Shown here: in pieces, positions 1 to 52,635 of the stretch
How the letters are laid out: each line of letters begins with the position of its first letter
Position numbering within the stretch: position 1 is the first letter of the stretch
Source: a virus
Taxonomy: Duplodnaviria > Caudoviricetes
IMG/VR virus record: IMGVR_UViG_3300035670_000287
Span: 1 to 52,635 of that record
Reading direction: 5' to 3' (one strand)
DNA length: 52,635 nucleotides
Notes under the pieces: model-generated
Databases searched by the model: none
What the model was told of the DNA's origin: nothing
The model's input: the letters and a program-made list of their open reading frames with translations, nothing else
Position numbers and translations under genes: made by a program

Positions 1-127
1 GATACAGATACAGCAAAGACAATGTCCAGGATAGACCTTGATAGAGAGATGAATAAGTTTGCCGTTGAAGAACAAGGTAAGAGGAATCAACTTCAAAATG
101 AACAGTGGGAAAGGCAACAGGCCGCTA
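1..127. repeat. Terminal direct repeat (assembly overlap), identical to 52509-52635; circular or circularly permuted genome
   Basis: Exact match of first and last 127 nt; the ORF starting at 51705 continues in frame across the junction. Confidence 0.95.
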
Positions 128-228
128 TTGACTCAGAACTTAGTCAGTACTTTAGGAACTATATTGGCGGATTAAAAGATTCAAAACAAAAAGAAAAAGC
201 TACGAGCCTGTACGGAACATATTTATAA
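22..228 (+). CDS. 3' part of the junction-spanning putative ejection/internal virion protein (starts at 51705, ~343 aa in total)
   Basis: Position 22 corresponds to 52530, in frame with ATG 51705; I found no stop in between. Confidence 0.85.
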   Translation: MSRIDLDREMNKFAVEEQGKRNQLQNEQWERQQAAIDSELSQYFRNYIGGLKDSKQKEKATSLYGTYL

Positions 229-237
229 GGAGTAACC

Positions 238-879
238 ATGGATTATCAACCACTTAACAACACAAACCTAGGTCAGTCAGACCTATTCAATAAAATGATG
301 AACCAGTTAGCCGCTGGAGGCTTTGCTGGAAAGCAAGCAAAGGTCATGGGGACAGAGGCTTCCTATCAGGCAGACTATGAGAGAGAACAAGCCAAGGCTG
401 GCAGAGCCAAGAGACTAGACGAATTAAATCAGAAGATAGCGGGGATAGAAGACGCCCTTGACCCAGGCAAATTCCAACGAATCAGAAAAGCTGATGGTGG
501 GTATGACTTTTTAGATGGAGCAGGAAAGCCTATCACGGTTGAGGATTACTCAGCAGCTAAGAAGATTGATAAGGGAGAAGCTCTAAAAGATTCAAGAAAC
601 TATCAGGACATAGTCTTTCTAAGAAACTATAACGCCACCATGGACTTACTTGACGGATACTACAACCAAGACGAAGACAAGGTAAAGAAGATAACCAAGC
701 AGTTAGCTAAGGGCGGAGTTGATGTGGCACAGATTATGCCTAAAGATGTAATCGCTGCTCTTTATGAACAGTTTCCCCAATACTTTATGACCGAGTCACA
801 AAAGAGAGACTTAGAAAAAGCCCAAATGCAAAGACAGGGCGAAGGTTTCTATGATAATTTAAGTAAATGGGTTCAGTAA
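238..879 (+). CDS. Putative internal virion/ejection protein
   Basis: AGGAG RBS; helical Q/A/K-rich sequence; position between tail genes and lysis genes. Confidence 0.6.
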   Translation: MDYQPLNNTNLGQSDLFNKMMNQLAAGGFAGKQAKVMGTEASYQADYEREQAKAGRAKRLDELNQKIAGIEDALDPGKFQRIRKADGGYDFLDGAGKPITVEDYSAAKKIDKGEALKDSRNYQDIVFLRNYNATMDLLDGYYNQDEDKVKKITKQLAKGGVDVAQIMPKDVIAALYEQFPQYFMTESQKRDLEKAQMQRQGEGFYDNLSKWVQ

Positions 880-880
880 A

Positions 881-3574
881 ATGGGCAAGTTCACCCTAGA
901 TTTTATCGAAGCACTAACCAATAGAGTTGCTGGCAACGACGAGAAAAAAAAGAGAGTAGCCAGTACTATTAACGATTTTATTGGTGGGGTGGACAGAACC
1001 GTAAATCAGCCAAAAAAAATGCTAGGTAATACTGTACTTGACCTGTCAATTAGACCAGTCGCTCAACAAACAGCAAGGGCACAACACGCTATATATTCCA
1101 AGCAAGGAGACGACGCTCATCGAGGCTCAGATACCGCCTATATCCCCCAGAACTCTATCGAGAAGTTTATTATGGGCAATGAACCCGTTAAGGCATGGGG
1201 AGGAAAAGGCAATACCCAGAAGAAAGGTATGTCTGACTTTTTACAGTCGTCTTTGGGCGTTGATAGTAAATATGCTGATGACATTGCCTATCCGCTAGTG
1301 ATTGCTGGTGCTGGGTTGGACTTTCTGCCTGGTGGAGGGAAGAAAAAGGGAGCCCAAAAAGCTCTAGGGGCAGCCGATGATATGGTAGATATAATAAAGG
1401 TAATTAAAAAGAGATTCCCAGATGTGACTGATGATGTAGCCGAACAACTAGCCAGAAAGTATGCTCCCAAAGCCGATGAAGTGGTAGAAACCGCAGGTAA
1501 GCTCCCCCAACCTACCAAGGGGGCTAAGAGTATAGAACCAGAAATAGGAAACACGGTTAAAACTAAACCAGGGATACTGGGAGATGGAGAATATAAAGTA
1601 GTTAAAAAAAATGGAGACACTTATACGATAGTTGGCTTATCAGAAAAAGGTAATCTCAAAAAAACTGCGTTTGATGTTTCCAAAGATGATATCGACGTAA
1701 CCATAGGGGCTAAAGTAGATGAAGTGGCGGGAACTGACCCAGAGAAAATCCTCGCAGAAGCTATTAGAAAAGCTAAACCAGTGGCTCAAGAGACAGAGGA
1801 GCTCCGTAAGGTAGAAAAAGGGACAAGGGCTGGTAGAGCGGAAGATATTTTAGATAGCAACCTATCAGGTAAAGAATTAGAAAGGGCTTTTAAGGGGTCG
1901 TTTAAGGGAGAATACGCCAAGAGACCAGACTTCAACCCCATTATAGATGAGATAGGAGAGGACACTGCCCAAACCCTAAAGGAAACAAGGATACTCAAGA
2001 ATGAAGCCTTACAACAATTTGAAAAACTAAACGCCCTAAACGCCTTTGATAAGGTTATGGATGGACATAACCCCAATGAGAGCGAGCTTTATATACTAGA
2101 AAAGGCCTTTGGAGAGGCGTTCAATGAGCTTCCAGCAGCAAAAGAAATTGATAAAAAACTAAAAAAGTTTGTATCGGTGGTAAATTTTGGTAAAGCGTTC
2201 ACGACATCATTTGATATGTCCTCTTTCAGGCAGGGCGTATTTGCGTTATCTGGTCATCCCACAAGAATACCTGGATTTTTAGCCGATAACTTTAAGGGCT
2301 GGGGGCTAGGGAAGGGCGAACAAAACCTACAAGCGGCCGCTGACTCTTGGAAAAAATTAGAAAACTATAATCTTGTAAGAAAATATGTCGATATTACAGG
2401 CTTCGGCGGAAAAACAGAAGAGGCGTTTTATGGAGCAAACCTTGCAGAACAAGTTCCTCTGGCTGGAAAGCTCGTAAGAGCCTCTGAGAGGGCTTATTCT
2501 TTGTCGCTAACCAATTTAAGGGTTAGGCTGGCGGATAGAACGTTTGCCGATATGAAGAAAGCAGGCCTAGACCCAATAAGGGATGCCAAATATTTTGAAG
2601 CCGTGGGCGATACGTTTAACTCTGGAACTGGAAGAGGAAAATTCGGAGAACCATTCGCTAGAATTATAGGGGCATCTGGCAAGAAAGGCATGAACGAAGC
2701 TCAAACAAAAAGACTGGCAAGTAATATTGAAAAACTTGCTAACACTGGGCTCTTCTCATCAAAACTTATTGCCGCCAGGATGTCTCATTTCAACCCCAAG
2801 AACTATCGACCGTCAAAAGTAGGAAAGTTTGCCGCCAAGGAAAAGTGGCAGGAGCTTCTCGGTTTTGTCGGGTTTACTGCTGGATTAATAGCAACGGTTA
2901 AAATAATAAAAGAAACAACAGACGCAGATATTGACGTAGAGACAGACGTGAGAAGTTCTGATTTTGGAAAAGTAAAAATTAATGGCACTACAAGGCTTGA
3001 CTTTACTGGAGGAGAGGCTGCCTACGCCAGGGTTTTAGGACAATTTATTAGCGGTAGTAAAAAAGATTCAGAGAGTGGAGAAATAGAGAAGTTGGGAGTG
3101 GGATATAAACCACAAACAAGACCAGGGGTTGTTGGAAATTTCCTTAGAGGAAAAACATCTCCAGCCCTAGGAAGTGCCCTTAATCTGGCGTACGGTAATA
3201 ATGTGGTTGGCGAGCCCTCTTATTTAGGAAAAGAATTTACGGGATTTTTCTCCCCCCTATACGCAAAAGATATCGGAGACCTCTTCATAAAAGAGGGATT
3301 TTCTCCAGACCTCATCCCTCTGTTGATGGCTGGTTTCTTCGGAGCAGGAGTACAAACTTATGGGAGTGACGAAGAACAGGCAAGTAGGGAAGACGCTAAA
3401 GACAAGCAGGAAGACTACCAAGAGGCAAGCTGGAGAGACGAACCGCTAGGCAAGGCATCATATAACGCCTTTGGTGATATGTGGTTTACTGAGGATATGA
3501 TAGACAAACTAAAGGGTCGTTCTAGCAAGCCAGCTGGCGGGTATGGTTCGATTAATGAGTTTCTAGGTAAATAA
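881..3574 (+). CDS. Large internal virion/DNA-ejection protein (897 aa)
   Basis: Size, G/A/K-rich composition and last position in the ejection block, as in podoviruses. Confidence 0.65.
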   Translation: MGKFTLDFIEALTNRVAGNDEKKKRVASTINDFIGGVDRTVNQPKKMLGNTVLDLSIRPVAQQTARAQHAIYSKQGDDAHRGSDTAYIPQNSIEKFIMGNEPVKAWGGKGNTQKKGMSDFLQSSLGVDSKYADDIAYPLVIAGAGLDFLPGGGKKKGAQKALGAADDMVDIIKVIKKRFPDVTDDVAEQLARKYAPKADEVVETAGKLPQPTKGAKSIEPEIGNTVKTKPGILGDGEYKVVKKNGDTYTIVGLSEKGNLKKTAFDVSKDDIDVTIGAKVDEVAGTDPEKILAEAIRKAKPVAQETEELRKVEKGTRAGRAEDILDSNLSGKELERAFKGSFKGEYAKRPDFNPIIDEIGEDTAQTLKETRILKNEALQQFEKLNALNAFDKVMDGHNPNESELYILEKAFGEAFNELPAAKEIDKKLKKFVSVVNFGKAFTTSFDMSSFRQGVFALSGHPTRIPGFLADNFKGWGLGKGEQNLQAAADSWKKLENYNLVRKYVDITGFGGKTEEAFYGANLAEQVPLAGKLVRASERAYSLSLTNLRVRLADRTFADMKKAGLDPIRDAKYFEAVGDTFNSGTGRGKFGEPFARIIGASGKKGMNEAQTKRLASNIEKLANTGLFSSKLIAARMSHFNPKNYRPSKVGKFAAKEKWQELLGFVGFTAGLIATVKIIKETTDADIDVETDVRSSDFGKVKINGTTRLDFTGGEAAYARVLGQFISGSKKDSESGEIEKLGVGYKPQTRPGVVGNFLRGKTSPALGSALNLAYGNNVVGEPSYLGKEFTGFFSPLYAKDIGDLFIKEGFSPDLIPLLMAGFFGAGVQTYGSDEEQASREDAKDKQEDYQEASWRDEPLGKASYNAFGDMWFTEDMIDKLKGRSSKPAGGYGSINEFLGK

Positions 3575-3575
3575 A

Positions 3576-3842
3576 ATGAAAGAATTATCAAAACAAATAA
3601 CAAATGCGGAAGCGAGGTTTGCAGTGCTAGAGACACAGATGGCTCAGAACGAAGTCGACCACCAGACTATCTTAACCGAAGTCAGGCACAACTGTGCCGA
3701 GAACTCTAAGAGGTTCGACAAGTTAGAGGAATTGATTACGACAGCAGCCGAGAGCAAGGCTAACAAGTGGGTCGAATGGTTCGCCAAGTCCCTGATAGCG
3801 GCCATGCTTACGATAGCCGTCTACATGTTAAACAGATTATAG
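3576..3842 (+). CDS. Holin-like protein (coiled coil plus C-terminal TM helix)
   Basis: C-terminal hydrophobic helix; directly upstream of the endolysin. Confidence 0.5.
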   Translation: MKELSKQITNAEARFAVLETQMAQNEVDHQTILTEVRHNCAENSKRFDKLEELITTAAESKANKWVEWFAKSLIAAMLTIAVYMLNRL

Positions 3843-3871
3843 TTTACACATAGCGAAAAATTTGCTATACT
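3843..3871 (+). promoter_or_regulatory. Sigma70-type promoter for the lysis genes
   Basis: TTTACA-17 nt-TATACT with TG extension. Confidence 0.75.
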
Positions 3872-3896
3872 AAGGAAAACAGAAAGGGGGTGAAAA

Positions 3897-4310
3897 ATGA
3901 TAACTCTAAATCAATTTATCAACAAGTACATCTGGAAGCAGGTAGACGTTGATAACTATCCTAGCTGGGACAAAACACAGTGTGTTGATTTATTGAAGAA
4001 GTATTACCCCGAAGTTCTGGGAGTACCAGCAATAAGGGGAGACGGTGGAGACTACTTCGCCAATTCACCTTCAACTCAATTTAGAAAGATATACAATTCC
4101 TATTGGGCAATCCCTAGAGCAGGCGACGTTATGGTATGGAAGGAGACCTCCCGACTACCGTTTGGTCATGTGGCAATCGTCACTTCGGCCAATCTCTACA
4201 CCTTCACTTCTTTCGACCAGAACTGGCCAAGCCAGACCTCTCCCTGTATGTACGTTAAACATAAATATACTGGGGATTACCCCGTTTTAGGTTGGTTAAG
4301 AAAAAAATAA
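3897..4310 (+). CDS. CHAP-domain endolysin (catalytic domain only)
   Basis: QCVDL, PRAGDVMVW, GHVAIV and DQNW motifs. Confidence 0.9.
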   Translation: MITLNQFINKYIWKQVDVDNYPSWDKTQCVDLLKKYYPEVLGVPAIRGDGGDYFANSPSTQFRKIYNSYWAIPRAGDVMVWKETSRLPFGHVAIVTSANLYTFTSFDQNWPSQTSPCMYVKHKYTGDYPVLGWLRKK

Positions 4311-4323
4311 AAAGGAGACAAAA

Positions 4324-4515
4324 ATGTTACGCACGGTTTGGGAAAGATTAAAAAGTCCTGTCGTTATTATCCAACTGCTATCTATCCTTGGAGCAGTAGT
4401 AGTTGTGCTAGTACCTGGAATTGACTCATCGGTAGACAAGATAGTCGCAGCAGTTGCTGTCATCATCAACGTCTTCGCTGGGTTAAACAACCCGACGGAT
4501 AGGAAAAACTTCTAA
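4324..4515 (+). CDS. Holin (2 TM helices)
   Basis: ERLKSPV...LNNPT pattern, two hydrophobic helices, follows the endolysin. Confidence 0.8.
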   Translation: MLRTVWERLKSPVVIIQLLSILGAVVVVLVPGIDSSVDKIVAAVAVIINVFAGLNNPTDRKNF

Positions 4516-4537
4516 CAACTAGAAGTCCAAAACAAAA

Positions 4538-4675
4538 ATGAAAAAAGAATATGACGATTACGAGGTAGGAGCAGATATAACCCTGTGTGGCTGTATCGCC
4601 TACCTCTTTTTGTCTTTATGTGCATTTATTGCGTCTATTGCCTGGTTCTTTCACTGCTTCCAAATCTATTTTTAA
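4538..4675 (+). CDS. Small membrane protein (45 aa, not in ORF track)
   Basis: MKKEYDDYEVGADITLCGCIAYLFLSLCAFIASIAWFF... Confidence 0.45.
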   Translation: MKKEYDDYEVGADITLCGCIAYLFLSLCAFIASIAWFFHCFQIYF

Positions 4676-4761
4676 CTCGGCTTCGGTGGGGGGTAGCTAC
4701 AATCGATTGCCCCCATCGGAGAAATCCGAGTTCATTAAAAAATAGCAACAGAGGAGGAGTG

Positions 4762-4908
4762 ATGTATGGCTGGGACAGGCTCCTGATGCTTCTAGGCTTG
4801 GTCATCCTGTCATGGCTGACCGTCTACGGCATCTGCTGGGCAATCTACAAGACCCTTCAGTGGGTCAACGACTACTTGGACAACTTCGTTCTCAACCCGC
4901 AGTGGTGA
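4762..4908 (+). CDS. Small membrane protein (48 aa)
   Basis: GGAGGAG RBS before ATG 4762; one TM helix. Confidence 0.6.
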   Translation: MYGWDRLLMLLGLVILSWLTVYGICWAIYKTLQWVNDYLDNFVLNPQW

Positions 4909-4988
4909 GCCATGGAAGGGATGCATAACATCTTCATTGCGGCAGCCTACGCTGTCTGCTTCATCGTTCTCATCGTAGAGCTGGTGAA

Positions 4989-5201
4989 GTGATGTTCGGA
5001 ACATACCATATCTTCGTTTTCAGGGGGAAGGCACTCACCTTTATCGAGTGTCCGTCCTGTGGGCATCTGACCCACATCCCTGGAAGGCTCAAGCCCAACA
5101 AGGCCAGGCACTGCTTCGGCTGTGACCTGGAGTTCATCGAACCCACAACGAGGGTGGGGGTGAAGGTCTATGAAGTCCACAACGCTGATAGTGGTCTATA
5201 A
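4989..5201 (+). CDS. Zinc-ribbon protein
   Basis: CPSC...CFGC. Confidence 0.6.
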   Translation: MMFGTYHIFVFRGKALTFIECPSCGHLTHIPGRLKPNKARHCFGCDLEFIEPTTRVGVKVYEVHNADSGL

Positions 5202-5340
5202 CAAGCTGGTTGTGACTGCGACCTGCCCCTACTGCCACCGCTTCATCTGCATCGACGACCAGCTGGTTCTGTTCTACTGGTGCCCCGCCTGCAAGCATGC
5301 GTTCCTGCCCTACAAGACACCGCTGAAAGTGGGGTGGTGA
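5170..5340 (+). CDS. Zinc-ribbon protein (56 aa, not in ORF track)
   Basis: MKSTTLIV...CPYC...CPAC; stop overlaps the next ATG. Confidence 0.6.
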   Translation: MKSTTLIVVYNKLVVTATCPYCHRFICIDDQLVLFYWCPACKHAFLPYKTPLKVGW

Positions 5341-5591
5341 TGGAAGACAATATTGATAACTACTTCCTGCCACTCAACTCTACTAGAAAGGTACTCATCG
5401 CTGTCTTTTTCCTAGACGGTGAGTGCGAATCGGAAATCAACCAGATGGTCAGGGCAGTCATCGGTGGGCTGGTTCACTCTGGCTTCTACACCGATGCTCA
5501 GAAGTTCGGCTTCACCTACAACGAGTCAACCGTCAACATCTACAAGGAAGTCCCTATCTTTGACGTTTGGGGACATCTTCATTCCTGCTAG
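5340..5591 (+). CDS. Hypothetical protein
   Basis: ATG 5340 coupled to upstream TGA. Confidence 0.55.
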   Translation: MEDNIDNYFLPLNSTRKVLIAVFFLDGECESEINQMVRAVIGGLVHSGFYTDAQKFGFTYNESTVNIYKEVPIFDVWGHLHSC

Positions 5592-5599
5592 GGGGAGCG

Positions 5600-5836
5600 A
5601 TGGTCTGTCCCGTCTGCCATAAGGACGACAGTGTTTCTTCTGAGCACCATTTTTGGTGGCCGAAGAAGAAGTACCGCAACACCATCAAGAGAGCTCATCG
5701 GATGATGCTTCACCCGAAGTGTCACCGAGACTACCACGACTTCTACCTGCGTCACTGCCACCGTGAGACACGGCAGTGCGAGAAGCGGTTCGTTTGTCAC
5801 TACTCCAGTGTCTGTTGCTATTATGCTGGCCGTTAG
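5600..5836 (+). CDS. Cys/His-rich protein, minimal HNH-like
   Basis: GGGGGAG RBS; CPVC..EHH..HPKCHRDYH. Confidence 0.5.
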   Translation: MVCPVCHKDDSVSSEHHFWWPKKKYRNTIKRAHRMMLHPKCHRDYHDFYLRHCHRETRQCEKRFVCHYSSVCCYYAGR

Positions 5837-5920
5837 CCAGCCAAAGTCGGAGGGCTAGTTAAGAGCGGGTTACCACCCGAACCCTGGCTAGTCCTCCACC
5901 ACCCTTAGAAAGGAGGGGAA

Positions 5921-7066
5921 ATGAAAGAGGAAAAGTTCGAGTGGACAGAAGAACGCAAGTCCTTCCTCGTCAACTCAACTGATGAGGAGATGACAGCGTT
6001 TGTCTCCGAACACGGTCTCAAGCTCGAGTCTGTCTCCAGATTCCGCAGGAAACTGCGGAGGAGAGACGACCCGTCCAAGAAGACCAGGAAGTCACTGGCT
6101 CAGTTTCTGACCAGCGGCAAGCGGGTCTTTGAAATCGAGAACTACTTCGAGAAGAGCCTCGACGAAGTCTTGAAGGACATCCCTCAAGGCTACGAGCTCT
6201 TCCAGACCGTAGATGAGCACCACAACACCATCTACGTTCTCATCCCTGAAGTCCCCGTGGACTACGAACTGAAAGACAGGGCGTGGACTTACCGCTGGCA
6301 ACCCAACGGTCAGCCCTATCTCTGGATTCAGTTCCCCGACGACTTCAACGGCAGGAAGCTCAAGGTCGTCCCCATCGCTGACCTCCACGACGGCAACCAA
6401 GCCTGTAACATGGACAAGTTCCGTGAGTGGGTCAACTGGATTTCATCCAGAGAGGACACCTTCGCCTTCATCAACGGCGACCTGTTCGAGAACGCTCATG
6501 GCGACTCCAACCGTGGGGTGGCTATCTATGAGCAGACCACCCGACCTCGGGGTCAGCTCGATGAGCTGGTTCACATCCTCGCCCCTATCGCTCACAAGAT
6601 TCTCTGGGCTATCCCAGGTAATCACGAGGATAGGTCAAGGACAAGGGACTACGACCCGCTGGAGTGGCTCTGTGAGAGGCTGGGGATTCCCTACTCTTAC
6701 GAGCCCATCTACGTCGACGTGCTGTGGAAGGGATTCGTTTTCGACTTCTTCTGCCAGCACGGTAACACGGGTTCACAGACCAAGGGGGGCAAGATGAACG
6801 CCGCCTCCCGTCCTCAGAAGTTCCAAGAGCACGTTTGCTTCACGGTCATGGCTCACGTCCACGATGCCACCACCAACACTACGGTGCGTATCTGCCGTGA
6901 CAGGAAGAACTTCAAGCTCTTGGAGAAGAAGCAGTATGTCCTCATCTGCCCAGCGTTCCTGAGTTACTTCGGAAGCTATGCTTCCAAGCACCTCTACGAG
7001 CCTGGGGCTCAAGGGACAATCAACTGCGAACTGTTCGCCAACGGTGACTATCACCTGCGGGCTTAA
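5921..7066 (+). CDS. Calcineurin-like metallophosphoesterase
   Basis: DLH, GD, GNHE, HG and AHVH motifs; AGGAGG RBS. Confidence 0.85.
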   Translation: MKEEKFEWTEERKSFLVNSTDEEMTAFVSEHGLKLESVSRFRRKLRRRDDPSKKTRKSLAQFLTSGKRVFEIENYFEKSLDEVLKDIPQGYELFQTVDEHHNTIYVLIPEVPVDYELKDRAWTYRWQPNGQPYLWIQFPDDFNGRKLKVVPIADLHDGNQACNMDKFREWVNWISSREDTFAFINGDLFENAHGDSNRGVAIYEQTTRPRGQLDELVHILAPIAHKILWAIPGNHEDRSRTRDYDPLEWLCERLGIPYSYEPIYVDVLWKGFVFDFFCQHGNTGSQTKGGKMNAASRPQKFQEHVCFTVMAHVHDATTNTTVRICRDRKNFKLLEKKQYVLICPAFLSYFGSYASKHLYEPGAQGTINCELFANGDYHLRA

Positions 7067-7093
7067 CCCTGTGGGGGTGCAAAACGGCACGAG

Positions 7094-7393
7094 ATGTCGA
7101 CACCCCCACTTAACTTAGGAGGTATCGTGAAAGAAAGACTAAAATTCTGGTGTAAGTTCTGGGGCGTACCAGTCCCCAAGACCTACCGCATCCCCAAGAA
7201 AGGGATGGTTTCCAACGGCTACAAGAAAAGCTACAAGTTCTGTGGCTATTGTGCTGAGGACGACACCATCTACTACGAGGGGAAGCTGACCGAAGAAGCC
7301 ATCTTCCACGAGATAATCCACAAACGCTTTCCTGAAGCACCAGAGAGCGTAGTACATGGTCTAACTATAGCCTTCAGGGGCTGGCTATTCTAA
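7094..7393 (+). CDS. Putative HExxH zinc metallopeptidase-like protein (true start probably the downstream GTG after AGGAGG)
   Basis: FHEIIH motif. Confidence 0.5.
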   Translation: MSTPPLNLGGIVKERLKFWCKFWGVPVPKTYRIPKKGMVSNGYKKSYKFCGYCAEDDTIYYEGKLTEEAIFHEIIHKRFPEAPESVVHGLTIAFRGWLF

Positions 7394-7418
7394 AAGCCCC
7401 TTTAACTAAGGAGAAAAG

Positions 7419-7637
7419 ATGGACGATACACATAAAGAAAACTTAAAGCAATTATTAGAAATGTTCAATTATCAAGCCACCGCCAAGTATACCAAAGGGG
7501 TCGAAGAACACGGCGGCCACCTGTGGCGAAAAGGAGTGGAGTTCTTAATAGACGCCGCTTATGAAGAAGCGGTTGACCAAGTGATTTACTTGGGACAACT
7601 AAGACAGATATTAAATGGGATAGAGGGTGACAAGTGA
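7419..7637 (+). CDS. Small all-alpha nucleotide pyrophosphohydrolase-like phage protein
   Basis: KY.KG...EEAVDQVIYL pattern. Confidence 0.4.
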   Translation: MDDTHKENLKQLLEMFNYQATAKYTKGVEEHGGHLWRKGVEFLIDAAYEEAVDQVIYLGQLRQILNGIEGDK

Positions 7638-7831
7638 GTGGCTGGTTAGGGCTGATACTGCTAGTCACCAGCTACTTCTTTAAGGATAAATCCTTTTGGT
7701 GGCTACAACTGTTTGCTTGCTTCTTTCTGATAGTTCACGCCATCGACATTTCTGACCCAGTATATATCCTAGTGAACTCTATTATATTCTTTATTATTAT
7801 CTGGAGACTGTATGGTATACATAGCAGGTAA
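7634..7831 (+). CDS. Small 3-TM membrane protein
   Basis: Three hydrophobic segments. Confidence 0.6.
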   Translation: MSGWLGLILLVTSYFFKDKSFWWLQLFACFFLIVHAIDISDPVYILVNSIIFFIIIWRLYGIHSR

Positions 7832-8105
7832 GATAAGTGCCGACACCCCCGAAGAAGAAGAAGCCAACCTCAAACGTTTCTACGAGATAGAGAAAGAGTT
7901 CCTAGATGAAGGACTCGATGTCCACAACCCCGCTAGGTATAAGAAGCGAGGCAAGGTTTGGGAGCATTATTTGGCGATAGACTCAATTTTTCTGGTACGA
8001 AATCAACCTGATATGTTTTTTCTTAAAGGATGGGAGGAATCCCTCGGTGCGAGGCTAGAACACGAGATAGCTAAAAATTTGAAGCTAAAAATCTCTTACG
8101 AATAA
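7812..8105 (+). CDS. DUF4406 / nucleoside 2-deoxyribosyltransferase-like protein
   Basis: VYIAG...NPA...GWEESLGARLEHEIA. Confidence 0.75.
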   Translation: MVYIAGKISADTPEEEEANLKRFYEIEKEFLDEGLDVHNPARYKKRGKVWEHYLAIDSIFLVRNQPDMFFLKGWEESLGARLEHEIAKNLKLKISYE

Positions 8106-8107
8106 CA

Positions 8108-8136
8108 AAAGAGAGGGTGGTCGACCCCTCTCTTGT
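8108..8136. terminator. Hairpin between convergent operons
   Basis: AAGAGAGGG...CCCTCTCTT inverted repeat just after the stop at 8105. Confidence 0.55.
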
Positions 8137-8202
8137 AGAATGGTGCAATTTATTATATAGTATAGTAGCCAGGGGTCTTCCTCTTTTCTTCCTCTGGCAC
8201 TT

Positions 8203-8358
8203 TTATTCTAGCTCATCGAGTTTGGCCAAAAGGTCGTCTAGTCTTATAAGTCTTTTAACTTTTCCATCTCTAACAAAGTCCTTCATCTTTGTATATGCGA
8301 CCTCTTTCTCAGCCCACTCTCTTAACTCCTTGATTACTTCTGACCTAACAGCGTCCAT
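8203..8358 (-). CDS. Hypothetical protein (51 aa, not in ORF track)
   Basis: MDAVRSEVIKELREWAE...; start overlaps the upstream stop; GAGGAG-like RBS. Confidence 0.6.
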   Translation of the reverse strand: MDAVRSEVIKELREWAEKEVAYTKMKDFVRDGKVKRLIRLDDLLAKLDELE

Positions 8359-8720
8359 CATTCCTCCTCTAGCCTATCAAGGTACTTCTGCCCGATTTCA
8401 TCTAAGGCATCAGCATACCACTGATTGAACCCCTTGTCGTCCTTATGAGTTTCCTTGTAGTAGACGAACATCCGTGACCTCAATCTCTGGGATGGAGTCT
8501 TCTCCTTGTCGAAGGCGTCTACATTTTCAGCAGGGACGTCCTCTTCTTGGATATCCGATTCGGAGAAGACCATCCACCCCTCTTTTCGAGCCAGCTCGAA
8601 GACCTTAGTTTGTTCTTGCGGTGATAGCTCTCTAGTTACCACTGCTATTTTAATTCCACCATCGACTAATGTTTGTATCCCCTGTATCATGGCGGGGATT
8701 TGAAATAAGCTTTTACTCAT
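8358..8720 (-). CDS. Phage hypothetical protein
   Basis: RBS and coupled start/stop; KTPSQRLR pattern. Confidence 0.7.
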   Translation of the reverse strand: MSKSLFQIPAMIQGIQTLVDGGIKIAVVTRELSPQEQTKVFELARKEGWMVFSESDIQEEDVPAENVDAFDKEKTPSQRLRSRMFVYYKETHKDDKGFNQWYADALDEIGQKYLDRLEEE

Positions 8721-9025
8721 TTCTCCTCCTTTAATAAAGATTCTCCGTAGTAGTTGTGTGGTGGTGTCGGCCTCTTAACTCCACAACATACGCAGTAGTC
8801 GTTTAATTCGCTTCCATAATAACAACCGACAATTGAACAATTTCTTCCTTTCAAAAACTCGTGTAAATTGTGACCACCTAACAGCCCTTGGCGGTATTTT
8901 CCCATCGCCCTATAAATTTCAATAACTATCAAGGTCTCTAGGTCTGCCAACGGAACGTCGTGCTCCATCGCAAATTCTGTTATATCTGAATTTTTCATTA
9001 TTACTCCTTTAGAATGGGATGTCAT
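8717..9025 (-). CDS. Hypothetical Cys-containing protein (start probably at the internal MKNS)
   Basis: Coupled minus-strand operon. Confidence 0.55.
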   Translation of the reverse strand: MTSHSKGVIMKNSDITEFAMEHDVPLADLETLIVIEIYRAMGKYRQGLLGGHNLHEFLKGRNCSIVGCYYGSELNDYCVCCGVKRPTPPHNYYGESLLKEEK

Positions 9026-9374
9026 CGAGGTCTTCCTCTAGCTGTTCGGGGACTTTGACCTCATTAAAGTAATATCTTATATCCATACCTGTCTTACCGT
9101 TGGACTTGACTTCAAAGGTGGCTAGGTTGATATCAGATACCCCATCTTTAAAGACCGCCTCTAGTAGGCTGGAGAGCTGACCACTGCCTAAGTCTAACCA
9201 ACCCTTATCAGTTTCTACCTGATAGACCTTGCGTGCTCCGTTGAACCACTTGTCCTCTGATACCATCTTCTTAGTCCCAGCGTCCCACATCTTAAACTTG
9301 TAGCCCTCAACCTCTTCAACGGTAAAGGTCTTACCGACCAATTCTGATAGCTTTGTATATCTTTTATCTTCCAT
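9009..9374 (-). CDS. Single-stranded DNA-binding protein-like
   Basis: Beta-rich sequence with acidic C-terminal tail EEDLDDIPF. Confidence 0.65.
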   Translation of the reverse strand: MEDKRYTKLSELVGKTFTVEEVEGYKFKMWDAGTKKMVSEDKWFNGARKVYQVETDKGWLDLGSGQLSSLLEAVFKDGVSDINLATFEVKSNGKTGMDIRYYFNEVKVPEQLEEDLDDIPF

Positions 9375-9699
9375 TTATCTTCCTTACTTTCTCAGCCAGC
9401 TCACCTAGCGTCTTATTATAGTAACACTCCTCACACAAATCATAGACCGTACCGTTGTATACTCTTGTCATCTCTCCTGGATTGTTACATAGTATACATC
9501 CTGTTGCTGTTATCTCCCCCATAATCTCTATCTCCTTAGTTGCTTTACGTTTCTCGGCTAGGGGTACTTGGCTCTTAGGGACTCGCTTCCCTTTATATGT
9601 CCAAGTAATCCTGCCGTCTTTACCGACATTATACAGATACATGTTTACTCCTATGTGCTCTCCACGGGTGACCATCCCGTCTGTGACCCTCATAGGCAC
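9364..9699 (-). CDS. Hypothetical zinc-finger protein
   Basis: CILC...CEEC. Confidence 0.55.
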   Translation of the reverse strand: MPMRVTDGMVTRGEHIGVNMYLYNVGKDGRITWTYKGKRVPKSQVPLAEKRKATKEIEIMGEITATGCILCNNPGEMTRVYNGTVYDLCEECYYNKTLGELAEKVRKINGR

Positions 9700-9761
9700 A
9701 CTTCTGAGAGCAGTACTTAGTCCCTCTGTTCTTTATCTCTTTGCCACAGACCAAACACTCT

Positions 9762-10136
9762 TTATTTTTCATTTGCCTCCTTACGTTCTGCGTACTGTTT
9801 ACGTTTATATTCTCTCTTTTTGTCTTGAATCTGTCCGTTCTGAGCTGGAGTCAGGTTCTCGTAGTCCTCTAAGAGAATCGGTCTACCCTCAGCGACTTTC
9901 TCTAACATCTCTTTTAGTTTGGTCGGGCTAATCTTACCATCTCCCCTCAGCTCTTCCATCTTTCTTTTATCTCTCTCGACATCAGTCATAGAGAGCGTAA
10001 ATAAGTCCTCTGAGATTTTCTTCGCCTCATCTAGTGGCGTGTCGTCAGGGACTTCGATACTTCGGGCTGCCCAAATGTCCTCGGACTCATAGTTTCCGAG
10101 ATTGACCTTTCGGCTGTACCCACGTTTGATTTCCAT
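9762..10136 (-). CDS. Hypothetical protein, first gene of the leftward operon
   Basis: GAGG RBS; downstream of the 10164-10192 promoter. Confidence 0.7.
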   Translation of the reverse strand: MEIKRGYSRKVNLGNYESEDIWAARSIEVPDDTPLDEAKKISEDLFTLSMTDVERDKRKMEELRGDGKISPTKLKEMLEKVAEGRPILLEDYENLTPAQNGQIQDKKREYKRKQYAERKEANEK

Positions 10137-10163
10137 AGTTACCTCTTTCTTTAATGTACAACC

Positions 10164-10192
10164 ATCTTACCACACTATAACCCAAATGTCAA
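10164..10192 (-). promoter_or_regulatory. Sigma70-type promoter
   Basis: TTGACA-17 nt-TAAGAT with TG extension. Confidence 0.75.
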
Positions 10193-10200
10193 ATTAAAGT

Positions 10201-10209
10201 TGTGGATAA
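10201..10209 (-). promoter_or_regulatory. Consensus DnaA box
   Basis: TGTGGATAA (TTATCCACA on the minus strand) between divergent promoters. Confidence 0.5.
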
Positions 10210-10237
10210 GTATATATTTCAAAGCTATTTGATACCC

Positions 10238-10266
10238 TTGATACAATGCTTGATATCGAGTATAAT
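10238..10266 (+). promoter_or_regulatory. Sigma70-type promoter
   Basis: TTGATA-17 nt-TATAAT; TTGATA occurs three times locally. Confidence 0.75.
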
Positions 10267-10293
10267 AGGGAGAACATTTAAACAAGGAGAGTT

Positions 10294-10815
10294 ATGAAGC
10301 AATGCCATAAATGCTTGCGACTACTGCCTTTAGAAAGTTTTCACAAACATCCCGCTACCAAAGATAAGCTAGATGGTCGCTGTAAACAGTGTAAGAAAGA
10401 AGGACAACACAAGCTCCCTAAAATATGCGAGCATTGTGGTAAAAGTTTTTTAGCCGCCAAACCAATACCAAAAGTTCGTAGAGGAAGATTCTGTTCAAAA
10501 AAATGTCAATTTTCTTTTATGACAGGGGATAAAAGCCATCGATGGAGGGGCGGTAAAAAAATAAGCAAAGGTGGGTATATTTATATTTTTCAGAGAGAAC
10601 ACCCACATAGTACCAAAAACGGATATGTTCTCGAGCATAGATTATTGATGGAAAAGAAGATTGGTAGATATTTAACCAAAGAAGAAGTCGTCCATCACAT
10701 AAACAGCAATACGAAAGATAATAGGATAGAGAATTTGGAGCTGTTCTCCAATCAAGGAGAGCATTTAAGTTATCATAATACTAATGGGAGAACGCCTATG
10801 ACCCTAATTGGATGA
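10294..10815 (+). CDS. HNH homing endonuclease with N-terminal zinc fingers
   Basis: EHRLLME...EVVHHIN...DNRIENL; several CxxC. Confidence 0.9.
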   Translation: MKQCHKCLRLLPLESFHKHPATKDKLDGRCKQCKKEGQHKLPKICEHCGKSFLAAKPIPKVRRGRFCSKKCQFSFMTGDKSHRWRGGKKISKGGYIYIFQREHPHSTKNGYVLEHRLLMEKKIGRYLTKEEVVHHINSNTKDNRIENLELFSNQGEHLSYHNTNGRTPMTLIG

Positions 10816-10844
10816 AAAGAAGATATCTAACGAAAGGGTAAAAA

Positions 10845-11333
10845 ATAAGAAAAAAAATTATAGTGGCACTTACTTCTGTATTAATCCTAGCGATTCCACT
10901 AGTCGCTTACGCTAACAGTTTAAGAAAAGTCGAAACAAAAAACGAAAAAGAAATCGCAGAGAACATTAAGAAAGAAATAGACAGAGAGCCCACTGTAGCC
11001 CCGTTTCCTCGTGGGGAGTATCAGGTAACCACCCCTGCCCCAAAAACGCCACAGAGAGCCTCTACGAAGCCCACAACGCCTATTGTGAGCACTCAGTCTG
11101 AGCAGTGGTACAAAATATTCATTTACAACCACGAATCAGGCAACGACCCAAAACGTTGGAATACATCAGGGTGTGTCGGGTTGGGACAAGCGTGTCCTGC
11201 CTCTAAATTATTGGCTGTATGCCCGACACTTGATTATGCCTGTGAGGATAGGTGGTTTACTAACTACGCTATCTCCCGCTATGGCTCTTGGTACAACGCA
11301 TATCGTTGGTGGATAGCTCACAGATGGTGGTAA
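10845..11333 (+). CDS. Secreted lytic transglycosylase/Apf-like protein (probable ATA start)
   Basis: Signal peptide; HESG..N, GLGQ, YAISRYGSW...W...WW motifs. Confidence 0.7.
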   Translation: MRKKIIVALTSVLILAIPLVAYANSLRKVETKNEKEIAENIKKEIDREPTVAPFPRGEYQVTTPAPKTPQRASTKPTTPIVSTQSEQWYKIFIYNHESGNDPKRWNTSGCVGLGQACPASKLLAVCPTLDYACEDRWFTNYAISRYGSWYNAYRWWIAHRWW

Positions 11334-11578
11334 CTATCATCATGTGGGCACTTGCCTTCTATTTCACTTATCTAATCCTCTGCGAAGATAAGGAAAAGAA
11401 TGTGGGAGAAAAAATTAAAAGGCAAAACAACGGTAGAGGCTTGGAGATTAATCTACGACCTCACCCGTCCTCTCACACCCGAGCAAAGAGATAGGCTCTG
11501 GCAATACTATCTCAAAGTAAATAAAAAACCCCGACCAGATGACGCATCATGGTGGGGTGAAACCTAAAAGAGGGGTTG

Positions 11579-11788
11579 TTAATCCCTCTTTTTTATACCC
11601 AGCTGATTTTCCATAAAATCTACCCCATCTTCAACCCATTTTTCCATCAAGTGATTCTTCTTGGTATCTATCTTCATTTCTTTTCTGAGCTTCCACATAA
11701 TGATATCTATTCTGTCATTTAATTCAGGGTAGATATGGAGTGAGCTACGCTTTCTCTCTGACCATCTTCTCGGTGCTTTCTCTTTCAT
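11579..11788 (-). CDS. Small DNA-binding protein, possibly ribbon-helix-helix
   Basis: KRSSLHIYPEL strand followed by two predicted helices. Confidence 0.4.
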   Translation of the reverse strand: MKEKAPRRWSERKRSSLHIYPELNDRIDIIMWKLRKEMKIDTKKNHLMEKWVEDGVDFMENQLGIKKRD

Positions 11789-12025
11789 CTTACTTCCATT
11801 TCTTTTATTACTCTATCAGCTTCTATCATAGCGTCTAAGGTATTGATAAACGCTTCTATCTGATTATCTTTGACTTCTTCTGAGGCGTTCCACTTCGCTA
11901 GATAGAGTGATAGCTGTAATCTAACCCACTTTTTAATCCCTGGATTCATTTCATGCTCCTTTCTTTTAATACTGCCCAAATTAATCCGATAATGACATAT
12001 ATTGTCCAACCATATAGAATTAATT

Positions 12026-12187
12026 TCATAGTGCCTCCAATATGGCACAGCTCTCACACATACCCTCAAACCCATCACATTCTTCTTCTGTAATGTCCTC
12101 GCCACACTCGGTACAGGTGTGTCCACCGATTTGACCACACCAACCACACTCTAAATCTTCTTCTTTTTCAATTTCTTCTATGTCCAT
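12026..12187 (-). CDS. Acidic zinc-finger protein (53 aa, not in ORF track)
   Basis: MDIEEIEKEEDLECGWC...CTEC...CESC; coupled start/stop. Confidence 0.55.
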   Translation of the reverse strand: MDIEEIEKEEDLECGWCGQIGGHTCTECGEDITEEECDGFEGMCESCAILEAL

Positions 12188-12344
12188 AGTCCCCTCTCTT
12201 TCAACTGATTCTCAACTTCTTCCATTCTCTCATACTCGTACTGTTGCCATTTTTCTTTAGCAAACTCTTTTCTCTCTTTTACCCACTCACAGAAATCGTG
12301 TAGCTCTGCTTGGGTTTTATCTTCTTCACTCATCTCTCCCCCTT

Positions 12345-12587
12345 TCACATTTTTTCTAATTTGTCAAATGGTACTGAATAACAATCTAACTTACCATTAC
12401 TCTCTATCGGGTACTTCTCTACCTCTCGACCTGAGATATAAAACTTCATACCCTCTAAATGTTTTGCCTTTGTAAAGGTAATAACATTATCAACACCAAC
12501 TTTGTACTTCGCTATCAAGACTTTCATATCGTGGTAGCGTGGCTTCCAAATCTCTATCATTACTTCTCCTCTCTTTACATTTATCAC
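12345..12587 (-). CDS. Hypothetical protein (start probably at MIEIWKP)
   Basis: GAGGAG RBS before the internal ATG. Confidence 0.55.
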   Translation of the reverse strand: MINVKRGEVMIEIWKPRYHDMKVLIAKYKVGVDNVITFTKAKHLEGMKFYISGREVEKYPIESNGKLDCYSVPFDKLEKM

Positions 12588-12753
12588 ATATCACACTTAT
12601 TTTCTCGCAGTCAAAACACTCGTTCTCAAACATATCTTCTTCATTAAATCCCCAATACTCTCTCCCACACTCACATTCGAAATAATCACTTCTATTTATC
12701 GCCTTTTCTTCGCTTTCTAATATCTCGCCACACTCACAGACAATTTTATACAT
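12490..12753 (-). CDS. Zinc-finger protein
   Basis: CECG twice, CFDC, CDKC. Confidence 0.55.
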   Translation of the reverse strand: MYKIVCECGEILESEEKAINRSDYFECECGREYWGFNEEDMFENECFDCEKISVICDKCKERRSNDRDLEATLPRYESLDSEVQSWC

Positions 12754-12948
12754 ACTACCCCCACTTTTTTAGAGTTTTTTTTCTTTATCTTGCTAGGTAT
12801 TTTCTTATCTCTTTGACCACGTCTTGCGGTTTCATTTCATCATCTACAAACTGCCATATACTCGCATTTTCCTTTTCTAATGCTATAATCTCTTGGTCAG
12901 TCAGCTCTTGATAGACCGCTTCCTCAAAGATGTCATTGTACTTATTAC

Positions 12949-13191
12949 TCACATCTCCTCACTTTCTTTTATCTCTTTTAATTCTTCCCACTTGCTGTCC
13001 GATATTTCCTCGCCAACAAGTTTTTCATAATCGGATTTATCATACTCTTTTGCTACTTCGTCAATCCAAGTCCAAACTATTCCTAGCTTTTTTTGGCTAT
13101 CTACCGACATTTCAAGCGTTTTTTCTACAACCATTTTGTAGTCTATCTCGCTCAAAACACCCTTTAACGCTTCGTATACTTTTTCGTTCAT
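12949..13191 (-). CDS. Acidic hypothetical protein
   Basis: AAGGA RBS; first ORF after a structured leader. Confidence 0.65.
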   Translation of the reverse strand: MNEKVYEALKGVLSEIDYKMVVEKTLEMSVDSQKKLGIVWTWIDEVAKEYDKSDYEKLVGEEISDSKWEELKEIKESEEM

Positions 13192-13213
13192 TTCTCTTTC
13201 CTTTCTTTTTTAG

Positions 13214-13492
13214 TAGTGGCTTTGTTTATCAGGCTCATACTGCCGAAGCAGGTTTTACATGGGCGCTTTCCACCCTTTTGCCAGACAGGAATAAACTTGG
13301 TCGGCTTTCCTCTTATTTGTTGGGCTTTATCGGTATCCCTTTCGAGAAGCTCGTAAACTTAGTCGAGCGCCAACTGAACTCGATACCCTATCCGATACCA
13401 CTTTTTAATGTTCTGTTCTCAAGAGAGAGAAAACTTATTTAACTTGTGAGCTAACCTTTAATTAATTATTTGTTAGCACTTTCTCTCTCTTT
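13214..13492 (-). ncRNA. Structured 5' leader or candidate ncRNA
   Basis: Multiple stems including a UUCG hairpin; no convincing ORF; downstream of a promoter. Confidence 0.4.
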
Positions 13493-13516
13493 TTCAAATT
13501 ACTTATTCACCCTCTC

Positions 13517-13545
13517 ATGCTACCACACTATTGCCCACTTGTCAA
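13517..13545 (-). promoter_or_regulatory. Sigma70-type promoter, near copy of 10164-10192
   Basis: TTGACA-agtgggcaatagtgtgg-TAGCAT. Confidence 0.7.
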
Positions 13546-13727
13546 TAAGATTATGACAGGTCAGGGGGGAAGCCACTTACTGCTTCCCCACAAGAGGTTA
13601 TCGAGCTTAATAGCTCGTAGCGAGAGGCAAGGCTTCCCCACCTTTTAATCCGAGAGTCGAACTCGGCTACCTCTCTCTATGAGCTATCAATTATTAGACA
13701 CCCATTTGGCAAGGTCAATTTACTTTT

Positions 13728-14015
13728 CTATTTACTCAACCCGAAATTATAATCCTCGTTCATATTTTCAGCTATCTCGTACCAATTAACCTCGTCTACG
13801 AAAGCACTTGCCCAACCACCAACGAGTCTATTGGTTTCATTTTCAAAACCATTTTGGTCAATAAAGTCCAAAGTATAGTTTTTAAGATAATCCGACAACC
13901 CTACAATATCGCCAAAAGACTCTTTTGCGTTGTCTATGCTATCGCCAAAACCATCAAACAACTCAAGATTTACTCGCCAAGTGGCGTAATTTGTCCAACC
14001 ATTATATTTTTCCAT
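13728..14015 (-). CDS. Early-region phage protein (YNGWTNYATW motif); cassette D
   Basis: GAGG RBS; enclosed by stem D. Confidence 0.8.
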   Translation of the reverse strand: MEKYNGWTNYATWRVNLELFDGFGDSIDNAKESFGDIVGLSDYLKNYTLDFIDQNGFENETNRLVGGWASAFVDEVNWYEIAENMNEDYNFGLSK

Positions 14016-14098
14016 TTCTAACCTCTTTTACTTTCTGACCTCGCCAAATTGATGTCTAATCCCTATCACTTCACAAGTCGCAAGGCGTCATTTACTCT

Positions 14099-14284
14099 TT
14101 AATATTGTTCGTAAGTACTTTTTCTGATAGCTTCCGACTTCTTTAAACCCTCATTGATTACATATAAGTAAGCCAAAAAGAGAATAAAGCATATAATCAC
14201 AGCTAAGCAACTTCTCTTTGTCTGATTCAAGCGTTGTCGTCTCTTTCGTCTTTTGATAGCTTCTTTGGTGTGTTTTGTTAGCAT
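14099..14284 (-). CDS. Small basic membrane-anchored protein; cassette C
   Basis: K/R-rich N-terminus and one TM helix. Confidence 0.6.
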   Translation of the reverse strand: MLTKHTKEAIKRRKRRQRLNQTKRSCLAVIICFILFLAYLYVINEGLKKSEAIRKSTYEQY

Positions 14285-14484
14285 TTTATGACTTCCATTT
14301 CTCGATTAAACTCTACCAAGATAAATGGTTGCCCACACTCACAGATTAAATCTGTTTCGTCTGACGACATAAAATAATCTGCCTTGTTTGCTGAATATTC
14401 AACCATACAATTTTCACAAAACAAAACCTCTTTTGTCCTTGTTTTATCAAGTATTTGGTCTGATAGGTCTTTAATCTTTACCAT
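14278..14484 (-). CDS. Zinc-ribbon protein; cassette C
   Basis: CENC...YSANKADYF...CECG. Confidence 0.7.
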   Translation of the reverse strand: MVKIKDLSDQILDKTRTKEVLFCENCMVEYSANKADYFMSSDETDLICECGQPFILVEFNREMEVIKC

Positions 14485-14569
14485 AGTATAACCCCCTGTT
14501 TTCTGACACCTCGCAACCTGTAAAGTGATAGTTTCACAAGCCCAAGTACAAGAGCAAGGTATTAATTCT

Positions 14570-14710
14570 TTATTCCTCTATCACTTTTAATTCTTTATTT
14601 AAGAACTTTGTAACTATTTCAAACCTATAACAACCTTTACAAATGTCTTGCCTCTCGCTTTCGTTGTTTGTATCGTCAACCTCGCCACATATTTTACATT
14701 TGAATAACAT
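14570..14710 (-). CDS. Zinc-finger microprotein (46 aa, not in ORF track); cassette B
   Basis: GAGG RBS; MLFKCKICG...CKGC. Confidence 0.7.
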   Translation of the reverse strand: MLFKCKICGEVDDTNNESERQDICKGCYRFEIVTKFLNKELKVIEE

Positions 14711-14798
14711 AATAACCTCTTTTCTAACCCTTGCCCTTGTATTTGGACTTGTGATTACACACTAGCAAGTATAAGAGCAAGGCGAAGTTAATTATTCT

Positions 14799-14978
14799 TT
14801 AAGCAGTTCTTATCTCGTATTCTCTCTCTATATACTCTCTAAACTTATTCTCGTCAAATCTATCATTTTTTGCTTTTAGTAAGTCACAGAAATCCTGTAT
14901 AATAGTTTCAACCTTGATACCTCTAACTCTCGCACAAGCCAAAATAGTAGCAATTAATACATAATCCTTTTTAGTCAT
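14799..14978 (-). CDS. Small early-region phage protein (59 aa, not in ORF track); cassette A
   Basis: MTKKDYVLIA...NDRFDENKF. Confidence 0.7.
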   Translation of the reverse strand: MTKKDYVLIATILACARVRGIKVETIIQDFCDLLKAKNDRFDENKFREYIEREYEIRTA

Positions 14979-15091
14979 TTCGATACTCGCTTTCTGCCTT
15001 GCCCTTGTATCTGCTAGTGTGTTTTGTTAGATAAGCTCTTATACTGCCCTGAGAGTCATAGCTCTATGGCTGGTTTTTAGCTCTAACCTAT

Positions 15092-15120
15092 TTGTCAAGG
15101 TGCTTGATTTGTGCTATAAT
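15092..15120 (+). promoter_or_regulatory. Promoter for terS
   Basis: TTGTCA-17 nt-TATAAT with TG extension. Confidence 0.7.
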
Positions 15121-15138
15121 TGATTTACTGATAATCTA

Positions 15139-15166
15139 AGTATAACACTACTTGACAAGTATACAA
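15139..15166 (-). promoter_or_regulatory. Promoter for the cassette array, with palindrome TACTTG-A-CAAGTA (15149-15161)
   Basis: TTGTAT-16 nt-TATACT with TG extension. Confidence 0.55.
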
Positions 15167-15252
15167 GAAAATTAATTTGAAGCTAAAAATGACACTTTTC
15201 CACAATTAGCCGAATAAGTGTTTTACAAAATGAAAGTGAGTTTTCCACAACC

Positions 15253-15765
15253 ATGAGTGAGTTAGAGCAAATAATCAAGAAAATACCCGATAAAAGAAAG
15301 TCCGCCCTACCAAAACACAAGAGAGCGGAAGTTATTCAAGAGTTAGCACAAGGCAAGAGCGTAAGAAAGACAGCAATTGACTTAGGTATAGCAAGAAAGA
15401 CAGCCGAAACTATAAGAATAGAGAATAAGCCACTAATAGCGGAAATACAAGAAAAGCAAGCAATTCAAGCGGTAGAGATAAAACAACGGCTATTGAATAA
15501 GACTTTAAACTTGTTAGATAGGAAACTAGACAGAATAGAGCAAGACGATAGCAAACTGGATTATATGAAACCACAAGAACTTACAAGTACCGCTAAAGAC
15601 TTGTTCAATATGTCACAAGTAGAGTTAGGGAAAGACACGACAGATTATACAAAGAAAGATATAGCAACCCTCACAAATGAGCTAAAGACAATAACATACG
15701 CTATAGAGGCTAATAACACTAGAGAGCTATTACAGCTTACATTTAACGATAAAGACGACAACTAG
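15253..15765 (+). CDS. terS: Terminase small subunit (putative)
   Basis: N-terminal HTH (GKSVRKTAIDLGIARKTA), helical oligomerisation-like region, upstream of terL. Confidence 0.6.
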   Translation: MSELEQIIKKIPDKRKSALPKHKRAEVIQELAQGKSVRKTAIDLGIARKTAETIRIENKPLIAEIQEKQAIQAVEIKQRLLNKTLNLLDRKLDRIEQDDSKLDYMKPQELTSTAKDLFNMSQVELGKDTTDYTKKDIATLTNELKTITYAIEANNTRELLQLTFNDKDDN

Positions 15766-15829
15766 TACCACTTACTCTATATAAGCCCATAGTCGTACAA
15801 CATACATTACTCTTATATTGTGCGACATA

Positions 15830-16035
15830 TACATCATTTATGTTATAATATATGTTTTATTAATTTATTTATTTATTATTTATTTATTAATGATTATGTA
15901 TATTATAATGTAAGAGATAGACCAACCCCCATGCCACCCCATTACCTCCTCCAACTTATAGATATAGTGGTAGTTACTTACATATATAATTTATATAAAA
16001 AAATAGTAAAGTATATTAAATAATATTTTATATTA
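15830..16035. other. Very AT-rich non-coding region; candidate unwinding element or packaging region
   Basis: TTTA/TA runs, no credible ORF. Confidence 0.35.
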
Positions 16036-16039
16036 TTCG

Positions 16040-16462
16040 TCAAGGTATGCGTAGGGACAGAGTGAGTTTAGTAGTCCCCTGCGTGTGGCTACTTTTTCTC
16101 TGAGAAGTTGTTTGAAAGTTTTCTCTCTTTCCTTCCTGCAGCTGCTGACTCTATCGGGTTCGACATTCCTCTAGTACCGATGACCTTGACCTTCACAGCG
16201 AGTGTCCAAAAATACTTTTCTTTGAGTTTTGGGTTCTATTTTTGTTAGGTTTTATATCCCGTTTATGCGTTGGGCATAGAGTTGAGATAGTTCGATAGAC
16301 TTCTTCTGGGTGTTGGCTCTATCGATTCGTCCCACCAACCACTATCCTGACGATAGATATATACAGTATATAAAAAGCCGCCTGGTTTGTCAAGCGACGT
16401 ACCAAGCGGCCTATTTTGTTGAGTTGTTTCGTCAGGATAATGCACAACCCATATTGAATTGT
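16040..16462 (-). ncRNA. Candidate long structured ncRNA
   Basis: Upstream promoter; 14-bp stem 16340-16353/16429-16442 with nested hairpin. Confidence 0.4.
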
Positions 16463-16468
16463 AGCTAC

Positions 16469-16496
16469 ATTATATCATATTATATAAGTATGTCAA
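16469..16496 (-). promoter_or_regulatory. Sigma70-type promoter
   Basis: TTGACA-16 nt-TATAAT with TG extension. Confidence 0.7.
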
Positions 16497-16591
16497 GCAG
16501 AAAAGAGAGCCCTTTCTAAACGTCACCACATCAGGCCGTTTGCGTTCATTCAAAAGCTCTCGCCCTCTCACCTGAAATTAATATACCACAA

Positions 16592-16620
16592 TTTACACAA
16601 CCTGTAAAACGTGTTAGAAT
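16592..16620 (+). promoter_or_regulatory. Promoter, probably giving a leaderless mRNA
   Basis: TTTACA-17 nt-TAGAAT; ATG 16627 lies 6 nt after the -10 box with no RBS. Confidence 0.65.
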
Positions 16621-16626
16621 ATACCT

Positions 16627-16821
16627 ATGACAAAAGAACTTACCGTCTTTGGATGCTACCATAACCGCCTGAAATATACCGACGACTTTGTTTTCTGTGT
16701 GGAGTGCGGGGAGCGGTGGTTCTCGGAATATATGATTCAAAGTGCCATCGTCAAGGTTACTCACCACGAGCAGCCCAATTTTAATGAGATATTAACCGAA
16801 TGGAGAAAACATGTTCAGTAA
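16627..16821 (+). CDS. Small zinc-binding protein
   Basis: CYH...CVECG. Confidence 0.55.
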   Translation: MTKELTVFGCYHNRLKYTDDFVFCVECGERWFSEYMIQSAIVKVTHHEQPNFNEILTEWRKHVQ

Positions 16822-17449
16822 ACTATGGAACGCCGTTAAGGGCTGGATGACCAACGAAGGCATCCCCAAGGGTGTAGATAAAGACAAGCCATTTAAGGGT
16901 GAGCGGGTTATCGAAATAGATAAAGACTCAGGCCGTAGGGACTATGTCTATCAGGGTAAAGACCCCCAAATCCCCAAGGACATATTCGCAGAAAAAATCA
17001 AATTTAAGGATAATCGGGTAGGAGAGATGCCCAGAGGAGAGAAGGTTCTCATCCATCCCAGGACTAAGAAAGAAGTCACCCCGCTATCCAGCGTTTATAA
17101 AGACCCCCTGGCCTATATTAAAGTCCTGTCTGATGCTACGTTCGGAGAAGACCAATGGCCAGCTACAAAAAAAATAATTATGGATGAATCCAGCGGTAAT
17201 CCAAAAGCGTTTAATGGAACCTATCTTGGCTTGTTTCAGAATAATAAAGATTTGTTTTCCTCAGACGAACCCAGCCTGGATGAACAGTTCAAGGTCTGGT
17301 CTAACTATATCAGGACACACATTGACAATAGAACAGGAAAACCTTACGGAACCCCGTCACAAGCCCTGGACTTTAGGGAAAACGAAGCCCCTAAATATAA
17401 AGCCTCTGGCGACCCCAGATACGCTAACTTCTCAATAAATTGGTATTAA
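16811..17449 (+). CDS. Lytic transglycosylase-like (SLT/Apf-type) protein
   Basis: QW...DESSGNPKA.N, GLFQ, YI...YGTP, terminal NWY. Confidence 0.7.
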   Translation: MFSKLWNAVKGWMTNEGIPKGVDKDKPFKGERVIEIDKDSGRRDYVYQGKDPQIPKDIFAEKIKFKDNRVGEMPRGEKVLIHPRTKKEVTPLSSVYKDPLAYIKVLSDATFGEDQWPATKKIIMDESSGNPKAFNGTYLGLFQNNKDLFSSDEPSLDEQFKVWSNYIRTHIDNRTGKPYGTPSQALDFRENEAPKYKASGDPRYANFSINWY

Positions 17450-17602
17450 ATGGAGAAACAAATGGAAAGAACCCCCTGCGAAGTATACTCAAGAGTGTGC
17501 GGTTATTACCGCCCAGTCAAGGACTGGAACCCCGCTAAGCAACAAGAATTTGAAGATAGAAAAGACTTTGAATGGAACGACAAGAAATTATCGAAGCCTT
17601 AG
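17450..17602 (+). CDS. Stand-alone NrdD C-terminal glycyl-radical-loop microprotein (46-50 aa, not in ORF track)
   Basis: CEVYSRVCGYYRPVKDWNPAKQQEFEDR; GGAG RBS before ATG 17462. Confidence 0.8.
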   Translation: MEKQMERTPCEVYSRVCGYYRPVKDWNPAKQQEFEDRKDFEWNDKKLSKP

Positions 17603-19179
17603 AGAAGGCCAAACAACTCCAGCTACTAACCTTAGCGGAGACAGCAAAGAAAGACCTGTTCTTTTTGGCTCATGAAATCCTCGACTACAAGTTAATGACC
17701 GAATCTGTCCACCGCCCGCTAACGGCGGTGTTGCAGTCTCTGGTCGAACCTAACTCTAAATGGCTGGAGATGATACCCAAAGAGTCCACCCACTTCTCAG
17801 AGCGGGACAACGATATCTTTAACAACAACATCTCCATAGAGGACTTGAATAAAAAGTTTAGACTGATTCTGATGCCCCGTGGTACTTTTAAATCCACCAT
17901 CTCCACCATCTCCTTCCCGCTACAGCTGTTACTAATCAACCCAGATATAAGAATATTGATAGATTCAGAGACCTTTGATAAGTCACGGGCGTTTATGGCT
18001 GAGATTAGAGGCCACCTGGAATCCAATGAGAAGTACCGAGCCCTCTTTAAAGCCCTCCATGGCATCTACCCAGATGAGAGAAAGGGTGTCGATAAGTGGG
18101 GAGACACGGAAATCAACGTCGCCGCCCGTAAGAAGAAAGCCAAAGAACCTAATCTTAGTTGTTCTGGTGTTGGGGTAACCAAGGTAGGGATGCACTACGA
18201 TGTAGTGATGTCCGACGATTTACATTCCGAGAAGAATGTAACCAATAAAGAGCAGATACAACAGGTAATCGACCACTATAAGCTCAACCTCTCCCTACTG
18301 GAGCCGACAGGATTCATGACGGTTATCGGCACGAGGTGGGACTATCTCGACTTATACCAGTATATTATCGATAATGAACGCCACAGGTTCTGTGTTTACG
18401 CCCAACAAGCGGAAAAACCCGACGGAACTCTGTTATTCCCCGAAAGATTGACCAAACAATTCCTGACAGACCAGAGGATGTCGCAGGGCTCATCGATTTA
18501 TTCTATGCAGTACCAGAATTTACCGATAGATGACGAAACTGCCACCTTTAAATACTCCCAAATGCGTAAAGTAGACAACGATTGGGTCAAAAACAAGCCG
18601 ATTAACTGGTTTTTGATGTGCGACCCCGCTATTTCGCAGGCTTCAACCGCCGATGACACCGCTTTTGTGGTTGCTGGCTTCGATATGGAGCGAAATATCT
18701 ACGTCAAAGACATAATTTACGGCAAATTCATGCCATCAGAGATAGTAGACCAGATATTCTACCTCTATGAGATGCATAAACCGAAAATGGTCGGGGTAGA
18801 GAGCGTTGCTTTCCAGAAAACCCTGATATATTCCATCAATGACAAAATGAAAGAGCGAAACTGGGCATTTTCCATAAAAGAGATTAAAAGAAAGAACGCT
18901 CACTCTAAAGAAGACAGGATAAAATCTCTCCAACCCTATTATGAGAATGGCCGTGTTTTCCACCTTAGAACCTGCAAAAACATCGATGAATTGGAGTACC
19001 AACTCATACACTTCCCAAAAGGACGAAAAGATGATATAATAGATGCACTTGCTGACTTGTTGGAGATAGGTTTCCCCCCAGATAACCGCCAACGACACAA
19101 TACAGATGAAGACCGAGCACGAAAAAGGAAAATGTTTAAAATATTAAGCCAGCCGAGAAGTAAAATTACTGGTTACTAG
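17572..19179 (+). CDS. terL: Terminase large subunit
   Basis: PRGTFKST Walker A, SDDL Walker B, GTRW, nuclease CDPA..DD and KDDIIDAL. Confidence 0.95.
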   Translation: MERQEIIEALEKAKQLQLLTLAETAKKDLFFLAHEILDYKLMTESVHRPLTAVLQSLVEPNSKWLEMIPKESTHFSERDNDIFNNNISIEDLNKKFRLILMPRGTFKSTISTISFPLQLLLINPDIRILIDSETFDKSRAFMAEIRGHLESNEKYRALFKALHGIYPDERKGVDKWGDTEINVAARKKKAKEPNLSCSGVGVTKVGMHYDVVMSDDLHSEKNVTNKEQIQQVIDHYKLNLSLLEPTGFMTVIGTRWDYLDLYQYIIDNERHRFCVYAQQAEKPDGTLLFPERLTKQFLTDQRMSQGSSIYSMQYQNLPIDDETATFKYSQMRKVDNDWVKNKPINWFLMCDPAISQASTADDTAFVVAGFDMERNIYVKDIIYGKFMPSEIVDQIFYLYEMHKPKMVGVESVAFQKTLIYSINDKMKERNWAFSIKEIKRKNAHSKEDRIKSLQPYYENGRVFHLRTCKNIDELEYQLIHFPKGRKDDIIDALADLLEIGFPPDNRQRHNTDEDRARKRKMFKILSQPRSKITGY

Positions 19180-19187
19180 GAGCAAGA

Positions 19188-21260
19188 ATGAAATCACGAG
19201 CCGTCCTAAAGGAAGAAGAGAAAATCGCCAAAGCCCAAGAAGCTGAAGGCAACTATACGCCGTCCGAAGACGAGAAGAAAATCATCCAACGGGTCTATCA
19301 ACGATATGACTGGATGCGGAACTCAGAGGCCAGAAGCGAGTATGAGACCGACATCGATAACGCCGACAAGGATTACAGAGCCTATGTCGTCCCCAATGAC
19401 GCTGATGACTACCGTTCCAACATCAATAAGCCGATATCTTTCGCTATTATTGAAACGATGGAGCAGGAGACGATTGAACGCAAACCTCGACCTTTTGTCG
19501 AACCCCGTTCCCGCTCAGATGAAGCCTCCTCAGAGTTTACCAACGATGTCTTAAAGTATTCCTTTGACGTCGGTAACTTCGACCTCCAATTCTCCCTGGC
19601 CAGGAAAGAATCCAGAATCCGTGGTACAGGCTTTTTGTTTGAATACTACCGCTATGACAAGAGAACCGTCGGAGAGCTAGACCTTAAAAAGGAAGACGGA
19701 GAGCTAGTCGAATCCTACAAGGAAATTGAAAAGATAGATTATGACGATTTATACTGCGAACACCTCGATGGCCAATGGCTCTTCTTTGACCCCGCAGGCC
19801 ACCACATCTCTAAATGCCGAGATATGATACGCCGAGAGATATTGAATATCGAAGAGTTTTATCGTGTCTATAACAATAAGAGAGGCTTTATCAACGTCGA
19901 TATGGTTAAAGGTTCAGGGAACGTCGACTGGGCGACCTTCTACACCCCGCCCGCAGGGATGGAAGAAGATGCCGTCGAAGTCCTCCACTATTACAACCGC
20001 TCCCTTGACAGATATGACGTTCTAGCCAACGGCGTGGTTATCAGAAAGGGCTACAACCCCTATCCCCACAAAGAACTCCCCGTCATCGTCCTATACTGCT
20101 ACAAAGACCCCAACCATTTTTATGGCTTGGGAATACCAAAAGTTGTTAAATCCTTAGTTGAGGAAAGAAACACTATCTCTAATTTAAGGATGGACGCTCA
20201 GAAAATGGGCATCAACAAGATGTTCTTTATCGACGATATGGTGGAGATGGACGATATCGACCTTATCCCCCGACCTCACGGCTTTATCCCCGTCAATACT
20301 GGCGGTCAGCCGTTAAACCAGAAAATCTTACCCCTAGAGTACGGTAACATCCCACTATCTACCTATAAGGAAGAAGAAGTCCTAATAGAAGACATCAGAA
20401 GGACGACAGGCGTCGACGATAGAATCCAAGGCCTCAATATGGGCGGAACCGCTACTGAAGCCTCGATTTTGAAGGAAGCGACGATGAAACGTATCAATGC
20501 CCAGAATCTTTACAATGAAATGGACGCTTTAGTCCGTTTGGGCATATTGAGACTGGAAAACATCAAATTCTTCTATTCTGTGCCTAAGTTTGAGAAAATC
20601 ACAGGCAAAGACGACGTTAAAGAGAAATACCGCACTATTGCCGTTAAAGGCAAGGAATATCAGCTAGATGAGATGGGCGGCCTAGTCGTTGAAGAGAAAG
20701 AAGGCGTTTCCAACTTCACCCTGAATAAAGACTTCATGAAGTTCCTAGAAAGAGACTACGACATCGTCGTTAGGGCTGATTCCAGCTATGTCGTCTCTAA
20801 ACCCGTGATGCAGTCCAAATTCACCGAGATGGTGGATAGAATCACTGCTAACCCGCTATTCCAGCTAGAAGCCGACGCTAAGAAACTATTAAAGCGATAT
20901 ATCGAAATAATGGACGAAGACCCCAATGAAATCATGAAAGAACCCCGAGACACCGAAGAAATGCAATTCCTGGCACAGATGGAGAATGATGTCATGATGG
21001 GCGGCTATCCGCTACCTCCGACTCAGGGAGCGACCATGGAGCACAATCAAGTCCATCTAAACTACGCTCAGAGTGCCGAAGCCCAACAGAACGACGAAGT
21101 CCTCTTACAGATACTAGAAACCCACATTAGAGGCGAAGCGTTAGAGATGGGAGCGATGATGCCAGAAGAAGGCGGAGCACCAGATATGGGCTCACAACTC
21201 CCCGACCCCAATATGAATCCCGTGGATATAATGCCAAACAACCCACAAGGAGCAGAATAA
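19188..21260 (+). CDS. Portal protein (podovirus-type)
   Basis: 690 aa after terL; TGVDD..QG..TATEA motif; acidic/Gln-rich tail. Confidence 0.9.
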   Translation: MKSRAVLKEEEKIAKAQEAEGNYTPSEDEKKIIQRVYQRYDWMRNSEARSEYETDIDNADKDYRAYVVPNDADDYRSNINKPISFAIIETMEQETIERKPRPFVEPRSRSDEASSEFTNDVLKYSFDVGNFDLQFSLARKESRIRGTGFLFEYYRYDKRTVGELDLKKEDGELVESYKEIEKIDYDDLYCEHLDGQWLFFDPAGHHISKCRDMIRREILNIEEFYRVYNNKRGFINVDMVKGSGNVDWATFYTPPAGMEEDAVEVLHYYNRSLDRYDVLANGVVIRKGYNPYPHKELPVIVLYCYKDPNHFYGLGIPKVVKSLVEERNTISNLRMDAQKMGINKMFFIDDMVEMDDIDLIPRPHGFIPVNTGGQPLNQKILPLEYGNIPLSTYKEEEVLIEDIRRTTGVDDRIQGLNMGGTATEASILKEATMKRINAQNLYNEMDALVRLGILRLENIKFFYSVPKFEKITGKDDVKEKYRTIAVKGKEYQLDEMGGLVVEEKEGVSNFTLNKDFMKFLERDYDIVVRADSSYVVSKPVMQSKFTEMVDRITANPLFQLEADAKKLLKRYIEIMDEDPNEIMKEPRDTEEMQFLAQMENDVMMGGYPLPPTQGATMEHNQVHLNYAQSAEAQQNDEVLLQILETHIRGEALEMGAMMPEEGGAPDMGSQLPDPNMNPVDIMPNNPQGAE

Positions 21261-21275
21261 AAAGAAAGAAGGAAA

Positions 21276-21536
21276 ATGAAAGTAAGAAAGTTTCTCAGTG
21301 AAGAGGACAAGGCAATCCTGCACGACCTTTATGATTCTAACTATTGGCCAGTCTTTAAGAAGATGCTCGCCAACGACCAGTTGAATATCATGCAGGCGGG
21401 GATGTCTTCTAACTTCGACCAGGAGTTCTACGTCAATAAAGGCCAGTTACTCCACATCGAACGTTTAAAGACCGAGATGAGCAGGATTTTCAAGGAAATA
21501 GAAAATAAAAACAAGGAGAGAAATGCCAAAAGCTAA
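21276..21536 (+). CDS. Small post-portal hypothetical protein
   Basis: RBS; position between portal and scaffold. Confidence 0.65.
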   Translation: MKVRKFLSEEDKAILHDLYDSNYWPVFKKMLANDQLNIMQAGMSSNFDQEFYVNKGQLLHIERLKTEMSRIFKEIENKNKERNAKS

Positions 21537-21675
21537 AAGCAAAAAGCAAGCAGGGTTTTTCGGCCTCATTGCCTCTGGCAAGAAGAAGGCCAAAGGCTTC
21601 TCCAAATCAGAAGCCAAAGACCGATTGAGAGGGGTTAAAGTAAAATCCCTACCCAAAAGAACCAAAAACAAATAA
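21523..21675 (+). CDS. Small very basic protein (50 aa, MPKAKSKKQ..., not in ORF track)
   Basis: AGGAG RBS; Lys-rich. Confidence 0.65.
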   Translation: MPKAKSKKQAGFFGLIASGKKKAKGFSKSEAKDRLRGVKVKSLPKRTKNK

Positions 21676-21678
21676 AGG

Positions 21679-21707
21679 TTGACAGTGGAAAAGGATTATG
21701 TTACTAT
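21679..21707 (+). promoter_or_regulatory. Promoter of the head operon
   Basis: TTGACA-17 nt-TACTAT with TG extension. Confidence 0.7.
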
Positions 21708-21720
21708 AAAGGAAGTCCAG

Positions 21721-21870
21721 TTGTTAAGTCTGGGTAGCCGATGCTACAAGATGGTCAGCTGGATAATCGAAAACCAAAACGAAATCGAGGGATATAAGGA
21801 TGGTAACATCTCCTTCTCTTTCACTGGTGGTATCTTAAAAGTCAAAGACGAAAATTACAAACAGTTATAA
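21721..21870 (+). CDS. Small leader protein (39-49 aa), possibly DUF2292/YezD-like
   Basis: Helix-then-beta pattern (GNISFSFTGGILKV); stop abuts the conserved RNA motif. Confidence 0.45.
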   Translation: MLSLGSRCYKMVSWIIENQNEIEGYKDGNISFSFTGGILKVKDENYKQL

Positions 21871-21936
21871 TGTAACTCCATGAACGAGGCATTATCCTGA
21901 GCACACTCCTCCGTGCTTAGGATTGTGCCTCTTTTT
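21871..21936 (+). terminator. Conserved leader motif plus terminator, copy 1
   Basis: TGTAACtccatGAAc-GAGGCA...TGCCTC-TTTTT. Confidence 0.75.
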
Positions 21937-21983
21937 ATAACTTAAACTTCCCAGTTGCTAAACAAATGGGATGAAAGGACAAC

Positions 21984-22793
21984 ATGGCCAAGAAAGAAGA
22001 AACTCCTGAAGTTTCTGAAGAAGAAACCAAACAGGAAACGGAAGCTGCCGAGACCGAGGCAGAGCAAACCGTAGAAGTAACGGAAGACGACGGTCAGACT
22101 GAGGAAACAGCCTTCGACATGAAGTTTAAGCAGTTCCAAGCCCAAAACGCAGAGGAATATGCCCGCAAACTTGAAGAAGCCTACCTCAACAGTAGCCAAG
22201 AAGGGCAACGGCTCAATAAAGAGTTGTCGGACAGAGAGAAGGAACTTGAGGTTATCCAAAAAATAGTTCAGTCTAATCCCGACCTCAAACAGGGCTTTGC
22301 CGATTCTCTAGGCGGAGACTATAACTCTCCAGCAGAAGACTTGACGGCTCAACAGATACGTCAAATCATCAGGGAGGAACTTGGTAAGAACCCAGCATTA
22401 TCGCATGCTGAGGAACAAAGAAAGTCTCAAGACAAAGCCATCTATGATGAATTTGTTCAAGAGCACCCAGAAGTTGAAACTAACCCCCAACTTGCCGAAG
22501 AGCTAGAAACCTACTTTGGAGCCTTAGCTCAAGCCGAGGCTAACAAGGGGAAAACAGTGGACTTCAAAAGCACCCTTTTTAAGGCGTGGAAAGTAGTCTC
22601 AGGCGAACAGGAGTTAGCAGGAATGAAGAAAGTCATTCAGAAAGAAAGTGCAGCGATGGGCAGTGCCCCGTCAGAAGGAAAAGCCAAGGCTGGTCAATCA
22701 CTCTCTGAAGCAGAGCGTAAGATTGCCCAAGCATTCGGTCTATCCGACGAGGACTACCACGCAGGCAAAAAACTTTCACAAGAAGATAAATAA
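21984..22793 (+). CDS. Capsid scaffolding protein
   Basis: Acidic N-terminus, coiled coil, C-terminal LSEAERKIAQAFGLSDEDY. Confidence 0.85.
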   Translation: MAKKEETPEVSEEETKQETEAAETEAEQTVEVTEDDGQTEETAFDMKFKQFQAQNAEEYARKLEEAYLNSSQEGQRLNKELSDREKELEVIQKIVQSNPDLKQGFADSLGGDYNSPAEDLTAQQIRQIIREELGKNPALSHAEEQRKSQDKAIYDEFVQEHPEVETNPQLAEELETYFGALAQAEANKGKTVDFKSTLFKAWKVVSGEQELAGMKKVIQKESAAMGSAPSEGKAKAGQSLSEAERKIAQAFGLSDEDYHAGKKLSQEDK

Positions 22794-22871
22794 TAACTAC
22801 CCACAATGAAAACTCACGCTAATTGCTAAAGAGAAAATGGAGATAATTAAAAGGGTAAGGAGTAAAAAACA

Positions 22872-23351
22872 ATGTACGGACTAAAGTACTATAAAAACCT
22901 TTTCGGTTCACCTCAACCTCTAGTTAATAGTGGTTGTCCTGACATCCGAGTAAAGGCTTCCCAAACTATTACCAAAGGCGACCCAGTAAACATCGAAGCT
23001 GGTTACTGGAATTTAGCTGCTGCTACAGAGAAAATCTTTGGCATCGCTAACGAAACCGTCGTTGGTAACGCTGGTGGGACTTCTAAACTAGAAGTCATCC
23101 CAGTAAGAGAAGGCGACATCTTCATTGCCGACAACGACAATGTAGGCACAACCTTCGCTGCAACCCACCCTGGCACATACTTCGATATTACAGGGACAAC
23201 AGGAGCTGTCTTAGTCGACACTAGTTCTACTACTACGACTGGTCAACTTCTCTGCGTCGAATACAACCCGCAAAATCTGGGGCTGGATTCTGACACTTCT
23301 ATCGGCCTTTTCATGATTGCCGAAAGACAAAACGACGGCTTAGCCGCTTAA
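22872..23351 (+). CDS. Capsid cement/decoration protein
   Basis: Between scaffold and major capsid; ITKGDPV...IFGIA pattern. Confidence 0.7.
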   Translation: MYGLKYYKNLFGSPQPLVNSGCPDIRVKASQTITKGDPVNIEAGYWNLAAATEKIFGIANETVVGNAGGTSKLEVIPVREGDIFIADNDNVGTTFAATHPGTYFDITGTTGAVLVDTSSTTTTGQLLCVEYNPQNLGLDSDTSIGLFMIAERQNDGLAA

Positions 23352-23383
23352 TAGTAAATTAACAACAAAATCGGGAGATTAAG

Positions 23384-24322
23384 ATGAGTGTTTTAACACG
23401 AGCTAACTTCGCCGATTTGCTAGACCCCGCCTTTAGAAAAATCTATTCTGATGCGGAAAAAGAACTGAACTACAAATACTCACAAGTATTCAACGTCAGC
23501 AATTCTTCCAAGAATCTTGAGAAAGATTCAGGCATTTCTGGTCTACAGCAAATGGCAGAAGTTGGGGAAGGTGAAGCCGTAACCTCTGATACTGTGTATC
23601 AAGGCTATGACAGCACGTATACCCACAAGAAATTCGGTAGGAAAGTAACTATCACCGAAGAAATGGTCGACGACGACCAATATAGAGAAGTTGAAAAACG
23701 GGCTAAGGGATTGGCTATTGCCATGAACAGAACCGTTGAGCAATCTGGTGCAGACGTTCTTAACAACGGCTGGACAGCAGGTGCTGGCGGCAAAGCTAGT
23801 GGCTTCTTAACAGGTGGCGATAGCTATGCTCTTTTCTACGCATCTCATCCTCGAACTGATGGCGGAACAGCACAGTCAAACTCTACCACATCTGACCTAG
23901 CGGAAGATTCCCTAGAGACAGTATTGGTCGCTATGCGTTCTACCAAAGACGACCGAGGTGAATTAATCCTCGTTCAACCAGATACCCTTATCATTCCTCC
24001 AGCCCTTGAGAAAGAAGCTATGATTCTTCTTAACACTCAAGGTCGAGTCGGAACAGCTAACAACGATGTCAACCCTTATAAGGGAAGATTGAACATCGTA
24101 GTTTGGGACTTCCTAGGCTCTGCTGCTGGTGGTTCTGATACCGCTTGGTTTGTGCTTGATAAGAGCATGAACCCGCTAAATTGGTTCTGGAGAAAACGTG
24201 GTTCGCTTGAAAGAAACGTAGACTTTGACACTTCAAACATTGAGTACAAACTCACTGCTAGATGGTCAAATGGTTTCTCCACATGGAGAGGCATCTATGG
24301 CTCAAAAGGCGATAACAGCTAA
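23384..24322 (+). CDS. Major capsid protein (Mu gpT-like, HK97 fold)
   Basis: ITEEMVDDD, LFYASHP, PDTLIIPPALE, TAWFV, WRGIYGS. Confidence 0.9.
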   Translation: MSVLTRANFADLLDPAFRKIYSDAEKELNYKYSQVFNVSNSSKNLEKDSGISGLQQMAEVGEGEAVTSDTVYQGYDSTYTHKKFGRKVTITEEMVDDDQYREVEKRAKGLAIAMNRTVEQSGADVLNNGWTAGAGGKASGFLTGGDSYALFYASHPRTDGGTAQSNSTTSDLAEDSLETVLVAMRSTKDDRGELILVQPDTLIIPPALEKEAMILLNTQGRVGTANNDVNPYKGRLNIVVWDFLGSAAGGSDTAWFVLDKSMNPLNWFWRKRGSLERNVDFDTSNIEYKLTARWSNGFSTWRGIYGSKGDNS

Positions 24323-24372
24323 AATCAACTAAATGGGTAGGGCTCGTTAGTACTGCAAGGACTAACTACTGT

Positions 24373-24696
24373 ATGGACAATAGACCAAAATGTACAAATG
24401 AAGGATGTAATAATCCCGCAACCAAAAAAAGAACTAGAAAGGACGGAATCCCTGTTTATAGAAAACTATGTTCTGGTTGTCTGCGGAGAAAGTATGGCAT
24501 GCCTTCAAATTCAAAGGGTAGAGCAAAAGCGAAGTTACCAAACAAATGTATTATTTGTGGATGGGATAAAGCACCTTGCGATATTCATAGAATAAAATTT
24601 GGAAAAGATGGTGGTAAGTATACAAAAGGGAATGTTGTAAAAATATGTCCTAATTGCCACCGACAAATACATTTCGGTTCGTTGTCCATACAGTAA
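24373..24696 (+). CDS. HNH endonuclease enclosed by a 14-bp inverted repeat
   Basis: CIICG..CDIHRI..GGKY..GNV..CPNCH. Confidence 0.85.
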   Translation: MDNRPKCTNEGCNNPATKKRTRKDGIPVYRKLCSGCLRRKYGMPSNSKGRAKAKLPNKCIICGWDKAPCDIHRIKFGKDGGKYTKGNVVKICPNCHRQIHFGSLSIQ

Positions 24697-24727
24697 CTCG
24701 CTGAGCCCCTCCTAACATGGAGTATAA

Positions 24728-25549
24728 ATGTTAGACAAAACTAAACCGTGGCAAAGACATGCCTTTGGAAGTCCGTGGGACAAGAATATCTGCAAGTTCT
24801 CTTTCGGATGGACTCACACTTACAAGAAGGCTGCCGCTGGAACAGCCACTTCCGTTCTAGCCGCTACCACCTGTGGAACAACCACCACTACGATTACGAC
24901 TGGTTTCACAGACCCTGATGTCCCTCGTGTCCTTAAAATCACGATGGCAACAGCTGCAGGTATCGGTGACGGCAGTGCCATCATCACTGGAACAAATGTA
25001 GAGGGAGCAACAATTACTGAAACCTTCGATATCGTCGACGGAACCGCTGGGGCAACCAACGGGACTAAGGCCTTCAAGACGGTTGAAAGCGTTGTTGTTT
25101 CTCCGATGAAAGGGTCTTGTACCATTGCCGTCGGAACTCTCAACGTTCTTGGGATGAACCACAGACTATTCCCTTCAAATACTACTATCAGAGAAGTCAT
25201 CGATAACGGCACGACCAGGTCACTGGTTGCTACCGCTCCAACGATTACCGACGCTGATGAACAGTATATTGAGAAGAATCTGGTCACTCCAGTCACAACG
25301 GTCAATGGGACGTATTTCTATACGTTCTACTATGACTACGACGCATGGTCAGTCGGCGACATCAATGATGACCCGAAATACCATACTTCGACGTCGACTT
25401 CTTCGACTTCTACTTCTACGTCAACCACGGCTACCCCAAGTACTTCTACTTCTAGCACTTCGTCATCGACTTCAAGCACTTCGAGCTCAACCTCAAGTAC
25501 TTCTAGTTCGACAAGTTCTACCAGTACCAGTACGACAACTGTACCGTAA
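24728..25549 (+). CDS. Putative virion (head-associated) protein with C-terminal Ser/Thr tract (25385-25546)
   Basis: DVPRVL..ITGTNVEGATITETF..GTKAFKTV; ~54-aa S/T tail. Confidence 0.7.
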   Translation: MLDKTKPWQRHAFGSPWDKNICKFSFGWTHTYKKAAAGTATSVLAATTCGTTTTTITTGFTDPDVPRVLKITMATAAGIGDGSAIITGTNVEGATITETFDIVDGTAGATNGTKAFKTVESVVVSPMKGSCTIAVGTLNVLGMNHRLFPSNTTIREVIDNGTTRSLVATAPTITDADEQYIEKNLVTPVTTVNGTYFYTFYYDYDAWSVGDINDDPKYHTSTSTSSTSTSTSTTATPSTSTSSTSSSTSSTSSSTSSTSSSTSSTSTSTTTVP

Positions 25550-25621
25550 AATAAAAATTAATATAGGGATTGGGGCAACCAAAATAGTTGCCCCCGCCCT
25601 TGCGTAAGCTAAAGGAGAACC

Positions 25622-25975
25622 ATGATAAAATCACAAACAACTATAGCCAATGCTCACGATTTCACTGACACCTTCACCGCTGAGTATGACAAAGACCATT
25701 CAGCCCTAGTCCTGATTACTCCCACCACTGGGAAGAAAATCAAGGTTACGGGCGTTTATCTTTCTACCGAAGGAGCCTCTGCTGCTGGTAAAGCGGTCAA
25801 GGTCTACTTCACGGGAGATACCGTGGTAAACGTCTACGTCACCAACGCTGTCCAGAATACTGTTATTCAAGACATCGTTCTTGAGGGAGCAGTCAATGAA
25901 ACCCTGAAACTAACCTCTAATCTAGGAGATGACAAAAACTACTTCATCGCTGTCAATTATAGGGAAGAAGGCTAA
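25622..25975 (+). CDS. Putative small beta-rich virion protein
   Basis: GGAG RBS; end of the head operon. Confidence 0.55.
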   Translation: MIKSQTTIANAHDFTDTFTAEYDKDHSALVLITPTTGKKIKVTGVYLSTEGASAAGKAVKVYFTGDTVVNVYVTNAVQNTVIQDIVLEGAVNETLKLTSNLGDDKNYFIAVNYREEG

Positions 25976-25983
25976 AAAAATAG

Positions 25984-26012
25984 TTTACAAGTATCTTTAT
26001 ATTTGCTATACT
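25984..26012 (+). promoter_or_regulatory. Promoter of the glycosylation operon; near copy of 3843-3871
   Basis: TTTACA-17 nt-TATACT with TG extension. Confidence 0.75.
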
Positions 26013-26037
26013 ATAGGAAAAGAAAAGAGGAAACAAA

Positions 26038-27345
26038 ATGAGAAAAAAAGTTGGAATATTAACCAATTTTAATAGCTACCTTAAATCATATTCACCCCTC
26101 ATTATTGTTTCTGAACAAATCACTATGTTATTACAGGCTGGCTACGAACCAGTCGTAATAGTTACGGAGTCCTTTGACCCTCCGAAGGATTCCGTTTTTA
26201 GTAAGGTCAAACTTGAGTATATCCCCAACGTCTCGGTCTCTAACGAAGCCAAGCAAGACATCTCTTTTGAAACCGATATCTCCTTTTTAGAGCAGGAGAT
26301 GAGACGTATTATTAAAGACAACAATATCGAGGTGATGATTACCCACGACCTCATTTTCTTACCTGACTACGTCAAGCACAGGATAGCCTGCCTCTCCATG
26401 GTCAAAGACTTCCCGAAACTCCGCTGGCTCCACTGGGTACACTCCGCCACCAACCCCGAATCTCTCATTAATGAAAGAAAGAACTTTGAAGACAAATACC
26501 GAGAGATGCTCAAGCAGAAATTCCCTAATTCCTTCCTTGTTTATCCCAACGCCTATGATGTACCACGGGTAGCTTTGAACTTCGGCTATGAGACAGGCGA
26601 AATCAAGGTAGTACCTCACTCCACTAACTATATTGAATTTAACCACCCCCACCCGATAGTCGAAAGACTCATCGCCGAGAAGGGGCTTTTAGATGCCGAT
26701 GTTATTATGATATACCCCCTACGGATGGACAGGGGCAAGCAACCCCACGTCAACCTGGAAATCATCCGAGCCTGCAATAACCTCGGACTTGACGCACGCC
26801 TTATCTTTGTCAATTTCCACTCAACGGGAGACGACAAGGTTACATATAAGGAAGAAATCAAAACAAAAGCTGAGGAATACGGTATCAGCGAGAAAGTGGT
26901 CTTCATGAATGAATTTGACCCGTCTCTCCATACCGAGTCCCCGAGGGAACTGGTCTCTGACCTTTTGGAATTATCTAATGTTTTCTGCCTGCCATCGATG
27001 TCGGAGACCTACTCTCTGGTCGTTCAAGAAGCAATGCTTAAAGGAAACTTCTGTATCTTAAACCACGACTTCGCCCCCATGCGAAGTATCTACGGGGACA
27101 AGGCTATCTATCGCCAGTTCTCCTCTAACATCGCCTTTGACGGTTTAAACGGGACTATCGAAACCACCTTCTCCAACCCCGACGGTTACTACCACGATAT
27201 CGCTTGTTACATTAAATACATGCTCGATAACGATATGGTCTTAAAGGCTAAGACCTGGGCACGGAGGGATAGAAACCCCCACGCTGTCTTCAGAAACTAC
27301 GTCGAACCCCTACTATATAGTGGAGTGGAAGATGCCCAAAATTAA
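26038..27345 (+). CDS. GT-B (GT4-like) glycosyltransferase
   Basis: RMDRGK; PSMSETYSLVVQEAM (E-x7-E). Confidence 0.85.
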   Translation: MRKKVGILTNFNSYLKSYSPLIIVSEQITMLLQAGYEPVVIVTESFDPPKDSVFSKVKLEYIPNVSVSNEAKQDISFETDISFLEQEMRRIIKDNNIEVMITHDLIFLPDYVKHRIACLSMVKDFPKLRWLHWVHSATNPESLINERKNFEDKYREMLKQKFPNSFLVYPNAYDVPRVALNFGYETGEIKVVPHSTNYIEFNHPHPIVERLIAEKGLLDADVIMIYPLRMDRGKQPHVNLEIIRACNNLGLDARLIFVNFHSTGDDKVTYKEEIKTKAEEYGISEKVVFMNEFDPSLHTESPRELVSDLLELSNVFCLPSMSETYSLVVQEAMLKGNFCILNHDFAPMRSIYGDKAIYRQFSSNIAFDGLNGTIETTFSNPDGYYHDIACYIKYMLDNDMVLKAKTWARRDRNPHAVFRNYVEPLLYSGVEDAQN

Positions 27346-27793
27346 ATTAACTAAAAATAAGTTTGCCATTGTTGACCAAGAAGACATTAGGTTCTTAGGT
27401 CAGTGGAAATGGCAATTTTTGTCAAACGGCTATGCGGTAAGAACAACATCAATAAACGGAAAAAGAAAAGCAATTTTAATGCACAGAGTTATCAATAATA
27501 CACCAGAAGGAATGATAACTGACCACATAAATGGAAACAAGATAGATAATCGAAAGAAGAATCTAAGAACCTGTACTTATAGCAAGAATCTAATGAACCA
27601 AAGACTATCGTCCAGAAACACCCATGGACTTAAAGGAATAACACTGATAAAAAAAACAAAGAGATGGAAAGCACAGATAAAACTAAATGGTAAAAATTTA
27701 AATCTTGGGCATTTTGTAAACAAAGAAGATGCCCACACTGCTTACGTCAAAGCTGCTAAAAAGTATTTTGGTGAGTTTGCGAGGGAAAAGTGA
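27332..27793 (+). CDS. HNH-AP2 homing endonuclease
   Basis: MHRVI..DHINGNKIDNRKKNLR; WKAQI..LGHF..AY..AAKKYFGEFA. Confidence 0.9.
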   Translation: MPKIKLTKNKFAIVDQEDIRFLGQWKWQFLSNGYAVRTTSINGKRKAILMHRVINNTPEGMITDHINGNKIDNRKKNLRTCTYSKNLMNQRLSSRNTHGLKGITLIKKTKRWKAQIKLNGKNLNLGHFVNKEDAHTAYVKAAKKYFGEFAREK

Positions 27794-28593
27794 AAAGCCC
27801 AAAATTCTCTGTGATTTGTCCAGTCTATAGCGAGCCAACAGGCAACTTCAACCGCAAGCTGACTATCAGCCGTGCCATTAGAAGCATTTTAAATCAACAA
27901 TACCACGACTGGGAATTAATCTTGGTCAACGACGGCTCTCGGGACGAAATGCCTGAGATTTTGGATGAATGGGCAAAACATGATAATAGAATTAAAGTGT
28001 TCCACCAGCCCCCCTTAAACCGTGCCGTCGCCCGAAATAGAGGGATGGATGAAGCCACAGGCGAGTGGATATGCTGGCTGGACTCTGACGATGAGTATGT
28101 CTCCCACTACCTGCGAGCGATGGACAGAGCCATCACCGACTTACCTGAATACAACATTTTTAACTTTGAATCAATTATTTACTACCCCGACCACCACAGC
28201 CTTATCAGACCAGCCTTCAAGCCGAAGATAGAAGACGAAGGCCACGAATACTTTAGAAGTGGGCACATTGCAACGGGTAGCTTTATCTTTAGACGGGAGC
28301 TCTGGGCGAGCGACCCCAAATACCGTATCCCCGATGAATCCTCTCCTTACGGTTTTGCCGCCGCCAGTGGCTTCGATATGAGGTTCGGGGAAAACCACCC
28401 CGACGTCGAACCACCATCAGAAGGAGCTTTCACCGACCACAAGCTCAGGGTCGGGATATCTCTGGGCAATCCGTGGGGTGATGACTTCCTCCAGTTCTAC
28501 TATTTAACCAGAGATAACATCTCCAAGGCCTTGGATATCGCCCTCTACATCCAATACCCCAGAAGTAGTGAAGATGGATACGAACACTTCTAA
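27790..28593 (+). CDS. GT2 (GT-A) glycosyltransferase
   Basis: SVICPVY, VNDGSRD, ARNRG, WLDSDD. Confidence 0.9.
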   Translation: MKSPKFSVICPVYSEPTGNFNRKLTISRAIRSILNQQYHDWELILVNDGSRDEMPEILDEWAKHDNRIKVFHQPPLNRAVARNRGMDEATGEWICWLDSDDEYVSHYLRAMDRAITDLPEYNIFNFESIIYYPDHHSLIRPAFKPKIEDEGHEYFRSGHIATGSFIFRRELWASDPKYRIPDESSPYGFAAASGFDMRFGENHPDVEPPSEGAFTDHKLRVGISLGNPWGDDFLQFYYLTRDNISKALDIALYIQYPRSSEDGYEHF

Positions 28594-28606
28594 AATCGAT
28601 ATAGTT

Positions 28607-29083
28607 TTAATGCCTACTTTTCCAGTGCCAGTAGGTATCATAGTGTTTTCGACAAAGTCCTATTTTCTTAGTCGTTGGCTGTTTACATATTTGACAAATA
28701 CCATTATTTTTTGGTTTAAATTTATTCCAATCAAAAACTCTCGGTCTGTTGTTATGAAAAAGAGAAACATGGTTGCCTTGGTCTGTAATAATAAGATTGC
28801 CAAGAGAGTTATTCAATCTATCCCCATCTTTATGATGAACTTTTTCATTTCTATCAAGTTTTCTACCAATAGCTTTTTCAATAATGTAGCGATGTTCAAA
28901 AATTCTCTCTCCATTTATTGTAAGTTTTTTATATCCATCATGAAAACAACCAGAACCTTTTGGCCTGTTCATAAGGGGATAGTCGTTGAGTTTTCCCTTA
29001 TGTTTAACATAATCAAAGTGTTTTTGGCACAAATACCTACCAACAAGTTTTTCTTTAGAGCAATCTTCAAATATACATTTCAT
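28607..29083 (-). CDS. HNH homing endonuclease, antisense within the operon
   Basis: EHRYIIEKAIGR..VHHKDGDRLNN. Confidence 0.85.
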   Translation of the reverse strand: MKCIFEDCSKEKLVGRYLCQKHFDYVKHKGKLNDYPLMNRPKGSGCFHDGYKKLTINGERIFEHRYIIEKAIGRKLDRNEKVHHKDGDRLNNSLGNLIITDQGNHVSLFHNNRPRVFDWNKFKPKNNGICQICKQPTTKKIGLCRKHYDTYWHWKSRH

Positions 29084-29097
29084 AAGGGAAGTATACT

Positions 29098-29862
29098 ATG
29101 TCGTCAATAGAAAGTAAAGAGCCAACTTCAATAGTAATGACAGTATGGAATCGTCCCCAGATGAGCGAGCGGACAATCAAACACTTAGCCTTGGTCACCT
29201 CAACCCCTTCCAGACTAATTGTCGTCGATGACGGCTCAGACCGAGAGACCAACACTATGTTACAGAGATTGAAACGGGAGGGTTTTATTGATACTCTGAT
29301 TCGCAACAAATACAACATCGGGCTAGAACCATCTAAGAACCTCGGTTTACAGGCGGTCAAGTCCGATTATTTTATTTCCACCGATAATGACTGCTTACCA
29401 GAATACCCCAGGAAAGACGACTGGCTGGCCAAACTAATACACCTGATGGATATGAACCCAGGCTACGGAGCGATTGCCTGCAGGACGCAAGTAATGATAG
29501 GGACGGGGAATATCTTTGAACAAGCCGATGAGACAGGAGAACCCCTAGTCGACTTCCCTCATCCAGGCGGTTCGGTCAGAATCATGCAACGAAAACTGAT
29601 TACTAGAATCGGTGGCTGGCGAGACTGGGTAGAATCCAGAGGGTCAGAAGAAAAACACATCGGCGGCAAGTTAAGAGAGATTGGCTTCAGGTCAGCCTTT
29701 GCGACTCATGTCCGTTGCTACCACATGTTCGGCGATGACGCCAACTGGGGCTACGGCACGCTTGAACCAGAGAAACATGGTCACACCCCTATCTGGCATC
29801 CAGCTATTCAAAACGGCGATGATGAAGGGGATATCGAGAGGTGGCTCAAACATGAGGAATAG
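29098..29862 (+). CDS. GT2 glycosyltransferase
   Basis: VVDDGSD, N.GL..KN.G, TDND. Confidence 0.85.
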   Translation: MSSIESKEPTSIVMTVWNRPQMSERTIKHLALVTSTPSRLIVVDDGSDRETNTMLQRLKREGFIDTLIRNKYNIGLEPSKNLGLQAVKSDYFISTDNDCLPEYPRKDDWLAKLIHLMDMNPGYGAIACRTQVMIGTGNIFEQADETGEPLVDFPHPGGSVRIMQRKLITRIGGWRDWVESRGSEEKHIGGKLREIGFRSAFATHVRCYHMFGDDANWGYGTLEPEKHGHTPIWHPAIQNGDDEGDIERWLKHEE

Positions 29863-30955
29863 ACGCATTTTAAAACTAAAGGAAATCCACCTACCAGAAG
29901 TCGAAATCAAGATGATGGGCGACTTTAAGACTGGGGAGGGCTTTTGGAGTTTCATCCTACAGCACGACAAGCTAGAAGAAATCTACGGCAAGAAATTTCT
30001 AGCTTTAAAGATTTTCCGCCACGCCAAACCCGCTAAGATAGAGAACGTTTGGTGGGGAGGAGAAGGCTGCGAGAACGCTACCAAGTTGATAGAAGCCACC
30101 GTTATTAAGAACATCTACGCCCTAGACGGGCTGGCTCCTAAAGTCCACGATATCGTCGATGTCCATACCAAGAACCACTCCATAACCAAAGCACAGGTAG
30201 TAGAGTACGGCGGGGAGAGAGTAGAAGAAGGAGAACTCCCTAGGGGGTATCTGGACTTCCTTATCAACTACGGCAAGAAGCATCACATCTACGCCTGCCC
30301 CGAGCCCAGAGGAGAGAACGTCGTCGGCGGGAAGTATGTCGACTTCCAAGGCTGGAGGTTCACCGATAAGAAGGCCTATGAACAAGACCTAAAAGACCGC
30401 CTCAGTGAGTTTGTCTATTGGGGGCCGCCAGGAGTCTACCAGACTATCCCAGGCTTTATGGACGGACGCAGGAATACCGAGTATCGCATCAAACAACTAG
30501 GATTGGATAAGATAGACTTTAAAGGCAAGACGGTCTTAGATATTGGCTGTTCGGCAGGGGTGTTTTGCCACTATGCCATGAACCGTGGAGCAAAGAGAGT
30601 CATTGGCCTAGAAACCCCAGAGATAGCCAGAGTCGCTCAGGAACTCGCCAACTACCTCTACTACTGGCCACTAGACTTCTACGGGATTGATTTAAAGACC
30701 GCCACCTATAAGGACATCGTCGAGCTAACAGGCTTTGAAGAGTTTGATATTGTCTTCTTCCTCTCGATGGGGATGCACATAAACTATCCCGACTACGTTT
30801 CTAAGCTAACCAAAGAGACCCTAGTCTACGAAGGCAACCAACGACCCCAAGACCTCATCTGCCAGGAACAGATAACCAAAGATTTTAAAAAAATAAAAGT
30901 GTTGGAAAACACTACCGATTTATTGGAAAGGCCAGTATGGATAGCGAAAAAGTAA
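29852..30955 (+). CDS. Kinase-like plus class I SAM methyltransferase fusion
   Basis: ALKIF, GLAPKV, ENV..VDF at the N-terminus; VLDIGCSAG at the C-terminus. Confidence 0.7.
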   Translation: MRNRRILKLKEIHLPEVEIKMMGDFKTGEGFWSFILQHDKLEEIYGKKFLALKIFRHAKPAKIENVWWGGEGCENATKLIEATVIKNIYALDGLAPKVHDIVDVHTKNHSITKAQVVEYGGERVEEGELPRGYLDFLINYGKKHHIYACPEPRGENVVGGKYVDFQGWRFTDKKAYEQDLKDRLSEFVYWGPPGVYQTIPGFMDGRRNTEYRIKQLGLDKIDFKGKTVLDIGCSAGVFCHYAMNRGAKRVIGLETPEIARVAQELANYLYYWPLDFYGIDLKTATYKDIVELTGFEEFDIVFFLSMGMHINYPDYVSKLTKETLVYEGNQRPQDLICQEQITKDFKKIKVLENTTDLLERPVWIAKK

Positions 30956-31500
30956 AGTACGATAAAACCCAAGAGAAACTCTACGTTTACTGGAACGAAC
31001 TCTTTGACACCCACGGAGGATATATGCTCCCTGCGGGCACGAACGAGTATGCTATTTTAAGAGACCTCCTACTGGCCTTTATCCGAGACGGAGAGTCTGT
31101 CCTTGATTTAGGCTGTGCCTCTGGCGGAACGTATGACTGGATACTAGACCGAGAAAGAGACGTTGAATACAAAGGGACTGACTTCGCCGATAAGTTTGTT
31201 AAGGCTAATCAGGAACGCCACCCAGATATTTTATGGGAGGTAGAGGACTGCCGAGAATTAAATGAAGAAGACGGTAGTTTTGATGTCGTCATCTTATATG
31301 ATGTCCTGGACGGACTTGTCGGCTGGGAGCAAGCCCTGGACGAAGCCTACCGAGTCGCCAGGAAGAGAGTTCTAGTGATGATGTGGTGTGACCCTGCGAT
31401 GGACGACAAGCGAGCCTATATGGAAAAGTTCGGCACGGTCACCGATATTAAGGTAGAAGGTAATGTCCACTTCCACCGACTGTTAGTGGGGCTTAAATGA
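30937..31500 (+). CDS. Class I SAM methyltransferase
   Basis: VLDLGCASG, FDVV, EAYRVAR. Confidence 0.85.
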   Translation: MDSEKVKYDKTQEKLYVYWNELFDTHGGYMLPAGTNEYAILRDLLLAFIRDGESVLDLGCASGGTYDWILDRERDVEYKGTDFADKFVKANQERHPDILWEVEDCRELNEEDGSFDVVILYDVLDGLVGWEQALDEAYRVARKRVLVMMWCDPAMDDKRAYMEKFGTVTDIKVEGNVHFHRLLVGLK

Positions 31501-31572
31501 ACCTAGAGATAATCTTAATGGTAATCTTTATGATTTTAGAAATAATCTTTTTAATTATATTAGGAGGCAGAA

Positions 31573-32109
31573 TTGTTCATTAATCTTGGGTGCGGCAACA
31601 ACCCTTTACCAAAGCCGTGGCATAACATTGATAAATACTACTACCCAGGAACCGAGGAGATGAACCGAGCTGACGGTAACCCTGAAGACTTTGACTGGGA
31701 GCAGGGTGATTTTACTGACCTCTCTAAATGGGAAGACAACTCCGTAGATAGAGTTAATATCTGCCACGCCCTTGAACACGTCGGTTATCACGACGCCCAG
31801 AAAGCCCTAAGAGAAATATATCGTGTCCTCAAGCCAGGAGGAGATGTCGAGATAGAAGTCCCCGACCTGGATGTTATCTTCCAAGGAGTCATAGATGGAG
31901 CCTTCACCTATGAGAACATGATTGACTTGGTCTACGGGGGACAAGACAACAATGTCTATTGGGGTGGTCACTTCTGTGGCTTTACTAAGAATATGTTATT
32001 AAATGAGATGGAACGAGTCGGCTTTAAAGATATAGAATCAAGAGATGTCGGCTTCGGCACCTCCAAGCCTGAACCAGATAGAAACTTTAGATTAAGGGGT
32101 ATTAAATGA
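31573..32109 (+). CDS. Class I SAM methyltransferase
   Basis: NLGCG, HALEH, RVLKPGG. Confidence 0.85.
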   Translation: MFINLGCGNNPLPKPWHNIDKYYYPGTEEMNRADGNPEDFDWEQGDFTDLSKWEDNSVDRVNICHALEHVGYHDAQKALREIYRVLKPGGDVEIEVPDLDVIFQGVIDGAFTYENMIDLVYGGQDNNVYWGGHFCGFTKNMLLNEMERVGFKDIESRDVGFGTSKPEPDRNFRLRGIK

Positions 32110-32693
32110 TTTGTGTTGATTACGATGATTTTGGTTATGAGCACGACTGTCGGATGGAGCTGGAAAAACTCAAAGAAATCAATCCGAAGTTTAAAGTTAC
32201 CCTCTTTACTATCCCCGCCTTAACGACGATAGAGATGCTCCGCTGGGCTTCCGATAACGACTACTGGGTAGAGATAGCTCAACACGGCTGGAACCACCAC
32301 TCCAACTATGAGTGTGCCAACTGGACTTATGATGAGTGCTGTAAAGCCCTCCACGACGGCATCTTACTGGGAGCCAAAGGTTTCAAAGCCCCTGGCTGGC
32401 AAATCTCCGATGACTGCTATCTGGCCTTGAGAGACTATGGCTACTGGGTATCAGACCAATCATATAACGACGGCAGAAGACCACCAGAGCTCCCCGCCTA
32501 CTGTTTAATGGCTGACGGGACGTTCAGGTTCAGAAAAGGGCAAGTCGATGTCCCCGTAGAGGCCTATCACGGTCATACCTGGTCGTGTAATTGTGGGAAC
32601 GGAATAGATGAGGATTGGAATAATATATCACAACTAGTTAAAGAACATAGTGATTTTAAATTTATTAGCGAGATAGTTTATGAAAACAGTTAA
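32106..32693 (+). CDS. Polysaccharide deacetylase-like (NodB fold)
   Basis: DD, HGWNH, FKAPGW, HGH. Confidence 0.8.
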   Translation: MICVDYDDFGYEHDCRMELEKLKEINPKFKVTLFTIPALTTIEMLRWASDNDYWVEIAQHGWNHHSNYECANWTYDECCKALHDGILLGAKGFKAPGWQISDDCYLALRDYGYWVSDQSYNDGRRPPELPAYCLMADGTFRFRKGQVDVPVEAYHGHTWSCNCGNGIDEDWNNISQLVKEHSDFKFISEIVYENS

Positions 32694-33150
32694 ATTAACA
32701 CAAAATAAACGTGCGATAGTTGACGATGAAGATTTTTATTTTATTAATCAATACAAGTGGCACTTTAATGGACGATATGCAGTTAGAAATAATCCGCCTC
32801 GTGGCAGTAAACTAATTAGAATGCACCGCATTATTGCGGATGCTCCAGATGGGGTTGAAGTAGACCACATCAACGGTGACAGACTTGATAATAGAAAATC
32901 TAATTTACGATTATGTAATCATTCAGAAAATGGGAAAAACATATCCATTAGCAAAATAAACACATCTGGGTATAAAGGAGTAAGCAAAAATGGTAACTGC
33001 TGGAGAGCGAGAATAAGGGTTGACGGTAAATTAATCAGTCTGGGATATTTTAGGGAAAAGACAGACGCAGCGATGGCCTATAATCATGCGGCCAAAAAGT
33101 ATTTTGGAGAATTTGCTAAATTAAACGAAATAGAAAATGTTCATTCATAA
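32680..33150 (+). CDS. HNH-AP2 homing endonuclease, paralog of 27332
   Basis: MHRII..DHINGDRLDNRKSNLR; AAKKYFGEFA. Confidence 0.9.
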   Translation: MKTVKLTQNKRAIVDDEDFYFINQYKWHFNGRYAVRNNPPRGSKLIRMHRIIADAPDGVEVDHINGDRLDNRKSNLRLCNHSENGKNISISKINTSGYKGVSKNGNCWRARIRVDGKLISLGYFREKTDAAMAYNHAAKKYFGEFAKLNEIENVHS

Positions 33151-33292
33151 ATGTAGCAGTTGTAAGAAAGAGACACAGTGGCTGGAACTAACCTGGAATA
33201 ACGCAGGCTATCAGTACCTCTACCACCAATGTGCCAAGTGCGGGCGACAGGTCTTCGTTAAGAAGACCCCACTACCGAGGGGCTGGAGATGA
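33137..33292 (+). CDS. Zinc-ribbon microprotein (51 aa, not in ORF track)
   Basis: CSSC...CAKC; ATGA coupling to the next gene. Confidence 0.6.
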   Translation: MFIHKCSSCKKETQWLELTWNNAGYQYLYHQCAKCGRQVFVKKTPLPRGWR

Positions 33293-33648
33293 AGAAGAAA
33301 GATTATAAGAAGTTAGCGATTAAAAAGGCAAAAACGATTGCCAAAGAAAGGGCAGGATATGTATGCGAAAAATGTGGACGGAGTAAAGAAGAAGGCTGGC
33401 AGATACACGGGGCTCACATCATACCCGTCAGGTACGGGCATACGGCGGCTAACCCTGACAACATCATCAGTCTTTGTGGAAAATGCCATAGCCTGGGAAG
33501 GGAGTCAGCCCATGAAAATCCGACAGTATTCACCCACTGGCTCGACGCTAAATATCCTGGTCGAGCAGACGAGATGTGGAAACTAGCACAACCGACAGAT
33601 AAAGTAGATTGGAAGGAGATATATGAGAATCTTAGTAACAGGGAGTAG
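33289..33648 (+). CDS. NinG/Rap-like HNH nuclease
   Basis: CEKCG..AHII..DN..LCGKCH. Confidence 0.65.
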   Translation: MKKKDYKKLAIKKAKTIAKERAGYVCEKCGRSKEEGWQIHGAHIIPVRYGHTAANPDNIISLCGKCHSLGRESAHENPTVFTHWLDAKYPGRADEMWKLAQPTDKVDWKEIYENLSNRE

Positions 33649-34483
33649 AGGTTTTGTAGGGACAGAAACAGTTAAACTCTTGGAAGAGAAAGGCCACGAG
33701 ATTATTCACTATGACCTAATGGACGGCTTTGATATCTCAGATAAGGCACAACTTTTAGATATGATGATAGAGGCTGACCGTGTCTTACACCTCGCTGCCA
33801 TAGCCAGATTTGAAGACTGTGACCGAAACCCCAAACTAGCCTACGAAACCAACATCAGTGGAACTAAAAACGTCTCAGAGGTCGCCAGGGAATACCACAT
33901 CCCCATTGTCTATGCCTCAACAGGTTCCTGCTATATGCCCATCATCCAAGAGCCACCAATAACCGAAGACTTTAAAACCAGAGGGAACTCCGTCTACGGC
34001 TGTTCCAAAGCTGTAGCTGAGAAGTATATAGAAGAAGTCAACCCTCACATTATATTAAGATACGCCCACCTCTACGGGAAAGAGAAACGCTACCACGGAC
34101 TAATCGGCAACTTCATCGGCAGGATAAACAAAGGCTTAAAGCCCGAGCTCTACGGTGGGAGTCAGTCTAACGATTTTTGTTACATTAAAGACATCGCCCA
34201 AGCCAACCTCCTCGCCCTGACCGCTCCGTGGGATAAGTGGAACCAAGTCTATAACATCGGCTCAGGCGAAGAGATAACCGCCGAAGAAGCCACCGCCACC
34301 CTAGCAGAAGTCACGGGCTATGTCGGGCAGTTTGACGTTACCAGAAAAAGAAGCGTCGACCCAGAGAGATTCGTCTACGACATCTCCAAGGCCAAGACGA
34401 TGCTTAAATACCAACCCAAATACACTTTCGAGCGAGGCTTGAAAGATATGAATATAGAGGAAGAATTATGCTTAGTGTCCTAA
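33623..34483 (+). CDS. NAD-dependent NDP-sugar epimerase/dehydratase
   Basis: TGSRGFVG, HLAA, YGCSK. Confidence 0.9.
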   Translation: MRILVTGSRGFVGTETVKLLEEKGHEIIHYDLMDGFDISDKAQLLDMMIEADRVLHLAAIARFEDCDRNPKLAYETNISGTKNVSEVAREYHIPIVYASTGSCYMPIIQEPPITEDFKTRGNSVYGCSKAVAEKYIEEVNPHIILRYAHLYGKEKRYHGLIGNFIGRINKGLKPELYGGSQSNDFCYIKDIAQANLLALTAPWDKWNQVYNIGSGEEITAEEATATLAEVTGYVGQFDVTRKRSVDPERFVYDISKAKTMLKYQPKYTFERGLKDMNIEEELCLVS

Positions 34484-35208
34484 TTCCATCTACTCCAAAA
34501 ACAAAAAAGTACCTTGACTTTTGTATTTCATCTATTGAAAAAAACACAACTGTTCCGTTTGAAATCCTAGTAGGTGAGAATGGTAAGGACACGAATTACC
34601 CCCAAGGCCAGTGTGCCGCTGTCAATCGGATAGCCAAAGAAGCCAAGGGGGATTGGTTTTTAATCTCCAATGACGATATGTACTACCCCCCGAACTGGGA
34701 CAAACACCTCATCTACCCCTCAGAGTGTTTATCCCTGAACGCTAACTTTACCTGGGACGCTGTGCCTGGGTTGAATCACCCCGTCCTCAAAGCAGGAGAT
34801 ACGATTGAATCTTTTAATCAGGAACTAGCAGATGACTGTCACCCAGAACCGATAGTGGAGAACGGCTTCACTTTTCCGATAATCTTATCCCGTAGGCTCT
34901 GGGAGCTAGTCGGTGGGTATGATGAGATGTACGACCCCTGGAGTTCCAACTCCGACTCTGACTTGGAATACAAATGTATCCTCGCTGGTATCCAACCGAA
35001 AGTTTTACGGGGGGTCTTTGTCTACCACTTCGGGATGAAGTCAGGAACATTCGACCCCGACCAACAAGTCTACTGGCAGAAGAACTGGGACTACTTCAAT
35101 GAGAAGTGGGGCTTCTCCCGAGTCGATACACCGTTTATTCAGAAAGCTGACGTTCAAATAGATACGCAAAAATTAAAACATAAACCGAAATGGAGTGTAT
35201 ATGAATAA
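34468..35208 (+). CDS. GT2 glycosyltransferase
   Basis: ISNDD, VGGYDE, DSDL, VYHF. Confidence 0.8.
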   Translation: MLSVLIPSTPKTKKYLDFCISSIEKNTTVPFEILVGENGKDTNYPQGQCAAVNRIAKEAKGDWFLISNDDMYYPPNWDKHLIYPSECLSLNANFTWDAVPGLNHPVLKAGDTIESFNQELADDCHPEPIVENGFTFPIILSRRLWELVGGYDEMYDPWSSNSDSDLEYKCILAGIQPKVLRGVFVYHFGMKSGTFDPDQQVYWQKNWDYFNEKWGFSRVDTPFIQKADVQIDTQKLKHKPKWSVYE

Positions 35209-36211
35209 CATTGCTCTTATCACAGGATGCCTAGGTCAGGACGGAACCTACCTGGCGGAGATGCTCTTACAGAAAGGCTACGAAGTCCACGGCCTGATTA
35301 GAAGAACGAGCCAACCCAATCCCAGATTGAAATACCTAGAAGGAGTGACCCTCCACGAAGGCGATATCACCGACGCCATGAGCATCCACCGCATCATTGA
35401 TGAAGTCTGCCCAACCGAGATATACAACCTCGCTGCCCAGTCTCATGTCGGTACCAGTTTCGATATGCCAGAGTATACCATGAAGGTCAATGCAGGAGGG
35501 CTCCTGAACGTCTTAGAGGCCGTCAGACAGGACTTTCCTAAGTGTCGGGTATATCAGGCCTCCACAAGCGAACTCTACGGAAAAGCCCTGGAAACGCCTC
35601 AGAATGAAAATACCCCCTTTAACCCTATATCACCCTACGCCGTCTCCAAGCTCCACGCCCACGAGACTGCCAAGTACTATCGGGAGTACTATAATATCTT
35701 TGTTTCCTGCGGGATTCTCTTTAACCACGAGTCTCCGAGAAGGGGAGATGAGTTTGTCACCCAGAAGATAATTAAAGCCGCAGTCCGCATCGCTAAAGGA
35801 GAGCAGGAGAAGCTGGAACTGGGAGACCTTTCACCCAAGAGAGACTGGGGTGATGCCAGAGAATATGTCGAAGCGATGTGGCTGATGCTCCAAGACACCG
35901 AACCAGGAGATTACGTCATCGCTACTGGTGAGACCCACTCAGTCCGAGACTTTGTCCAAATCGCTTTCAGGATGGCAGGACTTAAAGACTACCGCAAATA
36001 CGTGGTCTCTACCGAAGCTAACAAGCGTCCAGCCGAAGTGATGGAACTAAAAGGGGATAATACCAAGTTTAGAAAACGAATGGGTTGGCACCCCAAGACC
36101 GATATAAAGGAATTAATTAAAGATATGATAGAAACGGAGAGAAATGGCGAAGAACGTTCTTATTACTGGGAGTGCGGGGTTCATCGGCAAGTCGTTACTC
36201 CAGGAGATTAG
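35195..36211 (+). CDS. gmd: GDP-mannose 4,6-dehydratase
   Basis: TGCLGQDGTYLA, NLAAQSHV, QASTSELYG, SPYAVSK, FNHESPRRG, RDWG. Confidence 0.95.
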   Translation: MYMNNIALITGCLGQDGTYLAEMLLQKGYEVHGLIRRTSQPNPRLKYLEGVTLHEGDITDAMSIHRIIDEVCPTEIYNLAAQSHVGTSFDMPEYTMKVNAGGLLNVLEAVRQDFPKCRVYQASTSELYGKALETPQNENTPFNPISPYAVSKLHAHETAKYYREYYNIFVSCGILFNHESPRRGDEFVTQKIIKAAVRIAKGEQEKLELGDLSPKRDWGDAREYVEAMWLMLQDTEPGDYVIATGETHSVRDFVQIAFRMAGLKDYRKYVVSTEANKRPAEVMELKGDNTKFRKRMGWHPKTDIKELIKDMIETERNGEERSYYWECGVHRQVVTPGD

Positions 36212-36857
36212 CGGCGACACGATGGACTTGGCCTGTGACCAAGACGTCTGTAACGGTATCGATGGTGAGTATAAGACCATTATCCACCTGGCAGCCTTTA
36301 TGGGCGACGAAGACAACCTATTAGAGAATAACATCAACTCAACTAGAGAGGTGGTCAATTACTGTAAGAAGAACGAGGCCAGACTTATCTTCACCTCCTC
36401 GGCGGCGGTCTATGGGAACGCTGGTATCTACCCCACTCCAGAACACCACCCCATATCTCCGATAAACGAATACGGCAGAAGCAAGGCTAAATGTGAAAAA
36501 ATAATAGAGCAAAATCTGTCAGACTATGTTATACTGAGGCTAGCAAATGTTTACCCCAAAGATGGAGGGGTAATCGGTAAATTCCAGAAAGGAGAACATG
36601 TTATCTTTGGCGATGGCACAAACGTTCGGGATTATATCCATATCGATACTGTTGTTGACAGTATCTTTTCTTGTCTTATCAACCCTATTGTTGGTACTTA
36701 TAATCTGGGTAGTGGGATTGGTAAATCGAACAATCAAATTTATAAGGAGTTCGGTACGGGAAAAGAACCCGTCTATGAAGTAGCACCCAGGGAAGAGATA
36801 AAGTTCTCTATCCTGGATTCAAAGAAATGGAGGCGAATTGAAAACAAATATAAATAA
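36144..36857 (+). CDS. NAD-dependent NDP-sugar epimerase/reductase
   Basis: TGSAGFIG, SSAAVYG, YGRSK. Confidence 0.85.
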   Translation: MAKNVLITGSAGFIGKSLLQEISGDTMDLACDQDVCNGIDGEYKTIIHLAAFMGDEDNLLENNINSTREVVNYCKKNEARLIFTSSAAVYGNAGIYPTPEHHPISPINEYGRSKAKCEKIIEQNLSDYVILRLANVYPKDGGVIGKFQKGEHVIFGDGTNVRDYIHIDTVVDSIFSCLINPIVGTYNLGSGIGKSNNQIYKEFGTGKEPVYEVAPREEIKFSILDSKKWRRIENKYK

Positions 36858-37773
36858 GATTATGGTCTATGGTAACTTCGGTAAGTCCTGGGACGGCAGT
36901 ATCTGTGACGAGAAGCACGTCTCTGATGCCCTAGCAGTGATGGGTTATACCGTTATTGAGTGTCAACGGGAGATGGGGATAGCCGAAGGTGAACCAGATT
37001 TAGTTATCGTCTCTCAGTGGAACGGCTACCAGAAGAACTTCATTGAAGAATTAAAGAAGAAATATAACTGCCCTGTTGTTTACTGGGCATTTGACTACCA
37101 GTGGGAAGCCCACGAAGACTGGCACTTTGAGATGGCCACCCAAGCAGACCTCTTTCTCTCACCCGAAATGGAACACGCCCACGAATACAAGGAGGCCAAG
37201 GCTAACTTTCAATGGCTACCCCAAGGCTTTGCCCCGATGTTTTTAGATAGAATAGACGACCCCACTATCATCAAGGAGCACGAAATCGTCTTTACTGGAA
37301 CTTATTTGCCCACAGGAGGCTTCAGGACGGACGTTTTGAAAAAAGTTGACTCCGAGTACCACCTAGATGTCTTTTCAATAACCCAAAATGAGTGGAAAGC
37401 CCAAGGACTGAAGAATGTCCACCCCCCTGTTTTGGACTATGACCTGCCCGACTTGGTTTCTAAGACTAAGATTACCCTCTCGGTCGACCTCTTTCCAGGT
37501 CGGGCTGGTTGTTGGTCAGACAGAAACGCTCAGGTAATGTCCTGCGGTGGTCTGGTCTTATACAAATACACCCCCTTGTCAGAAGAAGAGTTTGGTGATG
37601 GAGTAGTATACTTCAACACAATAGATGAATGTCTGTCAAGAATAGACTTCTTATTAAAGAATCCTGATGTTGCCAAGGAGATAGCAAAGACGGGCTATTT
37701 CATTGCGAAAACCCGTCTTTCCGCTTTGGCACGAGTTAAGAATTTGATAACCATAATCGAGAACATATTATGA
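36838..37773 (+). CDS. GT-B glycosyltransferase (CgeB-like)
   Basis: IVFTG, SDR...SCGG, LLKNP pattern. Confidence 0.75.
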   Translation: MKTNINKIMVYGNFGKSWDGSICDEKHVSDALAVMGYTVIECQREMGIAEGEPDLVIVSQWNGYQKNFIEELKKKYNCPVVYWAFDYQWEAHEDWHFEMATQADLFLSPEMEHAHEYKEAKANFQWLPQGFAPMFLDRIDDPTIIKEHEIVFTGTYLPTGGFRTDVLKKVDSEYHLDVFSITQNEWKAQGLKNVHPPVLDYDLPDLVSKTKITLSVDLFPGRAGCWSDRNAQVMSCGGLVLYKYTPLSEEEFGDGVVYFNTIDECLSRIDFLLKNPDVAKEIAKTGYFIAKTRLSALARVKNLITIIENIL

Positions 37774-38702
37774 AGATAGCCCTGTATGACCCCAACCTAT
37801 ACAAGTTCACCCAAGCGATGCAAGACCACTGGGAGGCTCAGGGACACGAGTTCCGAAAGACTCTCTACTACGACCCAGCCATAGCGAACTGGGCTGATAC
37901 TCTCTGGTTTGACACTTGTGATAATAATATGAAACAGGCAACGATGAACAACGACCCAGGCTGGAAGCTGATGGATATGCCAGAGAAGAAACACGTCATC
38001 TGCCGAGTGATAGATATAGAAGCCTGGTGCGGACTGTATAGAGATGTAGACTGGTATCAAGTCGATGATGTTATCTTTATCGCCCCCCACATCAGAAGGC
38101 TGGTAGAGAACGATGTTAATTTTGTAGCCAACAATGTCCGAGTCCACGACATCCCCTGCGGCGTAGATACAGATAAGTTTACATATAAACAGAGTTTCAA
38201 AGACCCAACAGATATTGCTTGGGTAGCGGAGCGGTGGGACGCCAAGGGAATCACCTTAGCCCTGCAACTCATCGCTTCTCTCCCTGAGAAATATACCCTA
38301 CATGCTTGTGGTATCTGGGTACTACCTAACTGGTATAAGGCCTATGTCGACCACTTCATCAAAGAAAATAACCTAGAGCATAGATTCCTCGTCACCGAAA
38401 GGGTAGAGGATATGAACGCCTTCCTGGAAGATATGGACTATACCCTGTGTGCCTCCAAGAAGGAAGCCTTCTCCTACGCTATCGCTGAGGGGATGTCTAA
38501 AGGACTTAAACCCTTAATCCACAACTTCTACGGAGCACCAGAACTCTGGGACAGGAAGTATATCTGGAACACCATAGACCAAGCCAGAGACTTAGTCTTA
38601 GGCGAATATAACCCCGAAGAGTATCGCAAGTATATATTAGATAACTATACCTTGACAAAAATGTTAAATAGTTTTGATAAAATAATAGAAAGGAAAGTAT
38701 GA
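37770..38702 (+). CDS. GT4-like glycosyltransferase
   Basis: GVDTDKF, KG, EAFSYAIAEGMSKG. Confidence 0.85.
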   Translation: MKIALYDPNLYKFTQAMQDHWEAQGHEFRKTLYYDPAIANWADTLWFDTCDNNMKQATMNNDPGWKLMDMPEKKHVICRVIDIEAWCGLYRDVDWYQVDDVIFIAPHIRRLVENDVNFVANNVRVHDIPCGVDTDKFTYKQSFKDPTDIAWVAERWDAKGITLALQLIASLPEKYTLHACGIWVLPNWYKAYVDHFIKENNLEHRFLVTERVEDMNAFLEDMDYTLCASKKEAFSYAIAEGMSKGLKPLIHNFYGAPELWDRKYIWNTIDQARDLVLGEYNPEEYRKYILDNYTLTKMLNSFDKIIERKV

Positions 38703-39061
38703 AAGCTGAAGAAGCACAACAACTAGTTGATTTAATCAACACTCTAGTCGATGATGCGGTCATTGAAGAAGCCCAAATCGTCGAAGAACCTAAAGAGGTC
38801 GGACTATCAGAGGAAGAGACCAACAAACTCTTTAGACGAAGCGTCCCAGAGGGATTCTCTTGGGAAAACGCCAGACCTGCCAGAGCCGCCATCACAGGCG
38901 ACAGGGTCTTTCTAATCTTTGGAGAAGAGAGAAGATGGATACCCGACCTAGAGACTCTGCAGAAGATGGGTTGGGACTTAGGAGATGTTGAGAACATACC
39001 AGATGATGAGATAAGGAAGCTAAAAGAAGGCTTCGGTCTTTTCTCTTGCAAACTATGGTAA
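38699..39061 (+). CDS. Hypothetical protein
   Basis: Coupled within the operon. Confidence 0.6.
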   Translation: MKAEEAQQLVDLINTLVDDAVIEEAQIVEEPKEVGLSEEETNKLFRRSVPEGFSWENARPARAAITGDRVFLIFGEERRWIPDLETLQKMGWDLGDVENIPDDEIRKLKEGFGLFSCKLW

Positions 39062-40008
39062 AAGAAAATACTTTTTGCTATGGAATTATTCGGGACGACC
39101 TAATCGAAAGGTCTCTGGAAACCCTCTATAGTAATACGCCTCCCAATTTCTATGTCTACATTATAGACCAGACATACGATGGATTAGACGTGGGGTACTT
39201 CAGAAGAAAGTTTAGAGACCTGATGATAATAAGAAGCCCGATAACTGACAAACACATAACAGGGAACTTAGGCTTTGCTAAGTGTTTTAATATCGGCCTG
39301 AAGCTCTGTGAAACCCCCTACTTCACTACTTGCAATGACGATGTAGAATTTGTGCACCCCAACTGGTATCAAGGGGCGGTAGAAACCTTTAAGAAGGTAG
39401 ACGAATCTACCCCAGATAGACCGTGTATACTAGTAACCCCCTCATCTATCAAACTTCCAGATTGGTCAGTTGGTAGGCCGAGAGGGGATGACTTCTATAT
39501 TATGGACTATAAGAAAAGCTATACCGACGAAGACTACGAACATCTATTAAATGATGAGCACTATGTAAACGAACACTTAACGATTAAACCCGATACAGTT
39601 ATTGATGGGATTACTCTTTACTTAGGGATGGGGAAGACCGACCTGCTGCGAGAGGTGGGAGGCCTTGATGAGAGATTCAGTAGTGGTGGAGAGGACTATG
39701 ATTTCTGCTGTCGTGCGTATACCCTGGGGTATAGAACTGTTGGGACAACTTTGTCTTGGGTCTTTCACCATTGGAGTATGAGCTTTGCCTCCTCTAATGA
39801 AGACGAAAAAGTGAAGAAACTTATAGACCCGAATATGACCTGGAACAGTTTAACCGAGTGTTGGGGGGAGGGGAGACACGATGTCTGGGGAACACGATGT
39901 AAGGTCTGTGGTGAAAGTATGAGAATAAAAAAAGGAACAAAATATGCAACCTGCTCAAAAGGACACGAAGAATACGAAGTCCCTAGACCAGCGAAGGTTG
40001 ACCTGTAG
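39046..40008 (+). CDS. GT2 glycosyltransferase
   Basis: NLGFAKCFNIG, CNDD, GGLDERF..GEDYDFC. Confidence 0.9.
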   Translation: MQTMVKENTFCYGIIRDDLIERSLETLYSNTPPNFYVYIIDQTYDGLDVGYFRRKFRDLMIIRSPITDKHITGNLGFAKCFNIGLKLCETPYFTTCNDDVEFVHPNWYQGAVETFKKVDESTPDRPCILVTPSSIKLPDWSVGRPRGDDFYIMDYKKSYTDEDYEHLLNDEHYVNEHLTIKPDTVIDGITLYLGMGKTDLLREVGGLDERFSSGGEDYDFCCRAYTLGYRTVGTTLSWVFHHWSMSFASSNEDEKVKKLIDPNMTWNSLTECWGEGRHDVWGTRCKVCGESMRIKKGTKYATCSKGHEEYEVPRPAKVDL

Positions 40009-40087
40009 TAGACAAAACACCAAATTTATAGTATTATATTAGAGGTGTAACTATATGAACAAGGCACGGACTCTGCCTTGTTTTTTT
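40009..40087 (+). promoter_or_regulatory. Promoter plus conserved leader motif/terminator, copy 2
   Basis: TAGACA-17 nt-TATTAT, then TGTAACtatatGAAcAAGGCA..TGCCTTG-T7. Confidence 0.75.
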
Positions 40088-40115
40088 ATTTAATAGAGTC
40101 CCCAGGAACTCCTAT

Positions 40116-40433
40116 ATGGAAGATTTTATTGTCAAAGAATCAAACATAGACACGAATGGTTTGTTCGCCAATCGTGATTATTTACCAGACGAACTGGTAA
40201 TGAGCTTTCAAGGTAACCCACCGAAGATGATTTACATAAATCATTCGTGTGAGCCTTCTTGCTATACTATTGAGCCAGTCAAGGACGACTACCAGACCCA
40301 TACCCTTCATGCTGGAAAATGGGGACTAAAGGAAGGCCAAGAGATTACTTATGACTACAGGCTTGGGCAAGACTTAGATTATTTTAACAATACTATCAGT
40401 GATAATTGTAACTGCGAGAAATGTCGTGGATAA
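40116..40433 (+). CDS. SET-domain protein with post-SET cysteines
   Basis: GLFA, YINHSCEPS, GQEITYDY, CNC..CRG. Confidence 0.85.
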   Translation: MEDFIVKESNIDTNGLFANRDYLPDELVMSFQGNPPKMIYINHSCEPSCYTIEPVKDDYQTHTLHAGKWGLKEGQEITYDYRLGQDLDYFNNTISDNCNCEKCRG

Positions 40434-43400
40434 AACTTACAAAGTCATTGGTAACAGCATGTCGTCAGATAATATTGTCGATGGCGACTTAGTCACGGTC
40501 TCTAACCGTCAGCCAAAAGACGGAGATATCGTAGTTGCCGAGTGGAATGACGAATTTATTGTAAAAACCTATCGTGATTCAGCCCTATACTGTGGTGAGT
40601 ATTTATTTACAGACAGTGATTTTGTGGTTGTAGGTGTGGTGGATGAAGTTATTAAAGATAGGTCTAGTAGGTTTTATATAGAGAGCGTTCATGGTAAAGC
40701 GACAACTTCTACATCGTCAACCTCTAGCTCTACCTCTCAGTCTTTCAGTACCAGCTCCACCTCTACCTCTACCACCACAGCTCCTCCCACCGTGGCTCTC
40801 GGTTCTCCTGCCGATAATGCTACAATTTCTGACACTACGCCAGACCTAACGTTTACTGGCACATCCAACGGAGGAGCACAGGTTAAATACCAAGTGCAGG
40901 TGGCATCAACACCCTTTTTCGAAGTTCTAGATAGTTATAGCGACACTAGAGATTACGCCGTATCACTCAAGATTACAACTGGCGACACGGAGGCAGGTCA
41001 GTCATTCCACGCAGTAGGAACGCTGGGTAGCTGTAAATTCTATCTTGGAAAATGGGGGACAATTTCGGGGAATATCTATGCAAAGCTATATGCACTGTCT
41101 GGGGCTTATGGTGGCGGAGATGATGTCCCTACCGGTGCAGCCTTGGCAACATCAGACGCTCTCGATGTGTCAGATTTTACAACAACCATGACAGAAAAAA
41201 CATTTACATTTTCTGGAGCAAATCAATATGCGATGAATGGAGATTACGTAATCGCTGTATCTTCGTCTATCGGAGACGATAGTAATTATGTGAATATCGG
41301 CTCTGCCGTAACGACACCAACACATACAGGCAATCCCTGCACATATAAAAGCCCGACTTGGACGGCGTCAAATGTCCACGATTTTCTGTTTTCTGTTCTG
41401 TCAACAGGGGCAACGCCCCTCATCGACGCCCTCTCCACCAACCTGACAGGTTTCACTACCGACGCTGATGGTTTCTATAACTCAGGAGTAGAGACTACTT
41501 ATACGGTTCAATCTGCTCTCTCCGCAGGTACTTACTACTGGAGAGTTAGGGCAGCCGAATCTGCTGGTACTTGGGGGGCGTGGAGTCCAGGGGACTCTAC
41601 TTTAGGGTATGACCATTTTCATCTGGAGACAGCCACCACTTCTACAAGCAGCACCTCAAGCAGTACCTCAATTTCTACATCTTCTACAAGTTCCTCTACT
41701 TCAAGGTCTGTATCTACTAGCAGCACATCCTCTAGTACTAGCAGTTCTATTAGTACATCCAGCACCAGCTCTAGCACCTCTAGTTCAACTTCTGTTTCTA
41801 CCTCTAGTACTAGCAGCAGTACTTCAATATCTACTAGTTCTACCTCTCAATCAGAAACAACCTCAACTTCATCGACCAGCAGCAGTACCTCAATTTCGAC
41901 ATCCAGTACTTCCGAATCAACATCTTCATCAATTTCTACAAGCTCTACATCAGAGTCAACTTCCAGCTCAACTAGTTCTACTAGCTCTTCTACCTCAACA
42001 TCAATCTCAACATCCAGTACCTCATCGAGCACCTCTAGCTCTTCATCTTCATCTACTTCAACGACCACTGCTCCTCCAGGATGGTACAATGCCTCATGGC
42101 CATACAGATTTAAAGTAACCGTTTTAGCCTCTAAGGTAGATGCCGACCTGACAGATTTTCCTGTTTACTTTGACCTAAACGATGCCCCTGCAGGCTTCCA
42201 CACCTATTGTAATCAAACAGACGCCAGGGATATCAGGGTTACAACCTCAGACCAGCAGACCGAAGTCCCAAGAGAGGTGGTTTTCTATGACTCCGCTACC
42301 GACACTGGAGAACTTCACTTTAAGGGCAATATTGATGGAGACGACAATACTGATTTTTATGTTTACTATGGTAATGCCGATGCTACTGAGCCAGCCGAAG
42401 ATGCTACTTATGGCCGAGAGGCGACTTGGAATAGTAATTATAAGCTAGTCAAGCATTTAAACGATATTACCACATCGACTACACTTGATAGTACTTCTAG
42501 CGACCAGGATGGAACAAAGAAGGGTGCTGGCGAACCAGCCGTAGCTACCGACCTAATTGGCAAGTGCCAATCATTTGACGGGTCAGATGATTATATTTCT
42601 GGAACAAATGGGACAAGTTTAACAAGCACGGCCATTACAATTCAAGCGTGGGTCAATTTTACAGACTTTACCAAAGCAAACCCCAGAGTTATTGAAGTCA
42701 GAGATGGAACATATTCTGTTCAGATAATCCGAGACGGAGGTTCACAAAAGTTTGTTACCAAGCATAGTGAATGGCAGTCAGCTATATCGGGGACACAGTG
42801 GAACATTCCGTCTACTGGAACCGACTACATGATTCACGCCGTTTGGGATGCATCTAATGACACTACAGTCTTTTACTGTAATGGTGTCGCTCAGGAAGGT
42901 GCGGCTAATAATAACATCGGGGTCGGAAACCAGGCGAGTAAGTATTATATCGGTATGAGAAGTGACCTTGTCGACACATCACAGCTAAAGGGTGTCGTTG
43001 ACGAGGTTCGTCTTTCTACAACCGCCCTATCTTCCACATGGGTTTCTACTGAATATAATAACCAATCAGACCCAAGTGCATTTTATCAAGTTGGTACGGC
43101 TGAATCAGGGACCACTACTTCCACTTCCTCCACCAGCTCTTCTACATCACTCTCTACTTCCAGCACTAGTTCGAGCACCTCCAGTTCCACCTCTATCAGC
43201 ACTAGTTCTACTTCGAGCTCAACCAGTACAAGCATTTCTACTTCTTCAACCAGTAGCTCAACTTCTAGTTCTATCAGTACATCAACGTCTTCTACTAGTT
43301 CCAGTACCAGCTCCTCGACCTCCATAAGTACCTCCAGTACTTCTCAGTCTACATCTACCAGTATTTCAACATCGTCCACGTCCTCCTCTACCAGTAGTTC

Positions 43401-46400
43401 TACCTCTATTTCTACCAGCTCAACGTCTCAATCTACGAGTACGTCCCAATCAACCTCCACCTCTAGTACTTCACAATCTACCAGCACCTCTCAGAGTACG
43501 TCAACATCATCAACTAGCCAAAGTACCTCTACTTCAATCTCTACTTCATCGACTTCCCAAAGCACCAGCACGAGCCAGTCAACGTCAACCAGTTCTACTT
43601 CCCAATCGACTAGCACATCTCAATCTACAAGTACCAGTTCAACCTCGCAAAGTACTTCCACAAGTCAGAGCACATCTACATCCAGCACCTCACAAAGCAC
43701 TAGCACTTCAATAAGTACAAGCTCTACCTCACAGAGTACGAGTACAAGCATATCTACTTCCTCCACGTCTCAATCAACATCTACGTCTATCTCTACCTCA
43801 AGCACAAGTCAGTCGACAAGTACGTCTATTTCCACTTCCAGTACGTCACAGTCTACCAGCCAGTCTACATCCACCAGTATCTCGACTAGCAGTACCTCCA
43901 GTTCTACCTCACAGTCTACGACCTCATCTACCTCTACCTCCACGACGACTGTCCCCTGGTACTATGCCGATACTATTACAGTAAATACTGGCTCTATCAA
44001 CTCAGGGATAATAGATGATACTTACAGCGATAACGGCACAAGACTAGTCTTAAATGAAGTAACCCCTGCCGCTCCTGGATTTGACTATGACTTTATCTTT
44101 GGTACTGGCGGGCAAACAGTCCCTGACGGTATTTATAAGCTCACCTTTAATGGATACTATGATGGTAACCCCGCCCATAATGTAAAACTCCAACAGTATA
44201 AGTTTACTGCTCCTGCTGGGTGGGTTAATGTCACGGCCAACGCTCAGGACTTCCCAGATAATTCCAGTGACCAATCTTATGAGTTCCCACTACTATCTCC
44301 GACATCTGACTACATTAGTGGTGGAGAGATACGCTTAAAGATAATCCATACCTCTAACGGCTCGGCTGGACATTATATGAACATAGACTATATGAAGCTG
44401 GAGACCTACTTTACTACCTCTACTTCATCTACTTCTAGCTCCACATCTACCAGCTCCACAAGTAGCTCTACTTCAACCTCTGTATCTACCAGCACATCAT
44501 CCACTAGCTCTTCTACTTCCACTAGTATCAGCACTTCTTCTACCAGCTCCTCCACCAGCTCGTCTATCTCTACTTCTTCAACAAGCCAGAGTACTTCCAC
44601 CAGTCGCTCTACAAGTACCTCCTCGACATCACAGAGCACTTCTACGAGCATTTCTACCTCAAGTACCAGTCAGAGTACCTCCACGAGTCAATCCACTAGT
44701 ACCTCTAGTACTTCCCAGTCGACTAGCACTAGTCAGTCAACGAGCACTTCTTCAACTTCCAGCTCCACTTCTATATCTACAAGCTCTACTTCCCAGAGTA
44801 CATCTGTCTCTACTAGCTCAAGCACGTCTACCACGCTTTCTATGACCACTTCGACTAGTTCGACATCCTCGTCAACGTCTCAATCTACATCAACTTCGAC
44901 AACGATACCTCCCGCCTGCGTTGTTGACCAACAACAGACAACAGCCCTTGCCGATGCCTCGTACCAATGGCCAGTGGGTAGCGTTACTGGGTTGTGGGAA
45001 GAGGGGGGACAATCCTTTACCCCAAGCATAACAGCGAACCTTTGTTATGTTAACTTCGCATTTAGTAGAGACGGCAACCCTACCGACAATGTCGTCTGCC
45101 AGCTCTGGTCATCTGATTCTGGGGATACTCCTCAATCTCTTTTAGCAACGGCAGATAACTCTCATAACGTAACGTCCTTTCCTGTCGCCCCCAACTATGG
45201 GATTTATGGGTTTACCTTTACTGGGGCAAATTCTATCCAACTGCTTTCAGGGAGCAAGTATGCTTTCGTTATCAGTCGCACTGGGGGTGATGACGGAACC
45301 AATCATGTCCACCTTGTTGGTAGCGATACTGACACTTATTCACGGGGTAAAAGGATTAAAAAGGGGGTTACTTGGGCTGCCAGTTCTCTAAGCGACCTAT
45401 ACTTCAACGAACACTACGACAACACCACCACGACATCTACGTCGACATCATCGACTAGCACTTCGACTAGTCTATCTACCAGCTCGACAAGTTCGTCAAC
45501 GTCCCAAAGTACATCTGTCTCAACAAGCAGTACTAGCCAGAGTACAAGTAACAGCACTTCTAGTACCTCATCATCTACTTCGCAGAGTGTTTCCACCTCT
45601 AGTACAAGCCAGAGCACATCTACCAGCACGAGCATATCTACCAGCTCGACCTCACAGAGCACAAGCACTAGCGTATCTACATCTTCAACGTCACAGTCAA
45701 CCTCTAGCTCTATTAGCACTAGCAGTACGTCTTCTTCGACCTCAATCTCTACATCCGCATCCACCTCTTCAACCTCGTCTAGTACTTCTCAGTCAACCTC
45801 TATCTCTACTAGCTCCACCAGCTCTTCAACTTCCCAGTCCACATCTTCCTCTACATCTATATCTACCTCAAGCACCAGTAGCTCTACCACCCAGAGTTGG
45901 ACAACATCTACATCTAGTACGAGCAGTAGTACTTCTAGTACCTCAGAGAGCACTTCAACAAGCACATCAACATCCTTGAGCACATCTTCTACAAGCTCAA
46001 GCACAAGTTCATCAACTTCTACATCTACTACTACCGTCCCAGCAACATGCGTAATAGACCAAGAAAACACAACCTCTGGGTCAGGGGCTACTCTTACTGT
46101 TCCAAGATTCCAATCTTTTACGCCCTCTGTTAATGCTACTATTTGTAATATTGCTCTTTATATGTTTGGCGGCGGTACTTCTGTCGGAGATACAAGCGTT
46201 TCTATTTATACAGTATCTGGTGGATTGCCAAGCACGCTGATAGAAACATCCCCCTTTGTTCAAAATAATAATGGCATTGGGGCAAGCACAAGATGGATTA
46301 GTTTCCCGTTCTCATCAACTTCAGTTCTTTATTCTGGAGTCCTTTATGCCATAGTTATAGAGTCAAGCCTTCCAACATCAGCCGCTGGAGTTGCTGCCTC

Positions 46401-47187
46401 TTCTGGAGACACATATACTAGCGGGGTATCTGGTATTTATACCTTTGGGTCATGGCGGTTAGGGAGTGCGGGAGTTGACCTTACCTTTAAAGAATACTAC
46501 GAGAATACAACCCTCTTTACAACCTCAACTTCAAGTACTTCTTCTAGTACATCGAGTACTTCTAGCTCAACTTCTACATCGTCCACTTCGTCAAGCACAT
46601 CGGTTTCTATAAGCACCAGCTCCAGTACGACAATAAGCTGGACGACATCTACAAGCTCAACCAGTAGCTCAACCTCAACTAGCGTTAGTACATCCAGTAC
46701 CTCCCAGAGCACATCTACTTCTATATCAACGAGTTCAACAAGTTCATCCACGTCTACCAGTATCAGCACCAGCTCTACTAGTCAGTCAACTTCTACCAGT
46801 ATCTCCACGAGTTCGACCTCCAGTTCTACTTCTACGAGTATCTCGACATCCAGCACATCCAGCTCGACGTCTAGCTCAACTTCTCTCTCAACCAGCAGTA
46901 CTTCATCTAGTACCTCAACTTCGATTTCTACTTCAACGACAATCTCCACTTCCAGTACTTCTAGTTCCACTAGCTCTACGAGTACCTCAATCTCTACCTC
47001 CACCACCCTACCGCCAGACCCGAAGAAGGATAAGAAGCCTAAGTTCCACGTCGTTAGACAAAGAGAGATGCTTAACATTAAGACGTTCAACCCGAAGTTT
47101 TATGTAGTCAAAGAAAACAAGAGATTCAAGACCGTTAAAGATAATAAATCAGTAGACATTAATAACGATAAACCGAGGATGAGCTAA
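40399..47187 (+). CDS. Giant mucin-like putative virion adhesin: S24 peptidase-like N-terminus, six Ser/Thr tracts, DUF2341 plus LamG-like and other beta-sandwich domains (start possibly GTG 40426)
   Basis: VIGNSM..DGD..VK; WYNASWPYR..LTDFPV..YVYYGN; GVVDEVRLS..EYNNQ; three QSF-type domains. Confidence 0.8.
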   Translation: MIIVTARNVVDKTYKVIGNSMSSDNIVDGDLVTVSNRQPKDGDIVVAEWNDEFIVKTYRDSALYCGEYLFTDSDFVVVGVVDEVIKDRSSRFYIESVHGKATTSTSSTSSSTSQSFSTSSTSTSTTTAPPTVALGSPADNATISDTTPDLTFTGTSNGGAQVKYQVQVASTPFFEVLDSYSDTRDYAVSLKITTGDTEAGQSFHAVGTLGSCKFYLGKWGTISGNIYAKLYALSGAYGGGDDVPTGAALATSDALDVSDFTTTMTEKTFTFSGANQYAMNGDYVIAVSSSIGDDSNYVNIGSAVTTPTHTGNPCTYKSPTWTASNVHDFLFSVLSTGATPLIDALSTNLTGFTTDADGFYNSGVETTYTVQSALSAGTYYWRVRAAESAGTWGAWSPGDSTLGYDHFHLETATTSTSSTSSSTSISTSSTSSSTSRSVSTSSTSSSTSSSISTSSTSSSTSSSTSVSTSSTSSSTSISTSSTSQSETTSTSSTSSSTSISTSSTSESTSSSISTSSTSESTSSSTSSTSSSTSTSISTSSTSSSTSSSSSSSTSTTTAPPGWYNASWPYRFKVTVLASKVDADLTDFPVYFDLNDAPAGFHTYCNQTDARDIRVTTSDQQTEVPREVVFYDSATDTGELHFKGNIDGDDNTDFYVYYGNADATEPAEDATYGREATWNSNYKLVKHLNDITTSTTLDSTSSDQDGTKKGAGEPAVATDLIGKCQSFDGSDDYISGTNGTSLTSTAITIQAWVNFTDFTKANPRVIEVRDGTYSVQIIRDGGSQKFVTKHSEWQSAISGTQWNIPSTGTDYMIHAVWDASNDTTVFYCNGVAQEGAANNNIGVGNQASKYYIGMRSDLVDTSQLKGVVDEVRLSTTALSSTWVSTEYNNQSDPSAFYQVGTAESGTTTSTSSTSSSTSLSTSSTSSSTSSSTSISTSSTSSSTSTSISTSSTSSSTSSSISTSTSSTSSSTSSSTSISTSSTSQSTSTSISTSSTSSSTSSSTSISTSSTSQSTSTSQSTSTSSTSQSTSTSQSTSTSSTSQSTSTSISTSSTSQSTSTSQSTSTSSTSQSTSTSQSTSTSSTSQSTSTSQSTSTSSTSQSTSTSISTSSTSQSTSTSISTSSTSQSTSTSISTSSTSQSTSTSISTSSTSQSTSQSTSTSISTSSTSSSTSQSTTSSTSTSTTTVPWYYADTITVNTGSINSGIIDDTYSDNGTRLVLNEVTPAAPGFDYDFIFGTGGQTVPDGIYKLTFNGYYDGNPAHNVKLQQYKFTAPAGWVNVTANAQDFPDNSSDQSYEFPLLSPTSDYISGGEIRLKIIHTSNGSAGHYMNIDYMKLETYFTTSTSSTSSSTSTSSTSSSTSTSVSTSTSSTSSSTSTSISTSSTSSSTSSSISTSSTSQSTSTSRSTSTSSTSQSTSTSISTSSTSQSTSTSQSTSTSSTSQSTSTSQSTSTSSTSSSTSISTSSTSQSTSVSTSSSTSTTLSMTTSTSSTSSSTSQSTSTSTTIPPACVVDQQQTTALADASYQWPVGSVTGLWEEGGQSFTPSITANLCYVNFAFSRDGNPTDNVVCQLWSSDSGDTPQSLLATADNSHNVTSFPVAPNYGIYGFTFTGANSIQLLSGSKYAFVISRTGGDDGTNHVHLVGSDTDTYSRGKRIKKGVTWAASSLSDLYFNEHYDNTTTTSTSTSSTSTSTSLSTSSTSSSTSQSTSVSTSSTSQSTSNSTSSTSSSTSQSVSTSSTSQSTSTSTSISTSSTSQSTSTSVSTSSTSQSTSSSISTSSTSSSTSISTSASTSSTSSSTSQSTSISTSSTSSSTSQSTSSSTSISTSSTSSSTTQSWTTSTSSTSSSTSSTSESTSTSTSTSLSTSSTSSSTSSSTSTSTTTVPATCVIDQENTTSGSGATLTVPRFQSFTPSVNATICNIALYMFGGGTSVGDTSVSIYTVSGGLPSTLIETSPFVQNNNGIGASTRWISFPFSSTSVLYSGVLYAIVIESSLPTSAAGVAASSGDTYTSGVSGIYTFGSWRLGSAGVDLTFKEYYENTTLFTTSTSSTSSSTSSTSSSTSTSSTSSSTSVSISTSSSTTISWTTSTSSTSSSTSTSVSTSSTSQSTSTSISTSSTSSSTSTSISTSSTSQSTSTSISTSSTSSSTSTSISTSSTSSSTSSSTSLSTSSTSSSTSTSISTSTTISTSSTSSSTSSTSTSISTSTTLPPDPKKDKKPKFHVVRQREMLNIKTFNPKFYVVKENKRFKTVKDNKSVDINNDKPRMS

Positions 47188-47188
47188 A

Positions 47189-47260
47189 TTGACTAATTAG
47201 CTAAAATGTAGTATTATATCTTTAGTGTAACCCGAAGGGCACAGAAGTGTGTCCTTTTTA
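47189..47260 (+). promoter_or_regulatory. Promoter plus conserved leader motif/terminator, copy 3
   Basis: TTGACT-17 nt-TATTAT, then TGTAACccGAAGGGCACA..TGTGTCCTTTTT. Confidence 0.7.
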
Positions 47261-47276
47261 TTTATTAGGAGAAACC

Positions 47277-48434
47277 ATGATTCTAACAATCAACCACCCA
47301 TCTTACGATGAAGCCGAACGAACAATACTAACCGACCCTGCTGCTCTCGGAGCCACAACCTTAAAGGTTAAAAGCACCAAGCAATTCACGGCCACTACTT
47401 ATGTAGTTGTCGGAGAGATAGGCACAGAGAACGCTGAAATGAGGCTCATCTCCTCCATTACCGATGATATCTCGATGGTCACCGACGCTCTTGATTTCTC
47501 CCATAGCGAAAATGACCCCGTAATCTACTCACTCTACAATCAAATTAGAATCTATCGGGCTACCTCACTAACAGGAACTTACTCAGCTTTAGCGACAACT
47601 GATATCGATGTCGACCAATCATTCACTGCTTACAACGATACCACAGGCGTCTCTACCTATTACTATAAGATTGATTACTATAACTCCACCACCACCGCTT
47701 CCTCTGACCTCTCTGACCCTATCCCAGCTACAGGCGTGGAGTATGATACTGTCCGCTCAGTCACGGATGATGTTTTAAGAGAAGCCAGAGATACGGACGA
47801 GGCCATCACCTCCAGAGATGAAGTTCTCTCTTGGCTGAATGACTGTCAGGCTGACGTTAAAGCTAGAAGAAGGAAGTGGGCATTTCTCTATACCAGAGCC
47901 GCAGGCACAACCACGGCTGATACTGAATACTATCCCCTATCTACTGCCTTCTCAGTAACTAACATTGATAAGATAGACCACCTAGTATATAGATATGATG
48001 ATGGCTCTAACGATAATAGCTATCGCCTACAGTACTTACCAGAAGAAGAGTTCGACTACCAGACCAAAGACAATGACGAATCCTCCAGTGATGCTATCGA
48101 AGTCTTTACCATCGATGAAGCGATGGATTATATCAGGCTCTACCCGAAGCCAGCTACCACCACAGCGGCTTCGCTCTACCTCTACTATTATAAAGACCTA
48201 CCCTATCTGGATTCAGACGGGGATGAGCTCCTAATCCCTGATACCAGAGTCTATAAGTTCTACTGTCTCCACGAGTTCTACCTGAAGAAGGGTGAGATTA
48301 ACTTAGCAGACCGCTACTCAATGAAATATGAACAAGCCCTCGCAGGCTTGATGAGAGAACAACGTAAAGAAGTCGGACAACCGAGAGGCTTTAGATATCT
48401 ACCAGAAAGAGAAAGGAGATACTATAAACTCTAA
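47277..48434 (+). CDS. Head-tail adaptor-like protein with N-terminal beta domains
   Basis: AGGAG RBS before ATG 47277; WLND, IRLYPKP, YEQAL patterns. Confidence 0.7.
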   Translation: MILTINHPSYDEAERTILTDPAALGATTLKVKSTKQFTATTYVVVGEIGTENAEMRLISSITDDISMVTDALDFSHSENDPVIYSLYNQIRIYRATSLTGTYSALATTDIDVDQSFTAYNDTTGVSTYYYKIDYYNSTTTASSDLSDPIPATGVEYDTVRSVTDDVLREARDTDEAITSRDEVLSWLNDCQADVKARRRKWAFLYTRAAGTTTADTEYYPLSTAFSVTNIDKIDHLVYRYDDGSNDNSYRLQYLPEEEFDYQTKDNDESSSDAIEVFTIDEAMDYIRLYPKPATTTAASLYLYYYKDLPYLDSDGDELLIPDTRVYKFYCLHEFYLKKGEINLADRYSMKYEQALAGLMREQRKEVGQPRGFRYLPERERRYYKL

Positions 48435-50355
48435 AGAGACAATCGCCCGCTACTTTGACCTATCAGGTGGACAGCAGAACGCTTCCAGCCGTCTTTTAAT
48501 GAAAGACAATGAACTGGTCAGGGCTCAGAACGCCCGCTTCTCTGAAGTTATCGGAGGCGTTGGCAGGAGAGATGGCTATGAACAAGTCGGCACAACCCTT
48601 GAACAGGGGCAGGCCGTCTTGTCTGGCAATCCCTTCTTCCACAAAGACGGTAATATGCTACTGGCTTCGGTCAATAACTCTACCCCTAGTGCTACTACGG
48701 TTAAAAGATTAATAGGTAATACATGGACAAATATAATAACTGATTTTCCAGTCAACTGTGAAGTTTGCTATAAAAACTACATGGATTATTCCTTCGTGGT
48801 CGGCTGTGGTTCGACTGGTTTCGCCACCACTACTGTTATTAAAAAGGACGGGACAACCTCAACTACTGAGAATGTCCGCTTCGCCCCCAAAGCGAAGTTC
48901 ATCGTCGAGTACAAGGGCTCTCTCTACGCCTTAAACGTAGAAGTAGACGGCACTAAGTACCCAAATAGAGCATACAAGTCCTCCACCCCGACTGACGCTG
49001 TTACCTATGTCAACGGTGACTTCAAGGGAAGCATCTGGCAGATAGAAGTCGACTCCGTCCGCTACTTGAAGGCAGGGATGACCGTGGATATCTACGGAGA
49101 GAACTCCAGCACCAAGAAGGTAGACTCTCTCTCTATTGTTTCGGTTGATAAGAAGAACAACAAGATAACCTTCGCTGAGACTACGATAGATGTCCTCGAT
49201 AGGGACGAGATATATTTAGAAGATAAGAAAGACGAACTGGTTATCCTTTGGAACACCGACTACCCCAACCCTGAAGCCTCTGACTTTCTGGAGATTTCCC
49301 TAGGTAACAACGAGCTCCCCGACATTACAGGAGCAAAAGTATTTAATAATAGATTATGGATTACCACTGAACACTCAGTCTGGAAGTGGGACGGAGCCAA
49401 CCTGGTCTGTATCAACAAGAACCACGGCAACCTCTCTCACTGGTCAATGCTGGAAATCGGTGGCTATATTGTCCTCTATGATAGGACAGGCTTCTGGGCT
49501 TACTCAGAGAACGGCCTACCACAGCTACTCTCCAAACCTATCCAACCCTATGTCGATGCTATCAAGTCCACGGTCAAGCCCGTAGGCGTGGTAGACGGTA
49601 ACTTAATGAAGGTCTGGGTCGGTGAACTAGGAAATATAGATGACTACACCACCTCTACTTCTACTTCATCTACCTCCACTTCAACTACTTCAACTTCCAC
49701 CTCCTCCACCAGTACCAGTTCGACCAGTACCAGCTCAACCTCTACCTCGATTAGCCACACTACTTCAACTTCATCTACCAGTTCTTCTACTTATTCAACA
49801 AGCTCGACATCGTCTTCCACCAGCTCAACCTCGACTTCTCTGTCAACCTCTTCTACCTCGACCTCCACTGCTGCTCCTACTACCGAGGCTACTGTCCTGG
49901 TCTATGACTTTGCTATCAATGCTTGGTCAGTAGATGTACTTGACAGAAACATCAGAAGTATGTTCTTACATAAGATGCACGGTCACGAGAAGATATACTT
50001 CGGTGATGATACTGGTAGAGTCTTTAGAGATAACACCACCAACACTGACCACGGCAAGTCTATCCCCTTCTTAATCCAGACCAAGAGACAACACCAGAAC
50101 GCCCCAGAGATGATTAAAACCTATCGCAAGCTCTACATCCACAGCGAGAACGGACAGAACGCCACCGTCTATATCTCTATCGATGGCGGAGCTTGGAAGT
50201 CCTACGGACAACTAGATAAAGAATTTACCGTTATAAATTTAGGTGATATTAAAGGAAAGGACATCGCTTTACAGGTTGCCCAGAACGACAAAGGTGTCGG
50301 CTGCTGGCTCTTAGGCTGGGAAGTGATGTATCTAAGTGAGGAATATGCCTACTAA
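48424..50355 (+). CDS. Tail nozzle/stabilisation-like protein with internal Ser/Thr tract (49648-49882); probable ATA start
   Basis: FDLSGG..MKDNE..NARF N-terminus; beta-propeller-like repeats; VLVYDF..WS. Confidence 0.7.
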   Translation: MNSKETIARYFDLSGGQQNASSRLLMKDNELVRAQNARFSEVIGGVGRRDGYEQVGTTLEQGQAVLSGNPFFHKDGNMLLASVNNSTPSATTVKRLIGNTWTNIITDFPVNCEVCYKNYMDYSFVVGCGSTGFATTTVIKKDGTTSTTENVRFAPKAKFIVEYKGSLYALNVEVDGTKYPNRAYKSSTPTDAVTYVNGDFKGSIWQIEVDSVRYLKAGMTVDIYGENSSTKKVDSLSIVSVDKKNNKITFAETTIDVLDRDEIYLEDKKDELVILWNTDYPNPEASDFLEISLGNNELPDITGAKVFNNRLWITTEHSVWKWDGANLVCINKNHGNLSHWSMLEIGGYIVLYDRTGFWAYSENGLPQLLSKPIQPYVDAIKSTVKPVGVVDGNLMKVWVGELGNIDDYTTSTSTSSTSTSTTSTSTSSTSTSSTSTSSTSTSISHTTSTSSTSSSTYSTSSTSSSTSSTSTSLSTSSTSTSTAAPTTEATVLVYDFAINAWSVDVLDRNIRSMFLHKMHGHEKIYFGDDTGRVFRDNTTNTDHGKSIPFLIQTKRQHQNAPEMIKTYRKLYIHSENGQNATVYISIDGGAWKSYGQLDKEFTVINLGDIKGKDIALQVAQNDKGVGCWLLGWEVMYLSEEYAY

Positions 50356-50590
50356 TTTACCCAACTACGAAGACCTTGGCTACAATCAATGGATGGAGAG
50401 AAGCATCGGAACTACCACCAGTGCGGCCTCTAGTCCCATGTCTGAGCTTAACTTTGACCAAGTCCAGATGTCTGGCAGCCTAGGAGATAAGATACAGATA
50501 GGTGGAGAGAATATTTTAATTGACGGAACTAATAAAAGGATTATTATTACCGATGGTAAGACCGAAAGAATTGTGATAGGTGAGCTATGA
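50345..50590 (+). CDS. Small tail protein
   Basis: GAGG RBS before ATG; IDGTNKRIIITDG..RIVIG. Confidence 0.6.
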   Translation: MPTNLPNYEDLGYNQWMERSIGTTTSAASSPMSELNFDQVQMSGSLGDKIQIGGENILIDGTNKRIIITDGKTERIVIGEL

Positions 50591-51297
50591 TAGGGATAAA
50601 GGTATCAAAACGAGGAGAATCTGTGACTGACGGAGAGCTACAATACGACTCTCGCAACGGTCTTTTGATGGCCTCTAAAGCCTACCAGATACCCATACCT
50701 GCCGCCCCTGGCTACCCTTACTATACAGAAACTATAAAGCATGACATGGGCTACAAGCCACTGATGCTTACCTTTGTGGGGTATCAGAGTGGAACCTCTA
50801 CCGTTAGATGGTACCCGACCTCTGATGAAGTCTCGTGGGACGATGACTATATATATATCTCTGCCATGCAACTAGACTATCCCAAGACTATTGTCATCTA
50901 CCAGATAGATATGGATATGGATGAGTTCTTCAGCGAGTCAAACACTGAATCCTTTAGTAAGTTTGACGAAGAGAAGGTAGACTTCGGGGTGGAGGTCTTT
51001 AGCGAAGATAGAGAGAAAGTATTCAGCAGTAAGCTAAAGCAACTATCACCGATTCAAATGATTAAGAGACTGGGCTGTACTAATGATGGCTCAACTATCT
51101 ATGAGCACGGCTTTGATAAATACCTACACTATCTAGGCTTCTGGTCTAACACTGACACCCCCAACAGGGTTTATCCTATTCCCCAAAACTTTACCACCCA
51201 GCTATATAGCAACAAGAACGAGATAACCTTCGCAGATAATGATGTCTTTACCACGCCGTATGCTTTCTACTGTCTAATCTTTAGGGGGATGGTATGA
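50587..51297 (+). CDS. Putative tail protein
   Basis: GIKVSK.G, TIKHDMGYKP; related to the next gene. Confidence 0.6.
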   Translation: MIGIKVSKRGESVTDGELQYDSRNGLLMASKAYQIPIPAAPGYPYYTETIKHDMGYKPLMLTFVGYQSGTSTVRWYPTSDEVSWDDDYIYISAMQLDYPKTIVIYQIDMDMDEFFSESNTESFSKFDEEKVDFGVEVFSEDREKVFSSKLKQLSPIQMIKRLGCTNDGSTIYEHGFDKYLHYLGFWSNTDTPNRVYPIPQNFTTQLYSNKNEITFADNDVFTTPYAFYCLIFRGMV

Positions 51298-51701
51298 AAA
51301 AATATGGCATACTGATAGACACCGCAGATGAAAGGCTCCTAGATACAACCCTAAGACCGTTTTTAATTTACAAGTCTGGCTCTCTTCCTTTGAGATACCC
51401 AGGAGGTTCACTCGGGGTCTTAACCACCCAAGAGGTAACCATTGAACACAATCTAGGCTATCCCCCAGTCTGTTATGTATATATAAGAAAGGGAGGGGTG
51501 CAGTCACCTGCAGGATACTATAATCTTTGTACCTACAACGCAGATGAGAAGAATCTTTATGTAACCGTAGCTAATTATGGCAACCCTGCCCCAGGAGACG
51601 TTGCTGCCTTTGACTACGTTATAGAATATTACATTCAATATCAAAAAATTAATTTAGATGATGACCTGAACAAACGGGTAGTAAAGGAATATAAGGAGTA
51701 A
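51294..51701 (+). CDS. Putative tail protein
   Basis: YGI, TIEHNLGYPP. Confidence 0.6.
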   Translation: MKKYGILIDTADERLLDTTLRPFLIYKSGSLPLRYPGGSLGVLTTQEVTIEHNLGYPPVCYVYIRKGGVQSPAGYYNLCTYNADEKNLYVTVANYGNPAPGDVAAFDYVIEYYIQYQKINLDDDLNKRVVKEYKE

Positions 51702-51704
51702 ATC

Positions 51705-52635
51705 ATGGCAAGTCTTGACCCAAGAAAAGCATTTAATACGGCAGTGAACTACGTCACCAATCCAGTAATAGGAACGTCACAGGCAATTGGTGGATATATC
51801 GCACCAAAAGTTGTTGGGGCTGTTTCTAGTTACTTTGGGGGTGGAGGCAACAACCAGAATAAGATTATTAATACCCCACCACCGACAACGGGGGGAGGGA
51901 ACTCTACCGTGAGTGCTCTCCAAAAATATGTTAATGACCTTCAGGCACTGAACGCAGCCAAGAGCAGTATTTCAAACTACGTAGAGCCACCAGTATATCT
52001 GCCGAGTGTTAATCTACCACAGATATATAAGAACGCTCAGAACAGTCAAGCCGTTAAGAATGTCGGCTCTTACTACACCTCTCAGTTAAACCAGTACCTA
52101 GCAAACGCATCTAAAAGTAAGCAACTTGCCCAAGAATCATACACCACCAACATCAAACAATATGAGAACGCCCTTCAGAAAGCCCTTGAAGAAAGCCAAA
52201 TACAAGGACAAAGGACTGGAGAAGATGTCTCCTCAAACCTAGCTAACATAGCCACAGATGAATCAGCAAGACAGACTACCGAAGGACGCACCTTTGACGC
52301 TGGCATCAGGGGGCTTAGAGAACAGCTGGCGGAGACAGGCCTCGGAGCCAAGGGCATGGGAGCACAGCAGATAATAGAAGCTAAGACTGCTAGAGGAGAA
52401 GCAGAAACCGCCCAGACAAGACAGGTAGAGAGAGCTAAGACTACCCAGAACCTATTGAAGACCAGAACCATGGCCGACCTTGCCAGAAGCGACGAGTGGA
52501 AGAAGAAAGATACAGATACAGCAAAGACAATGTCCAGGATAGACCTTGATAGAGAGATGAATAAGTTTGCCGTTGAAGAACAAGGTAAGAGGAATCAACT
52601 TCAAAATGAACAGTGGGAAAGGCAACAGGCCGCTA
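51705..52635 (+). CDS. Putative ejection/internal virion protein, 5' part (continues to 228; not in ORF track)
   Basis: AAGGAG RBS; open from ATG 51705 to the window end; Q/E/A-rich helical sequence. Confidence 0.85.
   Translation, partial: MASLDPRKAFNTAVNYVTNPVIGTSQAIGGYIAPKVVGAVSSYFGGGGNNQNKIINTPPPTTGGGNSTVSALQKYVNDLQALNAAKSSISNYVEPPVYLPSVNLPQIYKNAQNSQAVKNVGSYYTSQLNQYLANASKSKQLAQESYTTNIKQYENALQKALEESQIQGQRTGEDVSSNLANIATDESARQTTEGRTFDAGIRGLREQLAETGLGAKGMGAQQIIEAKTARGEAETAQTRQVERAKTTQNLLKTRTMADLARSDEWKKKDTDTAKTMSRIDLDREMNKFAVEEQGKRNQLQNEQWERQQAA

Follow-up and report, generated by a model that had tools for sequence, protein, structure and literature searches.

Tandem long-range stems around small genes of an uncultured phage as candidate RNA clamps and cargo sockets

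Introduction

In bacterial rrn transcripts, the flanks of each released RNA pair with one another over hundreds of nucleotides, and the resulting pre-rRNA stalks are cut by RNase III. This enzyme targets helices that span at least two turns and join sequences more than 100 nt apart. In the early transcript of phage T7, the RNase III sites are instead local hairpins between genes, and the structure that remains after cutting stabilises the messages. In B. subtilis, RNase III cleaves long-range (>100 nt) intramolecular duplexes within mRNAs and produces 2-nt 3' overhangs (PMC11780869). The PeSLs of T4-type phages are direct repeats, each of which comprises a promoter and a local terminator stem-loop (PMC2839356).

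Here we describe a locus on the minus strand of a 52.6-kb uncultured phage, in which five abutting inverted-repeat pairs bracket four gene units and one non-coding loop. The whole 52.6-kb stretch of DNA that was analysed is referred to as the window. A literature search of limited scope, covering main texts, did not turn up any phage for which stems that bracket cistrons in tandem had been described. In the reading that we put forward, and for which we consider the chances of being right or wrong to be about equal, the stems clamp the 5' and 3' flanks of units in an early transcript, are probably cleaved by the RNase III of the host, and are also sockets for swappable cargo.

Results

Five abutting stems enclose four gene units and a non-coding loop

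A repeat search of positions 13400-15300 returned 22 inverted-repeat pairs, and the top five of these are stems A-E (Table 1). The first-pass annotation of this DNA had described five consecutive stems that nearly touch, and this description was borne out: all spacers between neighbours are 2 nt, and they read AA, AA, GG and AA. Taken as minus-strand RNA, stem A consists of 23 Watson-Crick, 2 G.U and 2 A.C positions (25/27 paired), stem B of 23 Watson-Crick, 2 G.U and 1 A.C (25/26), stem C of 23 Watson-Crick and 5 G.U (28/28), and stem D of 22 Watson-Crick, 2 G.U and 1 other (24/25). Stem E has 18 Watson-Crick, 1 G.U, 1 A.C and 1 other among its 21 positions, or 22/24 paired when extended. The pair counts given previously were exact for A-D and approximately right for E. 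With 21-28 bp and 0-3 non-pairs, each helix spans about two or more turns and is formed by the flanks of the RNA that would be released, as in a processing stalk.

Table 1. Coordinates of the array, its genes and neighbouring elements in the window
Feature	Position	Strand	Details
Cassette A	14757..15022	-	5' arm 15022-14996, 3' arm 14783-14757 (27 nt)
Gene A, 59 aa	14799..14978	-	no known family; start 17 nt after 5' arm, stop 15 nt before 3' arm
Cassette B	14534..14754	-	5' arm 14754-14729, 3' arm 14559-14534 (26 nt)
Gene B, 46 aa	14570..14710	-	start 18 nt after 5' arm, stop 10 nt before 3' arm
Cassette C	14063..14531	-	5' arm 14531-14504, 3' arm 14090-14063 (28 nt)
Gene C1, 68 aa	14278..14484	-	cysteine-rich; start 19 nt after 5' arm
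Gene C2, 61 aa	14099..14284	-	hydrophobic stretch; stop 8 nt before 3' arm
Cassette D	13693..14060	-	5' arm 14060-14036, 3' arm 13717-13693 (25 nt)
Gene D, 95 aa	13728..14015	-	start 20 nt after 5' arm, stop 10 nt before 3' arm
Element E	13607..13690	-	5' arm 13690-13670, 3' arm 13627-13607 (21 nt); 42-nt loop, no ORF
Hairpin CCGAG-UUCGACU-CUCGG in E loop	13650..13666	-	likeness to a tRNA T-arm, by eye only
Hairpin GGGGAAGC-8 nt-GCUUCCCC	13566..13589	-	3' of array; no U tract; outside terminator-like list
Putative promoter region	15131..15166	-	promoter-like sequences that would open the array's leftward unit
Second promoter-like site, TTGACA-17-TAGCAT with TG	13517..13545	-	10/12; would open the next leftward unit

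The RBS, ORF and stop of every gene unit lie inside the loops, as had been claimed, with ORFs of 59 aa, 46 aa, 68+61 aa and 95 aa. In the window, 17-20 nt separate the 5' arm from the start codon, and 8-15 nt separate the stop codon from the 3' arm; the arms are complementary and lie outside the coding sequence of the enclosed cistrons, so that the sequence has the form of 5'/3' UTR pairing. The claim that CCUUGC marks the 3' arms was likewise upheld, since the motif is found at, or at most 5 nt from, the start of 5/5 of them. Seven of the genome's 21 GCAAGG sites fall in the 1.4-kb array, with one CCUUGC per 3' arm. This inner GCRAGG/CCUUGC module, together with UTR modules, is common to the stems of the array.

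The translation of gene B contains CxxC...CxxC cysteines. Gene C1 matches zf-UBR, at sub-threshold level only, and it overlaps C2 at ATGCTAA. Gene D matches DUF7249 and phrog_871 weakly and has homologues on 26 other viral contigs. A neighbouring 170-aa protein matches HTH_7, again only below threshold, and a comparison of the array DNA with GenBank phages gave no match. Two promoter candidates overlap upstream of the array: TTGTCA-16-GATTAT (15158-15131, 9/12) and, picked by eye, TTGTAT-16-TGtTATACT (15166-15139). Because the 3' part of the loop of E resembles the 3' UTR module of cassettes A-D, we read element E as a putative empty socket. A tRNA-like identity for E was dropped, as no Rfam family scored over threshold there (a single snoRNA match, E = 0.88, was at chance level) and ARAGORN called no tRNA or tmRNA.

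The stems are cognate-specific long-range helices

Chance is excluded as the origin of the stems. Five strong stems were observed; 500 dinucleotide shuffles averaged 0.006, and only 3 of them contained at least one. Folding of the minus-strand RNA, the check that the first-pass annotation had set, recovered the five long-range helices; all five appear in both the MFE and the centroid fold, with fold z-scores of -6.45 (0/100 shuffles fold as well) and -8.71 (0/20). The cognate duplex energies of A-E are -37.1, -39.6, -45.9, -35.2 and -25.7 kcal/mol. The best non-cognate arm pair reaches -26.8 kcal/mol, and the best partner of each arm is its own. The array arms have no second copy elsewhere in the genome at up to 6 mismatches. 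These data support the conclusion that the stems are genuine, cognate-specific long-range helices around whole cistrons.

An alternative is that the operative structures are local intergenic hairpins, each formed by a 3' arm and the next 5' arm and serving as PeSL-like terminator/promoter modules, with the long-range pairing a by-product. Such folding is available at the junction of A and B, whose arms are 79% alike (-19.3 kcal/mol), and one junction is promoter-like (13718-13690). However, the junction hairpins range from -19.3 to -10.9 kcal/mol, or 15-30 kcal/mol weaker than the cognate long-range duplexes, and it is the long-range helices that MFE and centroid folds pick. The junction arms of C and D, and those of D and E, are unrelated to one another. 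Moreover, the array contains no U tracts or terminator-like sites, and the scanned region holds 29 promoter-like sites, a number not in excess of its shuffles (22.0, sd 5.0). We regard this alternative as very improbable, and a PeSL-type cassette was rejected in view of the missing terminator-like site and the single, weak promoter-like junction. The junction hairpins (-11 to -19 kcal/mol) set against the long-range helices (-26 to -46 kcal/mol) agree with the earlier statement that the geometry is that of processing stalks and not of local T7-type hairpins.

Compensated changes and strand preference point to a role in RNA

Since the cargo proteins of the array have no homologue in related loci, classical covariation could be scored only between the paralogous arms of A and B. 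Between the two stems, 18 pairs are identical and 5 are doubly compensated; 1 position has changed on one side only, and 1 shows a gain or loss of pairing. One A.C mismatch and one G.U are shared at the same positions. In the relatives, loci L113 and L110 hold the sole orthologous socket pair found, and scoring it by hand gave 3 changes on one side, 2 that disrupt pairing and no double compensation. Covariation, as sought by the earlier annotation, was therefore seen between the paralogues and not in the L113/L110 socket. Locus L158 is 99.6% identical to L078, with unchanged arms, and is uninformative in this respect.

The differences between arms had been described as mostly G.U-compatible, on the coding strand only. 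Of the 18 positions that are not Watson-Crick, the minus strand has G.U at 12; 4 others would be G.U on the plus strand alone, and the last 2 on neither strand. "Mostly" stands and "only" does not. Summed over the arms, the pairing energy is -183.5 for the minus strand versus -154.1 for the plus strand, and stems C (-45.9 versus -26.5) and D (-35.2 versus -27.2) favour the minus strand individually, whereas for A and E the plus-strand duplex equals or slightly exceeds the minus-strand one in stability. Across 19 cassettes of the clade, picked by a strand-symmetric rule, G.U outnumbers A.C on the coding strand by 36:17 (p = 0.013); the ratio is 11:3 in window stems A-D alone (p = 0.057) and 25:14 in the relatives alone (p = 0.11), and locus L108 runs contrary at 1:3. 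When measured against composition-based nulls of 0.543 and 0.472, the bias has one-sided p values of 0.031 and 0.002. The G.U excess lends modest support to the proposed selection for single-strand pairing. The asymmetry is weaker than had been implied, because A and E are not minus-favoured and base composition predicts part of the bias. The compensation between A and B, the coding-strand G.U excess and the tight spacing of arms just outside RBS and stop favour a role in RNA.

The layout recurs upstream of TerL in distant relatives

Relatives were recovered only through a TerL alignment search; single-protein searches with the HTH gene and TerL in IMG/VR, and with TerL in metagenomes, found none. 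Relatives of TerL itself include P0001 (82% identity, encoded on a 49-kb contig) and P0002. The clade is a large group of uncultured phages of about 50 kb, and MAG labels of a possible host name five unrelated taxa. We surveyed 75 loci, 45 of which hold at least 1.5 kb of sequence upstream of TerL. Distant relatives, whose TerL identity is about 40-75%, show the same layout, built from unrelated arms and around unrelated cargo genes. Counting the window, 18 loci have one or more strong stems upstream of TerL. There are 36 strong stems in 228 kb upstream of TerL versus 10 in 623 kb downstream, a density about 10 times higher upstream; unrelated phage contigs have 0.046 stems per kb, mostly repeated palindromes. 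Abutting stems are present in L092 and L120 and, in weaker form, in L078, and further cases came from a second scan and from L152.

Spacing relative to the genes was assessed for 18 distinct repeats in the relatives. In 12 of them at most 28 nt separate the 5' arm from the first start, and at most 26 nt the last stop from the 3' arm; 4 more enclose a complete ORF with one longer spacer, and the other 2, in L095 and L082, bracket no gene. Additional cases of this regular geometry were also found. In the nearest relatives, L078 and L082, the stems surround non-coding RNA and not genes. The inner CCUUGC motif is not shared by the relatives, whose 3' arms often bear TGGCAA. A sigma-54 reading of TGGCAA was rejected by eye, there being no TTGC at the right spacing. 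A repeat beginning TTCCCTAGTC in L092, L096 and L101 sits within a 272-aa gene and was dropped as being of another kind. The DNA pattern of a socket (stop-side UTR module, CCTTGC, gap, GCRAGG) was found in 50 stretches of IMG/VR, which we judged to be chance matches; all are unrelated sequences, and about half are copies of one sequence on many contigs.

Homologous frames surround non-homologous cargo

Loci L113 and L110 share a 5' arm (95% over 21 nt), a 5' UTR (88% over 34 nt) and a 3' UTR plus arm (70% over 142 nt) around non-homologous cargo, and L110 has one extra cassette relative to L113. These homologous frames support in part the earlier suggestion that the stems define exchangeable cassettes. 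The 26 viral contigs with gene D homologues showed no comparable bracketing stems; the stem therefore does not travel with gene D.

Because an inverted repeat in DNA gives the same complementarity on either strand, most of the evidence also fits a DNA-level origin, in which the repeats would be scars or agents of insertion into intergenic hairpins, or units bounded by terminal inverted repeats (TIRs), and have no present role in RNA. The differing cargo and the extra cassette of the L113/L110 pair are as expected from such a process. So is an HNH gene that carries its own 32-bp inverted repeat and is inserted into the loop of a hairpin behind the capsid gene, a hairpin that is uninterrupted in L083, L079, L081 and L082. 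Some stems are empty and resemble hairpins still to be filled: element E, the third in L120 and the first in L113. L108 and L205 have similar arms with cargo on opposite strands. In contrast, the arms are unique to each cassette, and the units are not framed by matching target duplications, the spacers being AA, AA, GG and AA. Searches for recombinases of the transposase, serine or tyrosine type found none, and Pfam scans show only two HNH genes. Unselected scars would also decay, yet A and B differ by compensated pairs, and neither the coding-strand G.U excess nor the regular RBS and stop spacing is expected of a DNA element. A purely DNA-level feature is in our judgement distinctly unlikely; a DNA-level origin is compatible with an RNA function and may have produced it.

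Established cassette types were rejected as well. For an integron cassette, the repeats flank the ORF, there is no local attC, and PF00589 gave 0 matches (control in 14/14 genomes). A TIR transposon or MITE is at odds with the unique arms and with flanking dinucleotides that differ across units C and D. For a Hin/Gin invertible segment, PF00239 gave 0 matches (control in 13/14 genomes), and TIGR arrays were rejected because the loops here carry ORFs with an RBS.

Discussion

A proposed model of end-paired messages

The RNA clamp model places the array in the promoter-proximal part of a leftward transcript that is presumably early. There, the 5' and 3' untranslated flanks of each cistron unit would pair into a helix of 21-28 bp and close the unit into a socket. 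The spacing of the arms leaves RBS, ORF and stop free, such that ribosomes need not melt the helices to initiate or terminate. In RNA, these helices would be substrates of host RNase III, and staggered cuts in each stem would yield a separate mRNA per cistron whose ends are still paired by the inner half of the stem. Paired ends would shield each message from 5'-end-dependent and 3'-exonucleolytic decay and insulate the cistrons from one another. The sockets may also be constant frames in which recombination exchanges small early genes; we propose this because arms and UTRs are conserved while cargo varies. Extended to the clade, the model would have the first, fast-evolving genes expressed from tandem RNA sockets and made into separate end-paired mRNAs by host RNase III, with genes swapped while clamp and UTRs stay fixed. 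By the same principle, the inserted HNH gene would fold out of the capsid message and re-form the split hairpin. We consider this extension less likely than not to hold.

The nuclease would be that of the host; PF14622 gave 0 matches to an RNase III in the phage (control detected in 9/14 genomes). Mini-III had also been put forward, with a preference for ACCU/AGGU. This did not hold up, for the complete duplex occurs in stem D only (1/5 stems); B contains just the ACCU half, and in C the AGGU faces GCCU.

The stems could instead form in RNA and go uncut, acting as insulators, exonuclease blocks or sites at which a phage or host protein reads the GCRAGG/CCUUGC helix; they would then tune how each cistron is translated or decays while the polycistronic RNA stays intact. 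The structural evidence (folds, pairing specificity, shuffles, compensation, spacing and G.U excess) fits this possibility equally well, and the conservation of one motif at each stem's inner end suggests specific recognition over that of generic double-stranded RNA. There is also a precedent in the hbs mRNA, where a 14-bp pairing of 5' and 3' UTR modulates access by RNase Y and is itself not an RNase III site (PMC5737220). However, the inner motif is not common to the relatives, and no RNA-binding protein family was recognised among the window proteins scanned. Near-perfect helices of 25-28 bp also exceed what an exonuclease block needs and are expected to be RNase III substrates (PMC11780869). 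We consider uncut stems unlikely.

The first-pass annotation had further suggested that the cut RNAs are circularised. Ligation of the cassette RNAs into circular mRNAs after cleavage has geometry in its favour, as the stem brings both ends together, but no RNA ligase family was found in the phage and no bulge-helix-bulge-like motif is evident in the stems. From enzyme chemistry, moreover, the ends left by RNase III are expected on opposite strands of the helix terminus and not at a nick. Circular messages are, in our estimation, scarcely credible.

Implications

If the clamp model is correct, the array would be a compact natural means of cutting polycistronic early RNA into individually protected messages with insulated neighbours, an end that synthetic biology reaches through added ribozymes or nuclease sites. 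It would provide a sequence-independent, structure-based marker of the earliest genes in uncultured phages, which are likely to serve host takeover or anti-defence and usually lack a recognisable family. It would also extend long-range mRNA duplexes as RNase III targets from bacteria (PMC11780869) to viruses. A conserved frame with variable cargo offers a concrete model for the gain and exchange of small familyless phage genes.

Comparison with known systems

As in the rrn stalks, the flanks of each unit form a helix of two or more turns, and several stalks stand in series on one transcript. Unlike those stalks, the array encloses small protein-coding cistrons, whose RBS and stop lie within the loop, its spacers are only 2 nt, and cleavage is a proposal of the present analysis. 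The likeness to T7 is that a phage early polycistronic RNA would be cut to single messages by a host double-strand nuclease; the difference is that each gene of the array lies inside a helix of its own flanks, and both ends of the product would stay paired. The array resembles the long-range RNase III sites of B. subtilis in being made of mRNA duplexes over more than 100 nt, but those sites, as described, lie on individual cellular mRNAs, whereas the array brackets cistrons in tandem (PMC11780869). Pairing between the UTRs of one message governs nuclease action or translation in hbs (PMC5737220) and icaR (PMC3868564), to which the array is alike in form; the hbs pairing is 14 bp in a single cellular gene (PMC5737220), whereas the array helices are 21-28 bp, serial, and leave the RBS uncovered. 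With PeSLs the array shares small non-essential ORFs in a variable region and conserved frames that apparently mediate the shuffling of cargo (PMC2839356), but its frames are inverted, unique to each cassette and free of promoter/terminator signatures. If the reading extended to the clade holds, the sockets would represent a natural system of operon punctuation and cassette exchange distinct from T7-type hairpins, PeSLs and integrons.

Genomic setting of the array

The window, 52,635 bp long and carrying direct terminal repeats, is a complete virus record. A DNA search of GenBank phages, run with the stem array, gave no match, and the window's large terminase (TerL) is at most 31% identical to any GenBank phage terminase. 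Recognised genes encode the terminase, a P22-type portal, a capsid protein, a CHAP lysin, a glycosyltransferase, two HNH endonucleases, an exonuclease and a 2262-aa protein with an N-terminal S24-like segment. The array of five stems (A to E; minus strand, 13607-15022) lies in a region of small genes without known families and heads away from a divergent promoter-like region at about 15,090-15,170, a position from which its genes are probably early. Stem E is followed by a hairpin and a second promoter-like site, so that the array appears to form a separate transcription unit.

Coordinates of features in the window and in related loci (L numbers); stem pairing is for minus-strand RNA
Feature	Position	Strand	Description
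Stem A		-	25/27 paired, 2 G.U; loop: 59-aa gene
Stem B		-	25/26 paired, 2 G.U; loop: 46-aa gene
Stem C		-	28/28 paired, 5 G.U; loop: overlapping 68- and 61-aa pair
Stem D		-	24/25 paired, 2 G.U; loop: 95-aa gene
Stem E		-	19/21 paired (22/24 if extended), 1 G.U; loop: 42 nt, no ORF
GGGGAAGC, copy in E loop	13632-13639	-
GGGGAAGC, copy after array	13582-13589	-	5' half of post-array hairpin
GCUUCCCC	13566-13573	-
E-loop hairpin	13650-13666	-	CCGAG-UUCGACU-CUCGG
Hairpin after E	13589-13566	-	no U tract
Second promoter-like site, after E	13545-13517	-
Large terminase gene	17572-19179
HNH gene	24373-24696	+	107 aa; between capsid gene and next gene; lies within 24323-24727
Inverted repeat of HNH gene	24364-24395 / 24667-24698		32 bp
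Second HNH gene	10294-10815	+	amid minus-strand gene block
2262-aa ORF	40399-47187	+	Peptidase_S24-like start
L078 leader	3016-3748	-	about 650 nt
L078 abutting stems	3726-3706/3388-3370; 3369-3348/3066-3045	-	within outer stem
TGGCAA-bearing 3' arm, L086	82-104
TGGCAA-bearing 3' arm, L092	3117-3141
TGGCAA-bearing 3' arm, L110	2074-2099
TGGCAA-bearing 3' arm, L120	978-1001
TGGCAA-bearing 3' arm, L127	6596-6619
Leader element, L110	2347-2401	-	between promoter and cassettes
Leader element, L113	5895-5948	-	between promoter and cassettes
L108 cassette	713-1025
L205 cassette	1191-1522

Five abutting stems and their anatomy

A repeat search of 13400-15300 returned stems A-E as the five strongest inverted repeats, with neighbours 2 nt apart, and all five helices were present in both the MFE and the centroid structure of 13570-15060. 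When the two array halves were folded against shuffles, z was -6.45 (0/100 as good) and -8.71 (0/20), and a stem detector that called five strong stems in the array averaged 0.006 calls over 500 dinucleotide shuffles, of which 3 had one. The abutting minus-strand stems described in a first-pass annotation were thus confirmed by repeat search, folding and shuffling. The MFE fold also contained a weak outer helix enclosing the whole array, formed on the minus strand by the leader before A (15023-15060) and the sequence after E (13570-13606).

Each 5' arm paired best with its own 3' arm (-37.1, -39.6, -45.9, -35.2 and -25.7 kcal/mol for A to E); the best non-cognate arm pair reached -26.8 kcal/mol, and local hairpins at the junctions, where a 3' arm meets the next 5' arm, only -19.3 to -10.9 kcal/mol. 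Local PeSL-like hairpins were rejected on energetic grounds and for want of promoter or terminator signals. Each arm is unique in its outer part, and a genome search allowing up to 6 mismatches found no further copies, the A/B paralogy excepted. GCRAGG closes all 5' arms of A-D, and CCUUGC opens or directly precedes each 3' arm; genome-wide, GCAAGG is not over-represented (21 sites, 19.5 expected), with 7 of the 21 lying in the 1.4-kb array. The loops carry AGAAA and then a Shine-Dalgarno sequence on the 5' side and a TAAAGARTAAAT-like sequence past the stop codon on the 3' side, a module that element E retains without a gene. Start codons lie 17, 18, 19 and 20 nt past the 5' arms of A to D and stop codons 15, 10, 8 and 10 nt ahead of the 3' arms, a spacing which, given the footprint sizes of ribosomes, suggests that initiating and terminating ribosomes need not open the helix.

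GGGGAAGC occurs twice on the minus strand, and either copy could pair with the one GCUUCCCC, which allows for alternative folds. By eye, the E-loop hairpin resembles the T-arm of a tRNA; neither ARAGORN nor Rfam returned a tRNA or RNA family there.

Maintenance of pairing and strand preference

Stems A and B are paralogues, and when 26 aligned pairs were compared, 18 were identical, 5 had changed on both sides and 1 on one side with pairing kept, 1 was paired in B only and 1 was an A.C mismatch common to both; one G.U also recurs at the same position. The summed arm energy was -183.5 for the minus strand versus -154.1 for the plus strand, the difference being carried by C and D, with A and E slightly preferring the plus strand. 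Non-Watson-Crick positions of the five stems, read as minus-strand RNA, comprised 12 G.U, 4 A.C and 2 others. Across 19 gene-bracketing repeats of the clade, window included, selected by a rule blind to the difference between G.T and A.C, G.U pairs numbered 36 on the coding strand versus 17 on the other (p = 0.013); the ratio was 11:3 in the window alone (p = 0.057), 25:14 in the relatives alone (p = 0.11) and, against the trend, 1:3 in L108. The coding strand is purine-rich, and tested against the values that composition predicts (0.543 and 0.472) the bias gave one-sided p = 0.031 and 0.002. A strand asymmetry favouring the coding strand exists and is moderate. The earlier proposal of selection for single-strand pairing is modestly supported by the G.U excess and tempered by the energies of A and E and by the moderate size of the asymmetry.

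An attractive explanation is that the repeats originated at the DNA level and may reflect history rather than function. The window offers a parallel in its 107-aa HNH gene, absent from all relatives, which sits inside the loop of a post-capsid hairpin and is flanked by its own 32-bp inverted repeat covering its start and stop. The gene splits the hairpin GGGCTC...GAGCCC, intact there in L083, L079, L081 and L082, and the repeat would rejoin both halves in RNA. For the array, however, several features speak for repeats that are retained for some purpose: the arms are unique, no recombinases were found, divergence is compensated, the strands are biased and the spacing is regular. We regard a DNA-level feature with no present RNA role as unlikely.

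Recurrence of the layout in related phages

Among 8000 scored candidates, 1072 metagenomic TerL relatives had E <= 0.001, the best being 82% identical. An alignment of 16 TerL relatives retrieved 74 IMG/VR loci, 5 loci in genomes and 71 metagenome loci (41 new); the genome loci bear labels of five unrelated taxa and so do not point to one host. Some close TerL relatives (proteins P0002 and P0008) were longer and carried intein or homing-endonuclease domains (PF14528, PF14890, PF13403), so the clade's terminase gene hosts inteins. The retrieved loci contained no homologues of cassette proteins except one D-like match in an unrelated contig, L011. Cargo ORFs, those enclosed by the stems, are mutually unrelated between cassettes, and 0/10 tested had a Pfam match.

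The stem survey covered 75 loci, 45 of them with at least 1.5 kb of sequence upstream of TerL. Strong long-range stems gave 36 calls in 228 kb upstream of TerL versus 10 in 623 kb downstream, and unrelated phage contigs, taken as comparison, gave 0.046 calls per kb, mainly repeated palindromes; at least one strong upstream stem was present in 18 loci, window counted. L092 (TerL 44% identical) has a TTGCAT-N16-TATAAT promoter and then two abutting cassettes, L120 (41%) a promoter, two gene cassettes and, adjoining the second, a third stem around 74 non-coding nt, and L152 a single stem enclosing two genes; the layout also occurs in L086, L094, L104, L106, L108, L110/L111, L113, L127, L170, L175, L189 and L205. 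In 12 of 18 distinct repeats examined, the first start lies at most 28 nt past the 5' arm and the last stop at most 26 nt ahead of the 3' arm; another 4 surround an entire ORF, one of the two spacers being longer, and 2 (L095, L082) bracket no gene.

The closest relatives with upstream sequence, L078 (74%) and L082 (60%), differ: their long-range stems, weaker or nested, enclose apparently non-coding leader RNA, and the L082 stem bears GGTTGCGAGGT, also found in the 5' arm of window stem C. The L078 leader, past a strong promoter, has no evident ORF and holds two abutting stems within an outer one. In each of five relatives, TGGCAA stands in one cassette's 3' arm, usually facing an imperfectly paired stretch, where the window has CCTTGC; it could mark a shared ancient socket (a cistron unit closed by a helix between its own untranslated flanks) or be a recognition motif.

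Probable exchange of cargo within conserved sockets

L113 and L110 have in common the 5' arm (95% over 21 nt), the 5' UTR with RBS (88% over 34 nt) and the 3' UTR with 3' arm and beyond (70% over 142 nt). The ORFs inside do not align to each other: L113 holds 69-aa and 50-aa genes, L110 an extra hairpin and a 66-aa gene, and L110 has one additional cassette upstream. Comparison of these sequences supports an exchange of cargo within a conserved frame. Arm differences, scored by hand, comprised 3 one-sided changes keeping pairing, 2 breaking it and 0 double compensations, so this pair says little about structure. A conserved leader element, GGGGTGRGCGAAAGTCA...CCACGATTAG..., in both loci may be a structured non-coding RNA.

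The arms of the L108 and L205 cassettes are alike (14/16 first bases identical, by eye) and their cargo ORFs unrelated and on opposite strands. In L108, stem pairing is better on the strand that does not carry the ORF.

Proposed processing and relation to known systems

The helices are specific, maintained, placed around translation signals and recurrent in the clade. We infer that the helices fold in early RNA and that host RNase III processes them, as helix length and near-perfect pairing fit that enzyme. Were the helix cut, each message would keep its two ends paired in the motif-bearing inner half, and by analogy with the end protection of processed T7 early RNA, decay that depends on the 5' end or proceeds by 3' exonucleases should then be slower. 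Early messages may instead be shut off faster. A purely structural or protein-binding role for the stems, without cleavage, fits the same data, and we consider it unlikely. As to cleavage by RNase III, the Mini-III specificity suggested in the first-pass annotation was not borne out, the full ACCU/AGGU duplex being present in only one of the five stems. No phage-encoded RNase III, RNA ligase, resolvase or integrase was found in the window genome, and with no ligase the suggested circular mRNAs are without support.

Long-range RNase III stalks are already known, as is pairing between 5' and 3' UTRs (hbs, icaR). PeSL are conserved regulatory frames around variable phage ORFs (PMC2839356). The literature searched contained no description of a tandem abutting series like the present one, with each early cistron in its own stalk.

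Follow-up and report, generated by a model that had tools for sequence, protein, structure and literature searches.

Predicted promoter-proximal terminators of one family precede three structural-gene blocks in an uncultivated phage and may act as conditional read-through gates

Phages can place an intrinsic terminator close behind a promoter in several ways. The lambda late switch consists of the PR′ promoter, a 194-nt 6S leader, the tR′ terminator, and the Q antiterminator. The moron cassettes of lambdoid phages are made up of a promoter, a gene, and a terminator inserted in a late operon. Units with a terminator close behind a promoter have been mapped in the transcriptomes of Pseudomonas phages: ONT-cappable-seq of six of them (LUZ19, LUZ24, 14-1, YuA, PAK_P3, and phiKZ) located 42 5′-UTR terminators just 3′ of promoters, 34 of which give short RNAs of <250 nt together with long read-through transcripts from one 5′ end (PMC10914365). 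This precedent shows partial termination, not regulation (PMC10914365). StxS, from the PR′ leader of a Shiga-toxin phage, is reported to be a small RNA that coexists with the gate (PMC7547250). Finally, Xp10 p7 (PMC6624301) and P23-45 gp39 (PMC3351154) are reported to be small antiterminator proteins of phages that target RNA polymerase and need no signal in the RNA.

We examined three sites in a 52.6-kb uncultivated phage from a subsurface metagenome, all of which lie inside its long rightward structural-gene region; the whole stretch of DNA that was analyzed, 52,635 nucleotides in length, is called the window here. The window DNA had no match in the phage GenBank collection in either near or distant search modes, and the capsid protein found relatives there at ≤37% identity only. 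Site 1 lies between the portal and scaffold genes and is followed by scaffold-like and major capsid genes, site 2 leads into a SET-domain gene and a gene for a 2262-aa Ser/Thr-rich giant protein, and an SU10-type adaptor gene and tail genes lie 3′ of site 3. An earlier note on this DNA had assigned head, giant-fiber, and tail operons to the three sites; the genes are as it named them, and to this must be added a 14-kb glycosylation cluster, which together with the head block separates site 1 from site 2. No close relative was found with the SET-domain gene among viral contigs, no further close relative with the scaffold gene or with the adaptor gene (the latter against genome contigs), and no PDB match for the giant protein. 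The same phage was present in four DNA sequencing runs of one study, and as sites 2 and 3 showed no differences among them, these runs carry no comparative information. The features are collected in the table.

Table. Positions of the predicted elements at the three sites, in window coordinates
Feature	Position	Strand	Description
Promoter P1	21679..21707	+	TTGACA-N17-TACTAT, TG one base 5′ of the -10 hexamer; predicted start near 21714
Small ORF	21679..21870	+	possible starts TTG 21679 (63 aa), GTG 21685 (61 aa), TTG 21721 (49 aa)
TGTAAC box copy 1	21871..21876	+	unpaired in the fold, 5 nt 5′ of the A-tract and stem
Terminator T1	21882..21936	+	A-tract GAAC, 46-nt hairpin 21886-21931, T5 at 21932-21936
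TGCTAAACA	21956..21964	+	non-coding 9-mer in the 5′ UTR of the scaffold-like gene
Promoter P2	40009..40037	+	TAGACA-N17-TATTAT; predicted start near 40044
TGTAAC box copy 2	40046..40051	+	about +2 to +8 of the predicted transcript
Terminator T2	40057..40087	+	stem GAACAAGGCA/TGCCTTGTTT, loop CGGACTC, T7 at 40081-40087
AGAGTCC	40095..40101	+	complementary to GGACTCT (40068-40074) in the T2 loop, read directly
Promoter P3	47189..47217	+	TTGACT-N17-TATTAT; predicted start near 47224
TGTAAC box copy 3	47226..47231	+	GTTACCTTAAC at this place in L014
Terminator T3	47234..47259	+	stem GAAGGGCACA/TGTGTCCTTT, loop GAAG, T5 at 47255-47259

Judged by sequence and predicted fold, the three sites are Rho-independent terminators of one paralogous family, with a stem beginning RGGCA. 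Each of them, as well as three orthologous sites in relatives, has a GC-rich hairpin, a direct U-tract, and an upstream A-tract that base-pairs with the beginning of the U-tail. The hairpin of T1 is the strongest of the three (-31.4 kcal/mol, z -8.4 versus shuffles), followed by those of T3 (47234-47257; -13.6 kcal/mol, z -4.1) and T2 (40057-40083; -12.5 kcal/mol, z -3.1, with 1 of 200 shuffles folding as well). They lie 16-180 nt 3′ of their promoters, with TGTAAC just 5′ of each hairpin. A covariance model built from these sites, R1, matched the three window sites and the three orthologues and nothing else in 175,413 bases that included this genome's other terminators and three distant relatives, while Rfam returned nothing at gathering score on the whole window and gave, for 39950-40150 at E≤10, weak matches only (best E 0.22, far below gathering score). 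Copies 1 and 2 have 18 of the 21 bases of TGTAACTNNATGAACRAGGCA in common, and copies 2 and 3 share TAGTATTATAT-N5-GTGTAAC, the spacer being N5 and not N6 as first read. Paralogy alone accounts for the likeness of the three terminators. The 12-nt string GCATTATCCTGA, which T1 has in common with the early region (about 8.2-16.8 kb, both strands) around 16440, was set aside as chance, as we estimate that 52 kb would contain ~80 12-mer pairs of this kind.

The earlier note had described a TGTAAC..GAA motif leading into the RGGCA stem and T-run, and this description holds: TGTAAC-N2-6-GAA-N0-3-GGCA has exactly three matches in the window (21871, 40046, and 47226), all on the + strand and all at hairpins that fold below shuffles. 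No shuffle out of 100 reached three matches (mean 0.02), a statistic that is post hoc because the pattern was derived from the same three sites; TGTAAC by itself occurs nine times on the + strand and six times on the - strand. The roles proposed for its two halves fared less well. In the folds, UGUAAC stays single-stranded, 2-5 nt away from each stem. It is not conserved in relatives, being exact in none of the three orthologous sites, where L002 has TCTAAC, L001 has CGTAAC, and L014 has TGTTAC..TTAAC; a TAAC core is present in all six sites. The box is most simply explained by shared ancestry of the three units, with constraint on the UAAC core at most. GAA, proposed as a recognition element, is the terminator A-tract that pairs with the U-tail and not a separate element. 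A wider pattern, TAGTATWATAT-N7-12-TAAC-N2-7-RGGCAC, found six loci in viral contigs and was rejected, since all were unrelated strong promoters leading into a ribosome-binding site without a terminator.

Further details of the leaders were also followed. The complementarity of GGACTCT and AGAGTCC at site 2 that the earlier note had pointed out was confirmed by direct reading; pairing of the two might create a pseudoknot or mask the 5′ UTR. Nothing comparable is seen at sites 1 and 3. Downstream of T1, TGCTAAACA is identical at 9/9 bases in the window, L002, and L001, and this is its sole exact copy in the window. Copy 2 contains GAGGTG-N7-ATG, which opens a 12-codon frame across T2, and as no such frame exists in copy 1, copy 3, or L014, we rejected a leader peptide as a general mechanism. 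The idea of a start-stop (ATG or GTG, then TAA, inside RTGTAA) was likewise dropped, as there is no usable ribosome-binding-site spacing.

Promoter-like sites lie 5′ of all three terminators. Because a generic promoter scan was no richer than in shuffles (36 versus 28.5; 23 versus 21.6), P1 and P3 are supported by their conservation in relatives; for P2 there is no comparative support. By inspection, no DNA element was common to P1, P2, and P3. A second + strand promoter family, TTTACA-N11-ATTTGCTATACTA, is found at 3843 and 25984, before the endolysin and the glycosylation cluster, and has no terminator.

Two phages, L002 and L001, keep the order promoter, small ORF, terminator at site 1, with TTGACA-N14-TGn-TAnnnT intact at the position of P1. 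The flanks have diverged beyond detection, in that blastn of the window against L001 gave no similarity in the P1 region. Their T1 hairpins fold at -28.8 (L001) and -35.7 kcal/mol (L002), with differing inner stems and a conserved basal stem. At site 3, the metagenome contig L014 has a promoter (TTGATA-N17-TATAAT at the P3 position), a 19-nt leader, a hairpin, and then the ribosome-binding site and adaptor gene. The T3 hairpin is nearly identical in L014, against no more than 66% identity for the adaptor protein. As the gene 5′ of the unit in L014 encodes a Gp10_C tail protein unrelated to the window's upstream gene, and the unit nonetheless stays with the adaptor, it belongs to the downstream operon. 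The more distant G001 and G003 (adaptor 30-33% identical) have no unit before the adaptor gene. A search with the glycosyltransferase at 39046-40008 found one distant complete phage, G004, which after its own glycosyltransferase has a weak hairpin and no promoter, and so no unit.

The small ORF between P1 and T1 is a member of an uncharacterized family of small proteins. With a profile, 26 hits were obtained at E≤1e-3, and in an alignment of 21 sequences R21 is invariant, with W28 and G42 nearly so. It had been taken as an ORF of 39-49 aa; the 49-aa form from TTG 21721 is a possible one, as are forms of 61-63 aa, whereas a 39-aa form loses the family's invariant Arg. A resemblance to DUF2292/YezD was not borne out. 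The window ORF (at two lengths) and the L001 and L002 orthologues had no Pfam hit at E≤10, PF10055 had no match at E≤10 in six frames of the whole genome (in control genomes, the same search matched in 4 of 14 and above cut-off in 1), and it matched none of the 21 family members. Nothing meaningful came from the profile against PDB, the sole protein retrieved through a word index was the ORF itself, and there was no relative among 88 pattern matches from the alignment. Atlas gave no usable hit, and the ORF's own model had a pLDDT of 0.45. The 49-aa form has a ribosome-binding site, AAGGAAG, which transcription from the predicted start near 21714 would remove. In L001, the ORF has a GAGGG ribosome-binding site and starts 39 nt 5′ of the -35 hexamer, with promoter 1 inside the ORF, and P1 therefore cannot express the small ORF there. 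The small ORF is not implicated in transcription control, as nothing links the two; the earlier proposal that it is a candidate antiterminator is not supported, given this promoter position and the lack of any known fold or family in these searches.

We found no phage RNA polymerase, sigma factor, or known late activator (70 ORFs against Pfam; 18 and 39 against PHROGs), and timing must therefore act on the host polymerase. The same searches gave no Q, N, or other known antiterminator family, with the proviso that very divergent proteins could be missed. No N/nut- or put-type signal (a boxA/boxB hairpin or a two-stem put RNA) was seen, and Rfam gave no match at gathering score. At sites 2 and 3 the terminator stem has only 10-13 unpaired nucleotides before it, which leaves little room for such RNA signals. 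An alternative, antiterminator fold appeared in none of the six minimum-free-energy structures (three sites and three orthologues).

Our preferred explanation, which we put forward tentatively and somewhat short of calling it probable, is that conditional read-through of the promoter-proximal terminators gates the structural genes, following the logic of lambda PR′-tR′. The promoter-then-terminator architecture is compatible with an antitermination-type gate. By default, initiation by host RNA polymerase at P2 or P3 would yield an RNA of 36-48 nt (about 44-48 nt at T2 and about 36-41 nt at T3), polymerase from P1 would make a ~220-nt RNA covering the 3′ part of the small ORF, and polymerase coming from upstream would stop at the same three terminators. 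Read-through would give access to the scaffold/capsid block, the SET and giant Ser/Thr-rich block, and the adaptor/tail block, and the gate would be driven by some factor of the phage or its host that homology searches do not pick out. The promoter scan showed no promoter-like site between T1 and the start of the scaffold gene, and capsid expression therefore needs read-through. Of the antitermination switch as first proposed, the promoter-terminator order is kept in relatives, and neither the RNA box nor the small regulator protein found support. The negative Pfam and PHROGs searches for an antiterminator, the box being exact in 0/3 orthologues, the lack of comparative support for P2, the absence of the units from the more distant relatives, and the short leaders all count against a gate. 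The first two of these also fit a constitutive, leaky punctuation, which is almost as likely: partial terminators would set mRNA 3′ ends and fixed expression ratios, with fixed read-through and no dedicated factor, internal promoters would top up, and the promoter-terminator order would only place the hairpin in the downstream 5′ UTR. The modest T2 and T3 hairpins point the same way, as do mixed short and long transcripts, which are common in phages without a known regulator (PMC10914365). Fixed read-through leaves the conserved order unexplained, however, as a terminator behind a promoter cuts that promoter's own output. Moreover, the L014 unit travels with the downstream gene and not with the gene to be terminated, and the most abundant virion proteins lie behind T1, the strongest hairpin, with no promoter after it.

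It is also conceivable, if unlikely, that the units are small-RNA genes, a reading that can coexist with a gate. P2-T2 and P3-T3 would then make 36-48-nt RNAs with a single-stranded 5′ GUGUAAC and a terminator hairpin with U-tail, T1 would yield a 3′-UTR-derived RNA with UGUAAC, and the pairing targets would be mRNAs of the host or the phage. The layout of promoter, 10-13 unpaired nucleotides, hairpin, and U-tract suits such genes, two units have an identical 7-mer at the predicted 5′ end, and 29 5′-UTR-derived ncRNA candidates have been proposed in Pseudomonas phages (PMC10914365). The putative seed is not kept in L014, though, and the RNAs are very short for a stable regulator. Neither phage strand has a GTTACAC target site, because + strand GTGTAAC is confined to the two units and all six - strand TGTAAC copies lack a preceding G. 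We regard as most improbable the model of the earlier note, in which the 21721-21870 protein binds UGUAAC..GAA in nascent RNA, blocks the three hairpins, and times late expression. From its place between P1 and T1, which is kept in three phages, the small ORF could be made before the gates open, and the unpaired UGUAAC near each stem and the TAAC core at all six sites would suit a binding site. However, the ORF resembles neither DUF2292 nor any family of RNA-binding proteins or antiterminators, P1 cannot express it in L001, the predicted start in the window would remove the AAGGAAG of its 21721 start, GAA is part of the stem, and exact TGTAAC is missing from the orthologues. We give as little credence to a new antitermination system in which three ultra-short UAAC-box/A-tract-hairpin gates would be opened by an R..W..G-family protein (49-78 aa) encoded inside the first gate; if it were true, that gate would be a self-timing switch for capsid, fiber, and tail genes.

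The promoters and terminators are well defined as parts, forming units of 36-48 nt whose hairpin is conserved. If conditional read-through is regulated, they would make a compact system for finding a new antiterminator, with three short, nearly minimal targets in a phage that has no RNA polymerase, sigma factor, or Q/N homologue by these searches. If read-through is constitutive, they would be one more case of the promoter-proximal terminators that long-read transcriptomics reports in many phages.

Compared with the described systems, the units are like lambda PR′-tR′ in that a sigma70 promoter of the constitutive, activator-independent kind, with predicted activity, is followed by an intrinsic terminator before structural genes, an arrangement kept in L001, L002, and L014. 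At about 220 nt, the P1-T1 leader comes close in length to that of lambda, and a short terminated RNA would again be the by-product. Unlike lambda, there are three gates and not one, two leaders are only 36-48 nt, and no Q-family gene was found. A -10-like pause element as in lambda is not evident: by inspection TGTAAC matches TATAAT at 4/6 positions without the key A2 and T6, and AACTAT is present in copy 2 only. Site 1 is moron-like in placing a promoter, small ORF, and terminator between the portal and scaffold genes; it departs from a moron in that the L001 promoter is inside the ORF, the position is the same in three diverged phages, and sites 2 and 3 have no gene. Xp10 p7 (PMC6624301) and P23-45 gp39 (PMC3351154) are the kind of factor that a gate would need, making host polymerase ignore intrinsic terminators; they are not known to be tied to promoter-proximal terminators or a leader motif, and no homologue of either was detected. 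The Pseudomonas phage units share with those described here terminators directly 3′ of promoters, several per phage, with short and read-through transcripts expected (PMC10914365). They were measured on RNA (PMC10914365), whereas ours are predicted from DNA, and there is no sequence relation and no Rfam match. The units of this phage differ further in being three paralogous units placed before structural-gene blocks.

The record is a complete viral genome of 52,635 bp (GC 44%) whose first 127 bp are identical to its last, which identifies it as a closed assembly. No DNA-level relatives were found in 50,697 GenBank phage records, and the capsid protein shares at most 37% identity with those of named phages. 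Gene content was assigned by Pfam and PHROGs scans, which turned up neither an RNA polymerase nor a sigma factor in the window, and none of the known antiterminators, Q and N included; the phage appears to depend on the host polymerase. At least five HNH endonuclease genes are present (10294, 24373, 27320, 32680, and 33289), two with AP2 domains, and several are scattered through the capsid and glycosylation region in the manner of free-standing homing endonucleases.

Promoters, terminators, and genes of the window
Feature	Position	Block or strand	Details
Second-family promoter	3843-3871	+	before CHAP endolysin gene (3897)
Early region	~8.2-16.8 kb	both strands	small ORFs, many strong sigma70-type promoters
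Fourth unit	16496-16365	-	promoter 16496-16469, hairpin 16410-16377
Large terminase	17572	rightward
Portal	19188	rightward	followed by two small ORFs
Promoter P1	21679-21707
Small ORF	21679/21721-21870	rightward
Terminator T1	21882-21936		-31.4 kcal/mol, z -8.4
Scaffold-like gene	21984	rightward
Decoration-like gene	22872	rightward
Major capsid	23384	rightward
Second-family promoter	25984-26012	+	before glycosylation cluster
Glycosylation cluster (14 kb)	26038-40008		glycosyltransferases, methyltransferases, GDP-mannose 4,6-dehydratase, epimerases, several HNH endonucleases
Promoter P2	40009-40037
Terminator T2	40057-40087		-12.5 kcal/mol, z -3.1
SET-domain gene	40116-40433	rightward	105 aa, Pfam E 1.1e-7
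2262-aa protein	40399-47187	rightward
Promoter P3	47189-47217
Terminator T3	47234-47259		-13.6 kcal/mol, z -4.1
SU10-type adaptor	47277	rightward
Further tail genes	past adaptor to ~8.1 kb		across record ends to endolysin and beyond

The pattern proposed in the earlier note, TGTAAC and GAA leading into an RGGCA stem and a T-run, was recovered exactly three times in the window (21871, 40046, and 47226; sites 1 to 3), on the plus strand only. In 100 shuffles, three matches were never attained; the comparison is post hoc in that the pattern was derived from the tested sites. Every site continues into a hairpin with T-run of much greater folding stability than shuffled sequence and has a promoter-like match (10 of 12 positions) on its 5' side, and no promoter-like sites lie from T1 to the scaffold gene. 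Copies 1 and 2 agree at 18 of the 21 positions of TGTAACTNNATGAACRAGGCA; TAGTATTATAT-N5-GTGTAAC is common to copies 2 and 3, with a spacer of 5 nt rather than the 6 previously given. The complementarity of GGACTCT and AGAGTCC noted at site 2 exists. Also at site 2, GAGGTG-7 nt-ATG starts a 12-codon frame (40055-40093; with upstream elements, 40042-40093) across the entire hairpin and T-run, and a ribosome translating it could in principle block termination; no equivalent exists at site 1, at site 3, or in the metagenome contig covering site 3.

Folding of the three sites and three orthologues showed what the motif consists of. In all six folds, the tail's first U's pair with the GAA, which is thus not a separate signal but the A-tract of the terminator, a feature common to many intrinsic terminators. 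RGGCA is the stem base, which leaves TGTAAC, unpaired and 2-5 nt 5' of the A-tract. A covariance model built from these six sequences matches them and nothing else in 175,413 bases, a set that took in three distant relatives as well as the rest of the genome with its other terminators (e.g., 11567-11591 and 8109-8201); Rfam gave no match for the units. Judged by sequence, the likeness among the three units is real and they are clearly related, for which common descent suffices and a shared ligand is not needed.

Close relatives are few. Site 1 is covered by two viral contigs, L002 (capsid 74% identical) and L001 (81%; genome G002), which retain TTGACA-N14-TGn-TAnnnT (TACTAT in the window, TAAAAT in L002, TAGAGT in L001), the small ORF (protein identity 30-40%), and a long hairpin with T-run (-35.7 and -28.8 kcal/mol, respectively). 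The basal stem is conserved and the inner stems are entirely different. As the flanks of window and L001 have diverged beyond blastn, retention of hexamers and terminator means that both are under selection. Site 3 is covered by one metagenome contig (adaptor 66% identical), in which TTGATA-N17-TATAAT is followed by a 19-nt leader (ATATTTGTTACCTTAACGC), a near-identical hairpin, a ribosome-binding site, and the adaptor gene. The gene upstream of it, for a Gp10_C tail protein of 224 aa, bears no relation to that of the window's giant protein, so the unit travels with its downstream operon. No relatives cover site 2. Ahead of the adaptor gene, two distant relatives (capsid 47%, adaptor 30-33% identical) lack promoter and terminator alike, and in a third (glycosyltransferase 54% identical) the glycosyltransferase gene is followed by just a weak hairpin. 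The anatomy itself is real and conserved. The full pattern was conserved at none of four loci compared, and TGTAAC is exact at none of three orthologous sites: L002 reads TCTAAC-GAAAGAGG and L001 CGTAAC-TCTACAC-AAGAGG, where TAA is the stop codon of the ORF. A TAAC core is present in all three, which is weak evidence that it may be constrained (p ~0.01-0.05 by our estimate, with sites not independent of alignment choices). Within the scaffold-like gene 5' UTR, the 9-mer TGCTAAACA (21956-21964; sole exact copy in the window) is identical in the window, L002, and L001 while adjacent non-coding DNA differs; it may serve as a translational operator or some other binding site.

The small ORF had been proposed as a candidate antiterminator of 39-49 aa loosely resembling DUF2292. 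Its length is 49-63 aa; the 39-aa form would drop the family's invariant arginine. The resemblance to DUF2292 was not borne out: Pfam gave nothing at E<=10, PF10055 had no six-frame match at E<=10 anywhere in the genome (run on 14 control genomes, this search gave signals in 4, one of them above cut-off), and 0 of 21 family members match it. Searching 1.84 billion representatives with a profile yielded 26 proteins at E<=1e-3; the window protein was aligned with 20 of these (all 49-78 aa), leaving out P0001, the window's own protein, and the partial matches P0014, P0016, P0017, P0019, and P0020 (731-3832 aa). Family members share the core R-x6-W-x13-G, then a stretch of alternating hydrophobicity and LKV; the family has no match in Pfam or among solved structures, and no ties to RNA or RNA polymerase were found. 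In L001, the ORF starts at an ATG behind GAGGG, 39 nt 5' of the -35 hexamer, and in the window a transcript starting ~7 nt past TACTAT (near 21714) would cut the AAGGAAG ribosome-binding site off the 21721 start codon; the small protein is therefore unlikely to be a product of P1. More likely, it is translated from transcripts coming from the terminase and portal genes, so that P1 would chiefly supply the T1 leader.

Other features were also seen. A second promoter family, TTTACA-N11-ATTTGCTATACTA-N-GGAAAA with an extended -10, has no terminator behind either copy. The fourth promoter-then-terminator unit, in the early region, combines TTGACA-16-TATAAT (12/12 consensus) with a hairpin of -19 kcal/mol and TTTTT ~50 nt past the predicted start, for a predicted RNA of ~90 nt; its hairpin takes in the -35 hexamer belonging to the promoter that follows (16393-16365), and the covariance model does not match it. 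A 13-bp hairpin with TTTT within the first glycosyltransferase gene (26164-26195), similar to one in G002 (2598-2571), could reflect coding conservation or an internal attenuator. The first gene behind gate 2 encodes the SET-domain (lysine methyltransferase-like) protein, an unusual presence in the structural region of a phage. Ser and Thr (690 S, 458 T) make up 51% of the 2262-aa protein, which has globular modules spaced by long (S/T)n linkers and an N-terminal peptidase S24 (LexA/UmuD-like) segment. Together with the glycosylation cluster directly 5' of its gene, these features suggest a mucin-like virion fibre, heavily O-glycosylated by phage-encoded enzymes. Metagenome contigs carry length variants within the repeats (joints at 43273/45475).

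The intrinsic terminators of the three units are related, the promoters immediately 5' of them are kept at sites 1 and 3, and the promoter-then-terminator order is preserved. Host polymerase would initiate near 21714, 40044, and 47224, default termination would give RNAs of ~220, 44-48, and 36-41 nt, and the capsid, fibre, and tail blocks would be expressed only on read-through. A near-consensus promoter throttled by its own terminator makes sense only if read-through is conditional or the short RNA is the product. Given this throttling, the apparent dependence on host polymerase, and a second promoter family free of terminators, we favor, tentatively and at somewhat under an even chance, a late-gene gate with the logic of lambda PR'-tR'.

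Partial termination that is constitutive comes close to this in likelihood and has experimental precedent: of 42 terminators of this kind in six Pseudomonas phages, 34 gave transcripts in both a short and a long form, with no regulator known (PMC10914365). A function for the small RNAs themselves, compatible with either a gate or constitutive termination, seems unlikely. Antitermination as the earlier note framed it is plausible in outline, but its particulars, with the small protein reading a UGUAAC/GAA box, are unsupported and very improbable, with GAA belonging to the terminator, TGTAAC not preserved in orthologues, and nothing that links the protein family to RNA or RNA polymerase.

In layout, the favored late-gene gate would work like the lambda PR'-6S-tR' unit. 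In contrast to the lambda late switch, however, the scans detected no Q gene in the phage, its units have no evident sigma-dependent pause element, and there are three gates rather than one, which places them outside that system; unlike nut/put antitermination, they also lack nut or put RNA signals. The units are best filed among phage promoter-proximal (5'-UTR) terminators, as a new member.
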